From positions 1-57,747 of the IMG/VR virus record IMGVR_UViG_3300044646_000955: a stretch of 57,747 nucleotides of DNA; one strand, given 5' to 3'. A program made the position numbers and the translations under genes. Positions 1-57,747 of this stretch are shown in pieces. Each line of letters starts with the position of its first letter. Positions within the stretch are counted from its first letter, which is position 1. The notes under the pieces were generated by a model, which saw nothing but the letters and a program-made list of their open reading frames with translations, was not told where the DNA came from and ran no database searches. The stretch comes from a virus. Lineage: Duplodnaviria; Caudoviricetes.

Positions 1-970
1 CGGGCGTAGACGCCCCGTTCCCTGTGAGCGCAGGGAGCGCCAGGAACTTCGTCCCTTCCGTCCCGAGGATGTCAAGGGCGGCCGAGTCGGGCGTCGAGGC
101 GTAGGAGCCCGAGACCCCGGGCAGGAATAGCGCGGTGGTTCCGTCAACGATCCGGGTTGTCAATCCCGTCAACGACACGGAGAGTTGCGACGCCGACTGA
201 TCGGTGAAGACCGTGGTGCCGATGGGCAGCGTCGCAACGTTGGCGTCGAAGACCGGCGTGCCAGCGATGCCGTTGAGGATCCGAAGGCGGTAGAGGTCGT
301 GGCGGAGCGCGTTGCTGACGTTCTGTCCGCCGATCTCCATGAAAGCCGTGCCAGCGAAGATGTTGCTCCCCGCTGCGACCGTTACGGTCGCCCCTAGGGG
401 CGTCCAGGTCGTCGGGATGGACGGCGAATCGGGGGCAGTGAAGAAGGACGTCACCCCGGTAGCGGCGACTCGCGTGACTCGGATCCATCCCGCCGACCCG
501 TCCACGAACGGGACCGATACCGTCGAGGAGCCCGAGAAGGAGTTCGACCCCGTTGACGACATGACGAAGGTAACAACGCCCGTCGAGGCGAGAGCCACGC
601 CATAGGAGAGATTCGCCGTCGCCCAGCGACCGAAGAACGTGCCGGTCAGGGTCGGCGTCCAGTCCGGGCACCGGGCCCGGATCTGGAACTCGACGTCCCC
701 GGTCACTCGCAACGGGGGAGCGTCCGCAACGAGCGCCCGATGACCGGACAGTCCATTGAACGTGATGAACCGCTCGGCCTCAACGCCGAGCAGGCTCATG
801 GAGTCGGCATAGGGGACGCTGACGTAGTTACCGGCCGAGCCCGGCAGGTACACGGCGTTGCCGTCGTCGGCGTTGACCAGCTTTGGGGCGTTGGTGTTCG
901 GCCCGAGGGACGAACCGTAGCGGGCGTTGAGCGCCGCTCCACCGGCCCCGAGATTCTCGGCGAACGACAC
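1..970 (-). CDS. 5' part of giant LamG/concanavalin-like repeat virion protein (runs off left edge)
   Basis: GTG at 970 after GGAGGGG; hand translation gives MSFAENLGAGGAALNARYGSS...YASTPDSAALDI, the same motifs as 52800..57747; absent from ORF track because no stop lies in the window. Confidence 0.8.
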   Translation of the reverse strand, partial: MSFAENLGAGGAALNARYGSSLGPNTNAPKLVNADDGNAVYLPGSAGNYVSVPYADSMSLLGVEAERFITFNGLSGHRALVADAPPLRVTGDVEFQIRARCPDWTPTLTGTFFGRWATANLSYGVALASTGVVTFVMSSTGSNSFSGSSTVSVPFVDGSAGWIRVTRVAATGVTSFFTAPDSPSIPTTWTPLGATVTVAAGSNIFAGTAFMEIGGQNVSNALRHDLYRLRILNGIAGTPVFDANVATLPIGTTVFTDQSASQLSVSLTGLTTRIVDGTTALFLPGVSGSYASTPDSAALDILGTEGTKFLALPALTGNGASTP

Positions 971-973
971 GCT

Positions 974-1039
974 CTACCCCTCCGGCGGCGGTGGCGGGCA
1001 AGGTCTAAGGGGCAGGGCGAGCCCTAGCCCGAGTCCCAT
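974..1039 (-). CDS. 21-aa peptide MGLGLGLALPLRPCPPPPPEG, in frame with the downstream giant gene
   Basis: ATG overlaps the upstream stop (TGATG); TAG at 976..974. Confidence 0.4.
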   Translation of the reverse strand: MGLGLGLALPLRPCPPPPPEG

Positions 1040-1851
1040 CATCCCGCCCCGGCGGAGCCGCAACCTAGGGAGATCTCAGCCCCGATGGTGACACAATCCC
1101 ACCCGAGCGCGTAGTCTCGCTGCGCCACGATCGAGACATCGTTGAGGGCGAGGTCGACGGCGTTCTCCCGCGTGTCGATATCACCGCGATACATCACGAG
1201 CGGTCCGGTGCCGAAGATGGCAGCCGTGTCGCCCTGCACCGCCTGGAGGGCGTCGTAGCCTCCACCGGCCACCACCGGCGTGCCGAGGAGCGTTCGCAAC
1301 ACTCCGCCGTCAGGGCGGAGGTAGAGTCCGAGCGCCGTAGCGGCGAGGCGACTCATGTGAATGACGCCCTGCGACCCGTACTGCTCGGCAAGCGCCTGCT
1401 CCATCCACCCGAGCCCAACCCAGCCCGGGACGGACGTGAGGGACGTGGGCACGGGAGTTGCGGCGACGAACCGGGACCAGAGCACGGACTCGACCGCAGC
1501 CTGCTCCCCGTTCGTGAGTCGAGCAACGGCGTTCGCCTCATGCTGCCTGACGGTCCGGCCAGGCAGCGCGTCGGTGTTGAAGGCGTAGACGGTGAAGGGC
1601 TCGAACTGGAAGAGGTTGCACTCCCGGTTTGACTCAAGGGGCCCTACCTCCGGGTCGATGCAAGGCCCGGAGGTCACGAGAGCATCACGACACGCCTCGG
1701 AGATCCACTCGATCCCTAGGCGCCAGTGCTCATCGGGCGCGAGGTCCACGCCCGTAGCGGTCCTCGGCTCCGCTACCGAGAACACGCCGAAGCGGTAGGG
1801 GACGACAGGGGGCGCCGCTACTTCATGCCACGCATTGAGGGACGTTCCCAT
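1039..1851 (-). CDS. Second capsid protein (pentamer-type, as in cluster B-like actinophages)
   Basis: Directly after major capsid; AGGAAAG RBS; FEPFTVYA...EQAAVE motif. Confidence 0.65.
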   Translation of the reverse strand: MGTSLNAWHEVAAPPVVPYRFGVFSVAEPRTATGVDLAPDEHWRLGIEWISEACRDALVTSGPCIDPEVGPLESNRECNLFQFEPFTVYAFNTDALPGRTVRQHEANAVARLTNGEQAAVESVLWSRFVAATPVPTSLTSVPGWVGLGWMEQALAEQYGSQGVIHMSRLAATALGLYLRPDGGVLRTLLGTPVVAGGGYDALQAVQGDTAAIFGTGPLVMYRGDIDTRENAVDLALNDVSIVAQRDYALGWDCVTIGAEISLGCGSAGAG

Positions 1852-1893
1852 GCTTTCCTCCTACCGCTCCGGGGTGTGTCTAACGGGGCCCGC

Positions 1894-3549
1894 TCACTCG
1901 GCGGGAGGGATCTCGCAGCACCCGGTGACGCCATCCACGGCGAAGTTCACCGTTACCTCACGAGCCGCCGGGCCAAGCTGAGCGACGAGGTACAACTGCT
2001 CGGTCCATGCGGCCGTGTAGTCGTTCGTGGCGTTGAGCACGGAGTCGCGCACAATGCCGAGGTCGATCACGCCGCCGTCGCCGCGCACGTAGCCGCCCGC
2101 CGGGTAGAGCAGGAAGTCCATCGCGGTAGGCCACGTGGTTCGCGGGCCCACCCCGAAGAGCGGCTGGTAGTCGTGGACGAACTGCGGCCGGATCTTCCGG
2201 GTCGCGAAGTGAGCGTCAACCTGGGCATCCGTCACGTTAGTGATGTCGGCCCCCTCGCGCATGGCGAAGTCCGCCCGGAGCAGCGCCCGGGTCCACAACG
2301 GGAAGATCGCCTCAAGGATCGTGCCGACGCCCATGCGGTACTGCGACCGGTAGTCCTCCACCTGGAGGTCGATCGCGTTGAGGATCGAGCCGACTGCCGA
2401 CGTGGGGTAGGCGCCGATGGTCACGCCGGTGGCCGAGCCCGAGATGTCCGAGATGATGGCGCCCGACATCCGGTGGAGGTGGGCATTCATCGTCAGGTCC
2501 AGGAACCGGACGGTGAGTTCCGGGAAGGACCGGTCGGTGAGGTTGCCGTTGGTCACGCAGAGGCCCTCGGCCACGAGCCGGTAGTCCGTGAAGCTCGGGC
2601 AGGGGATGCGGAGGCAGGGCTTCGACCCCTCCGGGTTCTCCGGATCGTGAGCGGCGATGTCGTCCGCCTCGGTCCACGTCCAGAGAGCGCCGCTTGCGTC
2701 GTTGATCCCGAGGAAGTCGGGCACGTTCACGCCGCCACGAGTCACCTGAATGGTCGGGAGGTCGATGAGACCGTCGGCAGCATCGACGCCGAAGAGGGAG
2801 TAGATGTTGTTCGACGGAGCGCACCAGCCGCCAGCGGCGACGAGGTTGCCCTGATGCCTCACCCGCTCGATCACGTCGAGGTTGTGAGCCACCTCTGCGC
2901 CGACCTTGCGGTCCTCGGCGTAGGGGATCTCGAACCGGGCGATCGGCACTCGGGGCAGCCGGTCGCGAAGGGCTCGCGCCTTGTCGTGCATGGCTCGGAC
3001 CACGGTCATCTTGTCGATGCGCTGACCGGTCGCAACGCCCGGCACGTCCGCAGCGGCGATGATGGTCAGTTCCGGGGAGGCGGCCGGGACGGCGGGCGGC
3101 GGAGCGTAGGACCGGACACCGCGAGCGGAGGGGCGGCGGGGGGCGGTCGGGGCCGCGGCGGTAACCGCAACCGGCGGAGCGGTGGTCACGGCAACGGACT
3201 CCTCCTGAGCCGCAGCGACGGCGACGGGCTCCTCGGTGATGGGCTCTGCGGCGGCGACGGGCTCTTCCTCGGTCGCCGGGGTCTCTTCCTCGGCGGGCGC
3301 CGCCGTGGTGGCTGCGCGAATCCGCTCGGCCAGCAGGGCGACCTGCTCGGCGGCGAGAGCGGCGGCTTCCTCGCGCGTGGCGATCTCGCCCTGCACGGTC
3401 TCGACGGCCTCGGCGATCTCGGTCATGAGCACGATGTCGGTCGAGCCCTCGTCGTGGAGACGATCGAACTCGGCGATGAGGGATTCAAGGGTGGACGCCA
3501 GTTCCTCGTCGGGAAGGGCGGTCAAGTCCTGCGGCACGCTGGTTTCCAT
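1894..3549 (-). CDS. Major capsid protein (hexamer-type) with N-terminal scaffold-like coiled coil
   Basis: LVAAGGWCAPS..IY, IDLPTIQVTRGG, KPCLRIPCP motifs; AGGAGG RBS. Confidence 0.85.
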   Translation of the reverse strand: METSVPQDLTALPDEELASTLESLIAEFDRLHDEGSTDIVLMTEIAEAVETVQGEIATREEAAALAAEQVALLAERIRAATTAAPAEEETPATEEEPVAAAEPITEEPVAVAAAQEESVAVTTAPPVAVTAAAPTAPRRPSARGVRSYAPPPAVPAASPELTIIAAADVPGVATGQRIDKMTVVRAMHDKARALRDRLPRVPIARFEIPYAEDRKVGAEVAHNLDVIERVRHQGNLVAAGGWCAPSNNIYSLFGVDAADGLIDLPTIQVTRGGVNVPDFLGINDASGALWTWTEADDIAAHDPENPEGSKPCLRIPCPSFTDYRLVAEGLCVTNGNLTDRSFPELTVRFLDLTMNAHLHRMSGAIISDISGSATGVTIGAYPTSAVGSILNAIDLQVEDYRSQYRMGVGTILEAIFPLWTRALLRADFAMREGADITNVTDAQVDAHFATRKIRPQFVHDYQPLFGVGPRTTWPTAMDFLLYPAGGYVRGDGGVIDLGIVRDSVLNATNDYTAAWTEQLYLVAQLGPAAREVTVNFAVDGVTGCCEIPPAE

Positions 3550-3652
3550 GCCGGGCCTCCTCTTGTTAGAGTCTGAGTGGGGGAAGTGCTGAGCGAGGCC
3601 CGCACGGCTTGGATGCGGCGCTAGGCAGCCGCGAGTGGGACGGTAACACGTC

Positions 3653-3814
3653 CTACGCGTTGGAGCGAACTTCTCCGCTCACGCGCTCGGCGTAGGTCCT
3701 TGCGTTCACAAGAGACGTAAAGGCCCGGCCGGTGAACACGCCGTCCTTCCACACCTCAAAGGGCATCAGGCCGATGCCCTGCGCCTTCCGGTTCTTGCCG
3801 CAACCGCAACCCAT
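3653..3814 (-). CDS. 53-aa protein starting MGCGCGKNR (small head-region protein)
   Basis: Hand-translated ORF; TAGGCT-6nt-ATG leaderless start. Confidence 0.65.
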   Translation of the reverse strand: MGCGCGKNRKAQGIGLMPFEVWKDGVFTGRAFTSLVNARTYAERVSGEVRSNA

Positions 3815-3850
3815 GAGCGAAGCCTAGCCTGCCGTCTCACCTCGGGCCCA

Positions 3851-3946
3851 CAAAGGGAGATCCCCGCCCTAAGCCTTTGCTCGGGGCGGGGATCTCGGGG
3901 GGCTAGCAGCGGGGCACTTCTTTGGGGCTAGCAGCGCACTTCTTCG
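3851..3946 (-). ncRNA. Candidate small RNA with two tandem AAGAAGTGC(CC)CGCTGCTAGCCCC units
   Basis: Own promoter upstream, long hairpin plus TTT downstream, no ATG at +1. Confidence 0.45.
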
Positions 3947-3981
3947 CTTCTGATAGTAGTGGACCTAGGGCGTCGTGTCAA
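3947..3981 (-). promoter_or_regulatory. sigma70-type promoter TTGACA-17-TACTAT
   Basis: Consensus -35 and TANNNT -10. Confidence 0.65.
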
Positions 3982-3990
3982 CTCCTGTCG

Positions 3991-4221
3991 CTAGAACCAC
4001 CCCTCGTCGGACCGGTCGTCCTCCATGCGGGGGCCGAGATCCGCCACGAACTCCTCCCGGAGCACGTCGCCGATCGCCTCTTCGAGATTCCCCGGCAGCG
4101 ACTCTCCGGCGAATCCCACGGCACGCCACGAGCGGCGTCCCTCCCCGATGCGGACGACAACGCCCATCGGGCGCCCGGCGTTGTCCCGGACCTCGATCAT
4201 CTCGGCGGTGTTCGTGCTCAT
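3991..4221 (-). CDS. Leaderless cassette protein, 76 aa (MSTNTAEM...)
   Basis: ATG 6 nt after TATACT of the conserved promoter. Confidence 0.75.
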   Translation of the reverse strand: MSTNTAEMIEVRDNAGRPMGVVVRIGEGRRSWRAVGFAGESLPGNLEEAIGDVLREEFVADLGPRMEDDRSDEGWF

Positions 4222-4255
4222 GTCTCTAGTATACACGATCCCGGAACGGGGTCAA
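4222..4255 (-). promoter_or_regulatory. Class-1 cassette promoter
   Basis: TTGACC-CCGTTCCGGGATCGTG-TATACT-AGAGAC-ATG. Confidence 0.85.
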
Positions 4256-4272
4256 CCCTGGAGGTGAAGTTT

Positions 4273-4539
4273 CTACGGAGAGCCGTGCGCGCTGCCGTAG
4301 GCGGGAGTGAGGACCCCCATCCATCCCGACGGGTGCTCTCGCAGTTCTAACTCCTGGTCAAGCTCCCACGCTGCTTCGACCAGGCAGGCCGCCACCTCGT
4401 CAATCTCGCTTGCCTGAAAGGGTTCGCCGTAGCTCAAGGAGACTCGCCCGGTCCCGTCGATCGCCTCCCGGATGGCGCGCCGGGCGTAGGCGCGTCGGGC
4501 GCCGTCGTTCGCGAACAGCCAGAGGGGGTTAGGCGCCAC
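4273..4539 (-). CDS. Hypothetical protein
   Basis: ORF with GTG overlapping the end of the RHH gene. Confidence 0.5.
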   Translation of the reverse strand: MAPNPLWLFANDGARRAYARRAIREAIDGTGRVSLSYGEPFQASEIDEVAACLVEAAWELDQELELREHPSGWMGVLTPAYGSAHGSP

Positions 4540-4672
4540 GGCCGAGGAACTCCCTAAGCGCACGCTCGATGAGCTTGCTCTTGCTAAGGCCCCGTTCCTC
4601 GGCTTCCTCGTTGAGCCGCTTGGCTAGGTCGTGGGGGAGGCGCGCCTGCACGGCAATCCGGTCGCGTTGCAT
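4529..4672 (-). CDS. Ribbon-helix-helix (CopG/Arc-like) DNA-binding protein, 47 aa
   Basis: MQRDRIAVQARLPHDLAKRLNEEAEERGLSKSKLIERALREFL; TAGGAT-6nt-ATG. Confidence 0.75.
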   Translation of the reverse strand: MQRDRIAVQARLPHDLAKRLNEEAEERGLSKSKLIERALREFLGRGA

Positions 4673-4681
4673 CGCCCGATC

Positions 4682-4948
4682 CTAGGCGCCGAGGGCGCGA
4701 AGGTGGCCGAGCGTGAGCAACTCGGCGTGAAGCTCTTCGATGGTCTCGGCGACTTCCCAGACCATGCGGTCGGCTCGCTCGCCCTCGTAGGCGTTGCCGA
4801 AGGTCTCGGCAACCTCGCGGATCCTGCGGTACATCTCGATCTCCTTCTCCGCCGACTCGATCTGGCGGAGGATCGCCTGTGTGCGGATCGCCTCAAGGCG
4901 TCCCGCCTGCCGCCGGTTCATCTCTCGGATGTAGGTCTTTGCGCTCAT
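4682..4948 (-). CDS. Leaderless cassette protein, 88 aa
   Basis: ATG 6 nt after TATACT. Confidence 0.75.
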   Translation of the reverse strand: MSAKTYIREMNRRQAGRLEAIRTQAILRQIESAEKEIEMYRRIREVAETFGNAYEGERADRMVWEVAETIEELHAELLTLGHLRALGA

Positions 4949-4982
4949 GTCCCTAGTATACACGATCCCGGCACGACGTCAA
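4949..4982 (-). promoter_or_regulatory. Class-1 cassette promoter
   Basis: TTGACG-TCGTGCCGGGATCGTG-TATACT. Confidence 0.85.
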
Positions 4983-5048
4983 GCCGGAGGGCGGGAGTCG
5001 TCCCCGAAGAAACTTTTCCGGATTTTCCGGATTTTTCTTGTTCTGGGG

Positions 5049-5083
5049 TTGACGGCGTTTCGGGTTCATGTATACTTACCTAC
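5049..5083 (+). promoter_or_regulatory. Class-1 cassette promoter, divergent from 4949-4982
   Basis: TTGACG-GCGTTTCGGGTTCATG-TATACT. Confidence 0.8.
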
Positions 5084-5413
5084 ATGAGCACGAACGCCAC
5101 CAACACCAACACCACCGCCGCCGCCGCCTTCGCCGCCTTCCTCGGCGCCGAGGCGCAGGGCTTCCTGACGTTCGTCGACAAGAACGGGATCTTCTTCGAG
5201 AAGGACGCCATCGTGGTGGAGTGCATCGAGCACCTCGGGGCGAAGTTCGAGGTGTGGGCCGGGTGGGAGGAGGAGGGTCAGGAGACCTTCGCAGTGGTGA
5301 TCTGCCACACCTTCGAGGGGTGGGACATCGAGGAGGAAACGGTGTGGTGGGAGGAGGAGACCACCAACCTCGCCACGGAGGCGGACTTCAAGATGTTCTT
5401 CCGGCAGGTCTGA
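5084..5413 (+). CDS. Leaderless, very acidic 109-aa protein
   Basis: MSTNATNT...; about 21 D/E versus 5 K/R by hand count. Confidence 0.8.
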   Translation: MSTNATNTNTTAAAAFAAFLGAEAQGFLTFVDKNGIFFEKDAIVVECIEHLGAKFEVWAGWEEEGQETFAVVICHTFEGWDIEEETVWWEEETTNLATEADFKMFFRQV

Positions 5414-5472
5414 GGGACCCCGCCCGGGAGGGCGCAAGCCCTCCCGGGCGACAACAGGACAAGGAGAGAGCG

Positions 5473-5637
5473 ATGACCAACGGCGGCAACGGCGGCAACA
5501 AGGACCGCAAGGCGAAGATCCTCGCCGAGCGGATGGGCAACGGGGAATGCACGTTCTGCGGGCCCCGGGTCGGGTGCAACGGCAACCGCAACGGCGTTCG
5601 GAAGCCCCGCCACCCGAAGACGAAGGCGAAGAAGTAG
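5473..5637 (+). CDS. Basic Cys-containing 54-aa protein
   Basis: AAGGAG RBS; CTFC...GC motif. Confidence 0.6.
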   Translation: MTNGGNGGNKDRKAKILAERMGNGECTFCGPRVGCNGNRNGVRKPRHPKTKAKK

Positions 5638-5638
5638 C

Positions 5639-5668
5639 GAATCGGCCCGGGGCTCCCCGGGCCGATTC
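5639..5668. terminator. Hairpin between convergent genes
   Basis: GAATCGGCCCGGGG-CT-CCCCGGGCCGATTC. Confidence 0.7.
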
Positions 5669-5670
5669 TC

Positions 5671-7563
5671 TTATCGGGCGAGGGCGGCAGCCACGCGAGA
5701 GGCGAGAGCCGCCCGCCGTTGCGCGTGACTCCGGCCGATCGTCGCCGCGATCCGCTCAACGGCGCGACTCAGGCCCGGATCAGAAGCCGGGCCCGGAACG
5801 GCTACCTCCGCAGAGACGGAGCGCTCTACCGGCAGCGAGGCAACGACCGAGGCGACGAGCCCGTCGCGCATGCCGACTCGCAGCTTGCCGAACCCCGGGA
5901 CGTTGACGGCGAGCACGGCGACCAGTTCAAGGCTCGCACCGATCCGCCGCCAGTCGCCGCTAACGTCGGACGCCATGAGCGCCCGGATGCGCTCGGGGGC
6001 GACGTCCGGCCGAAGGGCTCCGGCGATCCAGATTCCGTGCTCGTCTTCTCCGGCGCGAACATCCACGACGGCGGCGCCCGTGTGGTCGTAGTGCGCCGCC
6101 GCGCTCGAAGCGGAGTCGGCGATGGGGGCGTGCCCGGTGTCCATCGTGACCTGACCGACCGCGACTCGACTGGAGTCGCTGCACACGAGTTCGCCCGTAT
6201 GGAAGTGGGCGTAGTTCGACGCGCTCGCGGGAGGGGTCACGCAGGTCTCGGAGAACCCGATGTGACAGGTCGTCCAGGTGGCGACGTGCCCGAAGACCCT
6301 TCCCTCGTCGGTGATCGTGATGGGGGTGGGGCCCGACAACTCCGGATTGCCGAACCAGTCGGAGGGCGGCAGGAGAGGCGCCTTGACCGGGTGGAGGGAG
6401 GCGACGATGGAGCCCTGCTCCCGTCGTGCCGTCATCTGGCGCTGGACCTTCTCCGCCCACGTCCGGCCGGGGTCGCCGCCCCAGAGGGCCCATGCGATCC
6501 GGCCCGCCGAGGGGAACCCGTCCTCGCCGGGGCTCCAGCCGACCCCTTGCTTGTCCACCTCGTGGCGCGCGAAGTACGACGCCATGCGGGTGATCGTGCT
6601 CGGCGAGAGGTTGCGCCCGTTGGCGATGTCGCGCGCTCGAGCGACGCCGACAGCGGTGCCGCCGCGTCCGTGCTCTTCGCGCCAGCGCAGGCCGCGCTCC
6701 GCCTCGGCCCTCGCCCCGGCGGGAGGGGAGAAGTCGATGTCATCGAGAGACCGGAACGTCCACACGATTCCGCCGGTCGCCTTGCGCTCGACGGCGAGGG
6801 CGGCAGCAACGACGGCGAGCCCCTCAATGTACGCCTCAGCGAAGGCGGGGAAGGGGACGACCGTAGCGCCCATCACCCGAGCGAACGTGACCTTGATCCG
6901 CTGGTAGTCCGCCGACATGCGGATAGACCCGTCCTCGTCAATCTCCGGGTCGGAGTCGTCCGCGTCGGGCCCGATGCCGTCGGCGGGGAGGATGATGTCG
7001 TAGAGCAGCATGTCAAGGTCCGCGCTGATGCCCCGTAGCGCGCCGTCTCGGATCAACTGCTGGAGGCGCAGCACCTCTTCGTCCTCAGATGCGACGAACG
7101 TCCCCCACGCGTGAATCTGTCGCCCCATGCGCTCGATGCGGGTAATGTTGCCCACAAGGATCGCGTCAGTGTGCCCGTCCGTCGTGCGGTCGGTAGCCAT
7201 GAGCGGGAGGGGCAGGGTCCGCCACGTGAGGGCTCCCTCCTCAATCCACCGCCCGTCGCCCGTCCAGATCCCTTCCACGATGACCAGCGCGTGGAAGTCC
7301 TCGGGGCCCATCGGCTCTACCCCGGGCGGCTCCTCAACCTCCGCAACGGGGAGGCCCGTGACGTCGTCGAGCCCATCGCCGTCCAGGTCGGCAAGCTGAG
7401 TGCCGGGGAGGGGATCTGGAAGCGACTCGTCCATCACGGTCATGCGGATCACGGTGGTGGCTCCTATCTGGCGTTCAAGGGCGGCGCAGTAGCCCTCCGG
7501 GCTCGCCTTGTCCTGATTGCTTGCCACGCAATCGGCGAAGTCTCGGTAGGGGCCAAGGGGCAC
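5671..7563 (-). CDS. Capsid maturation protease with an internal inserted domain
   Basis: EGIWTGDGR, LPLPLM, GISADLD, ATVVPFPAF, GRVFGHVATW.TCHIG, SGDWR motifs; position between MuF and capsid. Confidence 0.75.
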   Translation of the reverse strand: MPLGPYRDFADCVASNQDKASPEGYCAALERQIGATTVIRMTVMDESLPDPLPGTQLADLDGDGLDDVTGLPVAEVEEPPGVEPMGPEDFHALVIVEGIWTGDGRWIEEGALTWRTLPLPLMATDRTTDGHTDAILVGNITRIERMGRQIHAWGTFVASEDEEVLRLQQLIRDGALRGISADLDMLLYDIILPADGIGPDADDSDPEIDEDGSIRMSADYQRIKVTFARVMGATVVPFPAFAEAYIEGLAVVAAALAVERKATGGIVWTFRSLDDIDFSPPAGARAEAERGLRWREEHGRGGTAVGVARARDIANGRNLSPSTITRMASYFARHEVDKQGVGWSPGEDGFPSAGRIAWALWGGDPGRTWAEKVQRQMTARREQGSIVASLHPVKAPLLPPSDWFGNPELSGPTPITITDEGRVFGHVATWTTCHIGFSETCVTPPASASNYAHFHTGELVCSDSSRVAVGQVTMDTGHAPIADSASSAAAHYDHTGAAVVDVRAGEDEHGIWIAGALRPDVAPERIRALMASDVSGDWRRIGASLELVAVLAVNVPGFGKLRVGMRDGLVASVVASLPVERSVSAEVAVPGPASDPGLSRAVERIAATIGRSHAQRRAALASRVAAALAR

Positions 7564-7611
7564 GCCGGAACGCTAGCACCCTGCCTAAGTCCCTGCCGCA
7601 AAGTGGGAGGA

Positions 7612-7770
7612 GGTAAAGCCTAAGCGCTTAGGCTTCGCCTCTTTCCGTCTCTTGGGCCAGCCATGAGTGTGTCTGGCTCCCGGCGGCTTGTTCGTCATCC
7701 ATCTTGTTCTTCCTACCCTCGTTTCCCTCGTAGGTGTGGGGAGCATCTTCTCTGCGCTTCCCCTTGGGGT
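7612..7770 (-). ncRNA. Structured RNA or leader, copy 1 (may encode 24-aa peptide 7628..7702)
   Basis: Class-1 promoter with no ATG at +1; 71-nt block shared with 11749..11819; ends at hairpin 7615-7636. Confidence 0.55.
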
Positions 7771-7804
7771 GTCCTCAGTATACACGATCCCGGAACGGGG
7801 TCAA
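7771..7804 (-). promoter_or_regulatory. Class-1 promoter
   Basis: TTGACC-CCGTTCCGGGATCGTG-TATACT. Confidence 0.85.
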
Positions 7805-7858
7805 GCCGGAAAAGGAAGATTCTCTGAGATTCTTAGAGAATCTTCCGCCGGGGGCGAA

Positions 7859-8713
7859 CTAGGGCGACTCGGGGTCCTCGTCGGCCTCAAGGTCGGGCCC
7901 CGAGTCGGCAGCGGGGACGGTCGTTCCGTCCGGCAGCGTGTCGCCCGGGTAGTAGTAGAGCAGGTCGCAGCGGCAGTTGACGACGTTCCCCGCCGACCCG
8001 CTCGGGTCCATCGGGTAGAGGAGATCTTCCCCGTCCACGTTGAACGGCTCATCGAAGGGGACGACCGTCCCGGAGACGTCCAGGTGGGACTCGCGTGACC
8101 GAGCGTCACCGGCGGCAAGCCACTCCTTGTGCGTCGCCCCGTATTCCCCCAACGCCTGCTCTCCTCGGTAGGCGCCCCCGACGAAGGCGGCGTTTATCTC
8201 CGTGCGCGCGATGGTGTCGGCACGAAACTCGGAGAACCGGGTAAGGCGCTCCACCTCGCCCTTGAGATCTTCCGTGCCCATGCCCCGCTCAAGGGCACGG
8301 ACGACGCCAGCGTTGACGTTCGCCCACACGCCTTGCCCGACGCCGACTAGTCGGTTCTCGGCGCTCAAGGCGTAGTTCCTGGCGTTCTCGTTCGCTACGG
8401 CTAGCCAGTTCTGCGCGGCGGTCACGGGGGCCCTCGTCGCCGCGGGCGAGGAGTTCCACGCCGACACTGCGCCCACCCGGTTCATGCGCTCAAGGACGGG
8501 AGTGAGGTCGAGACGCACGGCGGCGCCCCATTCGATGGGGATCGAGTCAAGGGCGCTCAGGTCGCCGTCGGCCGTGAGGGTGGTGGTGAACCGCTCGTAG
8601 GCGCCGACAACCACGCGACGAAGCACGGCTCGGACGAGGCGAGCGAAGTCCTCCTCTGCATCGAGTCGCCAGCGTTGACGTTCGGCGAGGTCGCTAGGCG
8701 GATCGGAGAGCAT
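7859..8713 (-). CDS. MuF/SPP1 gp7-like minor head protein
   Basis: RADTIARTE, KEWLAAGDARSRESH, YPMDPSG...VNCRC. Confidence 0.9.
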   Translation of the reverse strand: MLSDPPSDLAERQRWRLDAEEDFARLVRAVLRRVVVGAYERFTTTLTADGDLSALDSIPIEWGAAVRLDLTPVLERMNRVGAVSAWNSSPAATRAPVTAAQNWLAVANENARNYALSAENRLVGVGQGVWANVNAGVVRALERGMGTEDLKGEVERLTRFSEFRADTIARTEINAAFVGGAYRGEQALGEYGATHKEWLAAGDARSRESHLDVSGTVVPFDEPFNVDGEDLLYPMDPSGSAGNVVNCRCDLLYYYPGDTLPDGTTVPAADSGPDLEADEDPESP

Positions 8714-10544
8714 CGGCTAGCCGGTCTGCGGAGTGAGGCTCCCCGATGGCGAGGATGGTGCGGGCGTAGCGGTCGAGCGACACGGCGAGACGTTCGGGGT
8801 CCGCGGAGCATCGCTCGGCGATGGCTGGCACCATCGACCAGGCTCCGTCAAGGAGGGAGTCAAGGGTGGCGTGCGCCGTTGCGCTGACCGAGCAGTGAAG
8901 GGTTAAGGGGTCGTCGCACGGGATCGACGCGGCCCCACCCGCGACGCGCTTGCCCGCTGCGGATCGGAGGCGGGCGTTGGCGCGCTCAAGGGTCCGGTGC
9001 ATGAGCACGTCACAGGCGGCAAGAAGAGCGGTCTCGTTGGGCCCTTGCTCGGATGGGGGCGCCGGTGGGCCGGGAGGGGCGGGAAGCTCGGGAGCGGGGG
9101 AAGGGGCGGGCTCTGCCGGGATCGGCTCTACCGGGGTCTCCGGCGGGCGCGCGAGCACGCCTAGCTCAATGAGGAGATCCGGGGCGAGGGCGGGCGCGGC
9201 GCGCAGGAGTTCGAGCAGGATCCGCTCGTTGCGCTCACTCGTGGTCGGCACGTCGTCCGCCGATAGGCCGATCTCGCGGAGCATGGCGGCGCGCGAGATC
9301 TCTAGGCGGTCGTACGCCTCGATGGCCTGCTTGGTCTTGTCGGGGCGAGAGGTAAGTTCGCTCGTGTCGTACCAGACCATCGCAGCGTCGGGGCTAAGGC
9401 CCTCGGCCCGCAACGCCGGAGCGAGGAACCCGATCGTGAGGGCGTGACAGACGGTCTCGGCGAGAGGCTCCACGTGGAGCGTGATCGCCTCCTCCTGTAC
9501 CTGCCAGGCGCCCCAATGGTTCATGCCGCCAACGCCTAGAAGGATCTCGGGCGGAATGTCCATGCCGAGGGCGAACCGCTTGATTGCCGCTTCGAGCAGG
9601 GAGAGCACTCGGTCGTCAAAGGGCGTTGCGAACGTGAGGTGGCGTACCTTGTCTACGAACTCGCCGGGGATGCGGATGACGAGGGGCACGACTGCTGCCG
9701 CCGATGACCGGTCGGCGATCGGTACGGTCATCGACTCCACGAGCGTGTCCACGAAGGAGTCCTCGGGCGCCGTGACGTTCTGGTTCTGCTCCAGCACGTC
9801 CTCGAATGACGACTGCGGTCCCTGTCCCGGGGGGAATACGGCCTCGCTGGGAATCGTGAGGATGCCCGCCCCGGCTAGTCGAGACTGAGCGCTCGCGTGG
9901 ACGTGCTGTTGAAGAAGCTCGATCTCACGCAGGACGGAGAGCACGCCACGAGTCGGCGCGTCCGGCTGATAACTCCAGCGCGGGTGCTTGCGCCAGACCT
10001 TGACGACGACGGCGAGTGGGTGGAGCTTCCGCCACTCCGACACTCCGACCCGGACCTCCACGGCTGCGTCACCGGGCACGCTACGGATCTCGTCCGACGA
10101 GTAGACGTTCCACGAGTCGTACTCGTCGCGCTCGCCGGGCTCCGCCACTAGCCACCCGATGCCCGCCACGGTGAGGTGCGTGCCGAAGGACGCCAGCATC
10201 TGGCCCTGCCCGATCGCGCCGTTGGCGATGCTCGCAACAACTTCAAGGGCTCGACGCTCGGCCGGGGTGCGCGCCGTCTCGGGCGTGAGGCGGCGCGGCT
10301 CCTCTCCGCCGGGGGATGGGGCGGCAGCGACCAGGTTGACGCGCGAAAGGGCGTTAGCAATCCACTGAGACGCGAACCGGAGTTCGCCGATGGAGTCGTA
10401 GTAGTCCCATGCCGCCGTCTGCCACGCTTGAGCGCGATGGGCGATCGCTCGCAAGGGCTGCGTCGGACTAGCCATCACTTCCGCAGCGGCGATCAGGCTG
10501 TTGTGCCGAGGGGGAATAGGCCCCCGATCTCGCCTACGCGCCAC
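8694..10544 (-). CDS. Portal protein
   Basis: WQTAAWDYYDSIGELRF, SRLAGAGIL, LGMDIPPEILLG..NHW motifs of actinophage portals. Confidence 0.85.
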   Translation of the reverse strand: MARRRDRGPIPPRHNSLIAAAEVMASPTQPLRAIAHRAQAWQTAAWDYYDSIGELRFASQWIANALSRVNLVAAAPSPGGEEPRRLTPETARTPAERRALEVVASIANGAIGQGQMLASFGTHLTVAGIGWLVAEPGERDEYDSWNVYSSDEIRSVPGDAAVEVRVGVSEWRKLHPLAVVVKVWRKHPRWSYQPDAPTRGVLSVLREIELLQQHVHASAQSRLAGAGILTIPSEAVFPPGQGPQSSFEDVLEQNQNVTAPEDSFVDTLVESMTVPIADRSSAAAVVPLVIRIPGEFVDKVRHLTFATPFDDRVLSLLEAAIKRFALGMDIPPEILLGVGGMNHWGAWQVQEEAITLHVEPLAETVCHALTIGFLAPALRAEGLSPDAAMVWYDTSELTSRPDKTKQAIEAYDRLEISRAAMLREIGLSADDVPTTSERNERILLELLRAAPALAPDLLIELGVLARPPETPVEPIPAEPAPSPAPELPAPPGPPAPPSEQGPNETALLAACDVLMHRTLERANARLRSAAGKRVAGGAASIPCDDPLTLHCSVSATAHATLDSLLDGAWSMVPAIAERCSADPERLAVSLDRYARTILAIGEPHSADRLADALRSA

Positions 10545-10622
10545 GTAGCCAAGGCTACATGATGCCAGCAAGCGGTCGCCCCGGAGTGGCCCTAGAACAC
10601 TCCGGGGCGACCCTGCCGACTC

Positions 10623-10943
10623 CTAGTAGCGGTAGTCGGTGACGCATACCGGGTCGTTCGTGAACCGAAGCGGACGCCCGCCCGGGAACCGGAAGGTGCC
10701 GTCCTTGCGAATCCGAAGGACTCTCTCGCGCACGTTGGCGCTTGCCGGGTAGGGGATCGCCTGGCGGTAGACCACCGGCCACGGGTTGCCACCCCTATTC
10801 TCGGTCCGGATCTCGGGCCCGTCTTGCATCGGCCGGAGCGTGACGGACTTCGCCGTCCGGCGGACGATCTCGTAGGCCACCTGGTCGGTGACCAACTTCT
10901 CGGTGGCGTAGTCGGTGGTCATGTGCGTGGCGTTCGTGCTCAT
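10623..10943 (-). CDS. Leaderless cassette protein, 106 aa
   Basis: MSTNATH...; ATG 6 nt after -10. Confidence 0.75.
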   Translation of the reverse strand: MSTNATHMTTDYATEKLVTDQVAYEIVRRTAKSVTLRPMQDGPEIRTENRGGNPWPVVYRQAIPYPASANVRERVLRIRKDGTFRFPGGRPLRFTNDPVCVTDYRY

Positions 10944-11048
10944 GTCGTCAGTATATACATGATCCCGGAACGACGTCAAGCCGGAGAGCGAAAGAACTTT
11001 TCTTGCTCCCCGTGTTGACGTTGTTCCGGGTTCATGTATACTAGGGAC
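10944..11048. promoter_or_regulatory. Back-to-back class-1 promoters (10944-10979 minus, 11015-11048 plus)
   Basis: Both match TTGACG-..GTTCCGGG.TCATG-TATA(TA)CT; A/T-rich tract between. Confidence 0.85.
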
Positions 11049-11273
11049 ATGACGCAGAGCACCACCACCCAGAAGAACCGGACCTTCAAGACCGCCAAGG
11101 GCACGGCTTGCACCGTGTGGAGCGTGAAGGTCGTCGCCCAGCGGGGGCCCTGGACCGGGCTCGCCGAGACGGTCCGCACGTTCGTCACGGCCGAGGGCCG
11201 GACCGGCGAGGTGGACGTGGAGCCCGGGTGCTCCTTCAAGGCGGAAGCCGCCGTGGCCGCCGCCGGATGGTGA
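11049..11273 (+). CDS. Leaderless cassette protein, 74 aa
   Basis: MTQSTTT... Confidence 0.75.
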   Translation: MTQSTTTQKNRTFKTAKGTACTVWSVKVVAQRGPWTGLAETVRTFVTAEGRTGEVDVEPGCSFKAEAAVAAAGW

Positions 11274-11305
11274 CCAGGAAACAACTCACAAAGGAGAACA
11301 CCACC

Positions 11306-11671
11306 ATGACTCACGACCTCGAATCCTTCCTCTCGGGGGCCATCTCGTCCCCGTGCAACGACATCAACTTCAGCCTTGAGCAGTTCCGCTTGGGGCTGGT
11401 CGGCTTCGGGGTGCCGGTGATGACCGCCGAGACCCTCGCCGGGCTCCTCGCCGACTACATCGGGGCGACGTTCGAGATCCAGCGGACCCTGCCGAGGCTG
11501 GCAACCGAGGTCGAGCGGCTCGGCGAGGCGCTCACCGACGGCGAGCCCTTGGTGGCTTCTTGGACCTGCACCCTCGCCGGTGCCGTCGCTCAGTTGGCCA
11601 CTCGACGGGAGGCCGCTAGCGATGCGTTCAACCGCCTCGCCTCGGTGGTGGTTGAGATGGCCAGCCGCTAG
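11306..11671 (+). CDS. Hypothetical protein, 121 aa
   Basis: AAGGAG RBS before ATG 11306. Confidence 0.7.
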   Translation: MTHDLESFLSGAISSPCNDINFSLEQFRLGLVGFGVPVMTAETLAGLLADYIGATFEIQRTLPRLATEVERLGEALTDGEPLVASWTCTLAGAVAQLATRREAASDAFNRLASVVVEMASR

Positions 11672-11714
11672 CCGAAGAATCTCCGAGATTCTCCGAAAAA
11701 GTTCTTCCCAGGGC

Positions 11715-11748
11715 TTGACGGCGTTCCGGGTTCATGTATACTAAGGAC
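11715..11748 (+). promoter_or_regulatory. Class-1 promoter
   Basis: TTGACG-GCGTTCCGGGTTCATG-TATACT. Confidence 0.85.
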
Positions 11749-11950
11749 ACGGCAAGGGGAAGCGCACCGAGGATGCTCCCCACACCTACGAGAGAGAGGA
11801 GGGTAGGAAGAACAAGATGAAGGAAGAACCGAACCGGACCCGTAAACCCGTGGTCCATAAACCCCGGCCCGATAGGCCACCGGGCGAGCAGTGCCCCAAC
11901 CAGCAATGGGGTAAGTGAGGGCCCCGCCGGGACGCCGGACGGGGCCTTCG
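11749..11950 (+). ncRNA. Structured RNA or leader, copy 2 (may encode 33-aa peptide 11817..11918)
   Basis: Homologous to 7770..7700; series of hairpins; terminal hairpin 11918-11948. Confidence 0.55.
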
Positions 11951-11954
11951 CCGT

Positions 11955-12149
11955 TTAGGCGTACCGCCGGCGGTACTCTCGCTCGGCTGCTCGGCACGCC
12001 TCGCACGGCGGCTCCTTGTGCCGCTGGTGGCGCCGATAGGCGGCGTGCGTGCCGCACGGCTGCGTCGGTGCCGGGCCCGGCGGAGCGCCGATCCTGGCAC
12101 CCCTGGCGGCCCTCCATCGGCGGTTGCGCTCGGCGCCGGTCATCGCCAT
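11955..12149 (-). CDS. Small basic Cys/His protein (CGT.AAY.RH....E.PC..C)
   Basis: TGATG-coupled start; paralogue at 33726..33956. Confidence 0.7.
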   Translation of the reverse strand: MAMTGAERNRRWRAARGARIGAPPGPAPTQPCGTHAAYRRHQRHKEPPCEACRAAEREYRRRYA

Positions 12150-12646
12150 CAGGCGTCGCAATCCGAGCAACCGAAGGGGATCCACCCATCGGGGATGGTC
12201 GCACGCTCGTCGGCACCGACCGCTCGTCCGCAGACGGTCCAGGCCGGGTCGGCCGGGTCGATGCCGCACGAGACCCACTCGGCGGCAGCCGAGTCGAAGC
12301 GGATCCAGGTCTGCGGCACCGTGACGTACCGGCCGCCGTCGGTCTGCGGGTCGGTCACTCGCACGCCGAGCTTGTCGGCGATGGCGTCGAGCAGGTGGTC
12401 TTGCAGGAGGCGGATGCGGAGGCGGACCTCCCGCCCGTCCTCGATGTCCTCGTCTTCAAGGTCGCTCGTGAGCACGTCGGCCTCGGTGATGTCCCGGCCG
12501 ACGGCGCCGGTGCAGTCGGCGCCGTCGAACCAGCCGAGCCCGAACGGCTCGTACGGAGCGCCGGAGATCATCGACCCGGCGGGGACGCTCGGCAGGTCGG
12601 CGAGGATGGAGGCGAGGAGGTCGGCCGGGATGGTGTCGGTGTTCAT
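12149..12646 (-). CDS. Acidic hypothetical protein with Cys pairs
   Basis: AGAAAGGA RBS. Confidence 0.7.
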   Translation of the reverse strand: MNTDTIPADLLASILADLPSVPAGSMISGAPYEPFGLGWFDGADCTGAVGRDITEADVLTSDLEDEDIEDGREVRLRIRLLQDHLLDAIADKLGVRVTDPQTDGGRYVTVPQTWIRFDSAAAEWVSCGIDPADPAWTVCGRAVGADERATIPDGWIPFGCSDCDA

Positions 12647-12674
12647 TGGTGTTCCTTTCTAGCTCGGCGGAGCG

Positions 12675-12797
12675 TTACCACTCGCCGTCGTCGTCCAGTT
12701 CGTCGGAGTCGAACCCGCACTCGCTGCAACCGTCCCATGCGAGCTTCTCGGCGCCGCAGCGGTCGCATTCAGTGTTCTTCGTGGTGTTCTCTCCCAT
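12675..12797 (-). CDS. Leaderless 40-aa zinc-ribbon-like acidic peptide
   Basis: MGENTTKNTECDRCGAEKLAWDGCSECGFDSDELDDDGEW. Confidence 0.7.
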   Translation of the reverse strand: MGENTTKNTECDRCGAEKLAWDGCSECGFDSDELDDDGEW

Positions 12798-12833
12798 GCG
12801 GATAACCTACCACAGTTGCCTAACGGACGTCAA
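12798..12833 (-). promoter_or_regulatory. Class-2 cassette promoter
   Basis: TTGACG-TCCGTTAGGCAACTGTGG-TAGGTT-6nt-ATG. Confidence 0.75.
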
Positions 12834-12887
12834 GCCGGGGAAGCAGGAATCCCGGAGTTTCCCCCGAGATTCCCCCGACTCTCGTCC

Positions 12888-13124
12888 TCACCCGTAGATC
12901 TCCTGCGAGATCCGGGCGAACTCCGCCTCTGCGGCATCCGCCTCGGCCCGGAGCTTGCGAGCCTTCGCCCGTCGGGCGAGGAGGGCTGCGGCGTCAACGG
13001 CCGGGTCGAGGGCGAGGGCCCGCAGGCCCCGCTCGGCATCGTCGGCCATGCCGACCGCCACGGATCGAGCCGTCAGGGCCCGGTCGTAGCGGTGCCGGTT
13101 GATTTGGTAGGTGTTTGCTGCCAT
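12888..13124 (-). CDS. Leaderless cassette protein, 78 aa
   Basis: Class-1 promoter at 13125-13158. Confidence 0.75.
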   Translation of the reverse strand: MAANTYQINRHRYDRALTARSVAVGMADDAERGLRALALDPAVDAAALLARRAKARKLRAEADAAEAEFARISQEIYG

Positions 13125-13194
13125 GCCCTTAGTATACACGTTCCCGGAACGGGGTCAAGTCGGAGAGGAAAGAATCTTTGCCGGGCACCCGGCG

Positions 13195-13407
13195 TCAACG
13201 ACCCTTCGCTGCGGCCACGGCCTCGGCGGCGCAATCGAGCGCCCAGGCGATGGTCTCGAACCCGGCGTAGGCGGCGCAGGCGCCCGCCCACTCGCGACGG
13301 TCGGCGTCGGTCTCCGCCGCCTTGAACATCTCGGCGGCGTGGCGCATCGCTGCGAGTCCGGCGACAACGTGGGCGGGGTAGTTGGTGGTGTTGGTGTTCT
13401 GTGCCAT
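13195..13407 (-). CDS. Leaderless cassette protein, 70 aa (MAQNTNTT...)
   Basis: Class-2 promoter at 13408-13443 (TTGACA-GGCGTTAGGCGACCGTGA-TACGGT). Confidence 0.75.
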   Translation of the reverse strand: MAQNTNTTNYPAHVVAGLAAMRHAAEMFKAAETDADRREWAGACAAYAGFETIAWALDCAAEAVAAAKGR

Positions 13408-13531
13408 GTCCCTACCGTATCACGGTCGCCTAACGCCTGTCAACCGGAAAAAGCAAGAATCCCGGGCCGAAGCCCGGGACCTTGTCAGGCAGCCCGCCAC
13501 CGGCGGTTCCGCTCGGCGTTGCTCATCGCCA

Positions 13532-13837
13532 TTAGGCGGGCACCGTGATCGTGACGTCTTGGTCGTTGTATTCGACCTCAACACCGGCGATGAGCTGGCG
13601 CAGCGCCGACAGACTGTCGGTGATGACGATTCGGTGCCACGCCTGCACCGACTCGTACAATTCATCGGCGAGAGCTGCGAGAGCCCATCCGGCGTGTTCG
13701 AACGTCGGCGCGTCCGGCCCGAGCGCGCCCGAGTCGCACTCGTGGTCGCCGTCCATGAGGAACCACTCAAGACCCGGGAACCCGCTGCTCGACTGGATGA
13801 TGAGCGTGCGCTTGATGTCGTTGGTGTTCTGTGCCAT
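13532..13837 (-). CDS. Leaderless acidic cassette protein, 101 aa (MAQNTND...)
   Basis: Class-2 promoter at 13838-13873 (TTGACG-TCCGTTAGGCGATCGTGA-TACGTT). Confidence 0.75.
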   Translation of the reverse strand: MAQNTNDIKRTLIIQSSSGFPGLEWFLMDGDHECDSGALGPDAPTFEHAGWALAALADELYESVQAWHRIVITDSLSALRQLIAGVEVEYNDQDVTITVPA

Positions 13838-13883
13838 GCGGATAACGTATCACGATCGCCTAACGGACGTCAAGCCCTTGCGC

Positions 13884-14297
13884 TCAGATTGCGAGCGCCT
13901 GCCAATCCTTGACGGCGGCGACCTTGTTGATCGCCCGCCATGCGTCGATGACGGTCGCCAGGGTGGCATCGTCAAGCCTCGCCCGGTCGTTCATGTCCCG
14001 GCAGAACTTCGGCGTGATCCGACCAGGCTTGCACGCCAGGAGGAAGCTCCACGCATTCCGAACCCCGATGCGGTCGAAGATTGCGAGAAGCTCAGTCGCT
14101 GCGATGCGCGCCTCGATGACCGCCCGGTCGTAGCCGAGCAGCTTCGCGGCGCAGCCGGTGCCGTACGTCTGCACGCCCTCGGGCCCGTTGAGCCAGACCG
14201 GCCGCTCGAGCTCCTCGTGTCCGCAGCAGGCGCAGGAGAAGGCGTAGAACTCGGCGAAGCGGGGCTTCGGAGCGATGGTGTAGGTGGTCGTGCTCAT
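13884..14297 (-). CDS. Leaderless cassette protein with CxCCG...YGTGCA putative Zn site
   Basis: Class-1 variant promoter at 14298-14333. Confidence 0.75.
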   Translation of the reverse strand: MSTTTYTIAPKPRFAEFYAFSCACCGHEELERPVWLNGPEGVQTYGTGCAAKLLGYDRAVIEARIAATELLAIFDRIGVRNAWSFLLACKPGRITPKFCRDMNDRARLDDATLATVIDAWRAINKVAAVKDWQALAI

Positions 14298-14394
14298 GTC
14301 GTCAGTATATACAGGTTACCGGAACGTCGTCAACCCTAAAACGCAAGAATCCCGGGCGCTGGGCCCGGGACCTTGATCGGGACCGCCGAACCGC

Positions 14395-14703
14395 TCAGCG
14401 GTTGAGTTCGTCAAACTCATCCCGAGCGGCATTGCACACCGCTGCGAACTGCTCGCACCGGAACTCCAGCACCGAGGCGGCGAAGCGCCGCTCGGCGGCG
14501 GCCTGCTCCCGCTTGCCGAGCCAGTGGTTGAGGTCCTCGTCGGACCAGAGGTTGACTTCCTTCGCCACGAGGGCGTGGATGTCGGCCTGGCGCTTGATCG
14601 CCAGGTCGAGGCCCGCCTGGGCCTCCTGCTTGGCGGCGAACGCCGCATCGCATGCCGCCAGGGCGGCGTCGATGGAGTGGAACTTCTTGGTGGTGTTTGC
14701 CAT
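14395..14703 (-). CDS. Leaderless cassette protein, 102 aa
   Basis: Class-2 promoter at 14704-14739. Confidence 0.75.
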   Translation of the reverse strand: MANTTKKFHSIDAALAACDAAFAAKQEAQAGLDLAIKRQADIHALVAKEVNLWSDEDLNHWLGKREQAAAERRFAASVLEFRCEQFAAVCNAARDEFDELNR

Positions 14704-14818
14704 GTCCGTACGGTACCACGGTTCCCTAACGGGCGTCAAGCCGGAGAGGCGGAAAATTCCTAGAAACTTTTCCTGCTCCCCGTGTTGACGCTGTTCCGGG
14801 TTCATGTATACTAGGGAC
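14704..14818. promoter_or_regulatory. Back-to-back promoters (class 2 minus, class 1 plus at 14785)
   Basis: Near-duplicate of the 10975-11050 intergenic region. Confidence 0.8.
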
Positions 14819-15118
14819 ATGAGCACGACGATCAAACACATCGACACCTTCAACGCCCTCATCCCGGCCAACTGGGAACTCGGGATTCGCGACCGGCGCT
14901 ACTCCGCCGAGCGAGTCACCTTCAAGATCGGGGCGTACCACGCGACGGCATGGGTGGACGTGCGGATGACCGCAGACGACCTCTACGCCGTGGAGATCTA
15001 CAAGGTCCGCAGCGGGAAGCGGACGATCCTCGTGACGATCGACGGCGTGTACGCCGATCGGCTCGCTTCGGCGCTCATCGATGCGTGGTGCGCGATCTGC
15101 GACGCGAAGGGATGGTGA
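14819..15118 (+). CDS. Leaderless cassette protein, 99 aa
   Basis: MSTTIKH... Confidence 0.75.
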   Translation: MSTTIKHIDTFNALIPANWELGIRDRRYSAERVTFKIGAYHATAWVDVRMTADDLYAVEIYKVRSGKRTILVTIDGVYADRLASALIDAWCAICDAKGW

Positions 15119-15121
15119 GTA

Positions 15122-15161
15122 GCGAGGTGGTCCCGAGGTTCAACTCTCGGGACCACCTCGC
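15122..15161 (+). terminator. Long hairpin after cassette gene
   Basis: GCGAGGTGGTCCCGAG...CTCGGGACCACCTCGC. Confidence 0.65.
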
Positions 15162-15254
15162 GAATCTGCGGGTACCTCCCCGCAATCTTCGACCAAGGGA
15201 AGAAAGGTTGGCCTTCCGGCTTGATGTTGTTCCGGATTCATGTATACTAGGGGC

Positions 15255-15428
15255 ATGGCAGAGAACACCACCACCAAGAAGGCCCGGTTCAGCGACATGA
15301 CGGATGCCCAGTTGCGGACGGCCTTCCACGGCTTGCTGCGCCGACCGTACATCGGCAAGTTTGATCACTCGATGCGGGAGTGCGACTTGATCGAGCAGGA
15401 GGCCCGCAAGCGTGGGATCCGGCTCTAA
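15255..15428 (+). CDS. Leaderless cassette protein, 57 aa
   Basis: Promoter TTGATG...TATACT at 15221-15254. Confidence 0.7.
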   Translation: MAENTTTKKARFSDMTDAQLRTAFHGLLRRPYIGKFDHSMRECDLIEQEARKRGIRL

Positions 15429-15530
15429 GGGCTAGGCGCCCGTCGCCCCACGGCCCCCGCTCGCAGGGAAGGGGTCGTGGGGAGGTCGCGCCACGAGCGT
15501 CTAACCCGGGAGGGCGCGTGCGACCTTACG

Positions 15531-15803
15531 CTAGTCGTCGGGCAGGCTAGCGAGGAGCCCCGCCACCGCCGACGCCGAGGGGACGGCGAGGACTAGGAGC
15601 GCCCAGGGGTTGTCGGCGTGGAACACGGCAAGGACGGCCGGGCCCGGAGCGACCCAGACGGATGAGCACCAGTCGCACCCCACGAGGTAACCGAGCCGGT
15701 CGAAGCGCGCCTGCACCCACTCTCGGGGAGCGTCGAGCAGCCGGTCGGTTGTGACGAGCCGTGTAAGGCGGAAGGTGGCGAGCGCGGCAAGGACCCAGAT
15801 CAT
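15531..15803 (-). CDS. DUF1360-like membrane protein
   Basis: LATFRLTRLVTTD...LVGCDWCSSVW. Confidence 0.7.
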   Translation of the reverse strand: MIWVLAALATFRLTRLVTTDRLLDAPREWVQARFDRLGYLVGCDWCSSVWVAPGPAVLAVFHADNPWALLVLAVPSASAVAGLLASLPDD

Positions 15804-17203
15804 TAGAGCCTCCGTGATGCGACCGAGCTTACGGAGGCTCGCACCTGCGCGCCCGGGGAGAGGAGAGACGTGACGGCGTGGACGAGGGCGTCAATGCGGT
15901 CCGGGCTCCTCGCGTCAGACGGGACCCAGGTCGTCATCTGCTGCTCAAGGAGGGGCAGGAACCCGACGTGGTGGATCATCCCTCGCTCATACTGCGCCGA
16001 GATCGGTTCGGCGCGCGCCGCCTTGCTCGCTCGAGCGGTTACTTTCTCGATCCGCAGCCCCGGGTCAACGGCGGCGATGGTTGCGCGAGTCATGTCCCCG
16101 CCCTGGTTCGCCTCTACCACGACCCGCTCGGCGCGCCACTTGCGTGCCATGGCGGCGACCTGCTTGCCCCACGCCTCCGGGCGCCCGGCCATTGAGCCAT
16201 CCTCCAGGACGACGGCGTGATCCACCCCGGCTCGCCCATTGACCGGTCCAGCGGCTACCACGATCCCGCACTCGGCCGTCTCCCCCGGCGGGTCAACCGC
16301 CACGACGATTCGCCACGGGCGCCGGTCCGCGCGCACGGGGCGACCGGCAGCCGAGAGGTGAGCGTTGAGCGACTCCCACGGACGGGAGAGGTCGAAGCCG
16401 GAGAGGCGGTGCTCGTTGAGGATCTGGTCCGACCAGAGCGCCCCCTCAACGTCGTCCAGGAACTCGGCGTACAACTCCTGCCGCCCGAGCCTCGTGCCCT
16501 CGTAGCGGGACCGGATGTCCTCGATGAACCCTTGCGCTAGGTACCGCTGGTTGTCGAACGTCGACCCCGTTGTGGACACGGTGTCGGGACGCTCGGCCAA
16601 CTCTCGCAGCCAGGCGAGCGGCTTCGGCGTCCCGGTCACCATCGTCCACGGTCGCTCGCCGAGGCGGAGACCGAGCAGGAGGTTGTCGAGCATCTCCTTG
16701 CCCAGAGCCATAGAGGCGGGCTCGTCTATCCACGCCCATCCGTGCTGAGGGCCGCGAAGGCGCTCGGGTTCCTCTGCCGAGTAGGTAAAGGCGAGGGCGC
16801 CGTTCCTGAACGTGATGCGTCGCTTGGATGGCTCGTAGTCCGGCCGCTGGTCCTCGGGGAACACGGACATAATCCCCGACTCTCCCTCAACGATCACGTC
16901 ACGAACGTCTGCTGCCGTAGGGGCGACTAGAGCGATGCGACCTACCTGCTCGGTCATGAAGCGGCACGCCTCCGCCCCGGCGCGCGTCTTCCCTGCTCCT
17001 CGCCCGGCCCGGAACATCCATACTCGGAAGGACTCCCCCATCCCGGCCGGGATCGCCTGGTTAGGGCGAGCCCACACCTCCCAGAGGGTCAGGAACTCCT
17101 GCGCCTGCGCCGAGGTTAGGGACTCGACGCGAGCGGCGAGGCTCCCGTCGTCACGCCACCGGTCGATCCACGACCGGTTATCAGCCGTCAGCAGGAGCGG
17201 CAT
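15803..17203 (-). CDS. terL: Terminase large subunit
   Basis: AGRGAGKT Walker A, AWIDE Walker B, VAVDP nuclease start, SPDRIDA. Confidence 0.95.
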   Translation of the reverse strand: MPLLLTADNRSWIDRWRDDGSLAARVESLTSAQAQEFLTLWEVWARPNQAIPAGMGESFRVWMFRAGRGAGKTRAGAEACRFMTEQVGRIALVAPTAADVRDVIVEGESGIMSVFPEDQRPDYEPSKRRITFRNGALAFTYSAEEPERLRGPQHGWAWIDEPASMALGKEMLDNLLLGLRLGERPWTMVTGTPKPLAWLRELAERPDTVSTTGSTFDNQRYLAQGFIEDIRSRYEGTRLGRQELYAEFLDDVEGALWSDQILNEHRLSGFDLSRPWESLNAHLSAAGRPVRADRRPWRIVVAVDPPGETAECGIVVAAGPVNGRAGVDHAVVLEDGSMAGRPEAWGKQVAAMARKWRAERVVVEANQGGDMTRATIAAVDPGLRIEKVTARASKAARAEPISAQYERGMIHHVGFLPLLEQQMTTWVPSDARSPDRIDALVHAVTSLLSPGAQVRASVSSVASRRL

Positions 17204-17615
17204 CGCCGTCCAGCCCGAGCACTTGCCGGAGCGTCTGCCGATGGTCTACCTCCACTTTGATCGGCTCTCCGGCATCGCCTGTGACCATCGTGCGTCGCCC
17301 CCACCGTTGCCAGGCGGTGCGTTCGAGGTACCAAGCCGCCGCCTGCCAGGTGCCATCGTTTGCCGCTTTCTGGATCAGCGCGACGTTACGAATCTCGGCG
17401 GCGCTTCTAGCGCTTTCTACGGCGTCCCTGAACTCCCGATACTTGGTATCGGAGTTTGGATCTTCGGCCATCTCAAGCCATCGGTAAAGCGTGGCCTTGC
17501 CGATGCCTGCGTATTGGGCAGCGATCTCAACGTAGTTTCCTGCTTGAATCGCCTGGACGATTCTATCTTGCGTCTCGGGTGTTAGTTTACTCGGTCTGCC
17601 CACCGGTCTAGCCAT
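17181..17615 (-). CDS. terS: Terminase small subunit
   Basis: GRPSKLT, HTH, WQAAAWYLER; directly upstream of terL. Confidence 0.8.
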   Translation of the reverse strand: MARPVGRPSKLTPETQDRIVQAIQAGNYVEIAAQYAGIGKATLYRWLEMAEDPNSDTKYREFRDAVESARSAAEIRNVALIQKAANDGTWQAAAWYLERTAWQRWGRRTMVTGDAGEPIKVEVDHRQTLRQVLGLDGDAAPADG

Positions 17616-17619
17616 CTAT

Positions 17620-18516
17620 TCATTCCGCCAGTTTGAGAAACTCATTGCGAGCTTCCAGGTTGGTCCTTAGAACGCCAGTCATGCGGGAGGTAACCATCTC
17701 TGCCGCTTTGCCGATTCCCCGCAAAGACATGCACGTATGATTAGCCTTGATTACAACGCCCACGCCAATAACGTCCAGATGGTCCTCTATCGCCTTAGCG
17801 ATCTGATCGGTTAGGCGCTCCTGCACTTGAAGGCGTCGGGCGTAGGCCTCCACGAGACGAGCGAGCTTCGAGAGTCCGACTACCTTGCCGTCGGGGGCTG
17901 GGACGTACCCCACGGTAGCGGTGCCGATGAACGGCAGCATATGATGCTCGCACAGGCTCGCGAACGGGACGCTACGCAGCACGATCATCTGATCGTGCCC
18001 AACCTCGAACGTCGTGCCGAGGATGCTTGCCGGGTCACGTTCGTAGCCAGACGTAAGCTCCCTTAGAGCCTTGATCACGCGCTTGGGCGTGTCGCGCAAT
18101 CCATCACGAGTTGGGTCCTCCCCGATGTGCTGGATGAGCCGCAGAACTGCGTCCGTGGGGTCACCGTCGTTCTTCTCCCACGGAAACGTCAGCCACCCAT
18201 CGACAAGGGTGGCGTTAGGGGCGAAACCGGCAGGAGCGATCGGCTTCCGGTACAGGGCGTCACAGTGGAAGCCTCGCATCACGTAACGGTTCATGGTGGT
18301 GCCGGTGTCTACGAGATCGTCAACGACGAGCGTCCTGCCCGGCTCTGGCGTGTCGGCAAGGGGAAGGCCAAGGCGTTCAGCGACCAGCACAGCAACGGGA
18401 GCGCCCCCCGTTGGGATCCCGTAGACGCTAGACAGAGCGCTACCGGCGTTGCGTTCCGCCACTCGGTGCGCCTCGTGCTGGATGTCTGCCCAGGAGAGCC
18501 TAATAACGGTGGTCAC
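17620..18516 (-). CDS. folE: Phosphoribosyltransferase-GTP cyclohydrolase I fusion
   Basis: N-terminal [15 protein letters not shown]-binding motif and FPWE; C-terminal [38 protein letters not shown]. Confidence 0.9.
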
Positions 18517-19271
18517 TAGATTCCTCGTTGATCGTTGAAAGTAAGGGCGTGTAGGCGCACGCAGAGATTCCACCCACGACGGGCGCAGAGCATGAACAGG
18601 TCCGGGAGTGCGGCAAGGATTGAGGAGCGCGTTGTGCCTTGCGGCATCAACCAAACGCGTTCGGGTGGGCAAGCGGCAAGGTCAACAACCTTGTGAACCT
18701 CATCGAGATCGTGTTCCGACTCCACCACGAACTTCAATGATGCCCCGTACTCGACCAACCGACGGAGCACGTCGGGGCGGATGCGACGATCGTAAGGGAT
18801 CCCGGAGTTGGCAAGCTTCGGGGAGCAGTTGATCTGCGGTGGATCATCCCGGAGCGCCTCGGGAAGATCCAGGGTGCCGTTAGTCTCAACCTCAACGTGC
18901 CAGCCCGAGCTTCGCAAGGCGCCCACAAGGGAGGCAAAGGCGTTGGCCTGGACCATCGGCTCGCCTCCGGTAACGATGACCCTACGAACCTCTTGTGGGG
19001 CGTCTCGGTGTAGGCGGTTGAGGATCTCGTCAACTGCGACTCTTGACAGTTCCTTGGTGCGGTCATAAGCGACGCCGTTCTTACCACTCCAGTCCCACGT
19101 ATAAGGAGTGTCGCACCACGAGCAGTCAAGGTTGCAAAGACCGAGGCGCACAAACATCGCCGGGCGACCCGCCGACGGGCCTTCGCCTTGAATCGTTGGT
19201 CCGAACACTTCACTGACAGAAAGCCAGGTCGAGGTCGGCGCAGGGGTTAGCGGTAGACGGTCGCCGTGCAT
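18516..19271 (-). CDS. queE: 7-carboxy-7-deazaguanine synthase (radical SAM); start uncertain
   Basis: [30 protein letters not shown]. Confidence 0.92.
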
Positions 19272-19663
19272 GAGGCGGTCTCCTCCACGTCAACCCGTAT
19301 GACCGCGAGTGGCGCAAGCAGGATCGCTAGGCGCTCAGCAGCCAGGGCGGCAAGATTCTCGGCGGTCGGCTGAACAGGAAGTACGACGACTCCGGGCAAG
19401 CCGATCATCTGTTCAATGAGTGGATCGTCTTCTCCCAGGAGCAGTCGGTGGTCCCACTCGTCGTGGACCTCGGCGAGCGCGGCCTTGACTCGGGCGAAGT
19501 CGATGACCATGCCGTGCTCTGGGCCGTCGTCGGCGATGATGGGGCCTTCCACTTCAACGGTGACTCGGTAGCGATGACCGTGCAGGTGGCGACACTTCGA
19601 CTCGTGTCGGGCTACTCGATGCCCGGCGTCGATGTCTACGTGCCTACGAACGGTCGCTCTCAT
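19247..19663 (-). CDS. queD: 6-carboxytetrahydropterin synthase
   Basis: AGHR, CRHLHGHRY, GMVIDF, PTAENLA. Confidence 0.92.
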   Translation of the reverse strand: MRATVRRHVDIDAGHRVARHESKCRHLHGHRYRVTVEVEGPIIADDGPEHGMVIDFARVKAALAEVHDEWDHRLLLGEDDPLIEQMIGLPGVVVLPVQPTAENLAALAAERLAILLAPLAVIRVDVEETASCTATVYR

Positions 19664-20355
19664 GCCCCGACCTTCGTTCGCCAGAACTCGGCGTCCACGT
19701 AGTCGGTCGGATCAACAACACCGGCAAGGTGGAACGCTTCTGCTCGCTCTACACACGTCCCGCACCTACCGCAGTGGCGGTCGCCTCCCTTGTAGCAACT
19801 CCACGTCTCAGTCCAGGGGACTCTAAGTCGGTCCCCCTCGCCTGCGATCCACGCCTTATCCCGATGGACGAACGGAGCGATCACGCCTCTGAAGTCCTTG
19901 CCGAACGTCACGTTGCCGATGAGGCAGGCGGCGTTGACGGACGCTACGAACTCCGGTCGGCAGTCGGGGTAGATGAAGTGATCCCCGCCGTGGACTCCAG
20001 TTGCGACGTACTGCGCTCCTTCGGACACGGCGACCGAGCAGGCGATCGACAGCATCATCATGTTCCGGTTCGGGACCACGGTCGCTCGCATCGTCTGCTC
20101 CGCATAGTGGCCGTCCGGCACGTCGAGATCCGAGGTGAGCGAGGACGAGGCGATAAGTTTCGTGATGCTCGATAGGTCGGCGACCGAGTGTCTCGCTCCG
20201 AGGCGCTTCGCGCAGCGAGCCGCGTAGTCAAGTTCCTTGCGGTGCCGTTGCCCGTAGTCGACGGAAAGGAGATGAAGGCCGAAGTCCTGCTCTGCTAGGT
20301 GGTGGGCCAGCGTAACGCTGTCCATACCGCCCGACACGATCGCAACTACTCGCAC
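19660..20355 (-). CDS. queC: 7-cyano-7-deazaguanine synthase
   Basis: SGGMDS, YGQRH, VPNRN, YPDCR, TWSCY, CGRCGTC. Confidence 0.95.
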   Translation of the reverse strand: MRVVAIVSGGMDSVTLAHHLAEQDFGLHLLSVDYGQRHRKELDYAARCAKRLGARHSVADLSSITKLIASSSLTSDLDVPDGHYAEQTMRATVVPNRNMMMLSIACSVAVSEGAQYVATGVHGGDHFIYPDCRPEFVASVNAACLIGNVTFGKDFRGVIAPFVHRDKAWIAGEGDRLRVPWTETWSCYKGGDRHCGRCGTCVERAEAFHLAGVVDPTDYVDAEFWRTKVGA

Positions 20356-20356
20356 G

Positions 20357-21265
20357 TTATGTTTCCTGTCTCTTCGCAACGACATCTACGAGGTTGTCAA
20401 TACTTCCTTCAGCTAGGAAGATATGCGGAACGGAAGCAGCATCGATTCCCTCTTTCGCCGATCCGAGGGCCAGGTAAAGATGAGTGCCATGCGAGCTATC
20501 GGCGCTGCTCGATCGGAGGGTTATCTGCCCGTGGAGATGCCGCAGAAAGCCTTCGTAGTTGATCCACGCCTTTGCCGACATCTTTACCGCAATACGCCTG
20601 TTATAGAGAGAGCGATCGAGAAGCTGTTCCGGCTGCGCGCCATGCTCGCGAATAAGTTGAGCGTGTTGGTAGACGCTAGTGCGATCCCATAGCGTCACGC
20701 CGACGAACTTCTTTGATGCTGCATCCCATAACGCTATATGCCCATAACGAAAGGCTGCCCCCCAGGAGGATGAATCCACTGAGTACCAGGGAAAGTTTCG
20801 GAGGTATTCGTGTCTAGTCTGTCCGAAACCGTGAAACTTCGCATCGTAACGATCCGCGATTCTGAAACAACGCACTAACCACGGCCCGAGGTTTGCCGTT
20901 CGGTATGGGACCATCCCGCCTAGGGCAATATAAGGATATTCCTCGCACAATGCCTCAAGAGTCTTCCATGAGGACCCGACATGAAACACGGGCAAGGGGT
21001 TGAGCCCAAGTCGTTCAAGGCTACGCTGATTACGAGACGTTGCGGCTTCGTCACCGATAACGTCGAGGTTGGAATAAGGTGCCAGCACTCCCCGCCACTT
21101 GCGAATCCACTCTGCGTATTCTTCTAGAATAATTGTTGATCCCTGCGATGCTGCGCTAAAGGCCCCTGAATCACCAAAGACTTTTACGCCGAGAGATGCT
21201 GCCGTAGTGATCTTAGATAGATCGCCCTTACGAAAGTAATGATACGAGGTAAGGAACTTATACAT
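20357..21265 (-). CDS. dpdA: TGT-fold DNA guanine transglycosylase (DpdA-like)
   Basis: DSGAFS, NLDVIG, PVFH, IALGG, HGFG, SVDSSSW; adjacent to que genes. Confidence 0.75.
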   Translation of the reverse strand: MYKFLTSYHYFRKGDLSKITTAASLGVKVFGDSGAFSAASQGSTIILEEYAEWIRKWRGVLAPYSNLDVIGDEAATSRNQRSLERLGLNPLPVFHVGSSWKTLEALCEEYPYIALGGMVPYRTANLGPWLVRCFRIADRYDAKFHGFGQTRHEYLRNFPWYSVDSSSWGAAFRYGHIALWDAASKKFVGVTLWDRTSVYQHAQLIREHGAQPEQLLDRSLYNRRIAVKMSAKAWINYEGFLRHLHGQITLRSSSADSSHGTHLYLALGSAKEGIDAASVPHIFLAEGSIDNLVDVVAKRQET

Positions 21266-21884
21266 CCATGAGACGATCTAGGATGTGGTTTACGAACGCC
21301 TCGTCGTTATCCCCACTCGCATCTCCATCGATGCTCTTTCGATAGTTTGACCAGCGTTGTTCCACTTCGCGACGTACTAGCAACTTGATCACTGCTAGTT
21401 TCTCGCTGGGCATATCTTCATCTGATTCCCCGTAAACGCCAGCAAGAGCATCGAGTGAAGGAACTTCATATCGTTTGATGAGATCCGCTATGAAGCTCTC
21501 TTCGTAACCCGTTGTGTTCAATAGATCCGGGTCCACGGCGACGGTCTGTAGCAACTCGATTAGTTCGATATCGTCGTATCCACCCAGATCGCCCGTGCGG
21601 TTATCAGCCAGCGCGAACGCCTTAGCGGTCAGTTCGTCGTCGTCGGTCCACACTACGGCGATGTGGGACCAGCCGAGCCGCTGCGCCGCCTTGAGCTGAT
21701 GGTTGCCCGCGATGACGGTGCCGTCGCGCTGGGCCACGATGGGCTTCCGCTGCCCGAACCGCTCGTAGCTGCGCTTCACCGCCTCAACGTCACCCCGCCT
21801 CGGATTCCCGGGGAAGGGGCTGAGCAGGTCGAGCGGTGTCGCTAGGGGGCGAAGATCCTCGGCGATGTAACTAAGGTCGCTCAT
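21258..21884 (-). CDS. ParB/Srx-like protein
   Basis: NPRRGD...FGQRKPIV...IAGNHQLKAA...ALADNR. Confidence 0.85.
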   Translation of the reverse strand: MSDLSYIAEDLRPLATPLDLLSPFPGNPRRGDVEAVKRSYERFGQRKPIVAQRDGTVIAGNHQLKAAQRLGWSHIAVVWTDDDELTAKAFALADNRTGDLGGYDDIELIELLQTVAVDPDLLNTTGYEESFIADLIKRYEVPSLDALAGVYGESDEDMPSEKLAVIKLLVRREVEQRWSNYRKSIDGDASGDNDEAFVNHILDRLMDV

Positions 21885-21898
21885 CGTTCGCCAGCTTA

Positions 21899-22084
21899 CT
21901 ACTCGGGTCGCATTGCACAGGCGCAGAACGCGCACCGGCCGTTCGACTGGAGGCTATGTGAGCAGTTCCGATCGGCCGTGCCGGGGGCATGGGTGGGGCA
22001 GTACCAGCGGCCGTCTACGAAGAGCCGCACTGATCGCTCGGACTTGGCTCGGCATCCGCCCTTGACGGCGCATCCGTGGTTCAT
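21899..22084 (-). CDS. Small Cys/His-rich protein
   Basis: ATGA-coupled ORF. Confidence 0.5.
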   Translation of the reverse strand: MNHGCAVKGGCRAKSERSVRLFVDGRWYCPTHAPGTADRNCSHSLQSNGRCAFCACAMRPE

Positions 22085-22704
22085 CGCACGAACCGCTTCG
22101 GGTAGGCGACGAGGGTAAGCCGGTAGCCGTCGAGCCCGAGCGACACCGGGGAGACCCCGTGCCACGTTGTGAGCCCCGGAAAGAAGGCTACGTCTCCGTC
22201 GTCCATCGGGAGCCAGGCGTCAAGCTCGGGGAGGTGGAGGTGCCCGCCGATGGCGTCTCGGCGCATGGCGAGGACTGCCGTCCAGCCCGGGGCGTTGGAG
22301 GTGTCCCGGTGGTAGTTGAGCGTCACGTCCCGATTCGCCACGAAGCCCGTCCAGCCCGTGCCCGGCATGAGCTTGGGGCGGGTAGCGGGGTGTGTCGTCT
22401 CGATCGTTGCGCGAGCCTCGTCCGGCAGCATGCGCGAGAACCGGGCCCATGCCTCGGCTACGTAGGCGCGTAGGGCCTCCCCCCTTGCGCCTCCGGCGTC
22501 GATGATCTCCCGACCGTGCTCCCATCTCTCCCGGCCGTTGCGCCCGCCTTGGGCGATCAAGGGGGCTAGAGCGGCGGCATGCCGTGCGAACCCCCCGAGA
22601 TAGGCGGCGCAGGGCCTGCCGCCCGCATCCCGTAGAATGTCGTCAGGGATCACGAACTGGTCGGCAGCGACCGGCGGGAGGACTCTTGTCCTGCCCTGGA
22701 TCAC
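22081..22704 (-). CDS. TET/JBP-like 2OG-Fe(II) dioxygenase
   Basis: YHRD (HxD), GGHLHLPE, DGDVAFF, WHGVSP, R.TLVAY. Confidence 0.8.
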   Translation of the reverse strand: MIQGRTRVLPPVAADQFVIPDDILRDAGGRPCAAYLGGFARHAAALAPLIAQGGRNGRERWEHGREIIDAGGARGEALRAYVAEAWARFSRMLPDEARATIETTHPATRPKLMPGTGWTGFVANRDVTLNYHRDTSNAPGWTAVLAMRRDAIGGHLHLPELDAWLPMDDGDVAFFPGLTTWHGVSPVSLGLDGYRLTLVAYPKRFVR

Positions 22705-23240
22705 GAGTCCCCCTCGAGCGTGAAGACCGCCCAGCCGAGGGCGTCGGATACGTCGATGAGACTCAAGTCGTCGCGCTCGGCCTTGGTCGCTTGCACGAGG
22801 AGTTTCTTGGGCCCGGCGAAGAGCTTCGCGTCCACGCCTATCTGCCGCCATCGCTGCGTCCCGTCGTCGTCAAGGAAGGGCTCAACGAGGAGGGACGCTA
22901 GAACCATGCGCTTGCAGTCCAAGGCTACGGCCTGGATGCCCGTGCGGATTCGCGGGTCCTCCTCGGCTAGCGCTTCGAGCGCTTGAGTCCGATCTAGATG
23001 CGCCGCGCTGAACCACACCTCGTCACACCTTCCGATGAAGGCAGGCGCTGCGGAGTGGACCATCGCCGAGAGGATCCTCTGCTTCGCCGGTTCACTCGCC
23101 TCGCTCTTGGCGGTCAGCGGCTCGGCGACCAGGCTCGCTCCGCTAGGGGCGACTGCCCACAGCTTCGGCTTGAGGGTGCCAAAGATCTCGTAGCAGTCCA
23201 TCGCCGCTTGAGCGTGGCTGATGAGAACGTCGGTGATCAC
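22701..23240 (-). CDS. Hypothetical protein
   Basis: GTGA-coupled at both ends. Confidence 0.6.
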   Translation of the reverse strand: MITDVLISHAQAAMDCYEIFGTLKPKLWAVAPSGASLVAEPLTAKSEASEPAKQRILSAMVHSAAPAFIGRCDEVWFSAAHLDRTQALEALAEEDPRIRTGIQAVALDCKRMVLASLLVEPFLDDDGTQRWRQIGVDAKLFAGPKKLLVQATKAERDDLSLIDVSDALGWAVFTLEGDS

Positions 23241-23431
23241 TCTGGCACCGGGTACACGTCGCGCACGTCCACTGACAGATAGCGCCCGTTCGCAAGGAGA
23301 ACGCGGGCCTTGCCGTTGCGCTTCCTCATCCCGGCGCCCGGCCATGAGACCAGGGTAGCGAACCGACCGTCATAGAGTTGCACTCGGCCCCTACTGGCTG
23401 CGTGCTGAATCATCGCTGTGGTGGTGTTCAT
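23237..23431 (-). CDS. Leaderless small protein
   Basis: Variant promoter TTGACA-TCCCGTTCCGAGATGGTG-TACCAT at 23432-23468. Confidence 0.65.
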   Translation of the reverse strand: MNTTTAMIQHAASRGRVQLYDGRFATLVSWPGAGMRKRNGKARVLLANGRYLSVDVRDVYPVPE

Positions 23432-23753
23432 CGTCGCTATGGTACACCATCTCGGAACGGGATGTCAACAACTGCGCTACCGCTTCGGGGGCGTCGCGCC
23501 GGGCCCGGTCCCGCCGGATGATTACATCTACGGCTGAGCGCGTAAGCGGTTCGGCGCCGAGCACGGACCGGACGTAGTTGAGCCGATGGAAGGCTGCCGC
23601 CTTGGTTAGAACCCCTTCGGCGTGAAGGTCAACGATGAGGGCGTTGCGGCGCTCTAGCGCTCGCTGCCCCTCGATGACTGCCCGCTCAAGCAGTTCTAGC
23701 TGCACCTCGTGAGGCTTGACGGCGGCGCTGGTGATGATCTTGGGGCGAGCCAT
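23391..23753 (-). CDS. Hypothetical protein, possibly DNA-binding
   Basis: ORF in operon order. Confidence 0.5.
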   Translation of the reverse strand: MARPKIITSAAVKPHEVQLELLERAVIEGQRALERRNALIVDLHAEGVLTKAAAFHRLNYVRSVLGAEPLTRSAVDVIIRRDRARRDAPEAVAQLLTSRSEMVYHSDDEHHHSDDSARSQ

Positions 23754-23754
23754 C

Positions 23755-24135
23755 TCAGAAGGATCCCACTTGGTAACGGACGTTGGCGGCAAGGGAGCGC
23801 AGGGCGTCGAGCCTTGCGCGAAGGGAGAGCAGGAGTTCCTTAGTGGCGTTGCGGCGCGCCTCGGCGAGCTTCCACGCGCGGAAGTCATCGGTGGCGATGA
23901 CCTCCGCTCGAGCTTGCTTCTCGGCCGAGGTGAGCTTCATGGATTGATTCGCCGACATGCCCACGACGGCCCGGGCGAAGGTCGCCTTGAAGTCCGCCTC
24001 AGCGGTGGCGGCTGCCGAGGCGAGATCGGCGTAGAAGTGCGTCTGGATCTCTAGCTCCTTCGACACTGCTGCTAGGTCGGCCTCGATCTCCGCCTGCGAC
24101 AGGACGCGGATGGGGCCGTTTCGGTTGCTGCTCAT
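23755..24135 (-). CDS. Coiled-coil hypothetical protein
   Basis: GAAAG RBS, ATGA coupling. Confidence 0.6.
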   Translation of the reverse strand: MSSNRNGPIRVLSQAEIEADLAAVSKELEIQTHFYADLASAAATAEADFKATFARAVVGMSANQSMKLTSAEKQARAEVIATDDFRAWKLAEARRNATKELLLSLRARLDALRSLAANVRYQVGSF

Positions 24136-24461
24136 GGGTGGCGTTCTTTCGGTCGGGCGGATCGGAGCAAGCCGAGAAGTGTCGCCTGCTGCGGGTGGTC
24201 GTGGACCCATCGGTGATGGGCCCGGCAAAGGGACGCGAGGTTGTCGGCCGTGTCCGCCCCTCCCCTGCCTCGTGGCTGGAGATGGTGCGGGTCGATCCGG
24301 CCAAAGCAGGCGACCTCCGGTACCGTCGAGCGCGCTAGGCAACCTCCGTCTCGGGCCAGGACGGCTTCATACAGGCTCGACGCGACGGGGCGGGGTTGGG
24401 GCGCCTTCATGGGGGCCTTGGCCTTGAGCGGTGTTCGCCGGGCCAGCGGGGTTCGCCTCAC
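24132..24461 (-). CDS. HNH endonuclease
   Basis: RDGGC...DPHH..PR..GG....NLASLCRAHH. Confidence 0.85.
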   Translation of the reverse strand: MRRTPLARRTPLKAKAPMKAPQPRPVASSLYEAVLARDGGCLARSTVPEVACFGRIDPHHLQPRGRGGADTADNLASLCRAHHRWVHDHPQQATLLGLLRSARPKERHP

Positions 24462-24835
24462 GCCTTGCCCACCCATCGCTCGAACGCTTCGTAGTCCGGG
24501 CGGCGCCCTCGGCGGATGCGCTCGTCAGCGTACGCCTGGCGCGCTATGGCGATGCCGTCGTCGTAGGGGACCTTCGCGGGGGCCGGGCCGATGCCTGCCC
24601 GCTCAAGGTTGCGGCGCTCTACCTCTCGGCGGTACTCGGCGACGATGACTCCGATGGGCGGGCGTGCCGTCTTGGTCCACTCCCGGACGATCCTCCGAAC
24701 GGCTACCTCGGCGGCGGCGGCGTCGTCCATCTCTCGCGCCATCTCGTGCGCGTAGGTCTCAACGTGGACGTCGGTCCATCCATGGCCCGTTGCGGCAAGG
24801 ATGGTGACGAGGCGGGCGGCGTCAGAAAGCTTCAT
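24458..24835 (-). CDS. Possible helicase loader/inhibitor (G39P-like)
   Basis: Follows initiator; weak pattern similarity only. Confidence 0.45.
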   Translation of the reverse strand: MKLSDAARLVTILAATGHGWTDVHVETYAHEMAREMDDAAAAEVAVRRIVREWTKTARPPIGVIVAEYRREVERRNLERAGIGPAPAKVPYDDGIAIARQAYADERIRRGRRPDYEAFERWVGKA

Positions 24836-25685
24836 CGTCGTCGTCCTCCTGGTAGGTCGGGAGCGCCAACATCGGGCGAGCTACGGCTTCCTCGGCTCTT
24901 GCCCGCTCGTAGAGCGCAGCGGCGCTCCGGACGGCGCTCGGGACGGCCTTGGCGTCCATCGAGTGCTCGGCGGTCATGTCGTCCTCCCATCGCCTTTGAT
25001 TGAGCCACGTCACTGCATGCGGGATGAACTGCGACTCCGTTCGTAGTCTACCCCACCTCTGGGCATGAAGTCGTATCGCTTCGCCCGCAGCCGCCCGTTC
25101 TTGGTCGGTCATCCGGGCCCAGCGTTTAGCCGCCGCCGCCTTGCCGATCTTGCGCGGGTAGACCCGCCAGAAGTCCTCGAACCCATCGGGCTCCTCGGTT
25201 CTCGCTAGCGCCACGGAGGGGGTGGGGGCAGATTCGCTCACGGCAACGTGAGCAAGAGAGTGTTTTTCTTCTTCTTCAATAACTGGTTCTACTTCCCCTC
25301 GCGAATCTGCGGGGAGGGGGTCCTCGCGTTCTTGCGAGGAGGTGGGCGTAGATTCCGGGTTGACGTATCGCAGCCGGTAGGCGTTGCTGCTCCGGTCCCC
25401 ATCCGCCGCGTAGCGGGGGATCACGGTCACGGCGCCCACCGACTCAAGGGCTCGAAGACCACGACGCACCGAGTCGGCAGACAAGCCGGTGAGCGCCCCG
25501 ATCGCCTTTACGCTCGGCCAGCACTCGCCGTCGCGGCCGACCCAATGGTGGAGAGCCACGAAGATGACAAGGCCCGTGCCGCCGTTCGGGATGGCGGTAA
25601 GGCGGCGCATGACCCATAGCGGGACCATCGCCCACCGACCGATGTCAGTTGTTACTGCGTTCGCGGACGTGCTAGCTTCGTTCAC
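24822..25685 (-). CDS. Replication initiator (N-terminal winged HTH)
   Basis: CWPSVKAI...VRRGLRALESVG, SNAYRL, FEDFWRVYPRKIGK, TWLNQRRWED. Confidence 0.85.
   Translation of the reverse strand: MNEASTSANAVTTDIGRWAMVPLWVMRRLTAIPNGGTGLVIFVALHHWVGRDGECWPSVKAIGALTGLSADSVRRGLRALESVGAVTVIPRYAADGDRSSNAYRLRYVNPESTPTSSQEREDPLPADSRGEVEPVIEEEEKHSLAHVAVSESAPTPSVALARTEEPDGFEDFWRVYPRKIGKAAAAKRWARMTDQERAAAGEAIRLHAQRWGRLRTESQFIPHAVTWLNQRRWEDDMTAEHSMDAKAVPSAVRSAAALYERARAEEAVARPMLALPTYQEDDDDEAF
25255..25345. repeat. Putative replication origin inside initiator gene
   Basis: A/T-rich tract plus CCTCGCGAATCTGCGGGGA, which recurs at 49742-49760 and 15156-15172. Confidence 0.5.
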
Positions 25686-25789
25686 GACAGCTCCTTCCCG
25701 TGGTTGTCACTCGCCGAGTTCCACCGCTCGGCCCCCCCCGGCGGCAGTCCCGAGCGGCCTCCGACACGGCTGCTCGGGACTCCCCGGCA

Positions 25790-26479
25790 TCAGTTTGCGA
25801 GAGCCTCAAGGGTTTCGATGCGCTCGCGCATCCAGAACAAGGCGGGCTCGTGGAGGTCCGGCGCCATCGCGGAGAGCGGCTCCCCCCACTCCTCTACGAA
25901 CTCCGCCTTGAGGCGTGCCGCCATGTCCCCCGACTGGCTGCCGATGAGGCGCCGGATCTCGGCCTCTGCGTCGGTCCTGGGGGTGGCGGGCGCCGTCTTG
26001 ACGGGCGGCATGGGCTCCGCCCCTCGAGCGGCGGCCTTGCGGGGCGCAGGACGCTTCGGGGCCGCCTCCTGCCCGTCGTCGTCCTCCGTGGCAACGCCGA
26101 GAGCGGCAAGGAGGGCGTAGCGTCGACCGTAGGAGATCGCCGATCCGATGGACTGAGGTGTCCCCTCGGCCCGGAACCGGATCGGCCGGTGCGTGACGAA
26201 CTGCCCGGACTCGTGCATGACGGTCGTCCAGACTCGCACGAACCCGTCGTCACTCACCTCTGCCGTCTGGGTGACGGCGAGACCGTTGGCGGCGAGGACG
26301 GGGCGCACGTTGGCGATCACGTCGGAAAGGGTCGCGTAGCTGTAGATGTAGCTGCCGCCTCCCTTCGTCTCCACCTTCGCCGTGGCCTGCCTAGCCACAT
26401 CCGTGAGGGACCCGAGGGCCCGCACGAGGGCCGGGGCCAACTTCTCGATCCCTTCGGACCGGTCGGCGTACATGCTCAT
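25790..26479 (-). CDS. erf: ERF-family single-strand annealing protein
   Basis: YSYATL, GLAVTQ, HESGQF, PQSIGSAISYGRRYAL, EDDDG. Confidence 0.92.
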   Translation of the reverse strand: MSMYADRSEGIEKLAPALVRALGSLTDVARQATAKVETKGGGSYIYSYATLSDVIANVRPVLAANGLAVTQTAEVSDDGFVRVWTTVMHESGQFVTHRPIRFRAEGTPQSIGSAISYGRRYALLAALGVATEDDDGQEAAPKRPAPRKAAARGAEPMPPVKTAPATPRTDAEAEIRRLIGSQSGDMAARLKAEFVEEWGEPLSAMAPDLHEPALFWMRERIETLEALAN

Positions 26480-27081
26480 CTCCATTCCTTTCGTGTGGTG
26501 TTGTCGATCACCTTGAGCGAAGGCGTCCGAACGGGGTGCCCGTCGTCGTCGCTCAAGACTGCGCAGTGGGCATCGGGGTTGATCCCTAGCTCCCGGACCG
26601 CCGTTAGTTTCCACTCCGGCCGCATCCACCGAAGCATCGCCTCGGCGCTCTCCCGTGAGTTTAGTACGACTCCGGTTGACGTGTCAAGCGCACGAAGGTC
26701 GGAGCGCTCGAAGCACTCGGTCAGCAGGTCGTCAGACCGCCAGCCGGTGCGCTTGGTCTCGGTGGTCGCCTCCACGGTGACCACGCCGGTGATCGTGAGT
26801 CGCCGGACCCGCTGCTCGTGAAGGGCGAGGGCGGCCCGCCGCTTCACGTCATCCCGCACTGCTCGCACCCCGGCGGCGATGGTCTCTAGGCTCGCGAGGG
26901 CGTTGACGAGGGCGAGCGGATCGGAGGCGTGAACCTCCACCTGATCCTCGATCGCCGCGAACAGATCCCGGAGTGCCCCCAGAAGCGAGGATCCCTGGTC
27001 CGCGAGCGGAACCTCCACGTCCTTCCTGCCGCGCCCGACCGGCGTAATGCGGGCCTCCTGAATCGGCACTAGCTCCGTCAT
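26476..27081 (-). CDS. Hypothetical protein
   Basis: Class-1 promoter at 27123-27150 with short leader and RBS. Confidence 0.7.
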   Translation of the reverse strand: MTELVPIQEARITPVGRGRKDVEVPLADQGSSLLGALRDLFAAIEDQVEVHASDPLALVNALASLETIAAGVRAVRDDVKRRAALALHEQRVRRLTITGVVTVEATTETKRTGWRSDDLLTECFERSDLRALDTSTGVVLNSRESAEAMLRWMRPEWKLTAVRELGINPDAHCAVLSDDDGHPVRTPSLKVIDNTTRKEWR

Positions 27082-27141
27082 AGCTTGCCTTCCCTTCGTT
27101 GGTGTTCTTGCTGCGCCCCCCCATAATACACGATTCCGGAA

Positions 27142-27186
27142 CACTGTCAAGCCCCCGGGAGGGCGTCTCCCGGGGGCTTGACAGTG
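27142..27186. terminator. Perfect 20-bp inverted repeat
   Basis: CACTGTCAAGCCCCCGGGAG-GGCGT-CTCCCGGGGGCTTGACAGTG. Confidence 0.75.
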
Positions 27187-27187
27187 C

Positions 27188-28357
27188 TCACGCCGTGATG
27201 ACGGGGCCCAGGTTGAGGACCGACCAGAACTCGGCCTCCATCTCCGCCTGCCGGTCGCCATCCGGCGCGTACTGGGCGGCGACGGTCACGGCCTGGGCGA
27301 GCCCGAACATCGTCGTATCGCCCGATGCGGCGAAGAGGTCCAGCACTCGCTTGCCCTCGGCCTCGGAGAGCCCGATGCGCTCCGCCACGATCTTCACCGC
27401 CGTGGTCGGCGACTCCACCGTGGCGCCCTTCGCCTGACGCATCTCGGCGATGAGCTTGTCAAGATAGCTCACGGAGCAGAAGGCACGAGCGGCGTCCTCG
27501 ACCTGGCTCGTCGTCAACTCAAGCGACTTGCGCTTGGTGGACTCGGACCAGTCGATCACGCCCTCTTGGAGTCGCCCCGCCACGTGGATCTGTCGGAGCA
27601 TGTCGGCCGTCTTCGTCATGCCGTTGCGGCAGACCTGAACGACCGCCCGGGGGAGGAGTTGCACTGCGCCCTTACCGGTCTCGGAGTTCGAGATCTCCAG
27701 CCCGGCCCAGAGGACCGGAAGGTCCTCGCCGCCCGTCTGATCGTGAAGGCGACGGGCGGGAGTGATCGGCGGGCGGTAGCCCACGAGGAGATCCGGCGCC
27801 GCCTGCTGGATGGCGGGGACGGCGATCCGGAGGCGGAACCGGTCGTCCGTGATGTCGGCGTCCACCTCGCAATCGCCGAGCCCGACTCCGGCGCTCTTGA
27901 GCCCGGTGATCACTGCGGCCACGAGGTCCACGTTGTCGATGGCGCCGTAGCGGTCGCTCAGCACCGCTCGGAGGTAGGCGCCGTCCTCGCACATCAGCCA
28001 CCGGGACATGACGGTCTTGTCATTCCGGCCCGAGAGGGTGTTGATGTTGTAGGCGGCGAGGTCGCCGTTGCCCGACCCGTTCAGCCGGGTGAGGTAGGGC
28101 ATGGGCACGTCGAGCCGAGCGGCGACGTGCCGGAGCGCCGTGGGGGACGCTGCCCCCGAGAGGGAGGCGACGACCCCAGTAGGCGTCAGGTACGGCTCGG
28201 TGAGGTTGAGGTTCGCCTCTCCGCACCCGTCCGCCCATGCGAGGGCCGACATGGGATGCACCACGTCCACACGCGCTTCTTGGATAGCGGCCAGCCGACC
28301 GGCGATCACGTGCCGGTCCTTGACTCGGCGGATCGGGGTGGTGATCTCGTTGATCAT
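27188..28357 (-). CDS. DUF932-like protein
   Basis: LRAVLSDRY..IDN, ISNSETG, VCRNGM; AAGGAG RBS; class-1 promoter at 28393-28420. Confidence 0.7.
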   Translation of the reverse strand: MINEITTPIRRVKDRHVIAGRLAAIQEARVDVVHPMSALAWADGCGEANLNLTEPYLTPTGVVASLSGAASPTALRHVAARLDVPMPYLTRLNGSGNGDLAAYNINTLSGRNDKTVMSRWLMCEDGAYLRAVLSDRYGAIDNVDLVAAVITGLKSAGVGLGDCEVDADITDDRFRLRIAVPAIQQAAPDLLVGYRPPITPARRLHDQTGGEDLPVLWAGLEISNSETGKGAVQLLPRAVVQVCRNGMTKTADMLRQIHVAGRLQEGVIDWSESTKRKSLELTTSQVEDAARAFCSVSYLDKLIAEMRQAKGATVESPTTAVKIVAERIGLSEAEGKRVLDLFAASGDTTMFGLAQAVTVAAQYAPDGDRQAEMEAEFWSVLNLGPVITA

Positions 28358-28518
28358 TGTTCTCTCCTTGGTGTTTCCTGCTCGTGGTTCTTAGTATACA
28401 CGAACCCGGCACGGGGTCAAGCCGTAGAGAGAGTTTTTTCTTCGGTCTTTGTCTAGGCGATCGTTCCGGGATCGTGTTAGGCTCGGCGCATGACGTCAAG
28501 CACCATCCACTCCCGCCG

Positions 28519-28911
28519 ATGAGCAAGGCGGCAAACGTCCTTCTTGACATCGAGCCACTGCTGCGGGTACTCACGGCGCAGCAACGCGCGAGAGAGTCGG
28601 TTGATAAGGGCATCCCGCGCATCACGCTGGATCGAGCCGACCGCATCTGCTGTCGTGTCGGGATCCACCCGTGCGAGGTGTGGGGCGATGCATGGTGGGA
28701 GGCGAGTCATCGACAATGGGAGCGGTCCTCGCGCTGGTCGGTCCATCCGATCCTCGCAAGGGGGTACACCCATGCCGACATCGACCGCATCGTCGGCAAG
28801 CGGGTCGGGCACCACGGGCACATCTCGCGCAGCCACGCCCGCAAGATCGCGGAAGGGCTCGGTCTTGAGCCTGCCTCCCTCTGGGACGAGTGGGAGTGGA
28901 TCGGGCCATGA
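28519..28911 (+). CDS. Tandem HTH-like regulator
   Basis: Two Ner/XRE-like ends: ADRICCRVGIHPCEVW and ARKIAEGLGLEPASLW. Confidence 0.6.
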   Translation: MSKAANVLLDIEPLLRVLTAQQRARESVDKGIPRITLDRADRICCRVGIHPCEVWGDAWWEASHRQWERSSRWSVHPILARGYTHADIDRIVGKRVGHHGHISRSHARKIAEGLGLEPASLWDEWEWIGP

Positions 28912-29240
28912 GCGACGAGAGGTGGAAGGATCGAGCGGCGTGCAAGGGGCGCGTCGATATCATCTGGCATCCCCCGCTGCGACCGCCCCGGCATCGGGCG
29001 AGCTACGTGCTTTGGCGAGAGAATCTCCGCCTTGCCCTAGCCGTGTGTGGCGAGTGCCCCGTCCGTAGCGAGTGTCTCAACTGGGCCCTAAACAACCTTG
29101 AGACGGAGGGCATCTGGGGTGGTCTCCTGCCGTCTGAGCGAATTACGGCGATGAAGTGCCCCGCTTGCAACCGGCAAGCCATGAAGATCACGTCAAGCGG
29201 AGCAACGTGCCGATCCTGCGCCTCGCGCCACGAAGAGTGA
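28908..29240 (+). CDS. whiB: WhiB-family transcription factor with C-terminal Cys motif
   Basis: W...AAC, VCGECPVRSECL, GIWGG. Confidence 0.9.
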   Translation: MSDERWKDRAACKGRVDIIWHPPLRPPRHRASYVLWRENLRLALAVCGECPVRSECLNWALNNLETEGIWGGLLPSERITAMKCPACNRQAMKITSSGATCRSCASRHEE

Positions 29241-29273
29241 TGCGGTTGAGAAGCGGGGCCGCGAGGTAGGTGC

Positions 29274-29777
29274 TCACACCCGGTCCCACCATGCTGCGGG
29301 TGACATGACGGCCACCCTCGTCGAGCGCACGCTGGTCATCACGACCACGTTTTCGGCAGTGAGGATCGACATCACGTCCTTGTTGGCGATCGACGACACC
29401 GTGGCGCAGGTGGTGAGGGTCGGGTTCTCGCCCCAGTCGGCAGCGACCAGCCACACGCCACCGGGCGCCCGCAGCATGACGGCCCGGTGCATCATGCGTG
29501 AGCGCCGTTGTTGCGCTCGCATCTGGTCGACTCCGACGCGCAGTTGCTCCGTGATCCGGCCGATCGCCGAGGCGCTCTTGACCTCGATGCCGATCGGTGC
29601 GTCGGTGAGAACGATCAGATCGGCCCGATCGTCCGTCTTGCCGTCGGCCCCGACCCGGGCGCGAAGCCGGATCACCTCCCGGCCGGTGAGCTGCTCGAGC
29701 AGTCGTTGCGCCTGGCGTTCGGCGTCGGCGCCACGGGCCCGGTTGCGCGCGCCTCGTCGTTGTGCATCGGTTGTCAT
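29274..29777 (-). CDS. PD-(D/E)xK nuclease, Holliday junction resolvase-like
   Basis: RARGADAER, ADL, IEVK. Confidence 0.7.
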   Translation of the reverse strand: MTTDAQRRGARNRARGADAERQAQRLLEQLTGREVIRLRARVGADGKTDDRADLIVLTDAPIGIEVKSASAIGRITEQLRVGVDQMRAQQRRSRMMHRAVMLRAPGGVWLVAADWGENPTLTTCATVSSIANKDVMSILTAENVVVMTSVRSTRVAVMSPAAWWDRV

Positions 29778-29944
29778 AGCTCGTTCTGCCAGTCGTAGGG
29801 GCGCCGCTGCGGCTGCGGGTCGGTGAGGTGCGCCCGGTGCGGGAGGTCGAGCGGTCGTCCCTCGCCCTCGGGGATCAGCCCGAGGACGATGGTGATGATC
29901 CACGCGACGACCGACCCGGCGAGCAGGAGCGTCCAGGCGCTCAC
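29774..29944 (-). CDS. Small membrane protein
   Basis: Hydrophobic N-terminus; coupled start and stop. Confidence 0.5.
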   Translation of the reverse strand: MSAWTLLLAGSVVAWIITIVLGLIPEGEGRPLDLPHRAHLTDPQPQRRPYDWQNEL

Positions 29945-30126
29945 GGCGTCACCGGCCGAACGACATCGACGGCTTGGTCGTCATCGCCGGGCCAGATGGC
30001 GCCGTCGACGGTCGGGCCGCCGCATGACCAGCACGGCTCGTGCGGTGCGCTTCGCTGGCCCGTGTCGCAGACGTCGCAACACCGCTCGACGATCCACCGT
30101 TGCGCCACGGGTGCGGGCCACATCAT
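29941..30126 (-). CDS. Small CxxC...CxxC protein
   Basis: CDVC...CWSC. Confidence 0.5.
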   Translation of the reverse strand: MMWPAPVAQRWIVERCCDVCDTGQRSAPHEPCWSCGGPTVDGAIWPGDDDQAVDVVRPVTP

Positions 30127-30281
30127 CGCTCGCCCTCCCGCCGCTCCCAGGCGGCCAGCGTCTCCCGGTTGCGCCGCCGCATCGCAGCCGAGCCGGGCCC
30201 GGTGCGCACGAGGATCACCGCCGACACGAGGAGGCTGCTGGCGACGGCGAGCAGGACGATCCACACGAGCGCGCCGGTCAT
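30123..30281 (-). CDS. Small membrane protein
   Basis: MTGALVWIVLLAV...; ATGA coupling. Confidence 0.5.
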   Translation of the reverse strand: MTGALVWIVLLAVASSLLVSAVILVRTGPGSAAMRRRNRETLAAWERREGER

Positions 30282-30724
30282 CGCCGGGCCCGCTTCGCGC
30301 GATACATGGCAGCATCTGCCTGGCGCACGGCGTCGTCAGCCTCGCCGATCCCGAGTCCGACCGATGCCCGCACGCCCCACCGGCCGTCGAGCGCTGCGGC
30401 GAGGCGGTGCGCGGCGTCGGTGGCGTCGGCCGTGTCGGCGAGGAGGACAAGGATCTCGTCGCCGCCCCATCGGCTCACGAGGTCATCGGCGCGCACGGTC
30501 GCCCGGATCACTTCGGCGGCGAGCAGGAGCACGGCGTCACCGGCGGCGTGCCCTAGCGTGTCGTTGATCGCCTTGAGCCCGTCAAGGTCGGCGAGGATGA
30601 CGGCGCACGTTCCGGCGGAGCGGCGCCGCTCGAGCAGGATCTCGCCGACCGGCCGGACGTGCAGCCGGGTCGTCGGACAGGTCGTGAGCCGATGCAGGTC
30701 GGCAGGTGACAGGTCGAGGGTCAT
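30278..30724 (-). CDS. Stand-alone GGDEF (diguanylate cyclase-like) protein
   Basis: DLDGLKAINDTLGHAAGD, RWGGDEI, ASVG, ADAAMYRAK. Confidence 0.9.
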   Translation of the reverse strand: MTLDLSPADLHRLTTCPTTRLHVRPVGEILLERRRSAGTCAVILADLDGLKAINDTLGHAAGDAVLLLAAEVIRATVRADDLVSRWGGDEILVLLADTADATDAAHRLAAALDGRWGVRASVGLGIGEADDAVRQADAAMYRAKRARR

Positions 30725-31284
30725 CGGATCACCTCGGTCATGTCGGCCCCGGTGAGGTTGGCCCCGATGAGGTTGGCCCCGGTGAGGTTGGCCTCGATCA
30801 GGTCGGCGCCGGTGAGGTTGGCGCCGGTGAGGTTGGCGCCGGTGAGGTCGGCGCCGGTGAGGTTGGCCTTGGTGAGGTCGGCGCCGGTGAGGTCGGCGCC
30901 GGTGAGGTTGGCCCCGGTGAGGTTTGCCTCGGTGAGGTTTGCCCCGGTGAGGTCGGCCTCGATCAGGTTGGCCCTGGTGAGGTCGGCCTCGGCGAGCTTG
31001 GCCCCGGTGAGGTCGGCCCAGTTCATGTCGGCCCCGGTGAGGTCGGCGCCGGTGAGGCGGACGTCACGAAGGTCGGCGTCACAAAGGTCGGCGTCGAAGA
31101 GATTGGCCCTGGTGAGGTTGGCACCGATCAGCTTGGCCCCGGTGAGGTTGGCGCCGACGAGGTCGGCGTGCGTCAGGTCGGCGCCGCGCAGGTCGGCGCC
31201 TCGCAGGTCAGCGCGCTTGCCCGTCCCCGGGACGGCGAGCCAGCGAGCGTGCTCGGCGAGGATATTCGGCAGGTCGAGGGTCAT
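30721..31284 (-). CDS. Pentapeptide repeat protein
   Basis: A(D/N)LxG repeats. Confidence 0.9.
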
Positions 31285-31754
31285 CGGATCACCTCGTTCA
31301 TGTCGGGCCCGGTGAGGTTGGCCCCGGTCATGTCGGCCCCGGTGAGCTTGGCGCCACGAAGGTCGGCGTCGAAGAGATCGGCCCCGGTCAGGTCGGCGCC
31401 GATCAGGTTGGCCTCGGTCAGATCGGCCCCGGTGAGGTCGGCCCCGATCAGCTTGGCCCCGGTCAGGTCGGCCCCGGTCAGGTCGGCGCCGGTGAGGTAG
31501 GCCCCGGTGAGATCGGCGCCGATCAGATTGGCCCTGCTGAGGTTGGCCCCGATCAGGTTGGCGCCGATCAGGTTGGCGCCGATCAGGTTGGCCTCGGTCA
31601 GATCGGCCTCGGTCAGATCGGCCCTGGTGAGCTTGGCTGCGACGAGGTCGGCGTGCGTCAGGTCGGCGCCGCGCAGGTCGGCTCGCTTGCCCGTCCCCGG
31701 ATCGGTGAGCCACTGAGCGTGCTCGGCCAGGATGGTCGGCAGGTTGATAGTCAT
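31281..31754 (-). CDS. Pentapeptide repeat protein
   Basis: A(D/N)LxG repeats. Confidence 0.9.
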
Positions 31755-32239
31755 CGGATCACCTCGGTCATGTCGGCCCCGGCGAGCTTGGCCCCGATCA
31801 GGTTGGCCCTGGTGAGCTTCGCGCCGGTGAGGTCGGCCCCGATCAGGTTGGCACCGCTCAAGTTGGCCTCGGTGAGGTTGGCCCCGATCAGGTTGGCCCC
31901 GATCAGGTTGGCCCAATTCAGGCGGGCGCCACGAAGGTCGGCCCTGGTGAGCTTGGCGCCGGTGAGGTTGGCGCCGATCAAGTTGGCCCCGATCAGGTTG
32001 GCCCCGATCAGGTTGGCCCCGATCAGGTTGGCCCCGCTGAGGTTGACCCAATTCAGGCGGGCGCCACGAAGGTCGGCCCTGGTGAGGTCGGCGCCGGTGA
32101 GGTTGGCGTCACGAAGGTCGGCGTCGGTGAGGTTGGCCCCGATCAGGTTGGCGCCGCGCAGGTCGGCGCGCCGGCCGGTCGCCGTATCGGCGAGCCACTG
32201 AGCGTGCTCGGCCAGGATGGTCGGCAGGTCGATGGTCAT
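31751..32239 (-). CDS. Pentapeptide repeat protein
   Basis: A(D/N)LxG repeats; GAAAGG RBS. Confidence 0.9.
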
Positions 32240-32291
32240 GTGTGTGCCTTTCGTGGTGTTGTGGCATCTTATCGGCCGCATGAACAGGAAG

Positions 32292-32546
32292 TCAAGCCGG
32301 GCGAGCGGCGTCGATGACCGGAGCCATCGAGAACTTCCCGAGCGGGAAGGCGATCTCGCGAGGACCGTTGAAGTCGCTGACAGTGATGCCCACGAGCCGC
32401 GATTCGCCGGTAAGGACGTCCCGGATCAACATCCTCTTAGCCGTACGAGCGACGACCACGAAGCTCCACCGGTAATCACCCCGGCCGGTGTCGTAGGTGG
32501 TTCCGACCTTGAAGGTGGCGGTGATGGCGGCGGTGTTCGTGCTCAT
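32292..32546 (-). CDS. Leaderless cassette protein, 84 aa
   Basis: Class-1 promoter at 32547-32580. Confidence 0.75.
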   Translation of the reverse strand: MSTNTAAITATFKVGTTYDTGRGDYRWSFVVVARTAKRMLIRDVLTGESRLVGITVSDFNGPREIAFPLGKFSMAPVIDAARPA

Positions 32547-32613
32547 GTCCTTAGTATACATGATCCCGGAACAGTGTCAAGCGAGAGCAGAACTTTTCTC
32601 GGAAGGTCGAAGA

Positions 32614-32973
32614 TCAGATCGCACCCGTTACCCCGGTTACGGTAGCCATGTTGACGTTGGCTCCCCTTGAGTCGATGCCGGTTAGATCTGCGTCCCGCAG
32701 GTCGGCCCATCCGAGGTTGGCCCACCGCAGATTCGCCCCCGTTAGGTCCGCCCCGTTGAGATAAGCGCCCCGCAGGTCTGCATCGGCGAGGTTCGCCCCG
32801 GCCAGGTTGGCCCCGATGAGCTTGGCACTGATCAGATTGGCCAGCTTGAGGTTGGCCCCTCGGAGATCGGCCCCGCTCAAGTCGGCATTGCTCAAGTCGG
32901 CCCGCTTGCCCGTTGCCGGATTGGCGAGCCAGCGAGCGTGCTCCGCAAGGATGGTCGGCAGGTCGATCGTCAT
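32614..32973 (-). CDS. Pentapeptide repeat protein
   Basis: A(D/N)LxG repeats. Confidence 0.9.
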   Translation of the reverse strand: MTIDLPTILAEHARWLANPATGKRADLSNADLSGADLRGANLKLANLISAKLIGANLAGANLADADLRGAYLNGADLTGANLRWANLGWADLRDADLTGIDSRGANVNMATVTGVTGAI

Positions 32974-33254
32974 CGGATCACCCCGGTCATGTCGGCCCCG
33001 GCAAGGTCGGCGCCGGTGAGGCGGGCGCCGCATAGCTGGGCGCGCCGGAGGTCGGCGCCACGAAGGTCGGCGTCACGGAGGTCGGCGTCGAAGAGGATAG
33101 CGTCACGAAGGCGAGCGCCACGAAGATCGGCGCCTCGCAGGTCGGCGCCTCGCAGGTCGGCGCGCTTGCCGGTCGTGGGATCGGCGAGCCAGCGAGCGTG
33201 CCCGGCGAGAATGATTGAGAGGTCGTTGGCGGCGGTGTTGATCGTCGTGCTCAT
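32970..33254 (-). CDS. Pentapeptide repeat protein (leaderless)
   Basis: Class-1 promoter at 33255-33290; ADLRG repeats. Confidence 0.85.
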   Translation of the reverse strand: MSTTINTAANDLSIILAGHARWLADPTTGKRADLRGADLRGADLRGARLRDAILFDADLRDADLRGADLRRAQLCGARLTGADLAGADMTGVIR

Positions 33255-33293
33255 GTCGTCATTATATACACGATCCCGGAACGGGGTCAAGCC

Positions 33294-33503
33294 TTAGGGG
33301 GAACTTTTCTTAGCGGGCCCGGGAATCTCCCGCTGACTGACGAGCACGGCGACCGGGGGCGACTCTTCCCGCAGGAGATCCTGAATGATCTCGACTGCTT
33401 CGGAGGGTTCTAGGTCCTCCCAGACCTTGTGAGCCGACTCCCCGCCTTCGAGCAGATACTGAGCGTCAATGCACACCACGCCTAGCGTCTTACCACGCGG
33501 CAA
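33294..33503 (-). CDS. Hypothetical protein (start uncertain)
   Basis: ORF only; 5' end overlaps hairpin 33477-33517. Confidence 0.35.
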   Translation of the reverse strand: MPRGKTLGVVCIDAQYLLEGGESAHKVWEDLEPSEAVEIIQDLLREESPPVAVLVSQREIPGPAKKSSP

Positions 33504-33522
33504 GACGCTAGGCGTAGCTCGG

Positions 33523-33693
33523 TCACGCCTTGAACTGGCTCGCGTCCAGGCCGAGCTTCTCGTAGAGCGTTACCGCCGCCTTTGCCATGCGGAGCCGCGT
33601 CGCCCGCATGGCCTCGCGATCCCCTGCGTCAAGAGCGGCGACGTACGCCTCCCGGGCTGCCCGGTATTCCCTAATCATCTTGGTGGTGCTCAT
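33523..33693 (-). CDS. Leaderless cassette protein, 56 aa
   Basis: Class-1 promoter at 33694-33729. Confidence 0.7.
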   Translation of the reverse strand: MSTTKMIREYRAAREAYVAALDAGDREAMRATRLRMAKAAVTLYEKLGLDASQFKA

Positions 33694-33725
33694 GTCGTCA
33701 GTATATACATGTTCCCGGCACGACG

Positions 33726-33956
33726 TCAAGCGGGGGGCGCAGGATTAGCCGCCAGGGCTCGACGACGGTAGCCCTCGGCGACGTAGGCGGCTCGCGCCGC
33801 CTTGCACGCCGCGCACGGCGTCTCCTTGTGCGCCAGGTGTCGGGCGTAGGCGGCGTTCGTGCCGCATGGCATGACGGCCGGGCGTCCGATCCTGCCGGTT
33901 GCCGCTCCACGTCGAGCGCGAAACGCGCGACTTCTCTCTGCTCCGGACAAGGCCAT
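33726..33956 (-). CDS. Small basic Cys/His protein, paralogue of 11955..12149
   Basis: GAER.R..RARRG...PCGT.AAY.RH..HKE.PC.AC; GGAGGA RBS. Confidence 0.7.
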   Translation of the reverse strand: MALSGAERSRAFRARRGAATGRIGRPAVMPCGTNAAYARHLAHKETPCAACKAARAAYVAEGYRRRALAANPAPPA

Positions 33957-34016
33957 CAGTTCCTCCGCGTTGGTTGGATCTGCACTTATACCACGAACGC
34001 GGTACGAACGCAACTC

Positions 34017-34733
34017 CTACGCGCCGAGGTGCGCCCGCAGGATCGTCTCCCACTGCGCGTCCGACTCGACGATCCACGTCCCGGCGCCGGTCGCAGCGAG
34101 CGCCCGGTCACGCTCGCCCGGGTCGGTGAACCCGACGATGCGACCGTTGACCAGCAAGCATTCGGGTTGCGATCCGTCGGAACGCACGAGGTGCACGGCC
34201 ATGTCATCGTCCTCCTGTGGTGGTGGCGGTGGGGGAGCGGCGGAGTAGATCGGCCGACCGAAACCCATGATGCGACTGTCGTTCTTGGGGCGGATGACCG
34301 ATTGAACCATGTGGTTCAGGTTGCCCTCGACGGTGCGGTATGACGCGCCCAGGTCCTCGACGATGAGCCCGACGTGATCCGGCTGGCCGGACCGATCCCA
34401 GTCCAAGTAGATGTGATCGCCGGGCAGGCCGAGCGTGCTCCACTGGTTCAGCGATCGCCACTTGTTGCGATCCTGCGGCGTGTAGAAACTCACGATCTCC
34501 AACGACCATGCGGCAGGCCATCCGGCCGCCTCGTGATGCCAGGCGGCGATGGCCGAGGCGCACCACTCCTGTCCGTCGCGGTTGATCCACGACCCGTTGG
34601 CGAGCTGGACCGGGCCGTACCGGCGGTCCAGTTCGGCAACGAGCGTCGTGCGGTTCGAGCCGTACGGGTCCTCGACCAACCCGACGTAGCGTTGCGCTAC
34701 ATCAACAATCGCAGCGACGGTCGGCGCAGCCAT
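34017..34733 (-). CDS. Endolysin, CHAP domain
   Basis: EWCA, PGD, DHVGLIV, TVEGN. Confidence 0.85.
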   Translation of the reverse strand: MAAPTVAAIVDVAQRYVGLVEDPYGSNRTTLVAELDRRYGPVQLANGSWINRDGQEWCASAIAAWHHEAAGWPAAWSLEIVSFYTPQDRNKWRSLNQWSTLGLPGDHIYLDWDRSGQPDHVGLIVEDLGASYRTVEGNLNHMVQSVIRPKNDSRIMGFGRPIYSAAPPPPPPQEDDDMAVHLVRSDGSQPECLLVNGRIVGFTDPGERDRALAATGAGTWIVESDAQWETILRAHLGA

Positions 34734-34762
34734 GAGCGCATCCTACTCGCTAGGTTGGGAGG

Positions 34763-35047
34763 ATGGCGGCAGCTAGCGAAACCTTCACCGTCAAGGCTGA
34801 ATGGCGCTTGGTGAGTGGGGGCGCGATCACTACGGAAGCGGCGAAGCTGAACGCCATCGCTGCGGCCCACGTGCTCAATGAGCTAGTCAACTCCCCGACC
34901 CCGCCTACCTCGATTCTCGTGGCAACAGAGAGAGCAGGCGAGCCCCGGGTCTACGCCGAGGGCGAGCACGTCTTTACGATCGGGTTCGGGGCTCACCAGG
35001 ACATGGACTCCCTCGCCTACCGGAAGCGCCGTCGCTGGTTCGGCTAA
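34763..35047 (+). CDS. Hypothetical protein
   Basis: ORF divergent from endolysin. Confidence 0.5.
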   Translation: MAAASETFTVKAEWRLVSGGAITTEAAKLNAIAAAHVLNELVNSPTPPTSILVATERAGEPRVYAEGEHVFTIGFGAHQDMDSLAYRKRRRWFG

Positions 35048-35097
35048 TCATCCCCCTCCCCGCTTGACCCCGTTCCGGGATCGTGTATACTAGAGAC

Positions 35098-35271
35098 ATG
35101 AGCACGAACACCATCTCCGAAGATCCGATGCGGCGCCTCGCCGACGCCACCGTGGCGATGCTCGCCGCGATGGTTCAGTCCCGGGTTGACGCCGGGATGA
35201 CGGACAACGATGAGATCGCCGAGAGCATCCTCTCGTCGCTCCGCCGGAACTTTCTCGCCGACAATGCTTGA
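35098..35271 (+). CDS. Leaderless cassette protein, 57 aa
   Basis: Class-1 promoter at 35064-35097. Confidence 0.75.
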   Translation: MSTNTISEDPMRRLADATVAMLAAMVQSRVDAGMTDNDEIAESILSSLRRNFLADNA

Positions 35272-35301
35272 CAGTGTTTCGGGTTAGTGTATACTGAGGG
35301 C

Positions 35302-35637
35302 ATGAGCAACCACGTCGCCCCCCAGGAGGCCCCGATGTACGCCGAAGTGACCGTCGCCAACCGCATGAACGCTTGGCGGATGATCGAGCGCCTTCAGCGC
35401 TTCGCCCGGAGCAACGCCCGGCCCGTCGGGCTGAACTCGCTCTACCGGGCGCTCAAGGCGGCGCAGTACGCCGAGAGCTTCCCGGCGTCGTACGATCCGA
35501 AGGTCGTGCGGTCGGCGTGCAACCTGCTCTCGTCGTGCGATGCCGGAAGCCCGGGCGACGTGACCGACTTCCTCGCGTTCGATGATGCCGTGGAGGAGAT
35601 GCTCGCCCACATCGAGGCGGGACTCGTGGGGTTCTAG
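35302..35637 (+). CDS. Leaderless cassette protein, 111 aa
   Basis: Class-1 promoter at 35268-35301; its -35 overlaps the previous stop codon. Confidence 0.75.
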   Translation: MSNHVAPQEAPMYAEVTVANRMNAWRMIERLQRFARSNARPVGLNSLYRALKAAQYAESFPASYDPKVVRSACNLLSSCDAGSPGDVTDFLAFDDAVEEMLAHIEAGLVGF

Positions 35638-35685
35638 CCGGAGGCGAGCGGCGCCGACGTGGTGGTGGCGCCGCTCGCTCTACGG

Positions 35686-35925
35686 CTAGGGCTTGGCGGC
35701 GTCGCGAACGATGGCGGTCCGTTGCTCCGCGAGCATGGCCTTGCGGTCGGCCTCCATCGCGGCAAGCGTGCGCTCCAGATCCTTTGCGGACTGGATCTGA
35801 GAGGCGAGGGTCGCCTGCGTCTCGGCGATCTCGTCCAGCACGGCGTCGTACTCGCGACGCTTGACCTCGAGCGGCGAGAGAGGCTTGCGGCCTCGGCGGG
35901 TGGTCGTGGTCGTGTCGTTGCTCAT
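35686..35925 (-). CDS. Small coiled-coil protein with RRGRKP motif
   Basis: AGGAG RBS; ATGA coupling. Confidence 0.6.
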   Translation of the reverse strand: MSNDTTTTTRRGRKPLSPLEVKRREYDAVLDEIAETQATLASQIQSAKDLERTLAAMEADRKAMLAEQRTAIVRDAAKP

Positions 35926-37247
35926 GGTTGCTGCTCTCCTGGTTGGGTCCGGCGCCAGCCGGACGGTGTCTGGACTGCGAGCCCGTCGTCGGCCAGCGCG
36001 CGCAGCACCGGCAGGACGGTCGTGGCTCCTCGCCCGCAGGCGTCGGCAATCGCTCGCTTGCCTTGCGGGTGATCGGTGAGCGCAGCCAGGACTAGCGCCC
36101 TGGTTGCGGCTCGACGGTCGGCGTCATCGACGGCAGGGGTCGGACCGGCCGTGAGCTGGGAGGCGACCGGGTCGGCGGCCAATCGCCGACCCTCGGCACC
36201 GACCCGCGCCGGGTAGGCCGTAGCGGCGCCGTCGGGGAGGTGCCACATGCGCGCCCGGAGCCACTGACTCGACCCCATCGGCTGCAAGGCGAGCATCCCG
36301 GCATGCTCCGGGAAGTCGGCCGGCGACCACCGATGGCGGCTCGGGAGACCCGGATCGGCGGCCATGAATCCCCACTCACTCGGCGACCCGATGCGCATGC
36401 ACACGCGTTGCATTGCCTGCGATCGTGGCGCGCCCGGAACGAACTCATTCGTCCCTCGTTGCGCGCCGATCACGAGCGAAATGCCAGCCGATCGCCACAG
36501 TGAGAACGCCCGCTGCCACGTCTTGTCGGCCTCGCTGCGGCTCACGTTGCGCGCATGAGCGAGGTCGTCCCGGGCGATCGCAAACTCGTCGACGATGACG
36601 ACGATCGGTCGCCGTTGCGCGATCGGTTGCCCGGCTCGCTGGTCGGCGATCGCGCTCAAGTCGGCCATCATTGCGGCGAGGTCGTCCGGTGTCGTCACGA
36701 GTCGATCGAGCGCAAGCCCGCCGTAGTCCTCGCCGCGTTTACCGGTCTCGGCTACCCACACGTCGCCGTCACTGACGCCACCGAGCGCAGCGGCGACGTA
36801 GCGCAGAAGCGTTGACTTGCCGGAGCCGGTCGAACCCACGAGGAGCGTGTGCCCGCCGGTCCAGCGCAGCACGGCATCGCTGCCGTCCTCGCATCGGCCG
36901 ATCACGGTGCCCTGGTGGACGCTGGAACGCCGCTCGAGCGCATCGAGCCCGCCGGTGATCGGCTTGCCGAGCGGATCGACGACCCGTTGCTCGATGACGA
37001 GTACGCCCGGATGCGCGCCGTGCCGCACCCGCACGTCGTGCGCGCCCACCGAGCAACCGAGGCGCGCGCCAAGGTAGGCGGCGATGCTTGCCTCGTCGGC
37101 GTGCGCGACCTGCCCGAGCGGGGCCACCGCAACCCATCGACGCGCCTCCGGCGTGCGTCGGAACTCGGATAAGGCGAGCACGTCGAGCCCTCGGACGTGC
37201 GCCTGCATGTCGCTCCATGCGGCCCGCTGGCGCGCCGTCAAAGTCAT
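35922..37247 (-). CDS. FtsK/SpoIIIE (TraB-like) ATPase with C-terminal HTH
   Basis: HTLLVGSTGSGKST, VVIVDEF, RSAGISLVIGAQR. Confidence 0.85.
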   Translation of the reverse strand: MTLTARQRAAWSDMQAHVRGLDVLALSEFRRTPEARRWVAVAPLGQVAHADEASIAAYLGARLGCSVGAHDVRVRHGAHPGVLVIEQRVVDPLGKPITGGLDALERRSSVHQGTVIGRCEDGSDAVLRWTGGHTLLVGSTGSGKSTLLRYVAAALGGVSDGDVWVAETGKRGEDYGGLALDRLVTTPDDLAAMMADLSAIADQRAGQPIAQRRPIVVIVDEFAIARDDLAHARNVSRSEADKTWQRAFSLWRSAGISLVIGAQRGTNEFVPGAPRSQAMQRVCMRIGSPSEWGFMAADPGLPSRHRWSPADFPEHAGMLALQPMGSSQWLRARMWHLPDGAATAYPARVGAEGRRLAADPVASQLTAGPTPAVDDADRRAATRALVLAALTDHPQGKRAIADACGRGATTVLPVLRALADDGLAVQTPSGWRRTQPGEQQP

Positions 37248-37441
37248 TGCTGCGCCGCCTCCACGCCATTGAAGAACTGCGCCGCCTCCACGCCGTCGAA
37301 GAACCCCTGATGGTACGGACACCAGTTTCGGCGTTGTTGCTTGACGTGGCACCCGCATGACCACCATTCCCAGCCGTTGCCTCCCGGTTCGATCGTGAAG
37401 TGCCTGCGAACGTCTGCGATCGTCAGCTCGAACGGGCTCAC
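37244..37441 (-). CDS. Hypothetical protein
   Basis: GGAGG RBS; coupled. Confidence 0.5.
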   Translation of the reverse strand: MSPFELTIADVRRHFTIEPGGNGWEWWSCGCHVKQQRRNWCPYHQGFFDGVEAAQFFNGVEAAQQ

Positions 37442-37872
37442 GACCTCGGCCCTCCGATGTTGATCGAGGCGACGTTGATGACGACCTGGCGGCGTCGATG
37501 TGCGCCGCTGCGACCGTCGACGACGGCGACCGGCTCGTCGCACCATGCGCACAACTGCTCGCCGGTTGCGGTGCGGATCGGCGCCCGGCCGACTCCTCGG
37601 CAGGCGTCACGCTCACGTCGAGCGCGTCGGCTCACGCCGGTCGACGGCGTCCCACCGTCAACGGGTGCGGCATCGGCAATCGGCGTTGCGCTCGGCCCGC
37701 CGAGGGTCGGCGTGGCGTCGCGCCGGGCGAGCCGGTCGAGCGCAGCGCGCACGCGCCCGGTGACCGATCCGCCCGGCAGGCGAGGGGTGATCTCGGATGA
37801 CAACTCCCACGGGGCGAGGGAGAGTGGAGACGTTGCGATGAGGTCGGCCGGGTCGGGTGCAGGCCAGGTCAT
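37438..37872 (-). CDS. Hypothetical protein
   Basis: GGAGG RBS; ATGA coupling. Confidence 0.5.
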   Translation of the reverse strand: MTWPAPDPADLIATSPLSLAPWELSSEITPRLPGGSVTGRVRAALDRLARRDATPTLGGPSATPIADAAPVDGGTPSTGVSRRARRERDACRGVGRAPIRTATGEQLCAWCDEPVAVVDGRSGAHRRRQVVINVASINIGGPRS

Positions 37873-38387
37873 CGCCACGCCTCCGCGTAGCTCGGGCATC
37901 CTCGTGCAACGAGCGCCTGGTCTTTGACGCTCAACAACTCAGCCCGCCGGTCGTCGCGTCGAAGCGCGCAGACCCATCGATCTTTGGCGGCTTGCGGCTT
38001 GTCGTTGCGCCATGCGCCGTTGCCGGTTGGCGGCGTCCGAAGGCGGTGCCACGTCGGCGCCCATTGCCAGTTACACGCACGATAGAGCGCGCCGGTGTGT
38101 CCGGCGGACGGGTCGCTGTAGGACACGATCGTGGTGACGTCTAGCCGGTCTCGCAAGAGCGCCAGACGAACTCGGCGCCATTGCTGCGAGCCGCCGTTGC
38201 GTTGACCAACCAGACACCAGCGGACGAGTTCTAGCCACGTGCCGTCCTGCGGGAGCCTTCGTGAGGTCGGCTTGGCGAGGACCAGCACGCCGAATTCGTC
38301 GCTCCACGCAATGCCTCGGCCAGTCGCGCCGAGGTAGTGGTACGCATCGAGGAAGGGAGCCACGGTCCTCGGCGGCGTCCAGGTCAT
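37869..38387 (-). CDS. Mom-like DNA modification protein (GNAT fold)
   Basis: HYLG, LELVRW, IVSYSDPSAGHTGALYRACNW signature. Confidence 0.75.
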   Translation of the reverse strand: MTWTPPRTVAPFLDAYHYLGATGRGIAWSDEFGVLVLAKPTSRRLPQDGTWLELVRWCLVGQRNGGSQQWRRVRLALLRDRLDVTTIVSYSDPSAGHTGALYRACNWQWAPTWHRLRTPPTGNGAWRNDKPQAAKDRWVCALRRDDRRAELLSVKDQALVARGCPSYAEAWR

Positions 38388-38860
38388 CGCCACGCCTCGG
38401 CAGCGTCGGCGGCGTCGTGGCGCGCATCACGCTCGGCTCGGCGGGTGGCACGCCGGTCGATTCTCGGCGCCCGTTGCGCGCCGGGCGTCCGGTCGCCGAC
38501 CCGCCAGGCGATGACGGCGAGCGCTGCGGCGAGCAACACGAGGTGCCATCCGACGCCGATGAGGTGCGCCGCACCGGTTGCGATCGAGGCGCATCCGGCG
38601 AGCTGCCAGCGGTCCCGGCGTGCCCGGTCGGCGATCTCGACGGCGGTGCCGGTGACGGCGAGTCCGGCGGCGACCTGCACGGCTGCGATCCACGCGTGCG
38701 GCTGGATCAGTCCCCAGGCGAGGAGGAAGACGGACCAGGTCCACGGCCACCGGTCGGCGACGAAGAGGCGACGGAGTCGGGTCACGTGGGTTATCTTATT
38801 CGTTGTTACTGTCCAGTTGTCAACTGTCCAGGGGGCTTCTTTGCGCGACCTAATCAGCAC
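38384..38860 (-). CDS. Multi-pass membrane protein (start probably near 38790)
   Basis: Several hydrophobic segments. Confidence 0.6.
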   Translation of the reverse strand: MLIRSRKEAPWTVDNWTVTTNKITHVTRLRRLFVADRWPWTWSVFLLAWGLIQPHAWIAAVQVAAGLAVTGTAVEIADRARRDRWQLAGCASIATGAAHLIGVGWHLVLLAAALAVIAWRVGDRTPGAQRAPRIDRRATRRAERDARHDAADAAEAWR

Positions 38861-39116
38861 GGATGAGGTCGCCGAGGCGCTCGGCGTTGGCCGATCGCGT
38901 GTTTGGCAGCTTGCAGAGACTCGCGACTTCCCGCGCCCCGCATGGCGTGGACGGGTTGAGGTCGCATGGGAGCGCGAAGAGATCCTTAGGTGGGCTCAAG
39001 AGCACGGCTATCCTCGCTCTCGTCCAGGCCCGAAAAAGGCGGAAGACCCCCCGGAACACCACGAAACGGGGGGCCTTCCTGCGTCGGGCCCCGATGAGCG
39101 ACGGGGTTGCTCCTGA
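38841..39116 (+). CDS. AlpA/excisionase-like HTH protein
   Basis: LISTDEVAEALGVGRSRVWQL...FPRP...W.REEI.RW. Confidence 0.75.
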   Translation: MRDLISTDEVAEALGVGRSRVWQLAETRDFPRPAWRGRVEVAWEREEILRWAQEHGYPRSRPGPKKAEDPPEHHETGGLPASGPDERRGCS

Positions 39117-39153
39117 CGTGCTTGACATCCTATCGCACCTTTCGGCGCCTTGG

Positions 39154-39408
39154 TCAATCCGTCGTCTGCTCCCCGTAGTTCGGCTGGAGGGATGAGCCGA
39201 ACAGGACGCGCCCGACGGCGGGGAAGCGAGACTCGATCTCTCGACCGAGCCGGTACACCACGCCTGCGATGACCGGCAGCACGAGGAGCACGACTTGCCA
39301 GTCATCATCCGAGATGTCGAGCCCGAGGCGAGCCACGAGCCACACGGCTGCCGTGGTCCAGATCGTAGGCACGGCGGTGCGGATGGTTGCGGTAGTGATG
39401 GGCTTCAT
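39154..39408 (-). CDS. Putative holin
   Basis: Two TM segments; IRTAVP...VYRL.R.IE..FP..G pattern; AAGGAG RBS. Confidence 0.55.
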   Translation of the reverse strand: MKPITTATIRTAVPTIWTTAAVWLVARLGLDISDDDWQVVLLVLPVIAGVVYRLGREIESRFPAVGRVLFGSSLQPNYGEQTTD

Positions 39409-39418
39409 GGGGGGCTCC

Positions 39419-40981
39419 TTAGTGCGCCTTGAGGATGACATTCACGCCGAGATGGCGGGGGCGAGTGGTCACGGCCGAACCGGAACCGGTTGACCCGGAG
39501 GTGCCGGTAAAGTTCGGGAGATCCACAGAGTGAGTGTGGTTAGCGGTCTCGCTGCCGAGAGTGATGCCCGTGTTTGATCCTCCGGTGTTGACGCCCTGCG
39601 CGTACGCTTGCGACCCCGCTCCGTCGGCGTCGTAATCGAGACGGAGCCCAGGACCTCCAGTCCCTGCGTTCGCCGTGACGAACTGAGAGTGGGAGTGCGT
39701 GGGGTCGCTAACGGCGTGAGTGTGGTTCACGCTCTGCGTCGTTGAGGTCGTCGCCGGGTGGTCGTGATCGATTGAATGCGTGTGAGCGGGCATGTTTGCC
39801 GTCAAGAGCGTGACCGTCATGGCTCCGCCCGTCACCCCGAGCGCAGCGGCAGAACCGCCCGTTTGCGCCAGTACGGCGTCGCTGAGATCCGGGATCACGA
39901 GGCTAGTGCCGGACTTCCAGAGGGCGGGGGCGATCGCCCAGAGGGACGGGTAAAGGGTGTTGGCGTTCGCTACCGTCTGATTGTGGAGCAGCCACCCGGT
40001 CGGCGCCGATGACCCGATGTAGGGCATGAGGGCGCCAGCGGGCACGAGGAGGCTTTGCACGGCGGAGGCGAGGTCAGCGAGGGCGATGGTGCCGTCAACG
40101 ATCTTCGAGGAGTCAACCGAGTTTGCCGCGAGCTTCGAGTTATCCACGGCGAGAGCCTGGATCTTCGAGGTGGTCACGCTGTCGGTTGCGAGCTTCGTGG
40201 CGTCGACCGCAAGCGCTTGGATGTTTGCAGTGGCTACGGCGTCCGTTGCGAGCTTCGAGTTATCCACGGCAAGCGCCGCAATCTTTGCGGTGGTCACCGA
40301 GCTTGTCGCGAGTTTCGCTGCCGTGATGGACAAATCCGCGATGCCGGTCGTGCTCACCTGCGCCCACCCGACGCTCGTGGCCCCGGCAACGAGCGGGAAC
40401 CCGGAGGTCCCGAGCGGCACGCGAATAGCGTTCGTGCCGTCGTAGGAGAGCAGGTCTCCGGCGTTGGTGAGGGTGTTCGAGAAGGCGGTGAGCGACTGCG
40501 GTCGAACGTCCGTGATGTTCGCCGTCACCACTGTCGTATCGCCGACGGTGCGGAGAACCCTGGCGAGAGCGATGGCGCTCGTCGGCGTCGCCGGAGGGGT
40601 CGGCGAGGCTGCGGCGACGCCCGTGACGTAGGTAAAGGTGGCATTGTTCCCCGCCGGGCCGCCTGCGGCAGTGTCGTTGATCCGCAGGCACACGAGATCG
40701 ATTCGCGAGTTGGCAACGGGAGCGGCGGTAGCGGCGAGGTTCACGGTCGCCCGGTTGCGAACGAGGTACTTCCCCTGGTCTGCCGTATCGTCGCCCGTGA
40801 TGCACGCATACCCGGCGGCGATGTCCACGCTGTTGTCTGCCCCGGCTCCGCGTTGCGACACGAGGAGTTGCCCGGCCCCCACCTGCATGACGCCCTCGCT
40901 GAAGAGGACGTCGGTGAAGATCCGGTCAAGGCGCGCCGAGTAAGTCCCGTTCTGTAGCCAGGTCGGCGTATCTAGTGACAC
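39419..40981 (-). CDS. Tail fibre-like minor tail protein with tail-collar-like domain
   Basis: RIDLVC, (A/S)V...K(I/L)A repeats, PAGALMPY.GSSAPTGWLL, HTH/HSH repeats. Confidence 0.75.
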   Translation of the reverse strand: MSLDTPTWLQNGTYSARLDRIFTDVLFSEGVMQVGAGQLLVSQRGAGADNSVDIAAGYACITGDDTADQGKYLVRNRATVNLAATAAPVANSRIDLVCLRINDTAAGGPAGNNATFTYVTGVAAASPTPPATPTSAIALARVLRTVGDTTVVTANITDVRPQSLTAFSNTLTNAGDLLSYDGTNAIRVPLGTSGFPLVAGATSVGWAQVSTTGIADLSITAAKLATSSVTTAKIAALAVDNSKLATDAVATANIQALAVDATKLATDSVTTSKIQALAVDNSKLAANSVDSSKIVDGTIALADLASAVQSLLVPAGALMPYIGSSAPTGWLLHNQTVANANTLYPSLWAIAPALWKSGTSLVIPDLSDAVLAQTGGSAAALGVTGGAMTVTLLTANMPAHTHSIDHDHPATTSTTQSVNHTHAVSDPTHSHSQFVTANAGTGGPGLRLDYDADGAGSQAYAQGVNTGGSNTGITLGSETANHTHSVDLPNFTGTSGSTGSGSAVTTRPRHLGVNVILKAH

Positions 40982-41051
40982 GAGGCGATCCTAGCCTTCG
41001 AGGGTCGTCTCGGGCCTCCCGAAGAAACTTCTAGAAAGTTCTTGCTGGGGC

Positions 41052-41085
41052 TTGACGTCGTGCCGGGATCGTGTATACTAACCAC
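41052..41085 (+). promoter_or_regulatory. Class-1 promoter, antisense to tail operon
   Basis: TTGACG-TCGTGCCGGGATCGTG-TATACT. Confidence 0.85.
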
Positions 41086-41207
41086 CAGAAGCGGTACCAT
41101 GCTCAGGTCGAGCCCCTAGTGCAAAAGACACTCTAGGGTTGCCGCGGTGGGTGAGAAGCCCACGAAAGAACCGAGGGGACCGGCACCGACGGGTGCCGGT
41201 CCCCTTT
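41086..41207 (+). ncRNA. Candidate ~120-nt structured RNA
   Basis: No ATG at +1; only a 6-codon ORF inside; multiple stems; terminator 41173-41207. Confidence 0.55.
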
Positions 41208-41220
41208 GGCGTTGGGGCCT

Positions 41221-41643
41221 CTAGGTGGTCGTGGAGAACCGGGCGTCGATCGAGAACCACACGGCCGATCCGACCATCGGCGTGACGACTCCGGCGGCCG
41301 TAACCGACATCTGGCCATAGGCGCCGTTGCTCGCTTGCGCTCCGTAGAGCGTCGCCGGGGGGCGGAACCCAGCCGGGAGCGTGAAGGCGGCGAGCCCGAT
41401 GGTGCCGCCCGCTATGACGCCTCGGAGTTGGACTTCATCCCCGACGCGCCGGTACTGCGCGACCTGCGCCGGGGCCCCGAGGTTCGCCCATCCACCGGCG
41501 AAGGCGACAGCGGTCCATGTCGTCGGATCGAGCGGGAAGAGGTGCCGATGAGCAAGTAGCTCCACGACTGTTAACCGGGCCCGAAGGTCCGATAGGACGC
41601 TGGCTAGCTCATCAATGGGCCCGGTAGTCGCGCGAGGGATCAC
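41221..41643 (-). CDS. Minor tail protein
   Basis: VQLRG...FTLPAGFRP motif. Confidence 0.7.
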   Translation of the reverse strand: MIPRATTGPIDELASVLSDLRARLTVVELLAHRHLFPLDPTTWTAVAFAGGWANLGAPAQVAQYRRVGDEVQLRGVIAGGTIGLAAFTLPAGFRPPATLYGAQASNGAYGQMSVTAAGVVTPMVGSAVWFSIDARFSTTT

Positions 41644-42677
41644 GGAAGCTCCACGGCGGTAATCACTACTGTGAGGGCGCCGTCCGCTGATTGCGTGACG
41701 TTGCGCGAGATAACCTGCGCCTGGACAGTCGGAGCCGGAGTGCCGACCGGGTAGACCGTTGATCGTGGCTGCACGATCGTGAAGATCGTCCCTAGCTGGT
41801 ACTCGGCGTCGGCAAAGTAGCGGGTCGGCTCCATCTCTATCCGCCACGTCGACACCGGTGAGATGGACTGCTCAAGGAGCCCGTTCCCTAGCTCGACTAG
41901 CTGCGCCTGCGCCTTGACTGCCGACAAGGACGCGAGGCGCTCCCATCTGCCCCGGGTATCCGTCGGGAGCCCCGCCGCCTCTGAGATCACGGGCGTAGTG
42001 GAAGACGAGTCGCCCGTGGCAATAGACACGTTGCCGAAGCGTTCCGCCGACGAGGGGCGCGCCATAGATCGCGCCACTACTCCTAGTTCGCACGGCATGG
42101 TGGCGACCGGATACAGGGCCGCCTGCGAGATCTCTAGCTGGAGTGACGCGTTGATGTTCCACGTGAAACCATTCGCGATCTGCGTCATCTCAACGATGGC
42201 GTCGAAGATGTTCTGCCCGACGACATAGGTCCGGTCTCGGTTTACAACCGGGCCCGCCGACCCAAGGGTTATCCCGAGCGATCCGTTGGTTGCCGCCTGC
42301 GCGTGCTGCACGAGATTCCATGCGATCGTGCCCTGCGATGTCGCCACGTAGCTCAAGGGCGAGCGGACGTGGCGAGACTTGAGGAGTCGGCGGTAACAGG
42401 CCGCCGAGACCGTGAGGATGTCCTCACCGTCGGGCCCCCACTGCTGGCTCGTGTTCACGATCCGGAACCGCTGGTAAAGCGCCGAGCCTCGGTAGAGCCA
42501 GACGTCGGTCGCTAGCTCGTCGATGGCTTGAGCCGCCACGGAGTTCCCACGAATGTCGAACGAGATCGCGCAGCCGTCGTCAAGGTTGTTGTCTAAGGAC
42601 CACTGGCCGAAGTCGATGACCTCTTGAACCGGGCCCGTAGATGGCAGTCCTACGGCGAGCGAGAAGTAAGGCGCCAC
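41640..42677 (-). CDS. Minor tail / baseplate hub protein
   Basis: Position after distal tail protein. Confidence 0.65.
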   Translation of the reverse strand: MAPYFSLAVGLPSTGPVQEVIDFGQWSLDNNLDDGCAISFDIRGNSVAAQAIDELATDVWLYRGSALYQRFRIVNTSQQWGPDGEDILTVSAACYRRLLKSRHVRSPLSYVATSQGTIAWNLVQHAQAATNGSLGITLGSAGPVVNRDRTYVVGQNIFDAIVEMTQIANGFTWNINASLQLEISQAALYPVATMPCELGVVARSMARPSSAERFGNVSIATGDSSSTTPVISEAAGLPTDTRGRWERLASLSAVKAQAQLVELGNGLLEQSISPVSTWRIEMEPTRYFADAEYQLGTIFTIVQPRSTVYPVGTPAPTVQAQVISRNVTQSADGALTVVITAVELP

Positions 42678-42678
42678 G

Positions 42679-43554
42679 TTAGAGCCAGTAGTCGTAGTAG
42701 CAGAGGGTTAGCGACGAGTCGTCGCCCGGGTCCAGGATGTATTGCACGACGTTGTTGCCCGGCTGAAGGAGCAGGTCGTCCCAAGTCCAATCAAAGAAGT
42801 TCGTGCGGTTATAGGCAGGGGTCAAGGGGTCATTGTTGAGCAGGATCGTCCGGTTGCGCGTGTCGATATTGAGCGTCTGCGACCCGACAAGTGACACCCC
42901 TCCGTTCTGATCGAACGTCATATCCACCCCGTTGATCCGGACCGTCGGGTCCGTGGTCGTGGACGTAAGGACGGCCGTCCAGTGGGCGGGAGCGTTGCCC
43001 ACGTTCGTGATGGTGCCGGTGGAAGTGCTGCCCGTCGAGCTATAGACGCGGTTGAACACGAGGTTATAGGTGCGCCCCGTGACCGCCCCCGCCTCGAAGA
43101 GCACGCAATGCTGGTTCGCCCCCTGGACGAAGGAGTCCGTGCTCACCCACGAGCACACGATGCGTTGGTAGGACGGGCCGTCAATGACTACCGGAGCGTC
43201 AATGCCTCTTAGCTCGAGCGACCGGAGGGCAGTGGGATCTCCGGCTAGCGCGTAGGTGAGGATCGGGCGGCGACGCGGCGACAGGAAGGGCATGAGAGCA
43301 TCGAGCGCCGCCTGAGTGGCGGTGGGAGTTGCGATGCGAAGCGTGAGAGTCACGGCGCGCGAGCCGAGGTACCTCGACTCGTCAAACACCCCGTCGGCGA
43401 GGGCTCTCGACCGGACAACCGGGCGCGCGCCGGGGAACCCGATCTGTAGCTGCTCAAGGCTCCATCCCTGCTCGCACACGAGCGGGAAGGCGGCGAGCCC
43501 CGTGGCGGTAAGGGTGGCCGACCCGGTTGCCGGGGGGAGGAGGCAGATGGTCAC
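42679..43554 (-). CDS. Distal tail protein
   Basis: After tape measure; ITNVGNAPA, LQPGNN. Confidence 0.7.
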   Translation of the reverse strand: MTICLLPPATGSATLTATGLAAFPLVCEQGWSLEQLQIGFPGARPVVRSRALADGVFDESRYLGSRAVTLTLRIATPTATQAALDALMPFLSPRRRPILTYALAGDPTALRSLELRGIDAPVVIDGPSYQRIVCSWVSTDSFVQGANQHCVLFEAGAVTGRTYNLVFNRVYSSTGSTSTGTITNVGNAPAHWTAVLTSTTTDPTVRINGVDMTFDQNGGVSLVGSQTLNIDTRNRTILLNNDPLTPAYNRTNFFDWTWDDLLLQPGNNVVQYILDPGDDSSLTLCYYDYWL

Positions 43555-46490
43555 GCGAAGCTCCTAACGCGAAGCGCTGCGTTCACTCGCTGAGCGACGA
43601 GATCGGCATCGGTAGCGGACGCGAACACGGCGTTCTGGATCATCACGGCGGGCCCTGCCTGCGGGCGAACCATGTCGGCAAGGCCGGACTCCTCAAGGAG
43701 CCGCATGGCGCGACCGGGACGAGTGATGGGAATGACCGCCTCGGGCCCCGCCTCTCCGATGACGCCAACCGTCGGCGTCTGGACTATCCCGCCGTTGGCG
43801 AACTCCGGGATGTTTGGCACGTCGAAGGAGGCGCCGCCGAGGACAGGAACCCAGTCCGGGACGTCGAAGCTCAGGCGTCCTACCGTGTTGTTCCACGCTC
43901 GGGCGATGCCGTTGAACACGGATCGGAAGGCGGTTCCGATCACTCCTGCGACCTTCGTCACGACCGGTTCTAGCGTTGCGAAGGCGGTCCCGATGGCCCC
44001 GCTCACTCGGCTAACCGTGGACTCAACGACGCCGAAGGCAACCGCCACCACCTCCTGAACAGTGCGGAACACCTTGAGCCCGACCTCGACGGCAGTCGTA
44101 AAGACGTTCCACGCTACGGCGGCAGACTCGGTGAACCCCTTCCACGCCTTCGCTGCTGCGCTCGTGAGGAGTTCCCACACGGCCCCGATGTTGTTAGCGG
44201 CGAACTCAAAGGCAGCCCTAAGGGCGTCAAGGCTCGGCTTGATCACCCCGTCAAAGAGAAGCAGGAAGTATTCGCCAATCTGCCTAGCTCTATTGACGAA
44301 CATCCACAACACTTTGTCGGTTACGAAGTCAACTACCGCAAGGAACGGGGCGAATACGGTAGAGAGGAAGTCTACGAGAGTTGAGAACGCGTCACGAATC
44401 CACGCCGCCGCAGCGGAAGCCTTCTCGGCGATGACGGCAAACACCTCTTGCACCTTGGCGCTTATGACCTGCCATGCCCCGACAAGCCACTCTTTGGTGG
44501 CGTTGAACGCAACGACGATCGCCGCGGATACGGTCGCCCATACACCGCCGAACTTGACTACCTCGTTAGTGGCTTCCGTTACGAACGCGATCGCTTCCGC
44601 TACGTACTCGGCTAGCTCGGCGAGTTTGTCGATGGTCTCCACCAGGTACGGGACAAGCGCCTGGATGGCTACCACTAGAAGCGTGAAGCCCTCCACGGCT
44701 AGCTGAAGCGGAGTCCCGACTAGCTCAACGATGACCGGCGTGAGCGCCGTAAGGAGTTGCGTCAAGGGGGGGAGGACGACCATCGCCAGGTCGATGAGCG
44801 GCGGGAGGAGGGGGAGCAGCGCCATGGCGAGATCACGAAACAGGAGCGCTATCTGCGGCAGAAGCGGAGCCAGCCCCGCCATCACCTGTTGCAAGAACAC
44901 AAGGAAGGGCGGGAGGAGTTGCCCGAGAGCGTCGGCGAGCATCGAGAACACCGGCACAAGGGCGCGGAAGATCTCAACGATCGCCGGGAGGACCGTTGCG
45001 AGCATGCCCGCCATCATCTCCGCCATGCGCTCGAACACCGGGATGACCGCCACCGCCACGCGCTGCACGAGGATGGCTAGCGGCGGCAGGAGGTCCTTAA
45101 CTACGTCCACGATGGCGGAGAGCGCCCCGGCTAGCACCCCGGCGAACACCGTCGCTAGCTTGGCAACGATCGGGGCGAGGGTGCGGATGAGGTCGACCAC
45201 CACGTCAAGCGCGGGAGCAAAGGCGACGAAGAGGTCTAGAACGATCGGCAGAACCTTTGCCAGCACGTCCGCGAGTGCGGCGCCGATGGCGACGAACACG
45301 GGCTCTAGCCGCTCTAGGGCGGTGGATAGCGCCCTGCCGACGATCGCCGCCATACGGGAAAGGAAGTCCCCTACGACCGCTATAGCGGGGGCGAGCGCCT
45401 TGAAGGCGGACGCTACGGTCCCGGAGATGAGAGTGGCGAAGTCCCCGACTATCGCCGCTATCGGCTGAATGATCGGGGCGAGGGTCGCAAACACGACTCC
45501 TAGGTCCCCGAGCAGTGTTGAGAAGGACCGGACTAGTGTTGTGATGACGGGCCCGAACGTCTCGATGATCGGAACGGCTAGCTGCCCGAGGGACTCCCCG
45601 ATCAACGTGACCGGGCCGAGAAGCTCCATCGAAAGGTCCACGAGAGCGGGAGTCACGGCGTCCAGCGCGCCGATGATCCCGACGCCCATTGCCTCGCGTA
45701 GCTCCCCGAAGTTCGCTGCGATGCGCTCCGTAGCCTTCGCCGACGCGGCGGCGGTTCCCCCGAACTGAGTCGCTAGTTCGTCAAGGATGAGTCGTTGCGC
45801 GCTGGCGATGTCGCCTGCCTCGACCATCGCCTTGATGACTTCGCGCTGCTCCGCAGTGAACGACACGCCCGCCCGGCGTAGGGCGTTGATGCCCCTCTCT
45901 GGATCCTGAAGCGCCTTCCCTAACTGCATGGCCGCGCCCGAGAGGTCGGAGCCGAACACGGCCGACATGTCGGCCGCCCGCAGCATCACCTCGTCGAAGA
46001 TGGGTCCGACAACCTTGTTGAAGGTTAGAAGAACGTTGCTCGCCTCGATGACCGCCGTGTCGTCAACGCCGATCGTGAGCCGCAGCGAATCGGAGAGCGC
46101 CAGCACCTGTTCGCGCGTAACGCCCGCTACCCCGCCCGTTGACTTGATGAGAGCTTCCGTTGCGGCGATGGCCTTGTTTGCCGCCTCCGCCTCCAGGGCG
46201 GCCTCTCGAAGAAAGTTGCTAATCCCGAGCCCGGCTAGCGCTGCGCCGATGAGGGCGACGCCCTTCCCGAGCCCCGCCGCAATGCCGCCTAGGGCGACGT
46301 TCGACTGATGCGCCGCCTCCTTGAAAGACTTCTCCACGCGCTCGGCTGCACGCTCCGCGTCGCGAGAGATCTCGTTGAACGCGTCGCCCCTAGTGGCGTC
46401 CTTGATTGCCGCCTTGAGGTCACGCCTAAGGTTGTCCTCGAAGCCCGAGAGGTCTGGGATGATGACGATGCGAGCTTCACCCAGGGCCAC
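43551..46490 (-). CDS. Tape measure protein
   Basis: 979 aa helical with amphipathic repeats; LGKALQDP; FANGGIV...IGEAGPEAVIP. Confidence 0.92.
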   Translation of the reverse strand: MALGEARIVIIPDLSGFEDNLRRDLKAAIKDATRGDAFNEISRDAERAAERVEKSFKEAAHQSNVALGGIAAGLGKGVALIGAALAGLGISNFLREAALEAEAANKAIAATEALIKSTGGVAGVTREQVLALSDSLRLTIGVDDTAVIEASNVLLTFNKVVGPIFDEVMLRAADMSAVFGSDLSGAAMQLGKALQDPERGINALRRAGVSFTAEQREVIKAMVEAGDIASAQRLILDELATQFGGTAAASAKATERIAANFGELREAMGVGIIGALDAVTPALVDLSMELLGPVTLIGESLGQLAVPIIETFGPVITTLVRSFSTLLGDLGVVFATLAPIIQPIAAIVGDFATLISGTVASAFKALAPAIAVVGDFLSRMAAIVGRALSTALERLEPVFVAIGAALADVLAKVLPIVLDLFVAFAPALDVVVDLIRTLAPIVAKLATVFAGVLAGALSAIVDVVKDLLPPLAILVQRVAVAVIPVFERMAEMMAGMLATVLPAIVEIFRALVPVFSMLADALGQLLPPFLVFLQQVMAGLAPLLPQIALLFRDLAMALLPLLPPLIDLAMVVLPPLTQLLTALTPVIVELVGTPLQLAVEGFTLLVVAIQALVPYLVETIDKLAELAEYVAEAIAFVTEATNEVVKFGGVWATVSAAIVVAFNATKEWLVGAWQVISAKVQEVFAVIAEKASAAAAWIRDAFSTLVDFLSTVFAPFLAVVDFVTDKVLWMFVNRARQIGEYFLLLFDGVIKPSLDALRAAFEFAANNIGAVWELLTSAAAKAWKGFTESAAVAWNVFTTAVEVGLKVFRTVQEVVAVAFGVVESTVSRVSGAIGTAFATLEPVVTKVAGVIGTAFRSVFNGIARAWNNTVGRLSFDVPDWVPVLGGASFDVPNIPEFANGGIVQTPTVGVIGEAGPEAVIPITRPGRAMRLLEESGLADMVRPQAGPAVMIQNAVFASATDADLVAQRVNAALRVRSFA

Positions 46491-46500
46491 GCCCTGGATG

Positions 46501-46782
46501 CTAGCCCCCTAGCTGAGCCTGGAACTGCGCCCATGCGTCCTCATCCGTGCCGAACCATGCCGGGCGCCCGTCGACACGCATGGACCGAGGCGGCTCTAGC
46601 GCCTTGTCGATCTTCGCTAGGGTCGCTTCGTCGGCGTGCTCGCGTAGGGCGAAGAGGTAGAGGTGGCAGGCGCGATCCGCACTTAGGGCCGAGAGGTCAA
46701 GCCCGCGAGCGGAGCACCACCCGTCGAAGTCGCGCCAGTTGCTTACGATCCACCCGACGATGACTCCTGCTTCGTAGGGTTT
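46501..46782 (-). CDS. Tail assembly chaperone, -1 frameshift extension
   Basis: Slippery A AAC CCT at 46782..46776; open -1 frame PYEAGVIVGWIVSNWRDFDGW... to TAG 46501. Confidence 0.75.
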   Translation of the reverse strand, partial: KPYEAGVIVGWIVSNWRDFDGWCSARGLDLSALSADRACHLYLFALREHADEATLAKIDKALEPPRSMRVDGRPAWFGTDEDAWAQFQAQLGG

Positions 46783-47108
46783 TCTGCGCCCGTGTACTCG
46801 GCGAAGAGTTCACGCACCATGTCGGCGAGCATGGGAACGTCCAGGTTCGGTGCCACGCTCCGGAACGCTGCGTGGTCATCCTCAACCACGCAGGTCTCGA
46901 TGAGATCGACCATGACCGCCCTCCGGCGGGCGAGGGAGGCGATGGTCCCGTCTCCCTCGCCGTCGGCAACGACAGCCTCGGCCATCGCCCCTAGCTCGGT
47001 GATGTCAACCATGACCCGAAGCCGCACCGGCACCTCGTCGATGGTCCACGTGATCGGGTTAGCGGCTCGCCGCGAGGCGGCGGTGGTGAAAGCCTTGTTA
47101 CGCGTCAT
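46743..47108 (-). CDS. Tail assembly chaperone
   Basis: Upstream of tape measure; ends YTGAENPT... Confidence 0.75.
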   Translation of the reverse strand: MTRNKAFTTAASRRAANPITWTIDEVPVRLRVMVDITELGAMAEAVVADGEGDGTIASLARRRAVMVDLIETCVVEDDHAAFRSVAPNLDVPMLADMVRELFAEYTGAENPTKQESSSGGS

Positions 47109-47118
47109 TCCGACGAGT

Positions 47119-47553
47119 CTAGTCGTACGCTTTCGGCAGGGCGTCACGGAGGAAGGGGCGCCCTGGCGTCCCCTTGACGCGTCGAGCGAACACGTACGAC
47201 GACGTAGCGCCTCCCCGATACCGGCGCCGCCCGCTGCCGCTGTTGTTGATCCTCGGCCAACGGAGCGCCTGCGCGCTCCGAGGATAGATGAAGCCCGGGT
47301 TCGTCTTGCTGTAGATCCCGGTGCCCTCGTGGACGAAGAGCGCGTAGCTCAACGACGACCCGACGTAGACCACGGGGAGACCCGCCTCGACGTGCGTCTC
47401 CATCACGATAGAGCGCGACAGGGTGCCGGTGTCCTTGGGGGCGCGTCGCTTCGCCTCGCGCATCACCGCGTTGCCTCGACGCCGAAGGTCCCTAGCCACA
47501 AGACCATCCGTCGACAAGAGGAGCGCCCGAACCTCCGAAGAGTTGAGGCGCAC
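47119..47553 (-). CDS. HK97 gp10-like tail completion protein
   Basis: AP.DTGTL..SI, YA.FVHEGT, PFLRDAL. Confidence 0.8.
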   Translation of the reverse strand: MRLNSSEVRALLLSTDGLVARDLRRRGNAVMREAKRRAPKDTGTLSRSIVMETHVEAGLPVVYVGSSLSYALFVHEGTGIYSKTNPGFIYPRSAQALRWPRINNSGSGRRRYRGGATSSYVFARRVKGTPGRPFLRDALPKAYD

Positions 47554-47554
47554 G

Positions 47555-47827
47555 TCAGCGATTGATCACCTGCGCTAGAACCGAGGAGATCCCGCCGCCG
47601 ACGATGCCACCGGCGGCAGCGAGCCCGAACAAGAACCCGCGCGCCTTGTTGAGATCCGACTCCAGCTTGTCGATGCGCCCCTCGAGCTCAAGCGTCTGTG
47701 ACTCCGCTGACGCGAACCGCCGGTCAAGCTTGCTATGAGCTTCGTCAAGGCGAACGATGACATGGGCCATGCGCTCGTGGAGGATGGCTACCGCCACCCG
47801 CAAGTCGTCCGGTGGCTGCTCAATCAC
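47555..47827 (-). CDS. Coiled-coil protein with C-terminal TM segment
   Basis: Heptad pattern then hydrophobic tail. Confidence 0.6.
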   Translation of the reverse strand: MIEQPPDDLRVAVAILHERMAHVIVRLDEAHSKLDRRFASAESQTLELEGRIDKLESDLNKARGFLFGLAAAGGIVGGGISSVLAQVINR

Positions 47828-47867
47828 GGATCGGAACTGTATCGCTCACCAGCAGCCCCGTGTCGGA

Positions 47868-48923
47868 TCACTGCCGGATGTATGACCCGAGGATGTGGAA
47901 GTCGTCGGCGGGAGCGAGAGCGAACGGGGAGTTGTAATCGAAGACGTTATCGTGCCCGTTCGAGCCGACGTAGGAGAGCCGCATCTGGACGTTGCCCGCA
48001 TTGGCGTGACCGCCGATCGCGTACTGCCGTCCCGTCGACACATCCGTGAGATTGCCCGAACGAAACATCACGGGTTGAGCCGGTGCGAACGGGAGGTTGA
48101 GGTAATACTGCCCCGTACCGAAACCGGTGATGTTGTCCATGTCCACCTGAATCTCGAAGTGGACTAGATCGCCGATGGTCATGTACTGCCCCGTGAACAT
48201 CGGGGGCCCGGAGAACGTCGGCTGTGTCCCTCCGATCGTCCCGCCCACCACCATGAACGGCACCGGGCCGACGATGGGGGCGGGAGGCGGAGCGATAGCT
48301 GCAAGCTCGCAGATGGCGTCCTGCACGTTCGTGGACTCAAGCCCCTCGCACGGCTCGAACGTCACCGCGCTAGCGGGCACCGTGCAGATGGGTTCACCCG
48401 GGACGTAGGGAACCGTCTCGACGCAGCACAACGCCCACTCGTCTTGAGGCACCCCGAGCGTGAGCCGGGTCTCGACGCCGATGCACCCGCCCTCTGCCCC
48501 GACGAAGGTCTGCGCTGGCAAGGCGCGCATCCACTCGGGGTTCGGGAGCACGGCGGTCACGGCGTTGTAGACGACCGCCGCGTCCTCGATTAGCTCAAGG
48601 TACGCCGCCTGAAGAGCCGCCGCCGTTGGGGCCCGCCCACGATCGTCTACAACCGGGACGCATCGGACAAGGAGGACGAGGAGGTCCACCGTCAGGTAGC
48701 CACCCCAGCAAAGCTCCTCGGATGAGTCCTGCTGCGGAAAGGTCGCCGACTTGTAGATGCGCTCCGGGGCGACCACGAGCATCCCGCAGCAGTCGTCCCA
48801 TGCGATCCCTCCGGCCGCCACGTAGGCCCGGTTGATCGGGGCCCGGTCGCATTCCGTGAGGGCTGCCTCCACTTGCGAGAGGAGCCATGCCGCGATGTCG
48901 TGAGCGCTCCCTTGCGCCGTCAT
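47868..48923 (-). CDS. Tail terminator-like protein with C-terminal beta-rich extension
   Basis: IAWDDCC, EGGCIG; follows adaptor. Confidence 0.55.
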   Translation of the reverse strand: MTAQGSAHDIAAWLLSQVEAALTECDRAPINRAYVAAGGIAWDDCCGMLVVAPERIYKSATFPQQDSSEELCWGGYLTVDLLVLLVRCVPVVDDRGRAPTAAALQAAYLELIEDAAVVYNAVTAVLPNPEWMRALPAQTFVGAEGGCIGVETRLTLGVPQDEWALCCVETVPYVPGEPICTVPASAVTFEPCEGLESTNVQDAICELAAIAPPPAPIVGPVPFMVVGGTIGGTQPTFSGPPMFTGQYMTIGDLVHFEIQVDMDNITGFGTGQYYLNLPFAPAQPVMFRSGNLTDVSTGRQYAIGGHANAGNVQMRLSYVGSNGHDNVFDYNSPFALAPADDFHILGSYIRQ

Positions 48924-49624
48924 CGAGCGCGCCTCGCTAGGTCCGGCGTCCACACTCGACTCTGACTCTGAAGCCGGTAGGGGTTGACGGACCGGATGAA
49001 GGCGTCCGAGATCGGAAGCCCGATACGCCCGGTCTCGAAGAGCGTCCGCTGGTCCCCTAGCTCGACCGTGACCCCTTGGCGGGTGATGCTTACCGCGTTG
49101 GACGGGAGGCGGCAGTCTGCGCCCGTTAGGGCGGCGAGGAACTCGCACGCTAGCTCCCCCATCGCTAGCTCGCCGAGCGGCGGAACGTCCACCCCGTAGC
49201 TGTAGGTCACCTTGACCGGCGGATCGTCGCACCCCTGATCGCAGGGCCAGCACTCGCCGTAGCGCATGAGGCGATCTAGCTCTAGCGCGTACTGCTCCGG
49301 GGCGAGAAGTTCCCCGAGCACCTCGACGGCCGTGACGGCGCGAACCGGTCCGGTCGCTAGCTCAAGGAAGCAGCAGTCGTGAAGCCACCCGTAGGCATGA
49401 TTCACCCGCCAGTCAACGCCCGGCCCGAAGTCCCTCACCCACGGCTGAACGCACGGGGAGTCGCACGGCGGGCGGAACCACTGCGTGACGGAGCAGAGCC
49501 CGTACCGGCGCCCGGTGAGGCTCCAGAGCAGAGACTGAGCGGCCTCCCGGGCGGCATCCAACAAGGTCTCGTCTACGTCCTCGGTGGGGCATGCCCATCG
49601 GATCGGCCACGACTCGCAGAGCAT
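48920..49624 (-). CDS. Head-to-tail adaptor
   Basis: LWSLTGRRYG, ELACE, CRLP...ITRQGV, VNP. Confidence 0.75.
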   Translation of the reverse strand: MLCESWPIRWACPTEDVDETLLDAAREAAQSLLWSLTGRRYGLCSVTQWFRPPCDSPCVQPWVRDFGPGVDWRVNHAYGWLHDCCFLELATGPVRAVTAVEVLGELLAPEQYALELDRLMRYGECWPCDQGCDDPPVKVTYSYGVDVPPLGELAMGELACEFLAALTGADCRLPSNAVSITRQGVTVELGDQRTLFETGRIGLPISDAFIRSVNPYRLQSQSRVWTPDLARRAR

Positions 49625-49669
49625 GACCCGATCCTAACCCCTGCTAGCGCTCACGTCCCTGCCCCTCGA

Positions 49670-49765
49670 GCGCACAAGAGTTTTAGTAGTTCTCTCCTTC
49701 ACAATGGTTCTACTTCACCCCCCGAGATCTGCGGGGACCCGTCCCCGCAGATTCGCGAGGGGGTC
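49670..49765. repeat. Intergenic copy of origin-like sequence
   Basis: TGGTTCTACTTC plus inverted iteron-like pair matching 25284-25345. Confidence 0.6.
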
Positions 49766-49821
49766 CGCTGATTCTTGCCGTTCCCGCTGGACATTGTGCC
49801 GGGATCGTGTATACTAAGGGC

Positions 49822-50175
49822 ATGAGCGACACCATCATCTCCACCTTCAAGAAGGACGCAGCGGGCACGCTGGTTTGCCTCCTCCCGGCGTTCGTCCGGT
49901 CCCGAGTTGATCTCTACTCCGACTACATCCGGTCCGACGGGATGTTTGAGGTGACTCTCAACGGATCGGAGATCCGCATCCTGATGGCCCTGAAGGACAG
50001 CAACCTCACGGTCTCCGTCGGCAAGGCGACGTGGGTGATGAGCGGCGAGTACGACGAGCACGGGTTCTGGTGCGAGTACCAGTACCCGACCTACGACCTC
50101 GGCGAGCAGTCCGTCACCCTGCCCTACGTCGAGTTCTTCCGGCTCCGGGAGATCCTGCCGGGGATGATCCTCTAG
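49822..50175 (+). CDS. Leaderless cassette protein, 117 aa
   Basis: Promoter TGGACA-TTGTGCCGGGATCGTG-TATACT at 49788-49821. Confidence 0.75.
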   Translation: MSDTIISTFKKDAAGTLVCLLPAFVRSRVDLYSDYIRSDGMFEVTLNGSEIRILMALKDSNLTVSVGKATWVMSGEYDEHGFWCEYQYPTYDLGEQSVTLPYVEFFRLREILPGMIL

Positions 50176-50278
50176 GGCCCGGCCCCTTCTCGGAGGGCGC
50201 AAGAGGGGGCGCCTCCCTGGCCGGAGGCGCCCCCTTTGTCGTTCCTCGCTGCCGCCTCCTGCGGCCCCCCCGGACCTC

Positions 50279-50554
50279 CTAGAAGTTGAAGGAGAGCCGA
50301 GCGACGACCGCCTTGCGGGTGTAGTGAAGCGCCTGATCGGCCCGACGGCGGCGAGCGGCGAAGACCGCCTCCATCGCGTATTCCCCCCAGGCGTCCATCG
50401 CCTGCGCCCCTTCCACGAGGTACTCCTCGCACTCCGGGTCGTCGTTGAGCTTGGCGTTCATCTTCTCGATGAGGGCGACGACAAGCTTGCCGTCGGCGGT
50501 GGAGGCGAGCCGCTTGAGGCTCTCGATGATCTGTTCCGTGGTGTTCTGCGCCAT
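50279..50554 (-). CDS. Leaderless cassette protein, 91 aa (MAQNTT...)
   Basis: Class-1 promoter at 50555-50588. Confidence 0.75.
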   Translation of the reverse strand: MAQNTTEQIIESLKRLASTADGKLVVALIEKMNAKLNDDPECEEYLVEGAQAMDAWGEYAMEAVFAARRRRADQALHYTRKAVVARLSFNF

Positions 50555-50610
50555 GTCCCTAGTATACATGAACCCGGAACGTTGTCAAGGCGTAGCGGGG
50601 AAAGGTCGTG

Positions 50611-50820
50611 AAAAAGCTAGAAGGACCGGTCGCCCGTCGGCGCCGGTCCCTCTAGTTGTGAGGCGGTTCTCGCTCCTCCTATCTGACCCCGGCGCCCCCG
50701 CAAGAGCTACCGAACCCTCGGGCTTGAACCTTCCTCGGCGGTATCCGGTGGGGATCACTCCTCCCGGAACTTGGCTCCCGGTTAACCCTCCGGCCTCGGC
50801 CTCGGGGCGCTACCGCCTAT
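50611..50820 (-). ncRNA. Candidate ~210-nt structured RNA
   Basis: Promoter TTGACG-17-TACGCT at 50855..50827; closing stem AGGCGGT/ACCGCCT; terminator with T-run; no credible ORF. Confidence 0.6.
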
Positions 50821-50894
50821 GTGCATAGCGTACAGGTTCCCGCACCGGTCGTCAAGCCAGAACGGGAACTTTTTCCAGGTTTTTCTTGGAGCGG

Positions 50895-51194
50895 CTAGCC
50901 CACGACGGACTTGCGGTTCTTGCCGGCGCGCTCGGCGTCAAGAACCGCCTCGACGCGCTCGGGATGAGCGGCCATGTAGGCCAGCACGTCCGCTACAGAG
51001 TGCTCTCCCGGGTTGAACTCGTGAGATGGGGCGATGGGGGCGATCGGCTCGGGAGCGGGTGCAGAGGGCGCCTGGGGCGCCTCTCGTGGCGCTTCAACGC
51101 TAGGCGAGGGCTCAGGGGCGGGAGGGGCGTCGATACGGACCATGCGCCCGCCTCGATGGCGATAGAGCCCGTGGAGGATGCCGTCGGCACTCAT
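50895..51194 (-). CDS. Small virion-region protein
   Basis: FNPGEHSVADVLAY...VLDAERAGKNRKS; ATGA coupling to major tail. Confidence 0.65.
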   Translation of the reverse strand: MSADGILHGLYRHRGGRMVRIDAPPAPEPSPSVEAPREAPQAPSAPAPEPIAPIAPSHEFNPGEHSVADVLAYMAAHPERVEAVLDAERAGKNRKSVVG

Positions 51195-51862
51195 GAGACG
51201 GCTACGCATCCGGCAGTGTCGGCGGGAGGCTGAGTAGTCGTGGTCACGATACCGAACACCTCGCCGATGGGGAAGGTCACCTGGAAGGGGTTCGAAGTGT
51301 ACGGCCCGACTCCCCAGAAGGAGGCAGACGTTCCGTCGTTGAGGGCGGGGAAGCCCTCGCCCATGACGCCGACGGTAAGAACCCCGTTCTCAATCACCAT
51401 GTCGCCGTCGAGCTTGCCGTTGCGGATGTAGGGCACCAGGAAGTATCCCCACACGGGGGTGGAGGCGCTGCACGCCGCACCGGCAGCCTTGGTCCACACC
51501 TCAAGCGCGAACGGCCCCTCGTTGGGAGCAGTCCCCCAAGTGGCGCCGACGGCGTTGCCGGTCACCATCACCTTCGCTGCATCCGTGATGATGTCAAGCG
51601 CGTCCGGGTTGATCTCCGCGAACTGGATCGAGACGTTGACGCGCTTAAGGATGTCGGGGTTCTTGTCGCTGATGCACAGTTCCCCCCAGGCGTTCTTCTG
51701 GACGAACTCGTCCCCCGCCTCGTACTCGCCGGAGATCGTGACCGACACGAAGCACTCCGACACGAGCGACGAACACGATCCGATGACCGGGTTGCCGCAG
51801 GAGTCAAGGCGCGTCAGCCGTACGACGTTCCCCTTGATGGACTTCAGGATGCTGGTCGGCAC
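51191..51862 (-). CDS. Major tail protein
   Basis: RLTRLDSCG, KNAWGELC, FALEVW. Confidence 0.8.
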   Translation of the reverse strand: MPTSILKSIKGNVVRLTRLDSCGNPVIGSCSSLVSECFVSVTISGEYEAGDEFVQKNAWGELCISDKNPDILKRVNVSIQFAEINPDALDIITDAAKVMVTGNAVGATWGTAPNEGPFALEVWTKAAGAACSASTPVWGYFLVPYIRNGKLDGDMVIENGVLTVGVMGEGFPALNDGTSASFWGVGPYTSNPFQVTFPIGEVFGIVTTTTQPPADTAGCVAVS

Positions 51863-51904
51863 GGTCGCTAGCTTAGATCGGCAAGGACGCCTTGCGCTAT
51901 CCGC

Positions 51905-52603
51905 TCAAACGGTGGCGGAGAGGTGAGCGTCAATCCACAGTTCGCCGCCCGTAAGGAGGCGATCGACGCATAGGCCGAGATCCGTAAGAGCGGGGGGTGT
52001 AACCGTGGACACGACGAGTCCGAACAGGTCCCCGGCGGGGAAGGGCTCCATGAAGGGGTTCGAAGCGTAGGGCGTTACACCCCAGTCGCTTGGCGCCGCT
52101 AACACGTCGGCCTCAACGGAGGCGGTGAGGACTCCGTTGTCGATCGTCAAGGAGTCCCGCAGTATCGCCGAGCGGCAGAAGGGGGCGACGAAGTAGCCCC
52201 ACTGGTCGCATCCCGCCATGCTCTTTGTCCACACCTCAAGCGCGAACGACGGCCAGCGCTGCTCGGGGCTGAACGTCATCCCGATCGCTTCGCCATCGTG
52301 GAGCACCGGATCGCCAGCCAGCATGACGCCGAGCACGTCGGGGTTGACGTCGCACAACGACACGGATACCGAGGCGCGCATAAGGCGTCCCGGTTCTTTG
52401 TCGTTGACGCATAGATTGCCCCAGATGTCAACGCTCTCGTAGGTGCGCCCCTCCCGGACCTGCCCGGCCACCGTTACGGAGATGAACCCGTCGGTCACGA
52501 CAGTCCGGCAGGAGTCGGGTTCGTCGAGCGGCACTCCGCACGCGTCTAGCCGCGTAAGGCGAAGGCGGTAGCCCTTGATGCTCCGGAGGGGCAGCGTCGC
52601 CAT
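51905..52603 (-). CDS. Second major-tail-like paralogue
   Basis: Full-length similarity to 51191..51862. Confidence 0.75.
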   Translation of the reverse strand: MATLPLRSIKGYRLRLTRLDACGVPLDEPDSCRTVVTDGFISVTVAGQVREGRTYESVDIWGNLCVNDKEPGRLMRASVSVSLCDVNPDVLGVMLAGDPVLHDGEAIGMTFSPEQRWPSFALEVWTKSMAGCDQWGYFVAPFCRSAILRDSLTIDNGVLTASVEADVLAAPSDWGVTPYASNPFMEPFPAGDLFGLVVSTVTPPALTDLGLCVDRLLTGGELWIDAHLSATV

Positions 52604-52605
52604 GC

Positions 52606-52791
52606 CTAGGAGCCTAGAGCCGGTTCGTCCGGCACTACGGTCCCGTCCTCCGTGATCACTCCGCTCGGGATCCGGTGGTCATCCCACTCGAGGGTCGCCG
52701 GGTCCTCGTCAAGCTCAACCGGGTCGCCGAGCAGGACGCCGTTGACGGTCTTCATGCCGGTCCAGTTCGTGAAGCTGCGAAGGGTTCCCAT
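52606..52791 (-). CDS. Hypothetical protein
   Basis: GGAGAGG RBS. Confidence 0.55.
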   Translation of the reverse strand: MGTLRSFTNWTGMKTVNGVLLGDPVELDEDPATLEWDDHRIPSGVITEDGTVVPDEPALGS

Positions 52792-52799
52792 GCCTCTCC

Positions 52800-55700
52800 C
52801 TAAGTGGTCCCGTAGAAGGCGTTCACTGCTGCGATCTCCTGCGCCGAGAGCATGCGCCGCCAGAGGGCCGTTGCTCGCACCTCGGCGTCAAGGTACTGCG
52901 TCCCGGCGCCGGAAAGGCGACCGATGCGGAGCGGCAGGAGGTTGGCTAGAGCCGCCAGGGCGGGCCCGGTTGCGATGGTTGGCGCCCCGTTGTTGACGGC
53001 GACGGAAAGTTGGTGAGTGGAGCCGTCGTACTGGGCCCACACGGCGTACCGATCCCCCGGGGTGCGCTCCGTCGTTCCGTTGACCGATCCGCCGCCCGAT
53101 CCGTCGCCCGCGCGAAGGCTCGCCCGGTTGCCGCTAGTCGCGCCCGTGCTTAGGGCATACCCGGCTTCGGATGGGGTGAGGCTGCTGGACCTCGCTAGGA
53201 GGGTTGCGCTGAGCCCTTGAATCTCCCACCCGCGAAGCACGGAGAGGATCGTGAAGCTCTCCCCGTCGGCGAACGAGAGGGAGGGCGAGGTGGCCACCTC
53301 AAAGTAGTCATCGGTACCGAGGAGCCAGGTGTCCTCAACGACCGCTACGCTCTTGCGTCCCGTGGTAGAGCGGTTGATCTGAGCGACCGCCCGCTGCGAT
53401 GCGTCAACCCAGAACACGGAGCCCGAGAGCAGGGCAACGGTTGATGTGGTCACGACATTGTTTACGTAGTGGTCGGTGATAGCGGCGAGTTCGGTGGCGC
53501 TCAACGCCCGTCGGAACACGAGAGCGGCGAGGAGTTCGAAACTGCCCGCATTGCCGCCGCCAGGGTCTGCGCCGATGCGGTAGTTCAGCGCATTGGCAAG
53601 GCTCGTCGATGTGTCGGTTGCGGACCCGGTAGAGCCGTTGACCGACACCAGCGCCGTGCCCGCATTCCGTACCCCGGCGATGCACGACAACACGCCGTTG
53701 GTAAGCGTGACGTTCGCTTCGCCGCTCCCCGACGCGCCTTGCACGTAGAACTGAGCGTTTCCCACGGTGCCGATGTTGAGGGTATAACCGACAGTTGATC
53801 GCTTGCTCATGAATCGACTAAAGGCGGTCTGCGTCCCCCACTGCCGCACGACGGCGACGACCGTGAACGAATCGGTCGCCCCGAAGTCGAGCAGGTCGTT
53901 ATCGGACACCTGGAAGAAATCGTCGGTGCCGAGCAGCCACACGGGCTGCACGACGGCCACGCTCTTGCGGCCGCTCGTGGAGCGGTTGATGGTGAGGGCC
54001 CTCTGCCGCCCAGCGTCAATCCACAACACGGAGCCCGCCATGAGGGCGTTGCTCGTTGCCGTCGGAGCGGAAGTGTAGTGAGTCTCGATGTCTTGGAGTT
54101 CAGAGGCAGACAGCGCCCGTCGGAACACGAGGGCGGCGAGGAGTTCCATGTCGGCGTAGTTCGTTCCGGCGCCCGAAAGTCGGCCGATCCGCATAGCCTC
54201 GGAGTTGGCGAGTGTCGCGGTCGTGCTGTCGGAAGACGTTCCATCGCTTGATGAGTTCAGATATGTGTTTAGCGTCTTGGTGCCCGTGCCAACGCGAACG
54301 GCTCCAATCACTTGTTGTTGACCTAGGGTAAACGCCGGTGCGAGGTCGAAGTTCTGAGCCGTCCCGTCTGAGACTTGAATGTAATCCCGCCCACCACTGT
54401 TCGACACCAGTTGCCACCCAACGTTGGCTGCGGACGTCCCACTCTTCTTTGCGATAAGCATCGTGTTCGACGCTTGCGTTCCCCACCGTCGCGCGACGAT
54501 CGCAACCGTGAAGTCTTGAGTCGTCCCGAAGTCGAGCAGGTCGTTGTCTGCCACCTCGAAGTAGTCGTCGGTGCCGAGCAGCCAGATCGGTCGGACGACG
54601 GCGGCAGACTTGCGGCCGCTCGTGGAGCGGTTGATGGTCACCGTTGCGGCGTTGCTGCTCGACTCGACGAAGCTCGTCTGCCCGCCGCTGGTGATGCCCG
54701 ACGTGAAGTCGGCGTCGAGCACGACCGTGCCGCCGATCCCGTTTCGGATCTGCGCTCGGTAGAACTTGCCTGCGGGAAGGTTGGAAGCACCCACGTTCAA
54801 TCCACCGATAATGACGGCTGCCGTTGTTGCGCGAATATCCGTGGTGTAAGCGCCCGTTACCGTCGTGCCGACCTGCGTCCATGTCGTCCCGTCGTCAGAT
54901 TGCCAGAACGCAACGTCCGATCCGGCGGCGCCGTTGTTGACATCGAGCGTCGCTCTAACCCACTTGATAGTCCCGTCTGCAATCCCAGCGGCCACGGTCG
55001 ACGTCACTACGCGATTCGTTCCGTCTGCCTGCCACCACTCAAGACGGAGGTTGCCGGTTGTCATCACGAAAAAGGCCCAACGCGCTTGAGCATCGAACGG
55101 GTACGAGTTGATGAGTCCAGATGTCGCCGACGGCGTCCAGTCGTCGAGAGCCACCCGCACCCGAATGTCGATGTCACCCGTGATGTCCAGCGCCGCCGAA
55201 TCAGGGACGCTCGCGTAGTTGCCGCTCACGCCAGGCAAGTAGAGGTAGTTCGTGCCGGTGTGCTCAAGCAGAAGCGGGTCGTTCGTGTCGGACCCAACCG
55301 CCGAGCCGTAGCGAGCGTCCAGGACGGCGCCCCCCGTGCCGAGGTTGATGGCGATGTCTGCTGCGGTGGGGATGACGGGAGCGCCGGGGCCGTCGGCGTG
55401 GATCTGCACTTGCCCGCCCGAGGTGATGCCCGTGGTGAAGTCCACGTCTAGAACCGTCGTGCCGCCGATGCCGTTGCGGACGATTGCCCTATAGAACTTG
55501 CCCGAAGTGAATCCGCCGTCGGCGTATGCGCCAACGCTCACGACGCTTGTGCTGTTGAATAGCGAGATCGTGCCCGCTGTCGTAATCGTTGTGCCGAGTT
55601 GCGTGAACGTTGTCGGTTCGGTTGCCTGATCGGCTGCGGTAAAGAACTTGACGTCACGACCGCCCGCACCGTTGTCGACGTCCAGCGTGATCTTTAGCCA

Positions 55701-57747
55701 CCCCGCCTGGCCGTCCGTAAACGGGACGACAGTAGTCGAAGTAGCGATCGACTCAGTGCTGCCATCTGTCGAGTAGTAGAGCCGCATGAGCCCGCCCGTG
55801 GTTGCTGCCCACATCCAGGATCGTTGGCTAGCCCCGCCCCGCTTCGCGAACGGGTACTGCTCGCTTGCGGGAGTCCAGTCATCGAGCGACATGCGTAAGA
55901 CCAACTCAAGGTCACCCGTGATGTCCAGCGCCGCAGAGTCGGGGACCGAGGCGAAGTTACCCGTTACGCCGGAGAGATAGAGGTAGTTCGTCCCCGTGTG
56001 TTCCAACAGGAGCGGGTCGTTCGTGTCGGCGCTCGTCGTTGAGCCGTACATCGCGTTGAGCGCAGCGCCGCCCCACCCGAGGTTGGGCGCCGTCTGAGTG
56101 GAGGCGGGGATGACGGGAGGGCCCGGATCCGTAAGGTCAAGGACCGTCTCGTTGCCCGTCGTGATGGAGGCGGTGAAGTCGAGGTCAACGATCGGAGCGC
56201 CACCGATCCCGTTCAGGAACTGCACTCGGTAGACGTTGCCCGCCGGGAGGTTGAACAGGCCACCGGCCTCGCCCCCGATCTCCAGGGGGACGTTCGTGAC
56301 CGGATCGAGCGACCAGGGCCCGGACCGGGATACGGGCGTCCCGAGCGGCGTCCACGTAGCCCCGTCGTCGGATAGCCAGAAGGTGATGACGTTGTTGCCC
56401 GTGCCGTCGTTCATGTCGTGAGTGACACGAATCCACTTGACCGCTCCGTCGGCGAGACCGGTCGGCGCCGTTGAGTTCGTGAAGAGGAACCCGGCGGCCG
56501 TCCCGGTGCTCGACTCCCCGATCTGGAGCAGCCCGCCGGACGTGACCGCCACGTAGAACGCGTAGCGGGAGGGCCCGTACCAGCGGCTTATAAGTAGCGG
56601 CGAGGCGGGGGTCCAGCTATCTAGAGCTACCCGCATCCGCACGTCTAGGTCTCGGTCTCGCTCTACCCGGGCGAAGCCGTTGACCGAGACGGTAGCGGTG
56701 GAGCTTGAGGACTCCGCGAACGAGGTGGTAAAGGGCGGGAGGCGACTAAAGTCGGCGTCAAAGACGGTGGGGCCGTTGATCCCGTTGAGGACCTGCGCCC
56801 GCAGGTAGCGGGAGCGTTGGAACTGGTCCGTGCCTCCGGACAGGGAGCCCACCTCGAGCGGCGACGTGCCGGGGAAGATGGACGTGGGCCCGGATACCGT
56901 CTGCGTCGTCCCTAGCTGCGTCCATGAGACGCCATCGACGGAGGTGAAGAACTGGTAGACGCGAGCGCCCGATCCGTTGTTGACGTCGAGGGTCGCGCGA
57001 ACCCACACGAGCGAGCCGTCGGTAACCGGGATCGGGATGGATGAGCCAGCGGAGATCTGGAGTCCGGCGGTGCCGTCCGGCGAGGTGGCGAGGAACAGGT
57101 TGCCGGAGCCGTTGTTGCCGAAGTACCAGGACCGGTCGGCGCTGAGCTTCCCTAGGAACGTCTTCGTTGACCCGGGCGTCCAGTCGTCAAGCGCTACCTG
57201 CGCTCGCACGTCTAGGTCCCGCTCTCGCTCGATGCGAGCCTGCCCGTTGAGCGTCACGAGGGCGGCGTTTGACGATTGCTCCCGGAAGGACGAGACGAAC
57301 TGGATCTGGTCGGCAAAGTCCGCATCGAAGACGACGGCCCCGCCGATGCCGTTACGGACGATGGCGCGGTAGAACCGCCCGGCCGTGAACCAACTGGCGG
57401 CAGGAGTGACGCCTACAGCAAGCTGAGAGGAGCCGGGGAAGATCGACGTGATTCCGGTAGCGATGACGTCCGACCCGATCTGAGTCCATGCCGTCGGCTC
57501 GGTGACTTGATCGGCAGCCCAGAAGAACCTCGTCGTGCGCCCGCCGGATCCGTTGTTGACGTCGAAGGTCACGCGCAGCCAGTAGGCGACCCCATCCGTG
57601 AACGGGGCCGCTGCGCTAGCTATAGCGAGGGAGTTCGTCCCGTTAGTGCTCCATAAGAATCTAAGATCGCCTCCCGATGCTAGCGCCAAGGTGTAGCTAA
57701 TCGTTCCGGGATCCCACTTCGCCACCAAGCTGGAGGCAGAGGCCGGG
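52800..57747 (-). CDS. 3' part of giant LamG-repeat virion protein (runs off right edge)
   Basis: Repeated ALDDWTP / W.R.T.D..NG / NGIGG modules; frame stays open to the window end. Confidence 0.85.
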   Translation of the reverse strand, partial: PASASSLVAKWDPGTISYTLALASGGDLRFLWSTNGTNSLAIASAAAPFTDGVAYWLRVTFDVNNGSGGRTTRFFWAADQVTEPTAWTQIGSDVIATGITSIFPGSSQLAVGVTPAASWFTAGRFYRAIVRNGIGGAVVFDADFADQIQFVSSFREQSSNAALVTLNGQARIERERDLDVRAQVALDDWTPGSTKTFLGKLSADRSWYFGNNGSGNLFLATSPDGTAGLQISAGSSIPIPVTDGSLVWVRATLDVNNGSGARVYQFFTSVDGVSWTQLGTTQTVSGPTSIFPGTSPLEVGSLSGGTDQFQRSRYLRAQVLNGINGPTVFDADFSRLPPFTTSFAESSSSTATVSVNGFARVERDRDLDVRMRVALDSWTPASPLLISRWYGPSRYAFYVAVTSGGLLQIGESSTGTAAGFLFTNSTAPTGLADGAVKWIRVTHDMNDGTGNNVITFWLSDDGATWTPLGTPVSRSGPWSLDPVTNVPLEIGGEAGGLFNLPAGNVYRVQFLNGIGGAPIVDLDFTASITTGNETVLDLTDPGPPVIPASTQTAPNLGWGGAALNAMYGSTTSADTNDPLLLEHTGTNYLYLSGVTGNFASVPDSAALDITGDLELVLRMSLDDWTPASEQYPFAKRGGASQRSWMWAATTGGLMRLYYSTDGSTESIATSTTVVPFTDGQAGWLKITLDVDNGAGGRDVKFFTAADQATEPTTFTQLGTTITTAGTISLFNSTSVVSVGAYADGGFTSGKFYRAIVRNGIGGTTVLDVDFTTGITSGGQVQIHADGPGAPVIPTAADIAINLGTGGAVLDARYGSAVGSDTNDPLLLEHTGTNYLYLPGVSGNYASVPDSAALDITGDIDIRVRVALDDWTPSATSGLINSYPFDAQARWAFFVMTTGNLRLEWWQADGTNRVVTSTVAAGIADGTIKWVRATLDVNNGAAGSDVAFWQSDDGTTWTQVGTTVTGAYTTDIRATTAAVIIGGLNVGASNLPAGKFYRAQIRNGIGGTVVLDADFTSGITSGGQTSFVESSSNAATVTINRSTSGRKSAAVVRPIWLLGTDDYFEVADNDLLDFGTTQDFTVAIVARRWGTQASNTMLIAKKSGTSAANVGWQLVSNSGGRDYIQVSDGTAQNFDLAPAFTLGQQQVIGAVRVGTGTKTLNTYLNSSSDGTSSDSTTATLANSEAMRIGRLSGAGTNYADMELLAALVFRRALSASELQDIETHYTSAPTATSNALMAGSVLWIDAGRQRALTINRSTSGRKSVAVVQPVWLLGTDDFFQVSDNDLLDFGATDSFTVVAVVRQWGTQTAFSRFMSKRSTVGYTLNIGTVGNAQFYVQGASGSGEANVTLTNGVLSCIAGVRNAGTALVSVNGSTGSATDTSTSLANALNYRIGADPGGGNAGSFELLAALVFRRALSATELAAITDHYVNNVVTTSTVALLSGSVFWVDASQRAVAQINRSTTGRKSVAVVEDTWLLGTDDYFEVATSPSLSFADGESFTILSVLRGWEIQGLSATLLARSSSLTPSEAGYALSTGATSGNRASLRAGDGSGGGSVNGTTERTPGDRYAVWAQYDGSTHQLSVAVNNGAPTIATGPALAALANLLPLRIGRLSGAGTQYLDAEVRATALWRRMLSAQEIAAVNAFYGTT

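Follow-up and report, generated by a model that had tools for sequence, protein, structure and literature searches.

Why does a phage place the same 71 nucleotides in front of two unrelated short open reading frames (ORFs), at promoters that elsewhere in its genome lead directly into a start codon? The virus record in question is complete (57.7 kb; the window analysed is the whole stretch of 57,747 nucleotides), derives from an uncultured phage in lake water and probably has an actinobacterium as host.

A repeated element at two class-1 promoters

A pattern scan of the whole record for the class-1 promoter, TTGAC-N17-TATACT, returned 19 near-identical sites against 0 expected, and at 14 of them an ATG stands 6 nt past the -10 hexamer (7 nt in one case), giving leaderless starts. 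Five have no ATG at +1: three lie at 27123(-), 28393(-) and 41049(+), and the other two, as the first-pass annotation had claimed, open instead onto a shared element. In unit A, on the minus strand, the promoter occupies 7777..7807 (-35 TTGACC, 7804-7799; -10 TATACT, 7782-7777), with an A+T-rich AGATTCT/AGAATCT stretch upstream at about 7808-7850; in unit B, on the plus strand, it lies at 11712..11742 (-35 TTGACG, 11715-11720; -10 TATACT, 11737-11742), preceded by AGAATCTCCGAGATTCT at 11676-11692. Deduced from the -10-to-ATG spacing of the 14 leaderless promoters (6-7 nt), +1 would fall on an A in both copies, at 7770 and 11749 respectively.

From +1 through the ATG, copy A (7700..7770, minus) and copy B (11749..11819, plus) are identical at 63 of 71 positions in an ungapped alignment, just where two 71-nt copies had been annotated. 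The longest inverted repeat of the record, 7690-7855 against 11664-11829 (166 nt, 80%), takes in both; a 19-nt piece occurs exactly twice in the record where 0 occurrences are expected (100 shuffles); and a covariance model run across the window recovered the two copies alone, scoring 104 and 103 bits against 12.9 bits for the hit below them. The 71-nt element is real; its function we infer below. Searches of Rfam, IMG/VR, JGI metagenomes, GTDB genomes, GenBank phages and 41 related loci returned no homologue of it.

The 3' edge of the element is sharp: identity is 100% across the final 21 nt and has dropped to background no more than 10 nt past the ATG (7702-7700 in copy A, 11817-11819 in copy B). 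The homology had been described as ending exactly at this ATG; the sharpness holds but the exact end does not, since matches persist at 7 of the 10 bases that follow, beyond which all similarity is lost. Such a drop just past the ATG is consistent with a module bounded by its start codon. Purines make up 69-70% of the transcribed strand, placing the element in the top 0.3% of the record's 71-nt windows, and this bias of one strand argues for a strand-specific, RNA-level role.

Predicted fold and placement of the differences

ViennaRNA predicts 13 base pairs per leader, arranged in two hairpins that both have pairing probabilities >0.9. Hairpin 1 (7763-7738 in copy A, 11756-11781 in copy B) is built from GGGGA/UCCCC, a one-base bulge and GCG/UGC, its inner part depending on a G-U pair; hairpin 2 (7734-7712 and 11785-11807) joins CCUAC/GUAGG in a 5-bp stem with a 13-nt loop and is weak, at a predicted -4.5 to -5 kcal/mol. 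Two of the three stems first annotated as invariant, GGGGA/TCCCC and CCTAC/GTAGG, are thereby recovered, and GCA/TGC gives way to the GCG/UGC register after the bulge. Compared with 200 shuffles, the leader folds are not unusually stable (z of -1.6 and -1.4, with 12 and 18 shuffles equal or better), and no compensatory changes occur in the stems between the two copies. The invariance of the stems across two copies is itself neutral on pairing, speaking neither for nor against it.

The 8 differences between the copies (leader positions 3, 4, 19, 20, 23, 45, 48 and 50) each fall either in the 5' tail or in one of the two predicted apical loops, as had been noted from the sequence, and none falls in the stems, the linker or the final 21 nt. 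Under random placement, the chance that all 8 lie within the 29 of 71 tail or loop positions is p=0.0004 and that none touches a paired base is p=0.02, becoming 0.003 and 0.06 when adjacent changes are merged into 6 events; these values come from a post hoc statistic based on two sequences only.

Ribosome-binding site, short ORFs and terminal hairpins

The final 15 nt of the element (AGGAAGAACAAGATG) fit a ribosome-binding-site (RBS) style, AGGA[AG]..A[AC]CA..ATG/GTG, that matches 10 distinct start sites in the phage. Four of these (11306, 28357, 12646 and 7452) we take as bona fide gene starts; the remainder are the two short ORFs and four others (29522, 29113, 3537 and one duplicate form). 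Duplexes between the Shine-Dalgarno (SD) sequence and the anti-SD reach -8.4 kcal/mol for ORF A and -12.2 kcal/mol for ORF B, as against -8.3 to -10.2 kcal/mol for real SD-led genes of the phage, with 20% of random positions reaching -8. The likely RBS, GTAGGA, had been described as buried in stem 2, which is half correct: in the predicted fold, pairing covers G55-G59 of the leader and leaves the stretch from A60 to the AUG, AAGAACAAG included, free.

Behind the element lie the two ORFs first reported there, of 24 and 33 codons and encoding peptides unrelated to each other: ORF A (7628..7702, minus; MDDEQAAGSQTHSWLAQETERGEA), whose TAA stop (7630-7628) forms the end of the 5' arm in the terminal hairpin, and ORF B (11817..11918, plus; MKEEPNRTRKPVVHKPRPDRPPGEQCPNQQWGK), whose TGA stop at 11916-11918 falls within the corresponding arm. 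In codon usage they resemble random ATG ORFs. ORF A scores 0.07-0.09 per codon and ORF B about -0.12, scores equalled or exceeded by 34% and 49%, respectively, of the 253 ATG ORFs with 20-40 codons across the genome; real small genes score 0.6-1.0 in 15 of 16 held-out cases, and only 5% (ORF A) and 0.2% (ORF B) of equally long windows of such genes score that low, with one real gene, a 64-aa WhiB-like ORF, at 0.10. By an estimate from base composition, ORFs of 24-33 codons are expected by chance at 66% G+C. Neither peptide has a Pfam or PHROG match, and a search of 1.84 billion representative proteins gave no relative of ORF B.

Each unit ends in a hairpin. That of unit A (7615..7636, minus) has a 9-bp stem, a GCGC loop and a UUU partly within the stem, and is also the first hairpin past the portal-MuF operon; that of unit B (11915..11951, plus) has a 16-bp bulged stem followed by UUCGCCGUUU, is common to the upstream g74-g121 operon and faces the end of a convergent minus-strand operon. 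The record contains 20 perfect hairpins with stems of at least 8 bp, unit A's included; others sit at gene ends, for example 5639-5668 after g630. The hairpins annotated as terminator-like are present, but only about 3 U follow them, and a scan for consensus terminators, requiring 5 T in 8, listed none in 7000-12500. Each located behind an operon's final gene, and with predicted lengths of about 155 and 205 nt, units A and B look self-contained from promoter to hairpin.

Downstream of unit B, all genes from 11955 to 14871 lie on the minus strand, leaving it without a same-strand gene for about 2.8 kb. Downstream of unit A, g630 (minor capsid protein) has a putative start of its own at 7561..7575 on the minus strand (TGC-TAGCGT, then 6 nt, then GTG at 7563). 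Relatives share 49-68% identity with it across the first 34 residues: six loci give 57-68% over 33-35 aa, and L017 gives 49% over 47 aa. Of the 8 relatives read, 7 start the gene with an ATG placed 6-7 nt past a -10-like hexamer. Leaderless initiation at GTG 7563 thus appears likely, in which case unit A need not serve as the leader of g630.

Candidate functions of the element

Our leading, though tentative, reading is that the conserved 71 nt form a cis-acting 5' leader, an RNA-level expression module that would stabilise its transcript and gate translation of the short ORF. It draws on the 3' end of the element being an RBS styled like those of four real phage genes, and on SD pairing energies within the range of real genes. 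Each unit would then comprise a strong class-1 promoter, a 68-nt untranslated leader, a start codon, an ORF of 24 or 33 codons and the terminal hairpin. A stem-loop 8 nt from the 5' end, set in purine-rich sequence with several SD-like motifs, may shield the transcript from 5'-end-dependent decay, and the weak hairpin 2, which would hold GUAGG as the 5' part of the SD, might gate initiation at the ATG in response to temperature or to a protein or RNA. The ORFs would be interchangeable payloads, with selection acting on the module and on the translation of a short ORF into the terminal hairpin.

The first-pass annotation had proposed either a controlled leader for micropeptides or a small RNA (sRNA) that joins an unvarying scaffold to a variable 3' part, and these stay the best two readings. 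Its more specific suggestions gained no support: Rfam gave no family match to the leaders, even with E allowed up to 10, and the hairpins are short for a riboswitch; a CsrA sponge would have only 1-2 loop GGA motifs per copy to work with, in a presumably actinobacterial host, and CsrA is not known in actinobacteria. The main alternative to the leader, in our view the less likely of the two, is that the units are two paralogous non-coding sRNAs whose conserved 5' domain does the work, as protein-binding scaffold or seed, whose 3' parts differ and whose ORFs are incidental. The random-level codon usage, the absence of peptide relatives or family matches and the chance expectation of such ORFs all suit it, as do the promoter and hairpin bounding both units and their location behind an operon's final gene, with their own promoter and a shared terminator, as in sRNAs embedded in 3' ends. 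A third, strongly structured small RNA under a class-1 promoter (41084-41212; z -5.4), with a terminator, suggests moreover that the phage makes non-coding RNAs from these promoters. Against this, an sRNA has no need of a conserved block that closes with a phage-type RBS and ATG; the units have no long complementary stretch in the phage genome and show no pairing with the third small RNA, and the best pairing energies to 24 phage 5' regions were matched by 18-91% of shuffles, in a target search that covered phage sequences. Coding of another kind had also been raised, in a conserved frame for a 15-aa peptide, MLPTPTRE(T/R)RVGRTR, that in copy B would be coupled to the next ORF where its stop overlaps the ATG (ATGA). 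Two of the three in-frame differences are synonymous third-position changes, an outcome with a chance of ~0.26 by our own arithmetic; with the frame's codon-usage scores at -1.3 (B) and -0.4 (A), 0 of 20,000 real small-gene windows score that low, its ATG (at 7746 in A and 11773 in B) and sole SD-like run sit within stem 1, and in copy A it stays open for 53 codons, across the terminal hairpin, so a 15-aa product is not conserved. We consider this peptide very unlikely, the frame being conserved because the nucleotides are.

Readings in which the element acts on transcription seem to us improbable. A cis-acting RNA resembling put of phage HK022 might modify RNA polymerase to read through the hairpin behind it, into g630 from unit A and, from unit B, as antisense transcription across the convergent operon. 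Two copies with two predicted hairpins at +1 of divergent promoters, each with a hairpin 135-165 nt downstream, fit this arrangement, and the internal RBS of g630 at 7452 would suit a leadered read-through transcript; yet unit B faces its 2.8 kb without a same-strand gene, g630 apparently retains its leaderless start, and the conserved 12 nt beyond hairpin 2, through RBS and ATG, are not needed by put. More doubtful still is a translation-coupled attenuator, in which a ribosome completing the short ORF would cover the hairpin's 5' arm and block termination, and the leader would set read-through via translation. The stop codons do lie inside the 5' arms (7630-7628 in 7636-7628; 11916-11918 in 11915-11930) and half of the SD is predicted to be sequestered, but stop codons are expected near the A+T-richer feet of hairpins, and again unit B has no gene to read into. 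A leader without any role of its own is likewise improbable; it would reflect a recent duplication of a promoter cassette, recombination among the 19 repeats, or DNA sites for a regulator. The 19 promoters are near-identical even in their spacers, suggesting that the repeats of this genome are kept alike or spread as cassettes; stems 1 and 2 double as DNA inverted repeats and lack compensatory change. That the 8 differences spare stems, linker and RBS, that a G-U pair is required within the inner portion of stem 1, that the similarity breaks off sharply at the start codon, and that one strand carries a purine bias unexpected for a DNA operator all weigh against it.

Comparison with known systems

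Several known systems share features with these units. OmrA and OmrB are paralogous sRNAs, and SgrS and RNAIII dual-function ones, the examples coming from Proteobacteria and Firmicutes; the units, as candidate sRNAs, resemble them in a conserved 5' part, a divergent remainder and a small ORF within the RNA, and resemble 3'-end-embedded sRNAs in position. The SAS/ESAS repeats of Cluster K mycobacteriophages are conserved asymmetric actinophage sequences with an SD core a few bases before the ATG of unrelated genes and, sometimes, upstream inverted repeats; their function is still unproven, and for ESAS the authors favour DNA sites (PMC3203893; PMC12699233). SAS is a 13-bp consensus, GGGATAGGAGCCC, with 11-19 copies per genome, unlike the 2 copies of 71 nt at promoter +1 seen here, and the consensus has no match at the leaders.

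The architecture of HK022 putL and putR, likened here by description, is similar in outline: two similar ~70-nt copies, each with two stem-loops, downstream of two divergent early promoters (putL just past its own) and before terminators (PMC9378689). There put has 21 Watson-Crick plus 5 non-canonical pairs, many more than the 13 predicted here, as well as a triplex, and acts on E. coli RNA polymerase in long early operons (PMC9378689). Unlike put, one copy here lacks a gene downstream, and conservation takes in RBS and ATG.

The SP82 leader of a Bacillus phage and the cryIIIA STAB-SD are stabilisers of the polypurine or 5' stem-loop kind. Bacillus mRNAs are stabilised by 5' polypurine sequences or 5'-terminal stem-loops, and in mycobacterial katG a polypurine sequence 4 bp before the start stabilises the mRNA provided that at least 20 codons are translated (PMC2358910). 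The element likewise combines, just before a start codon, a purine-rich SD-like sequence with a stem-loop near the 5' end, and its ORFs, of 24 and 33 codons, exceed the minimum described for actinobacterial katG in that source (PMC2358910). Whereas those stabilisers are short motifs of single genes, the phage element is a 71-nt block, 89% alike between two units that carry unrelated ORFs.

A repeated 71-nt element with a predicted two-hairpin fold

The two stretches that the first-pass annotation had paired as copies of one RNA leader, copy A (7770-7700, minus strand) and copy B (11749-11819, plus strand), do align without gaps, with 63 of 71 positions identical, and together with their promoters and upstream A+T-rich stretches they form an inverted repeat of 166 nt (80%), longer than any other in the genome. 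The leader repeat is real and non-random, and a covariance model built from it found no third copy in the window. All eight differences between the copies (leader positions 3, 4, 19, 20, 23, 45, 48 and 50) fall, just as had been noticed at first sight, in the 5′ tail and the two apical loops. Under random placement such confinement has P = 0.0004, and the condition that no paired base is changed has P = 0.02; merging adjacent changes into single events gives 0.003 and 0.06, in a post hoc test on two sequences. The stems are identical in both copies, with no compensatory changes, and the pattern of differences is suggestive of selection on stems, linker and RBS.

ViennaRNA predicts the same fold for both copies, with a pairing probability above 0.9 for each hairpin: hairpin 1 (positions 8-33; GGGGA/UCCCC, a bulged A, GCG/UGC and a 9-nt loop; about -10 kcal/mol) and the weaker hairpin 2 (positions 37-59; CCUAC/GUAGG and a 13-nt loop; -4.5 to -5.1 kcal/mol), followed at the leader 3′ end by a predicted single-stranded AAGAACAAG-AUG. 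Overall fold energies are unexceptional against shuffles (z of -1.6 and -1.4). The transcribed strand is 69-70% purine with several SD-like runs, placing it in the top 0.3% of windows, and the SD is half sequestered in predicted hairpin 2, an overlap that could act as an expression platform in a fold predicted from two copies with invariant stems. Homology had been thought to end exactly at the ATG; identity is indeed complete over the last 21 nt, but 7 of 10 positions still match just past the ATG before similarity drops to background.

Nineteen near-identical promoters and mostly leaderless genes

The 31-nt class-1 promoter is made up of TTGAC, a conserved 17-nt spacer and TATACT. The genome has 19 such sites where chance predicts 0, and they are near-identical even within the spacer, which carries a GTTCCGGG core (for example, at 4228, 11012, 14782, 32553, 35061 and 50561); the pattern has no match in IMG/VR viral contigs. 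At 14 of the 19 an ATG lies 6 nt past the -10 hexamer (7 nt in one case), and because of this spacing we place the transcription start on that A, which would make these genes leaderless. Five sites have no ATG at +1: 27123 (minus) and 28393 (minus), which precede short leaders and an ordinary RBS ahead of real genes, 41049 (plus), and the promoters of copies A and B. Only two of the 19, both of them strong promoters, have a long structured leader, whose transcription very probably begins at their +1.

Many of the leaderless mRNAs start with ATGAGCACGAAC (MSTN...), and a GAACA(CC) motif recurs after leaderless ATGs and also between SD and ATG of leadered genes; the spacer core and this motif may mean that the spacer carries a regulator site specific to this phage, that translation is enhanced, or both. 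Another recurring class of promoter-like sequence, the repeat family D13 (TTGAC ... CGTTAGGC ... then a leaderless ATG), stands on the minus strand at 12772-12833, 13382-13443, 13812-13873 and 14678-14739, upstream of four small genes of that strand in the block opposite unit B. Elsewhere, a perfect hairpin with a 20-bp stem (27142-27186) includes in one arm the -35 box of the class-1 promoter at 27123-27153 (minus), and could be an overlapping terminator and promoter or a promoter-occluding site.

The promoter at 41049-41079 (plus) leads into unit C, a roughly 125-nt RNA with strong structure (z -5.4) that lies antisense between two minus-strand tail genes. Three hairpins are followed by a terminator, a 14-bp perfect stem (41174-41205) and TTTGG, and the RNA ends at about 41212. 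It bears no relation to the 71-nt leader; Rfam returned nothing for it at E up to 10, and IMG/VR contains no exact copy of its terminator.

The phage and its probable host

CheckV rates the record complete, at 66% G+C. Its tailed-phage genes include, all on the minus strand, those for the portal (8694-10571), a MuF-like head protein (7859-8713), the 630-aa minor capsid protein g630 (5671-7563) and the major head protein (1894-3549), as well as terminase, tape measure, tail proteins, an Erf-like recombinase and an endolysin; no tRNA or tRNA-like gene was found in the 57,747-nt window. Arrays of 15-nt tandem units (30620-33225; 62 register copies, 60-80% identity) within minus-strand coding sequence suggest a pentapeptide-repeat protein. 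At the DNA level the portal has relatives in phages of Microbacterium, Gordonia, Streptomyces and Mycobacterium, and protein-level relatives occur in Actinomycetota genome contigs; from these, and from an ORF resembling the C-terminal part of WhiB-like regulators, we infer an actinobacterial host.

Phage sequence is present in lake-water and freshwater DNA runs from 18 studies, and none of the 20 runs listed as carrying it is an RNA run. Contigs from four lake-water DNA runs held no leader variants where they covered 7400-12100, a cover that is patchy and low. In contigs of three of these four runs, positions 10990 and 11711 are joined with 32-nt sides, skipping the genes of the g74-g121 operon upstream of unit B; the promoter repeat most likely created this joint during assembly, though it may be a natural deletion variant without the two genes.

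Two small units behind two operons

Each leader copy forms part of a unit consisting of promoter, leader, short ORF and terminal hairpin; both units look self-contained, at about 155 nt (A) and 205 nt (B). They start 40-50 nt past the stop of an operon's last gene, the portal-MuF operon for unit A and g74-g121 for unit B, and since no hairpin lies between operon end and unit, the terminal hairpin would be common to both. ORF A (24 codons; 7702-7628, minus) and ORF B (33 codons; 11817-11918, plus) had been described as ending at terminator-like hairpins. The stop codon does lie within the 5′ arm of the hairpin in both units (7636-7615, minus; 11915-11951, plus), but a long U tract is missing, and a consensus terminator scan listed neither hairpin. 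Terminators without a long U tract are common in high-G+C actinobacteria, and perfect hairpins with 8 bp or more in the stem number only 20 genome-wide, among them that of unit A; several of the others stand at gene ends.

Downstream of unit B all genes are on the minus strand: a 64-aa WhiB-like ORF (11955-12149; C-terminal part of WhiB-like regulators, PHROG E 3.5e-9), ending at 11955, and six more up to 14871. This ORF overlaps the stop of its upstream gene (TGATG). Contig depth over 11957-12100 is 100- to 400-fold higher in two lake runs, probably because many related genes exist in abundant actinobacteria or their phages.

Downstream of unit A is g630, whose first 34 residues are 49-68% identical in its relatives. 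All eight of these (loci L009, L011, L014, L017-L019, L022 and L023) start with ATG, and in seven the ATG stands 6-7 nt past a -10-like hexamer, usually right behind a hairpin; the present gene starts with GTG and has, at the same place, TGC-TAGCGT, 6 nt and that GTG (7563). From this arrangement, g630 has probably kept a leaderless start of its own. With a strong RBS and GTG inside the gene at 7452, two start sites, and two isoforms, are possible.

The short reading frames lack gene-like codon usage

For a codon-usage score, 16 long genes served as the training set; of 16 held-out small genes of the phage, 15 scored 0.60-1.01 per codon. ORFs A and B score 0.07 and -0.13, near the median of 253 random ATG ORFs of 20-40 codons, and scores this low occur in only 5% (A) and 0.2% (B) of equal-length windows taken from real small genes; the test is not absolute, since the Arg-rich WhiB-like ORF, a real gene, scores 0.10. 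The two peptides have no similarity to each other and no Pfam or PHROG match, a search of 1.84 billion representative proteins turned up no relative of ORF B, and the protein collection lists neither ORF as a gene. In coding-type codon usage and in homologues alike, the pair does not look like small protein-coding genes. The 15 nt ahead of their ATGs share the RBS style of real genes at 11306, 28357, 12646 and 7452, with SD duplexes of -8.4 (A) and -12.2 kcal/mol (B) against -8.3 to -10.2 for those genes, a measure in which about 20% of random sites reach -8 kcal/mol.

An element without detectable relatives

The riboswitch that the first-pass annotation had entertained finds no counterpart in Rfam 15, including the c-di-GMP, preQ1, guanidine-II and 6C families: the whole window gave no match at gathering scores, and nothing in 7400-12200 overlapped the copies at E up to 10. 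Exact-block and gapped patterns of the leader retrieved no homologue from IMG/VR, the gapped pattern nothing from one genome per GTDB species, and a leader 21-mer a single match in JGI metagenomes, inside a glycoside-hydrolase-like coding region, which we take to be chance. GenBank phages gave leader matches only at E 2-8, and blastn-short found no homologue in 38 portal-relative viral loci. The covariance model reached a best E of 0.18 on 41 loci (these 38 and three genome loci); on 153 actinobacterial genomes it returned nothing from two that were reached through the loci and, from 151 of one class, three matches of 23-25 bits, all in coding sequence and regarded as noise. The closest relative found, L003, whose portal is 69% identical, has a related but not identical leaderless promoter style and no leader within the 6.9 kb examined. 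We file the element outside any Rfam family, as a conserved 5′ leader or small-RNA domain.

What the element might do

Both units have in common a promoter, a 5′ hairpin, a purine strand, a half-sequestered SD, an ATG and a short ORF running into a hairpin; because unit B has nothing to read into, the small transcript itself must be the common output. Tentatively, we favour the leader as a cis-acting expression module, in which the 5′ stem-loop and polypurine/SD tract would protect the RNA, as in Bacillus leaders and mycobacterial katG, and the weak hairpin 2 would gate initiation. The main rival, that the units are paralogous non-coding RNAs whose conserved 5′ domain binds something, seems less likely: unit C demonstrates that the phage uses class-1 promoters for such genes, but neither unit has extended complementarity to the phage genome, their duplexes with 24 phage 5′ regions do no better in energy than shuffles, and they show no pairing with unit C. 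A CsrA sponge, proposed earlier from the GGA loops, fares poorly, since copy A has one loop GGA motif and copy B two, plus one at the SD, whereas known CsrA/RsmA sponges carry many more in hairpin loops; CsrA is not known in Actinomycetota.

The put RNA of phage HK022 binds the zinc-binding domain of the RNA polymerase beta-prime subunit and lets the enzyme read through terminators that lie downstream. A pair of leaders of about 70 nt, each predicted to form two stem-loops right after divergent promoters, each with a hairpin downstream and one with g630 behind it, invite the idea of an actinophage counterpart, a protein-independent two-hairpin nascent RNA reprogramming host RNA polymerase, but unit B has no same-strand gene downstream, the RBS and ATG are conserved, pairing is sparse and g630 seems to have its own start, and we judge it improbable. 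Under it, unit A would open the way into the capsid gene g630, and unit B would send antisense transcription into the convergent operon, which contains WhiB-like and other small genes. We give no better odds to a trans-acting variant, in which an abundant SD-rich decoy RNA would shift host ribosomes toward the phage's mostly leaderless mRNAs. We would likewise be surprised by a passive duplicated cassette or DNA site, and somewhat more so by a translation-coupled attenuator. Least credible is a 15-aa peptide from the conserved overlapping frame MLPTPTRE.RVGRTR, for which a short-peptide role had been thought possible: its codon scores are -1.3 and -0.4, its ATG lies within stem 1, and in copy A it continues for 53 codons, through the hairpin. 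We see this frame as a side effect of nucleotide conservation.

As an orphan, the 71-nt element has an importance that is still potential. Most genes of the genome would be expressed leaderless while two tiny units keep an elaborate SD-bearing leader, a retention that bears on the balance of leadered and leaderless translation during actinobacterial infection. An action on RNA polymerase, or on ribosomes in trans, would make it a new class of phage RNA; as a stabilizer and translation module, it would be a compact expression part for high-G+C hosts.

Comparison with known systems

The nearest described actinophage phenomenon is the start-associated sequence (SAS) of Cluster K mycobacteriophages, which two reports describe as a 13-bp SD-containing repeat 3-7 bp ahead of the ATG, with optional inverted repeats upstream and a function still unproven (PMC3203893, PMC12699233). 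Comparing the leaders with the SAS/ESAS consensus, GGGATAGGAGCCC with at most 2 mismatches, 3-7 bp ahead of a start codon, we found no such consensus at either; the two matches that the window does have (98-110 and 15429-15441) are about what chance would give (2.15). The 71-nt leader, unlike the Cluster K SAS, begins at +1 of a promoter, and it is present twice, compared with 11-19 SAS/ESAS copies per genome before genes of different families; it shares the place before a start codon but neither consensus nor copy number, and we do not count it as a member. Such conserved start-codon-proximal repeats are known in actinophages and unexplained after 15 years, and this phage offers a cleaner case, because the start is defined by 19 near-identical promoters, two of them with a long structured leader, in units of about 155-205 nt, compact enough to be cloned entire.

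The likeness to HK022 is one of published anatomy, not of sequence: the two copies, putL and putR, are each about 70 nt long, form two stem-loops and lie just past divergent promoters (PMC9378689), and the leaders match in copies, size, stem-loops and promoters, their stem-loops being predicted only (z -1.4 to -1.6). For RNA stabilization, one paper describes protection by a 5′ stem-loop or polypurine tract in Bacillus leaders, and by a polypurine/SD tract in mycobacterial katG, where translation of at least 20 codons is also required (PMC2358910). Here the leaders match the polypurine and 5′ stem-loop description, with 69-70% purine, SD duplexes of -8.4 and -12.2 kcal/mol and a predicted stem-loop from nt 8.

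Follow-up and report, generated by a model that had tools for sequence, protein, structure and literature searches.

All genes described here lie on the minus strand of the window, i.e. the whole 57,747-nucleotide stretch of Caudoviricetes virus DNA that was analysed. Three sets of DNA-modification genes are present in it where the original prediction had placed them, namely a complete preQ0 pathway with a DpdA-like transglycosylase (17620-21265), a TET/JBP-like dioxygenase (22081-22704) and a Mom-like protein (37869-38393), and all three family assignments survived comparison with Pfam, PHROG and NCBIfam models and with known folds. In particular, the latter two proteins did not fall into other families: their best solved structural counterparts are TET-like enzymes and Mom of phage Mu, respectively. 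The dPreQ0 and dioxygenase modules are neighbors in a "modification slot" located immediately upstream of the genes for the large (TerL, 15803-17203) and small (TerS, 17181-17615) terminase subunits, which form the downstream border of the slot (15803-17615; PHROG matches phrog_4102, 6.6e-36, phrog_979, phrog_38 and phrog_2). Between DpdA and the dioxygenase lies a ParB-like gene (21258-21884; phrog_723, 4.3e-40), which had been overlooked in the original prediction and which changes the reading of the locus.

The genes adjacent to the terminase encode FolE (GTP cyclohydrolase I; 17620-18672; PF01227, 1.5e-66 over residues 175-349; NF006825, 226.2 bits with a cut-off of 174 bits), QueE (radical-SAM 7-carboxy-7-deazaguanine synthase; 18516-19271; Radical_SAM, 2.6e-12), QueD (CPH4 synthase of the PTPS fold; 19247-19663; PF01242, 3.1e-31), QueC (preQ0 synthase of 241 aa; 19660-20385; PF06508, 3.6e-56 over residues 13-220) and a phage-type DpdA (DNA guanine transglycosylase; 20357-21265; phrog_887, 2.5e-53; phrog_7068, 6.8e-49). 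The top NCBIfam matches of QueE are all QueE models (TIGR03365, 1.4e-28), each under its own cut-off. FolE as listed overlaps QueE by 157 nt, hence its true start is probably near 18513; its N-terminal extension recurs in relatives from Queuovirinae and Vibrio phages and includes a weak phosphoribosyltransferase-like match (residues 114-168; phrog_8995, 3.2e-9). The DpdA-like protein has no Pfam match, scores 23.6 bits against NF041059 (cut-off 200 bits) and lacks the Zn motif found in bacterial DpdA, but it shares 34-37% identity with gp2/gp3 of the Rosebushvirus and Typha mycobacteriophages across 94-98% of its length. It has 1445 relatives at E<=1e-10, and D32, D68, D164, H95, H145 and H245 are invariant across 26 sequences. 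FolE, QueD, QueE and QueC would produce preQ0 from GTP, and DpdA would then swap G for preQ0 in double-stranded DNA. Since the sole match to QueF in the window (12.5 bits) falls inside FolE, and the Pfam scan of QueC revealed no fused glutamine amidotransferase, the expected product is dPreQ0, which, judging from the gene content, is very probably present in the virion DNA.

Clues to the origin of this cassette come from comparison with a related virus contig, L003, whose TerL, TerS and portal proteins are 77%, 83% and 77% identical to those of the window. Its gene order is dioxygenase, ParB, P-loop/GNAT protein and TerS, with no DpdA cassette; the dioxygenase and the N-terminal domain of ParB are the same as in the window, separated by only 12 nt, and the small Cys-rich ORF found between them in the window is missing. 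The DNA homology stops at 21562 and restarts at 17600. As the window-specific insert of ~4 kb begins inside the ParB gene, we infer that the C-terminal domain of ParB, DpdA and the preQ0 genes were acquired jointly as one cassette. Codon composition points the same way: GC3 of ParB is 0.78-0.95 over codons 1-80 and 0.42-0.55 over codons 121-208, and DpdA (0.53; range 0.39-0.62 along the gene) is similarly set off from the native genes (~0.8).

The two parts of ParB also differ in their relatives. The N-terminal, putative nucleotide-binding domain (approximately codons 1-108; 21561-21884), to which the phrog_723 match lends support, is 83% identical to its L003 counterpart, although the Pfam ParB_N model scores only 16.5 bits on the window protein, under its cut-off. 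On the other hand, the C-terminal domain (approximately codons 109-208; 21258-21560) aligns with the corresponding domains of 20 DpdA-linked viral ParBs and not with that of L003, where the slot contains a different ParB C-domain and a P-loop/GNAT protein with no homologue in the window. The C-domain is similar to that of Qyrzula gp1 (pairwise E 2e-5, shuffle z 10.1), scores no better than shuffles against Typha gp1 (z 0.4) and, searched alone against isolate phages, finds no match at E<=0.01. Thus, on sequence grounds, ParB is a hybrid between a native N-domain of the dioxygenase-linked lineage and a C-domain that came with the DpdA cassette.

Of 79 viral DpdA loci, 35 have a ParB-like ORF immediately upstream of DpdA; among the 59 loci whose sequence extends 700 nt or more upstream, 33 do. 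Modelling of the DpdA-ParB complex yielded a score of 0.61, compared to 0.00 for the best of three controls; 58 of 80 solved complexes score as high, compared with 2 of 110 mismatched pairs, counts that apply only roughly because our own alignments were used. At least 72% of the contacts agree between runs, with partner pLDDT of at least 72, and the predicted interface on ParB comprises residues 138-165 and 188-196, with all confident contacts within 138-196. The C-domain is therefore the predicted docking surface for DpdA, and the ParB-like protein may assist DpdA as DpdB assists its bacterial partner. We know of no solved DpdA-DpdB complex; DpdA (crystal structure) and DpdB (SAXS model) have been described separately (PMC10164549).

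The gene model of the dioxygenase (207 aa) was upheld: its GTG start overlaps the stop codon of the preceding ORF, and there are 14 relatives of full length (191-225 aa). The translationally coupled ORF upstream (22701-23345; likely start at 23240, giving 179 aa) has no match in Pfam, PHROG or NCBIfam, and the Atlas search yielded an Ea47-like fold and otherwise just hypothetical phage proteins. Downstream, the ATG of the putative Cys-rich ORF (61 aa; 21899-22084; GC3 0.79; no Pfam family) overlaps the dioxygenase stop (ATGA). The dioxygenase scores 27.3 bits against PF12851, below the cut-off of 34.9 bits; however, H132, D134, H182 and R195 (the HxD...H motif and the Arg) are invariant in all 15 sequences, and its structural model (pLDDT 83.1) is best matched by CMD1, NgTET1, CcTet and TET2 (E from 3e-7 to 3e-4). 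The ORF is intact and its GC3 (0.83) is native.

The combination of ParB with a TET/JBP enzyme corresponds to the published "ParB-dependent thymine dioxygenase" pair, which converts T to 5hmU (PMC13229309), and the protein may be a dioxygenase of this ParB-associated phage kind that hydroxylates thymine. In six-frame searches of the window, neither a C5-methyltransferase (PF00145) nor a thymidylate-synthase-like enzyme (PF00303) nor an N6/N4 methylase (PF01555) was found; given these results and the adjacent ParB-like gene, the substrate is most likely thymine rather than 5mC. It could be argued that the enzyme oxidizes 5-methylcytosine made by a host methyltransferase, yielding 5hmC, since phage TET enzymes acting on 5mC exist (PMC8256090) and the thymine dioxygenases studied so far oxidize 5mC too (PMC13229309). 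However, it is the 5mC-specific clades that adjoin a C5-methyltransferase gene, unlike the ParB-linked clade (PMC13229309), which, together with the failure to find such a gene in the phage, makes 5hmC a very unlikely product.

The Mom-like protein, 15 kb away, belongs to the Mom family of GNATs (PF25680, 32.7 bits with a cut-off of 27.1 bits; phrog_1384, 1.1e-9); it has 174 aa from a GTG start or 172 aa if read from the ATG at position 38387, compared to the 232-residue chain in the Mu Mom structure (PDB 8bv8; Silva et al. 2026, PMC13219725). Its model (pLDDT 87.3) matches 8bv8 best among solved structures (E 2.1e-6), above generic GNATs, although the sequence alignment with Mu Mom is weak (E 0.22). 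Four of the five mapped catalytic positions are kept, with R58, S69, D94 and Y104 aligned with R111, S124, D149 and Y159 of Mu Mom and invariant among the relatives. On the other hand, S96 stands at the position of R151, which is essential in Mu Mom, and the equally essential HTH-like insertion of ~35 aa is replaced by a low-confidence loop of ~25 aa that is not HTH-like. The family has 1779 relatives (the best 120 all carry PF25680), which are 65-77% identical among the matches listed, but tblastn found none in 50,697 isolate phage records; unlike Mu Mom, this subfamily is known from metagenomes alone. By analogy with Mu Mom, this distant homolog may acylate adenine at N6 using aminoacyl-tRNA; considering its sequence and model, we put forward Mom-type modification of adenine in this phage only tentatively, with chances below even.

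It must be noted that the cassette swap could have left the dioxygenase without its activator. Both ParB domains are required, enzyme-ParB pairs are modestly cognate-specific, and ParB-dependent enzymes expressed alone produce just 0.5-1% 5hmU (PMC13229309); as the C-domain of the window ParB is of the DpdA type and not of the L003 type, the dioxygenase may lack a working partner, and for this reason we regard the production of 5hmU in this phage as close to an even bet. In the extreme case, the phage would make only dPreQ0, with the dioxygenase orphaned by the loss of both its cognate ParB C-domain and the downstream partner (the P-loop/GNAT protein of L003), and with the Mom-like GNAT, which has no counterpart of R151 and no complete HTH-like insertion, not acting on DNA. 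This scenario deserves attention, but we consider it rather unlikely: the dioxygenase retains an intact ORF of native GC3 and its four catalytic residues, some ParBs activate 3-9 non-cognate enzymes (PMC13229309), and the high identity and invariant residues of the Mom-like family argue that the protein is catalytically active in some capacity.

The original prediction also offered two ways in which the three systems might combine. The first, i.e. modification of G, a pyrimidine and A side by side, remains plausible, as the families hold; the second, in which the dioxygenase and/or the Mom-like GNAT would tailor the 7-deazaguanine base to a novel derivative, is unsupported. The preQ0 base carries a nitrile and has no methyl group of the kind hydroxylated by the TET/JBP family. 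It is true that the genes for the dioxygenase, ParB and DpdA adjoin one another, that one DpdA cluster of the 79 (L086) has a Mom-family gene (PF25680, 3.2e-25) immediately after its preQ0 genes, next to QueC, and that phage enzymes tailoring deazaguanine, DpdL, DpdM and DpdN, exist (PMC10516641). However, the contiguity is accounted for by a recent insertion with a composition of its own, and the dioxygenase-ParB pair occurs without DpdA both in L003 and in phage Cooper. The dioxygenase family is missing from all 79 DpdA loci, PF12851 from all 50 whole records of DpdA-bearing viruses, and both QueC and PF12851 from all 42 whole Mom-like records; none of 47 viral loci with the Mom-like family has another modification-set gene of the window within 6 kb. 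Moreover, the substrates characterized for the dioxygenase family in PMC13229309 are 5-methylpyrimidines, and the main text of the paper on deazaguanine tailoring mentions neither a dioxygenase nor Mom (PMC10516641). A serial pathway is thus very unlikely.

The DpdA/preQ0, TET/JBP and Mom-like sets are rarely combined in one genome, and both the surveys and the L003 pair indicate that the modules were inherited separately. We therefore consider it probable that three independent modules of known kinds modify the phage DNA after replication, although the coexistence of all three modifications in one virion DNA is improbable. If this view is correct, a single phage would alter G, T and perhaps A by means of three separately acquired gene sets, and the hybrid ParB hints at how such modification enzymes are exchanged among phages.

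Among the known systems, the dioxygenase and its neighbor resemble clade C1 of the 5mYOX enzymes (O'Toole et al. 2026, PMC13229309), exemplified by Cooper, where ParB (gp1) is followed by the TET-like gp2 and then by the terminase. Shared features include a TET/JBP-fold enzyme beside a short ParB-like gene without an obvious DNA-binding domain, the terminase close by and the lack of a C5-methyltransferase. Nonetheless, Cooper gp2 has 322 aa compared to 207 aa here and aligns over the C-terminal 90 residues only, and the ParB C-domain of the window is of the DpdA-linked type. ParB-dependent enzymes usually have linked kinases or transferases for the elaboration of 5hmU (PMC13229309), whereas no such enzyme or GATase was found among the window ORFs scanned. 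The main text of the same paper contains no mention of deazaguanine, queuosine genes or Mom.

The bacterial dpd system of Salmonella Montevideo likewise combines a transglycosylase with a ParB-fold partner, DpdB, which DpdA needs to put preQ0 into DNA (PMC10164549, PMC10516641); in the phage, the corresponding contact is predicted. The phage ParB (208 aa) has a small C-domain where DpdB has an SspE-like helical domain. Neither the CXCX2CX22H Zn site nor the insertions of bacterial DpdA occur in the phage enzyme, and DpdC and the restriction part are absent. The Rosebush-type cluster (Qyrzula gp1-gp7) has the same gene order, i.e. ParB-like, DpdA, QueC, QueD, QueE, FolE and terminase; Rosebushvirus DpdA is 34-35% identical to that of the window over 98% of its length, and the Qyrzula ParB is homologous across both domains (34% over 185 aa). 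In Rosebush DNA, dPreQ0 replaces approximately 28% of G (PMC6884629). Compared to this type, the window exhibits a ParB N-domain from another lineage, a FolE with a long, Queuovirinae-like N-terminal extension, a small terminase gene between FolE and TerL, and the addition of a TET/JBP dioxygenase directly upstream of ParB.

The three sets of DNA-modification genes named in the original prediction are all real and located where it placed them, and a ParB-like gene absent from that reading stands among them. [quoted passage not shown] The Mom-like gene (37869-38393, minus strand) lies 15 kb from the other two sets, flanked by an FtsK-like NTPase and small unknown ORFs on one side and by a tail-fibre gene on the other. 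The window is a complete-looking IMG/VR record (57,747 bp, CheckV 100%, no terminal repeats) with a G+C content of ~66%. There is no close isolate phage: none matched the segment 17000-24000 in megablast, and identity of the large terminase to its homologues from Brevundimonas, Actinomycetia and Arthrobacter phages does not exceed 45%. The unknown ORF upstream of the dioxygenase matched only hypothetical phage proteins in the Atlas search, a scan for promoters and terminators between 21700 and 22300 found none, and none of the dioxygenase, Mom-like, DpdA and ParB proteins has a significant sequence match in the PDB (best: ParB, E 0.02). Elsewhere in the window, the segment 30278-33033 (minus strand) encodes a protein with a GGDEF domain (PF00990, 3.9e-24) and, behind it, three proteins of pentapeptide repeats (330, 176 and 139 aa), for which a role as DNA mimics or in anti-defence is a guess; of 47 other viral loci with the Mom-like gene, 4 also have pentapeptide-repeat ORFs in its vicinity.

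All four enzymes of preQ0 synthesis are present: FolE, QueD and QueC pass their Pfam cut-offs, and QueE passes that of Radical_SAM, its top NCBIfam matches being QueE models, each under its own cut-off. DpdA matches phrog_887 (2.5e-53) and is 34-35% identical to Rosebushvirus gp2 over 98% of its length, the nearest isolate homologues being those of the Rosebushvirus Qyrzula type and of Typha (34-37% identity). Its residues D32, D68 and D164 are invariant across 26 sequences and may be the equivalents, one to one, of the catalytic or recognition aspartates of TGT/DpdA (Asp95, Asp130 and Asp256 in the bacterial enzyme); the match to the bacterial DpdA equivalog NF041059 spans residues 109-173, around D164, and scores 23.6 bits versus a cut-off of 200. 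The structural Zn motif reported for bacterial DpdA, CXCX2CX22H (PMC10164549), is lacking, as the window protein has two cysteines only and no CXCXXC. QueC (241 aa) carries no extra domain and no fused amidotransferase, and a search of the window for QueF gave 12.5 bits only, inside FolE; with neither QueF nor a QueC-fused amidotransferase, dPreQ0 is therefore the expected product. In Rosebush DNA, dPreQ0 is reported to replace ~28% of G (PMC6884629). According to the original prediction, G, a pyrimidine and A could all be modified side by side in the same DNA, and we consider its guanine part, dPreQ0, very likely. As to the gene models, the version of the window DpdA in a public protein collection is 243 aa long and covers 80% of the ORF, but the full 302 aa are backed by relatives at 61-64% identity. 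The FolE ORF (17620-18672, minus strand) has a long N-terminal extension (residues 1-170) that weakly resembles phosphoribosyltransferases (phrog_8995, 3.2e-9; PF00156 below cut-off), and extended FolE is also seen in Queuovirinae (NP1, 297 aa) and in Vibrio phages.

The dioxygenase scores under the threshold of PF12851 (Tet_JBP; 27.3 bits vs a gathering score of 34.9, or 28.2 bits in a six-frame search), and in the precomputed table of the protein database 14 of the 15 proteins retrieved, including the one from the window, are assigned to this family. Full-length relatives of the 207-aa gene model number 14 (53-71% identity), and on their account we reject the idea that the TET match arises artefactually from the upstream ORF that overlaps the gene. 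Within this family the iron ligands H132, D134 and H182 (HxD...H) and the 2OG-binding R195 are invariant, and the protein shows the TET/JBP double-stranded beta-helix fold with these residues: in Foldseek, its AlphaFold model (pLDDT 83.1, pTM 0.85) ranks CMD1, NgTET1, CcTet and TET2 above other 2OG oxygenases. The nearest relative (71% identity) is encoded on a 58.8-kb contig, and searches for loci of the family yielded one among viral contigs and none among metagenome or genome contigs. Relatives in isolate phages are partial (coverage at most 56%) and mostly correspond to gene 2 of Cooper-like mycobacteriophages; the TET/JBP-like genes of cluster B mycobacteriophages (Cooper gp2 and others) and PHROG 6059 are publicly labelled "queuine tRNA-ribosyltransferase", yet they match the dioxygenase and not DpdA.

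O'Toole et al. (2026) report that one subclass of phage thymine dioxygenases requires a cognate ParB-like activator on double-stranded DNA, that both ParB domains are needed for activation, and, in the text of that paper, that the ParB-dependent enzymes have no C5-methyltransferase in their neighbourhood (PMC13229309). A six-frame search of the whole window for the C5-methyltransferase PF00145 found none (the control search was positive in 9 of 14 genomes), nor was a thymidylate-synthase-like enzyme or an N6/N4 methylase found in any frame; for these reasons thymine is the likely substrate. The adjoining ParB has a nucleotide-binding N-domain, as looked for beside dioxygenases of 5mYOX clade C1, and a C-domain of the DpdA-linked type, unlike that of a related virus contig, L003, which carries the dioxygenase and a ParB N-domain. 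Formation of 5hmU, the pyrimidine part of the side-by-side reading, would thus hinge on whether this ParB still activates the dioxygenase, and we give it close to an even chance. The Cys-rich ORF (21899-22084, minus strand, 61 codons, 7 Cys, GC3 0.79), whose ATG overlaps the dioxygenase stop, occupies a 196-nt gap between the dioxygenase and ParB, which in L003 measures 12 nt; it matches no family, and in Typha there is also a small ORF, but between ParB and DpdA.

The Mom-like protein passes the cut-off of PF25680 (32.7 vs 27.1 bits) and belongs to a strongly conserved, metagenomic family of 1779 relatives, the best 120 of which all carry PF25680; tblastn of the family against 50,697 isolate phage records gave no match. 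Its model (pLDDT 87.3) has Mu Mom (8bv8_B, E 2.1e-6, TMq 0.58) as the top solved match, above generic GNATs, and the best matches among viral models include the Mom of a Salmonella phage. Mu Mom is reported to move glycine from Gly-tRNA-Gly onto N6 of adenine, with R111, S124, D149, R151 and Y159 as catalytic residues and an HTH-like insertion (~175-209) essential for activity (PMC13219725). In a weak profile alignment (E 0.22, 8bv8 being the sole PDB match), R111, S124, D149 and Y159 correspond to the family-invariant R58, S69, D94 and Y104, and the position of the essential R151 is occupied by S96. In place of the HTH-like insertion there is a ~25-residue loop (113-137, pLDDT 58-77) with one 4-residue helix. 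A tRNA scan was negative, which means that the phage supplies no tRNA-Gly of its own for a reaction of the Mom type. Modification of adenine, the remaining part of the side-by-side reading, is possible, but we would lean against it.

The survey of co-occurrence suggested along with the original prediction shows how rare this assembly is. Among 47 viral loci with a Mom-like gene, none has another of the window's modification genes within 6 kb, and the whole records of 42 of them contain neither QueC nor PF12851 (0/42 each; 0/14 among records at least 90% complete), the window's own gene being detected as a positive control in the PF12851 search. A profile scan for DpdA, the best 80 of whose 162 matches represent 79 viral loci and which supersedes a single-sequence scan that gave one locus (L054), found the dioxygenase family in none of the 79; PF12851 is likewise absent from the 50 longest DpdA records (0/12 among those at least 90% complete). 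The combination is new in that it is absent from the 50 DpdA-bearing and 42 Mom-like virus records examined, and only L086, a viral DpdA locus (1/79), joins a Mom-family gene to a DpdA cluster. On this IMG/VR contig (7951 bp, segment 725-4799), the cluster DpdA-QueD-QueE-FolE-QueC is followed immediately, on the same strand, by the Mom-family gene (PF25680, 3.2e-25, 89 bits), which adjoins a QueC of 398 aa with an N-terminal extension of ~170 aa. In the literature, we found no paper in which a single phage combines dPreQ0 with 5hmU or with an enzyme of the TET or Mom kind, although supplements listing mined contigs may include the window record. The main text of PMC13229309 does not mention queuosine, deazaguanine, transglycosylase or Mom, that of PMC10516641 does not mention dioxygenase, Mom or ParB, and that of PMC6884629 does not mention ParB or DpdB.

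How two of the modules came to be neighbours is suggested by L003, a true relative of the window phage (TerL 77%, TerS 83%, portal 77% identity), in which the dioxygenase is followed by ParB, a P-loop/GNAT protein of 371 aa, TerS and TerL, while DpdA and the preQ0 genes are absent. The homology of the two at the DNA level spans the N-terminal part of ParB (21910-21562), breaks, and restarts at 17600, five codons into TerS, leaving a window-specific segment of ~3.96 kb with the ParB C-domain, DpdA, QueC, QueD, QueE and FolE. Codon usage follows the same joint: GC3 is 0.83 in the dioxygenase and TerL, drops within ParB from 0.78-0.95 (codons 1-80) to 0.42-0.55 (codons 121-208), and ranges over 0.39-0.62 in DpdA, with intermediate values (0.67-0.76) in QueC, QueD, QueE and FolE. 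The ParB N-domain (1-108) shares 83% identity with its L003 counterpart, whereas the C-domain (109-208) aligns full length with 20 DpdA-linked viral ParBs and matches the C-domain of Qyrzula gp1 at 31% across 88 aa (pairwise E 2e-5), a score that none of 300 shuffles attained (z 10.1). On the other hand, similarity to Typha gp1 is not above shuffles (z 0.4) and the C-domain alone finds nothing among isolate phages at E<=0.01, both of which count against a hybrid origin. The C-domain of L003 is of another type, which recurs beside the P-loop/GNAT gene in metagenome contigs. Our reading is that the DpdA cassette was inserted in a modification slot beside the terminase genes, carrying the C-terminal half of ParB along. 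A ParB that partitions a plasmid-prophage was also considered and rejected: no ParA-like protein is among the scanned ORFs, the only large NTPase being FtsK-like, and the gene resides in the modification slot, an arrangement shared by many relatives of lytic type.

A metagenome scan with ParB returned 10 short loci, in which N-domains are joined to methyltransferases or are followed by the P-loop/GNAT gene, and from all of which the dioxygenase and DpdA are absent. On the metagenome contigs L135 (312-3228) and L137 (1833-4596), tandem ParB N-domain genes, of which the second continues into a DNA methyltransferase of the N6/N4 type, immediately precede a relative of the window TerS, and L136 has a similar ParB-methyltransferase fusion. 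In L003, an N6/N4 DNA methyltransferase (4111-5448; PF01555, 3.6e-32) lies right behind TerL; the window has none in any frame.

Prediction of the DpdA-ParB complex supports binding of the two proteins: the score, which is the model's own confidence and not a measurement, is 0.61 (runs 0.60, 0.62, 0.61), with 0.00 for the best of three controls. Of 80 solved complexes 58 attain this mark, as do 2 among 110 mismatched pairs, rough counts since own alignments were used. The runs share at least 72% of contacts, partner pLDDT is at least 72, and all confident ParB contacts with DpdA fall within residues 138-196, i.e. in the cassette-borne C-domain. The predicted contacts include ParB 141-154 and, on the side of DpdA, 127-135 and 156-159. 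We know of no solved DpdA-DpdB complex that the prediction model could have memorised.

The three systems are each of a known kind, so that the chemistry is not categorically new, and they are modular and separately acquired. The original prediction also envisaged a series, in which the dioxygenase and/or the Mom-like enzyme would act on the deazaguanine base to make a new derivative. The adjacency of the dioxygenase and DpdA modules might seem to invite this reading; however, in our reading they are adjacent only because the DpdA cassette was inserted into the modification slot, and with modules acquired apart we regard a serial pathway as highly improbable. It is tempting to consider phage ParB-like proteins as modular adaptors, in which a conserved nucleotide-binding N-domain is combined with a swappable effector-docking C-domain that travels with the neighbouring effector, be it DpdA, a TET/JBP dioxygenase, a methyltransferase or the P-loop/GNAT protein. 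One hybrid adaptor would then serve both the dioxygenase and DpdA, coupling G and T modification, possibly at packaging, because the slot abuts the terminase genes; we offer this as a conjecture that is unlikely as a whole. Taken together, the joint between the ParB domains, the co-travel of the C-domain with DpdA and the confinement of predicted contacts to it make the idea of an effector-docking module testable by domain swaps. The hybrid ParB, which is new along with the combination, is thus a natural experiment on how ParB activates its enzyme, a question left open by the 2026 thymine dioxygenase paper. In practical terms, resistance to many restriction enzymes, and possibly to CRISPR nucleases, would be expected of DNA in which two or three bases are modified.

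The closest known arrangements each resemble one part of the locus. Qyrzula (Rosebushvirus) has the identical gene order ParB-DpdA-QueC-QueD-QueE-FolE-terminase, and that of Typha is close; in Cooper, ParB-like gp1 and TET-like gp2 are followed by TerS and TerL. In the DpdA survey, a ParB-like ORF lies immediately upstream of DpdA on the same strand in 35 of the 79 viral loci, whereas Queuovirinae such as NP1 have DpdA without an adjoining ParB-like gene. ORF1 of mycobacteriophages of the Qyrzula and Typha kind was suggested in 2019 as a homologue of DpdB (PMC6392294), the ParB-fold ATPase on which bacterial DpdA is reported to depend (PMC10164549, PMC10516641). Docking of effectors by the C-domain would unite this bacterial DpdA-DpdB pair with the phage ParB-DpdA pairs (33 of the 59 loci for which 700 nt or more of upstream sequence are available) and with the ParB-5mYOX pairs.
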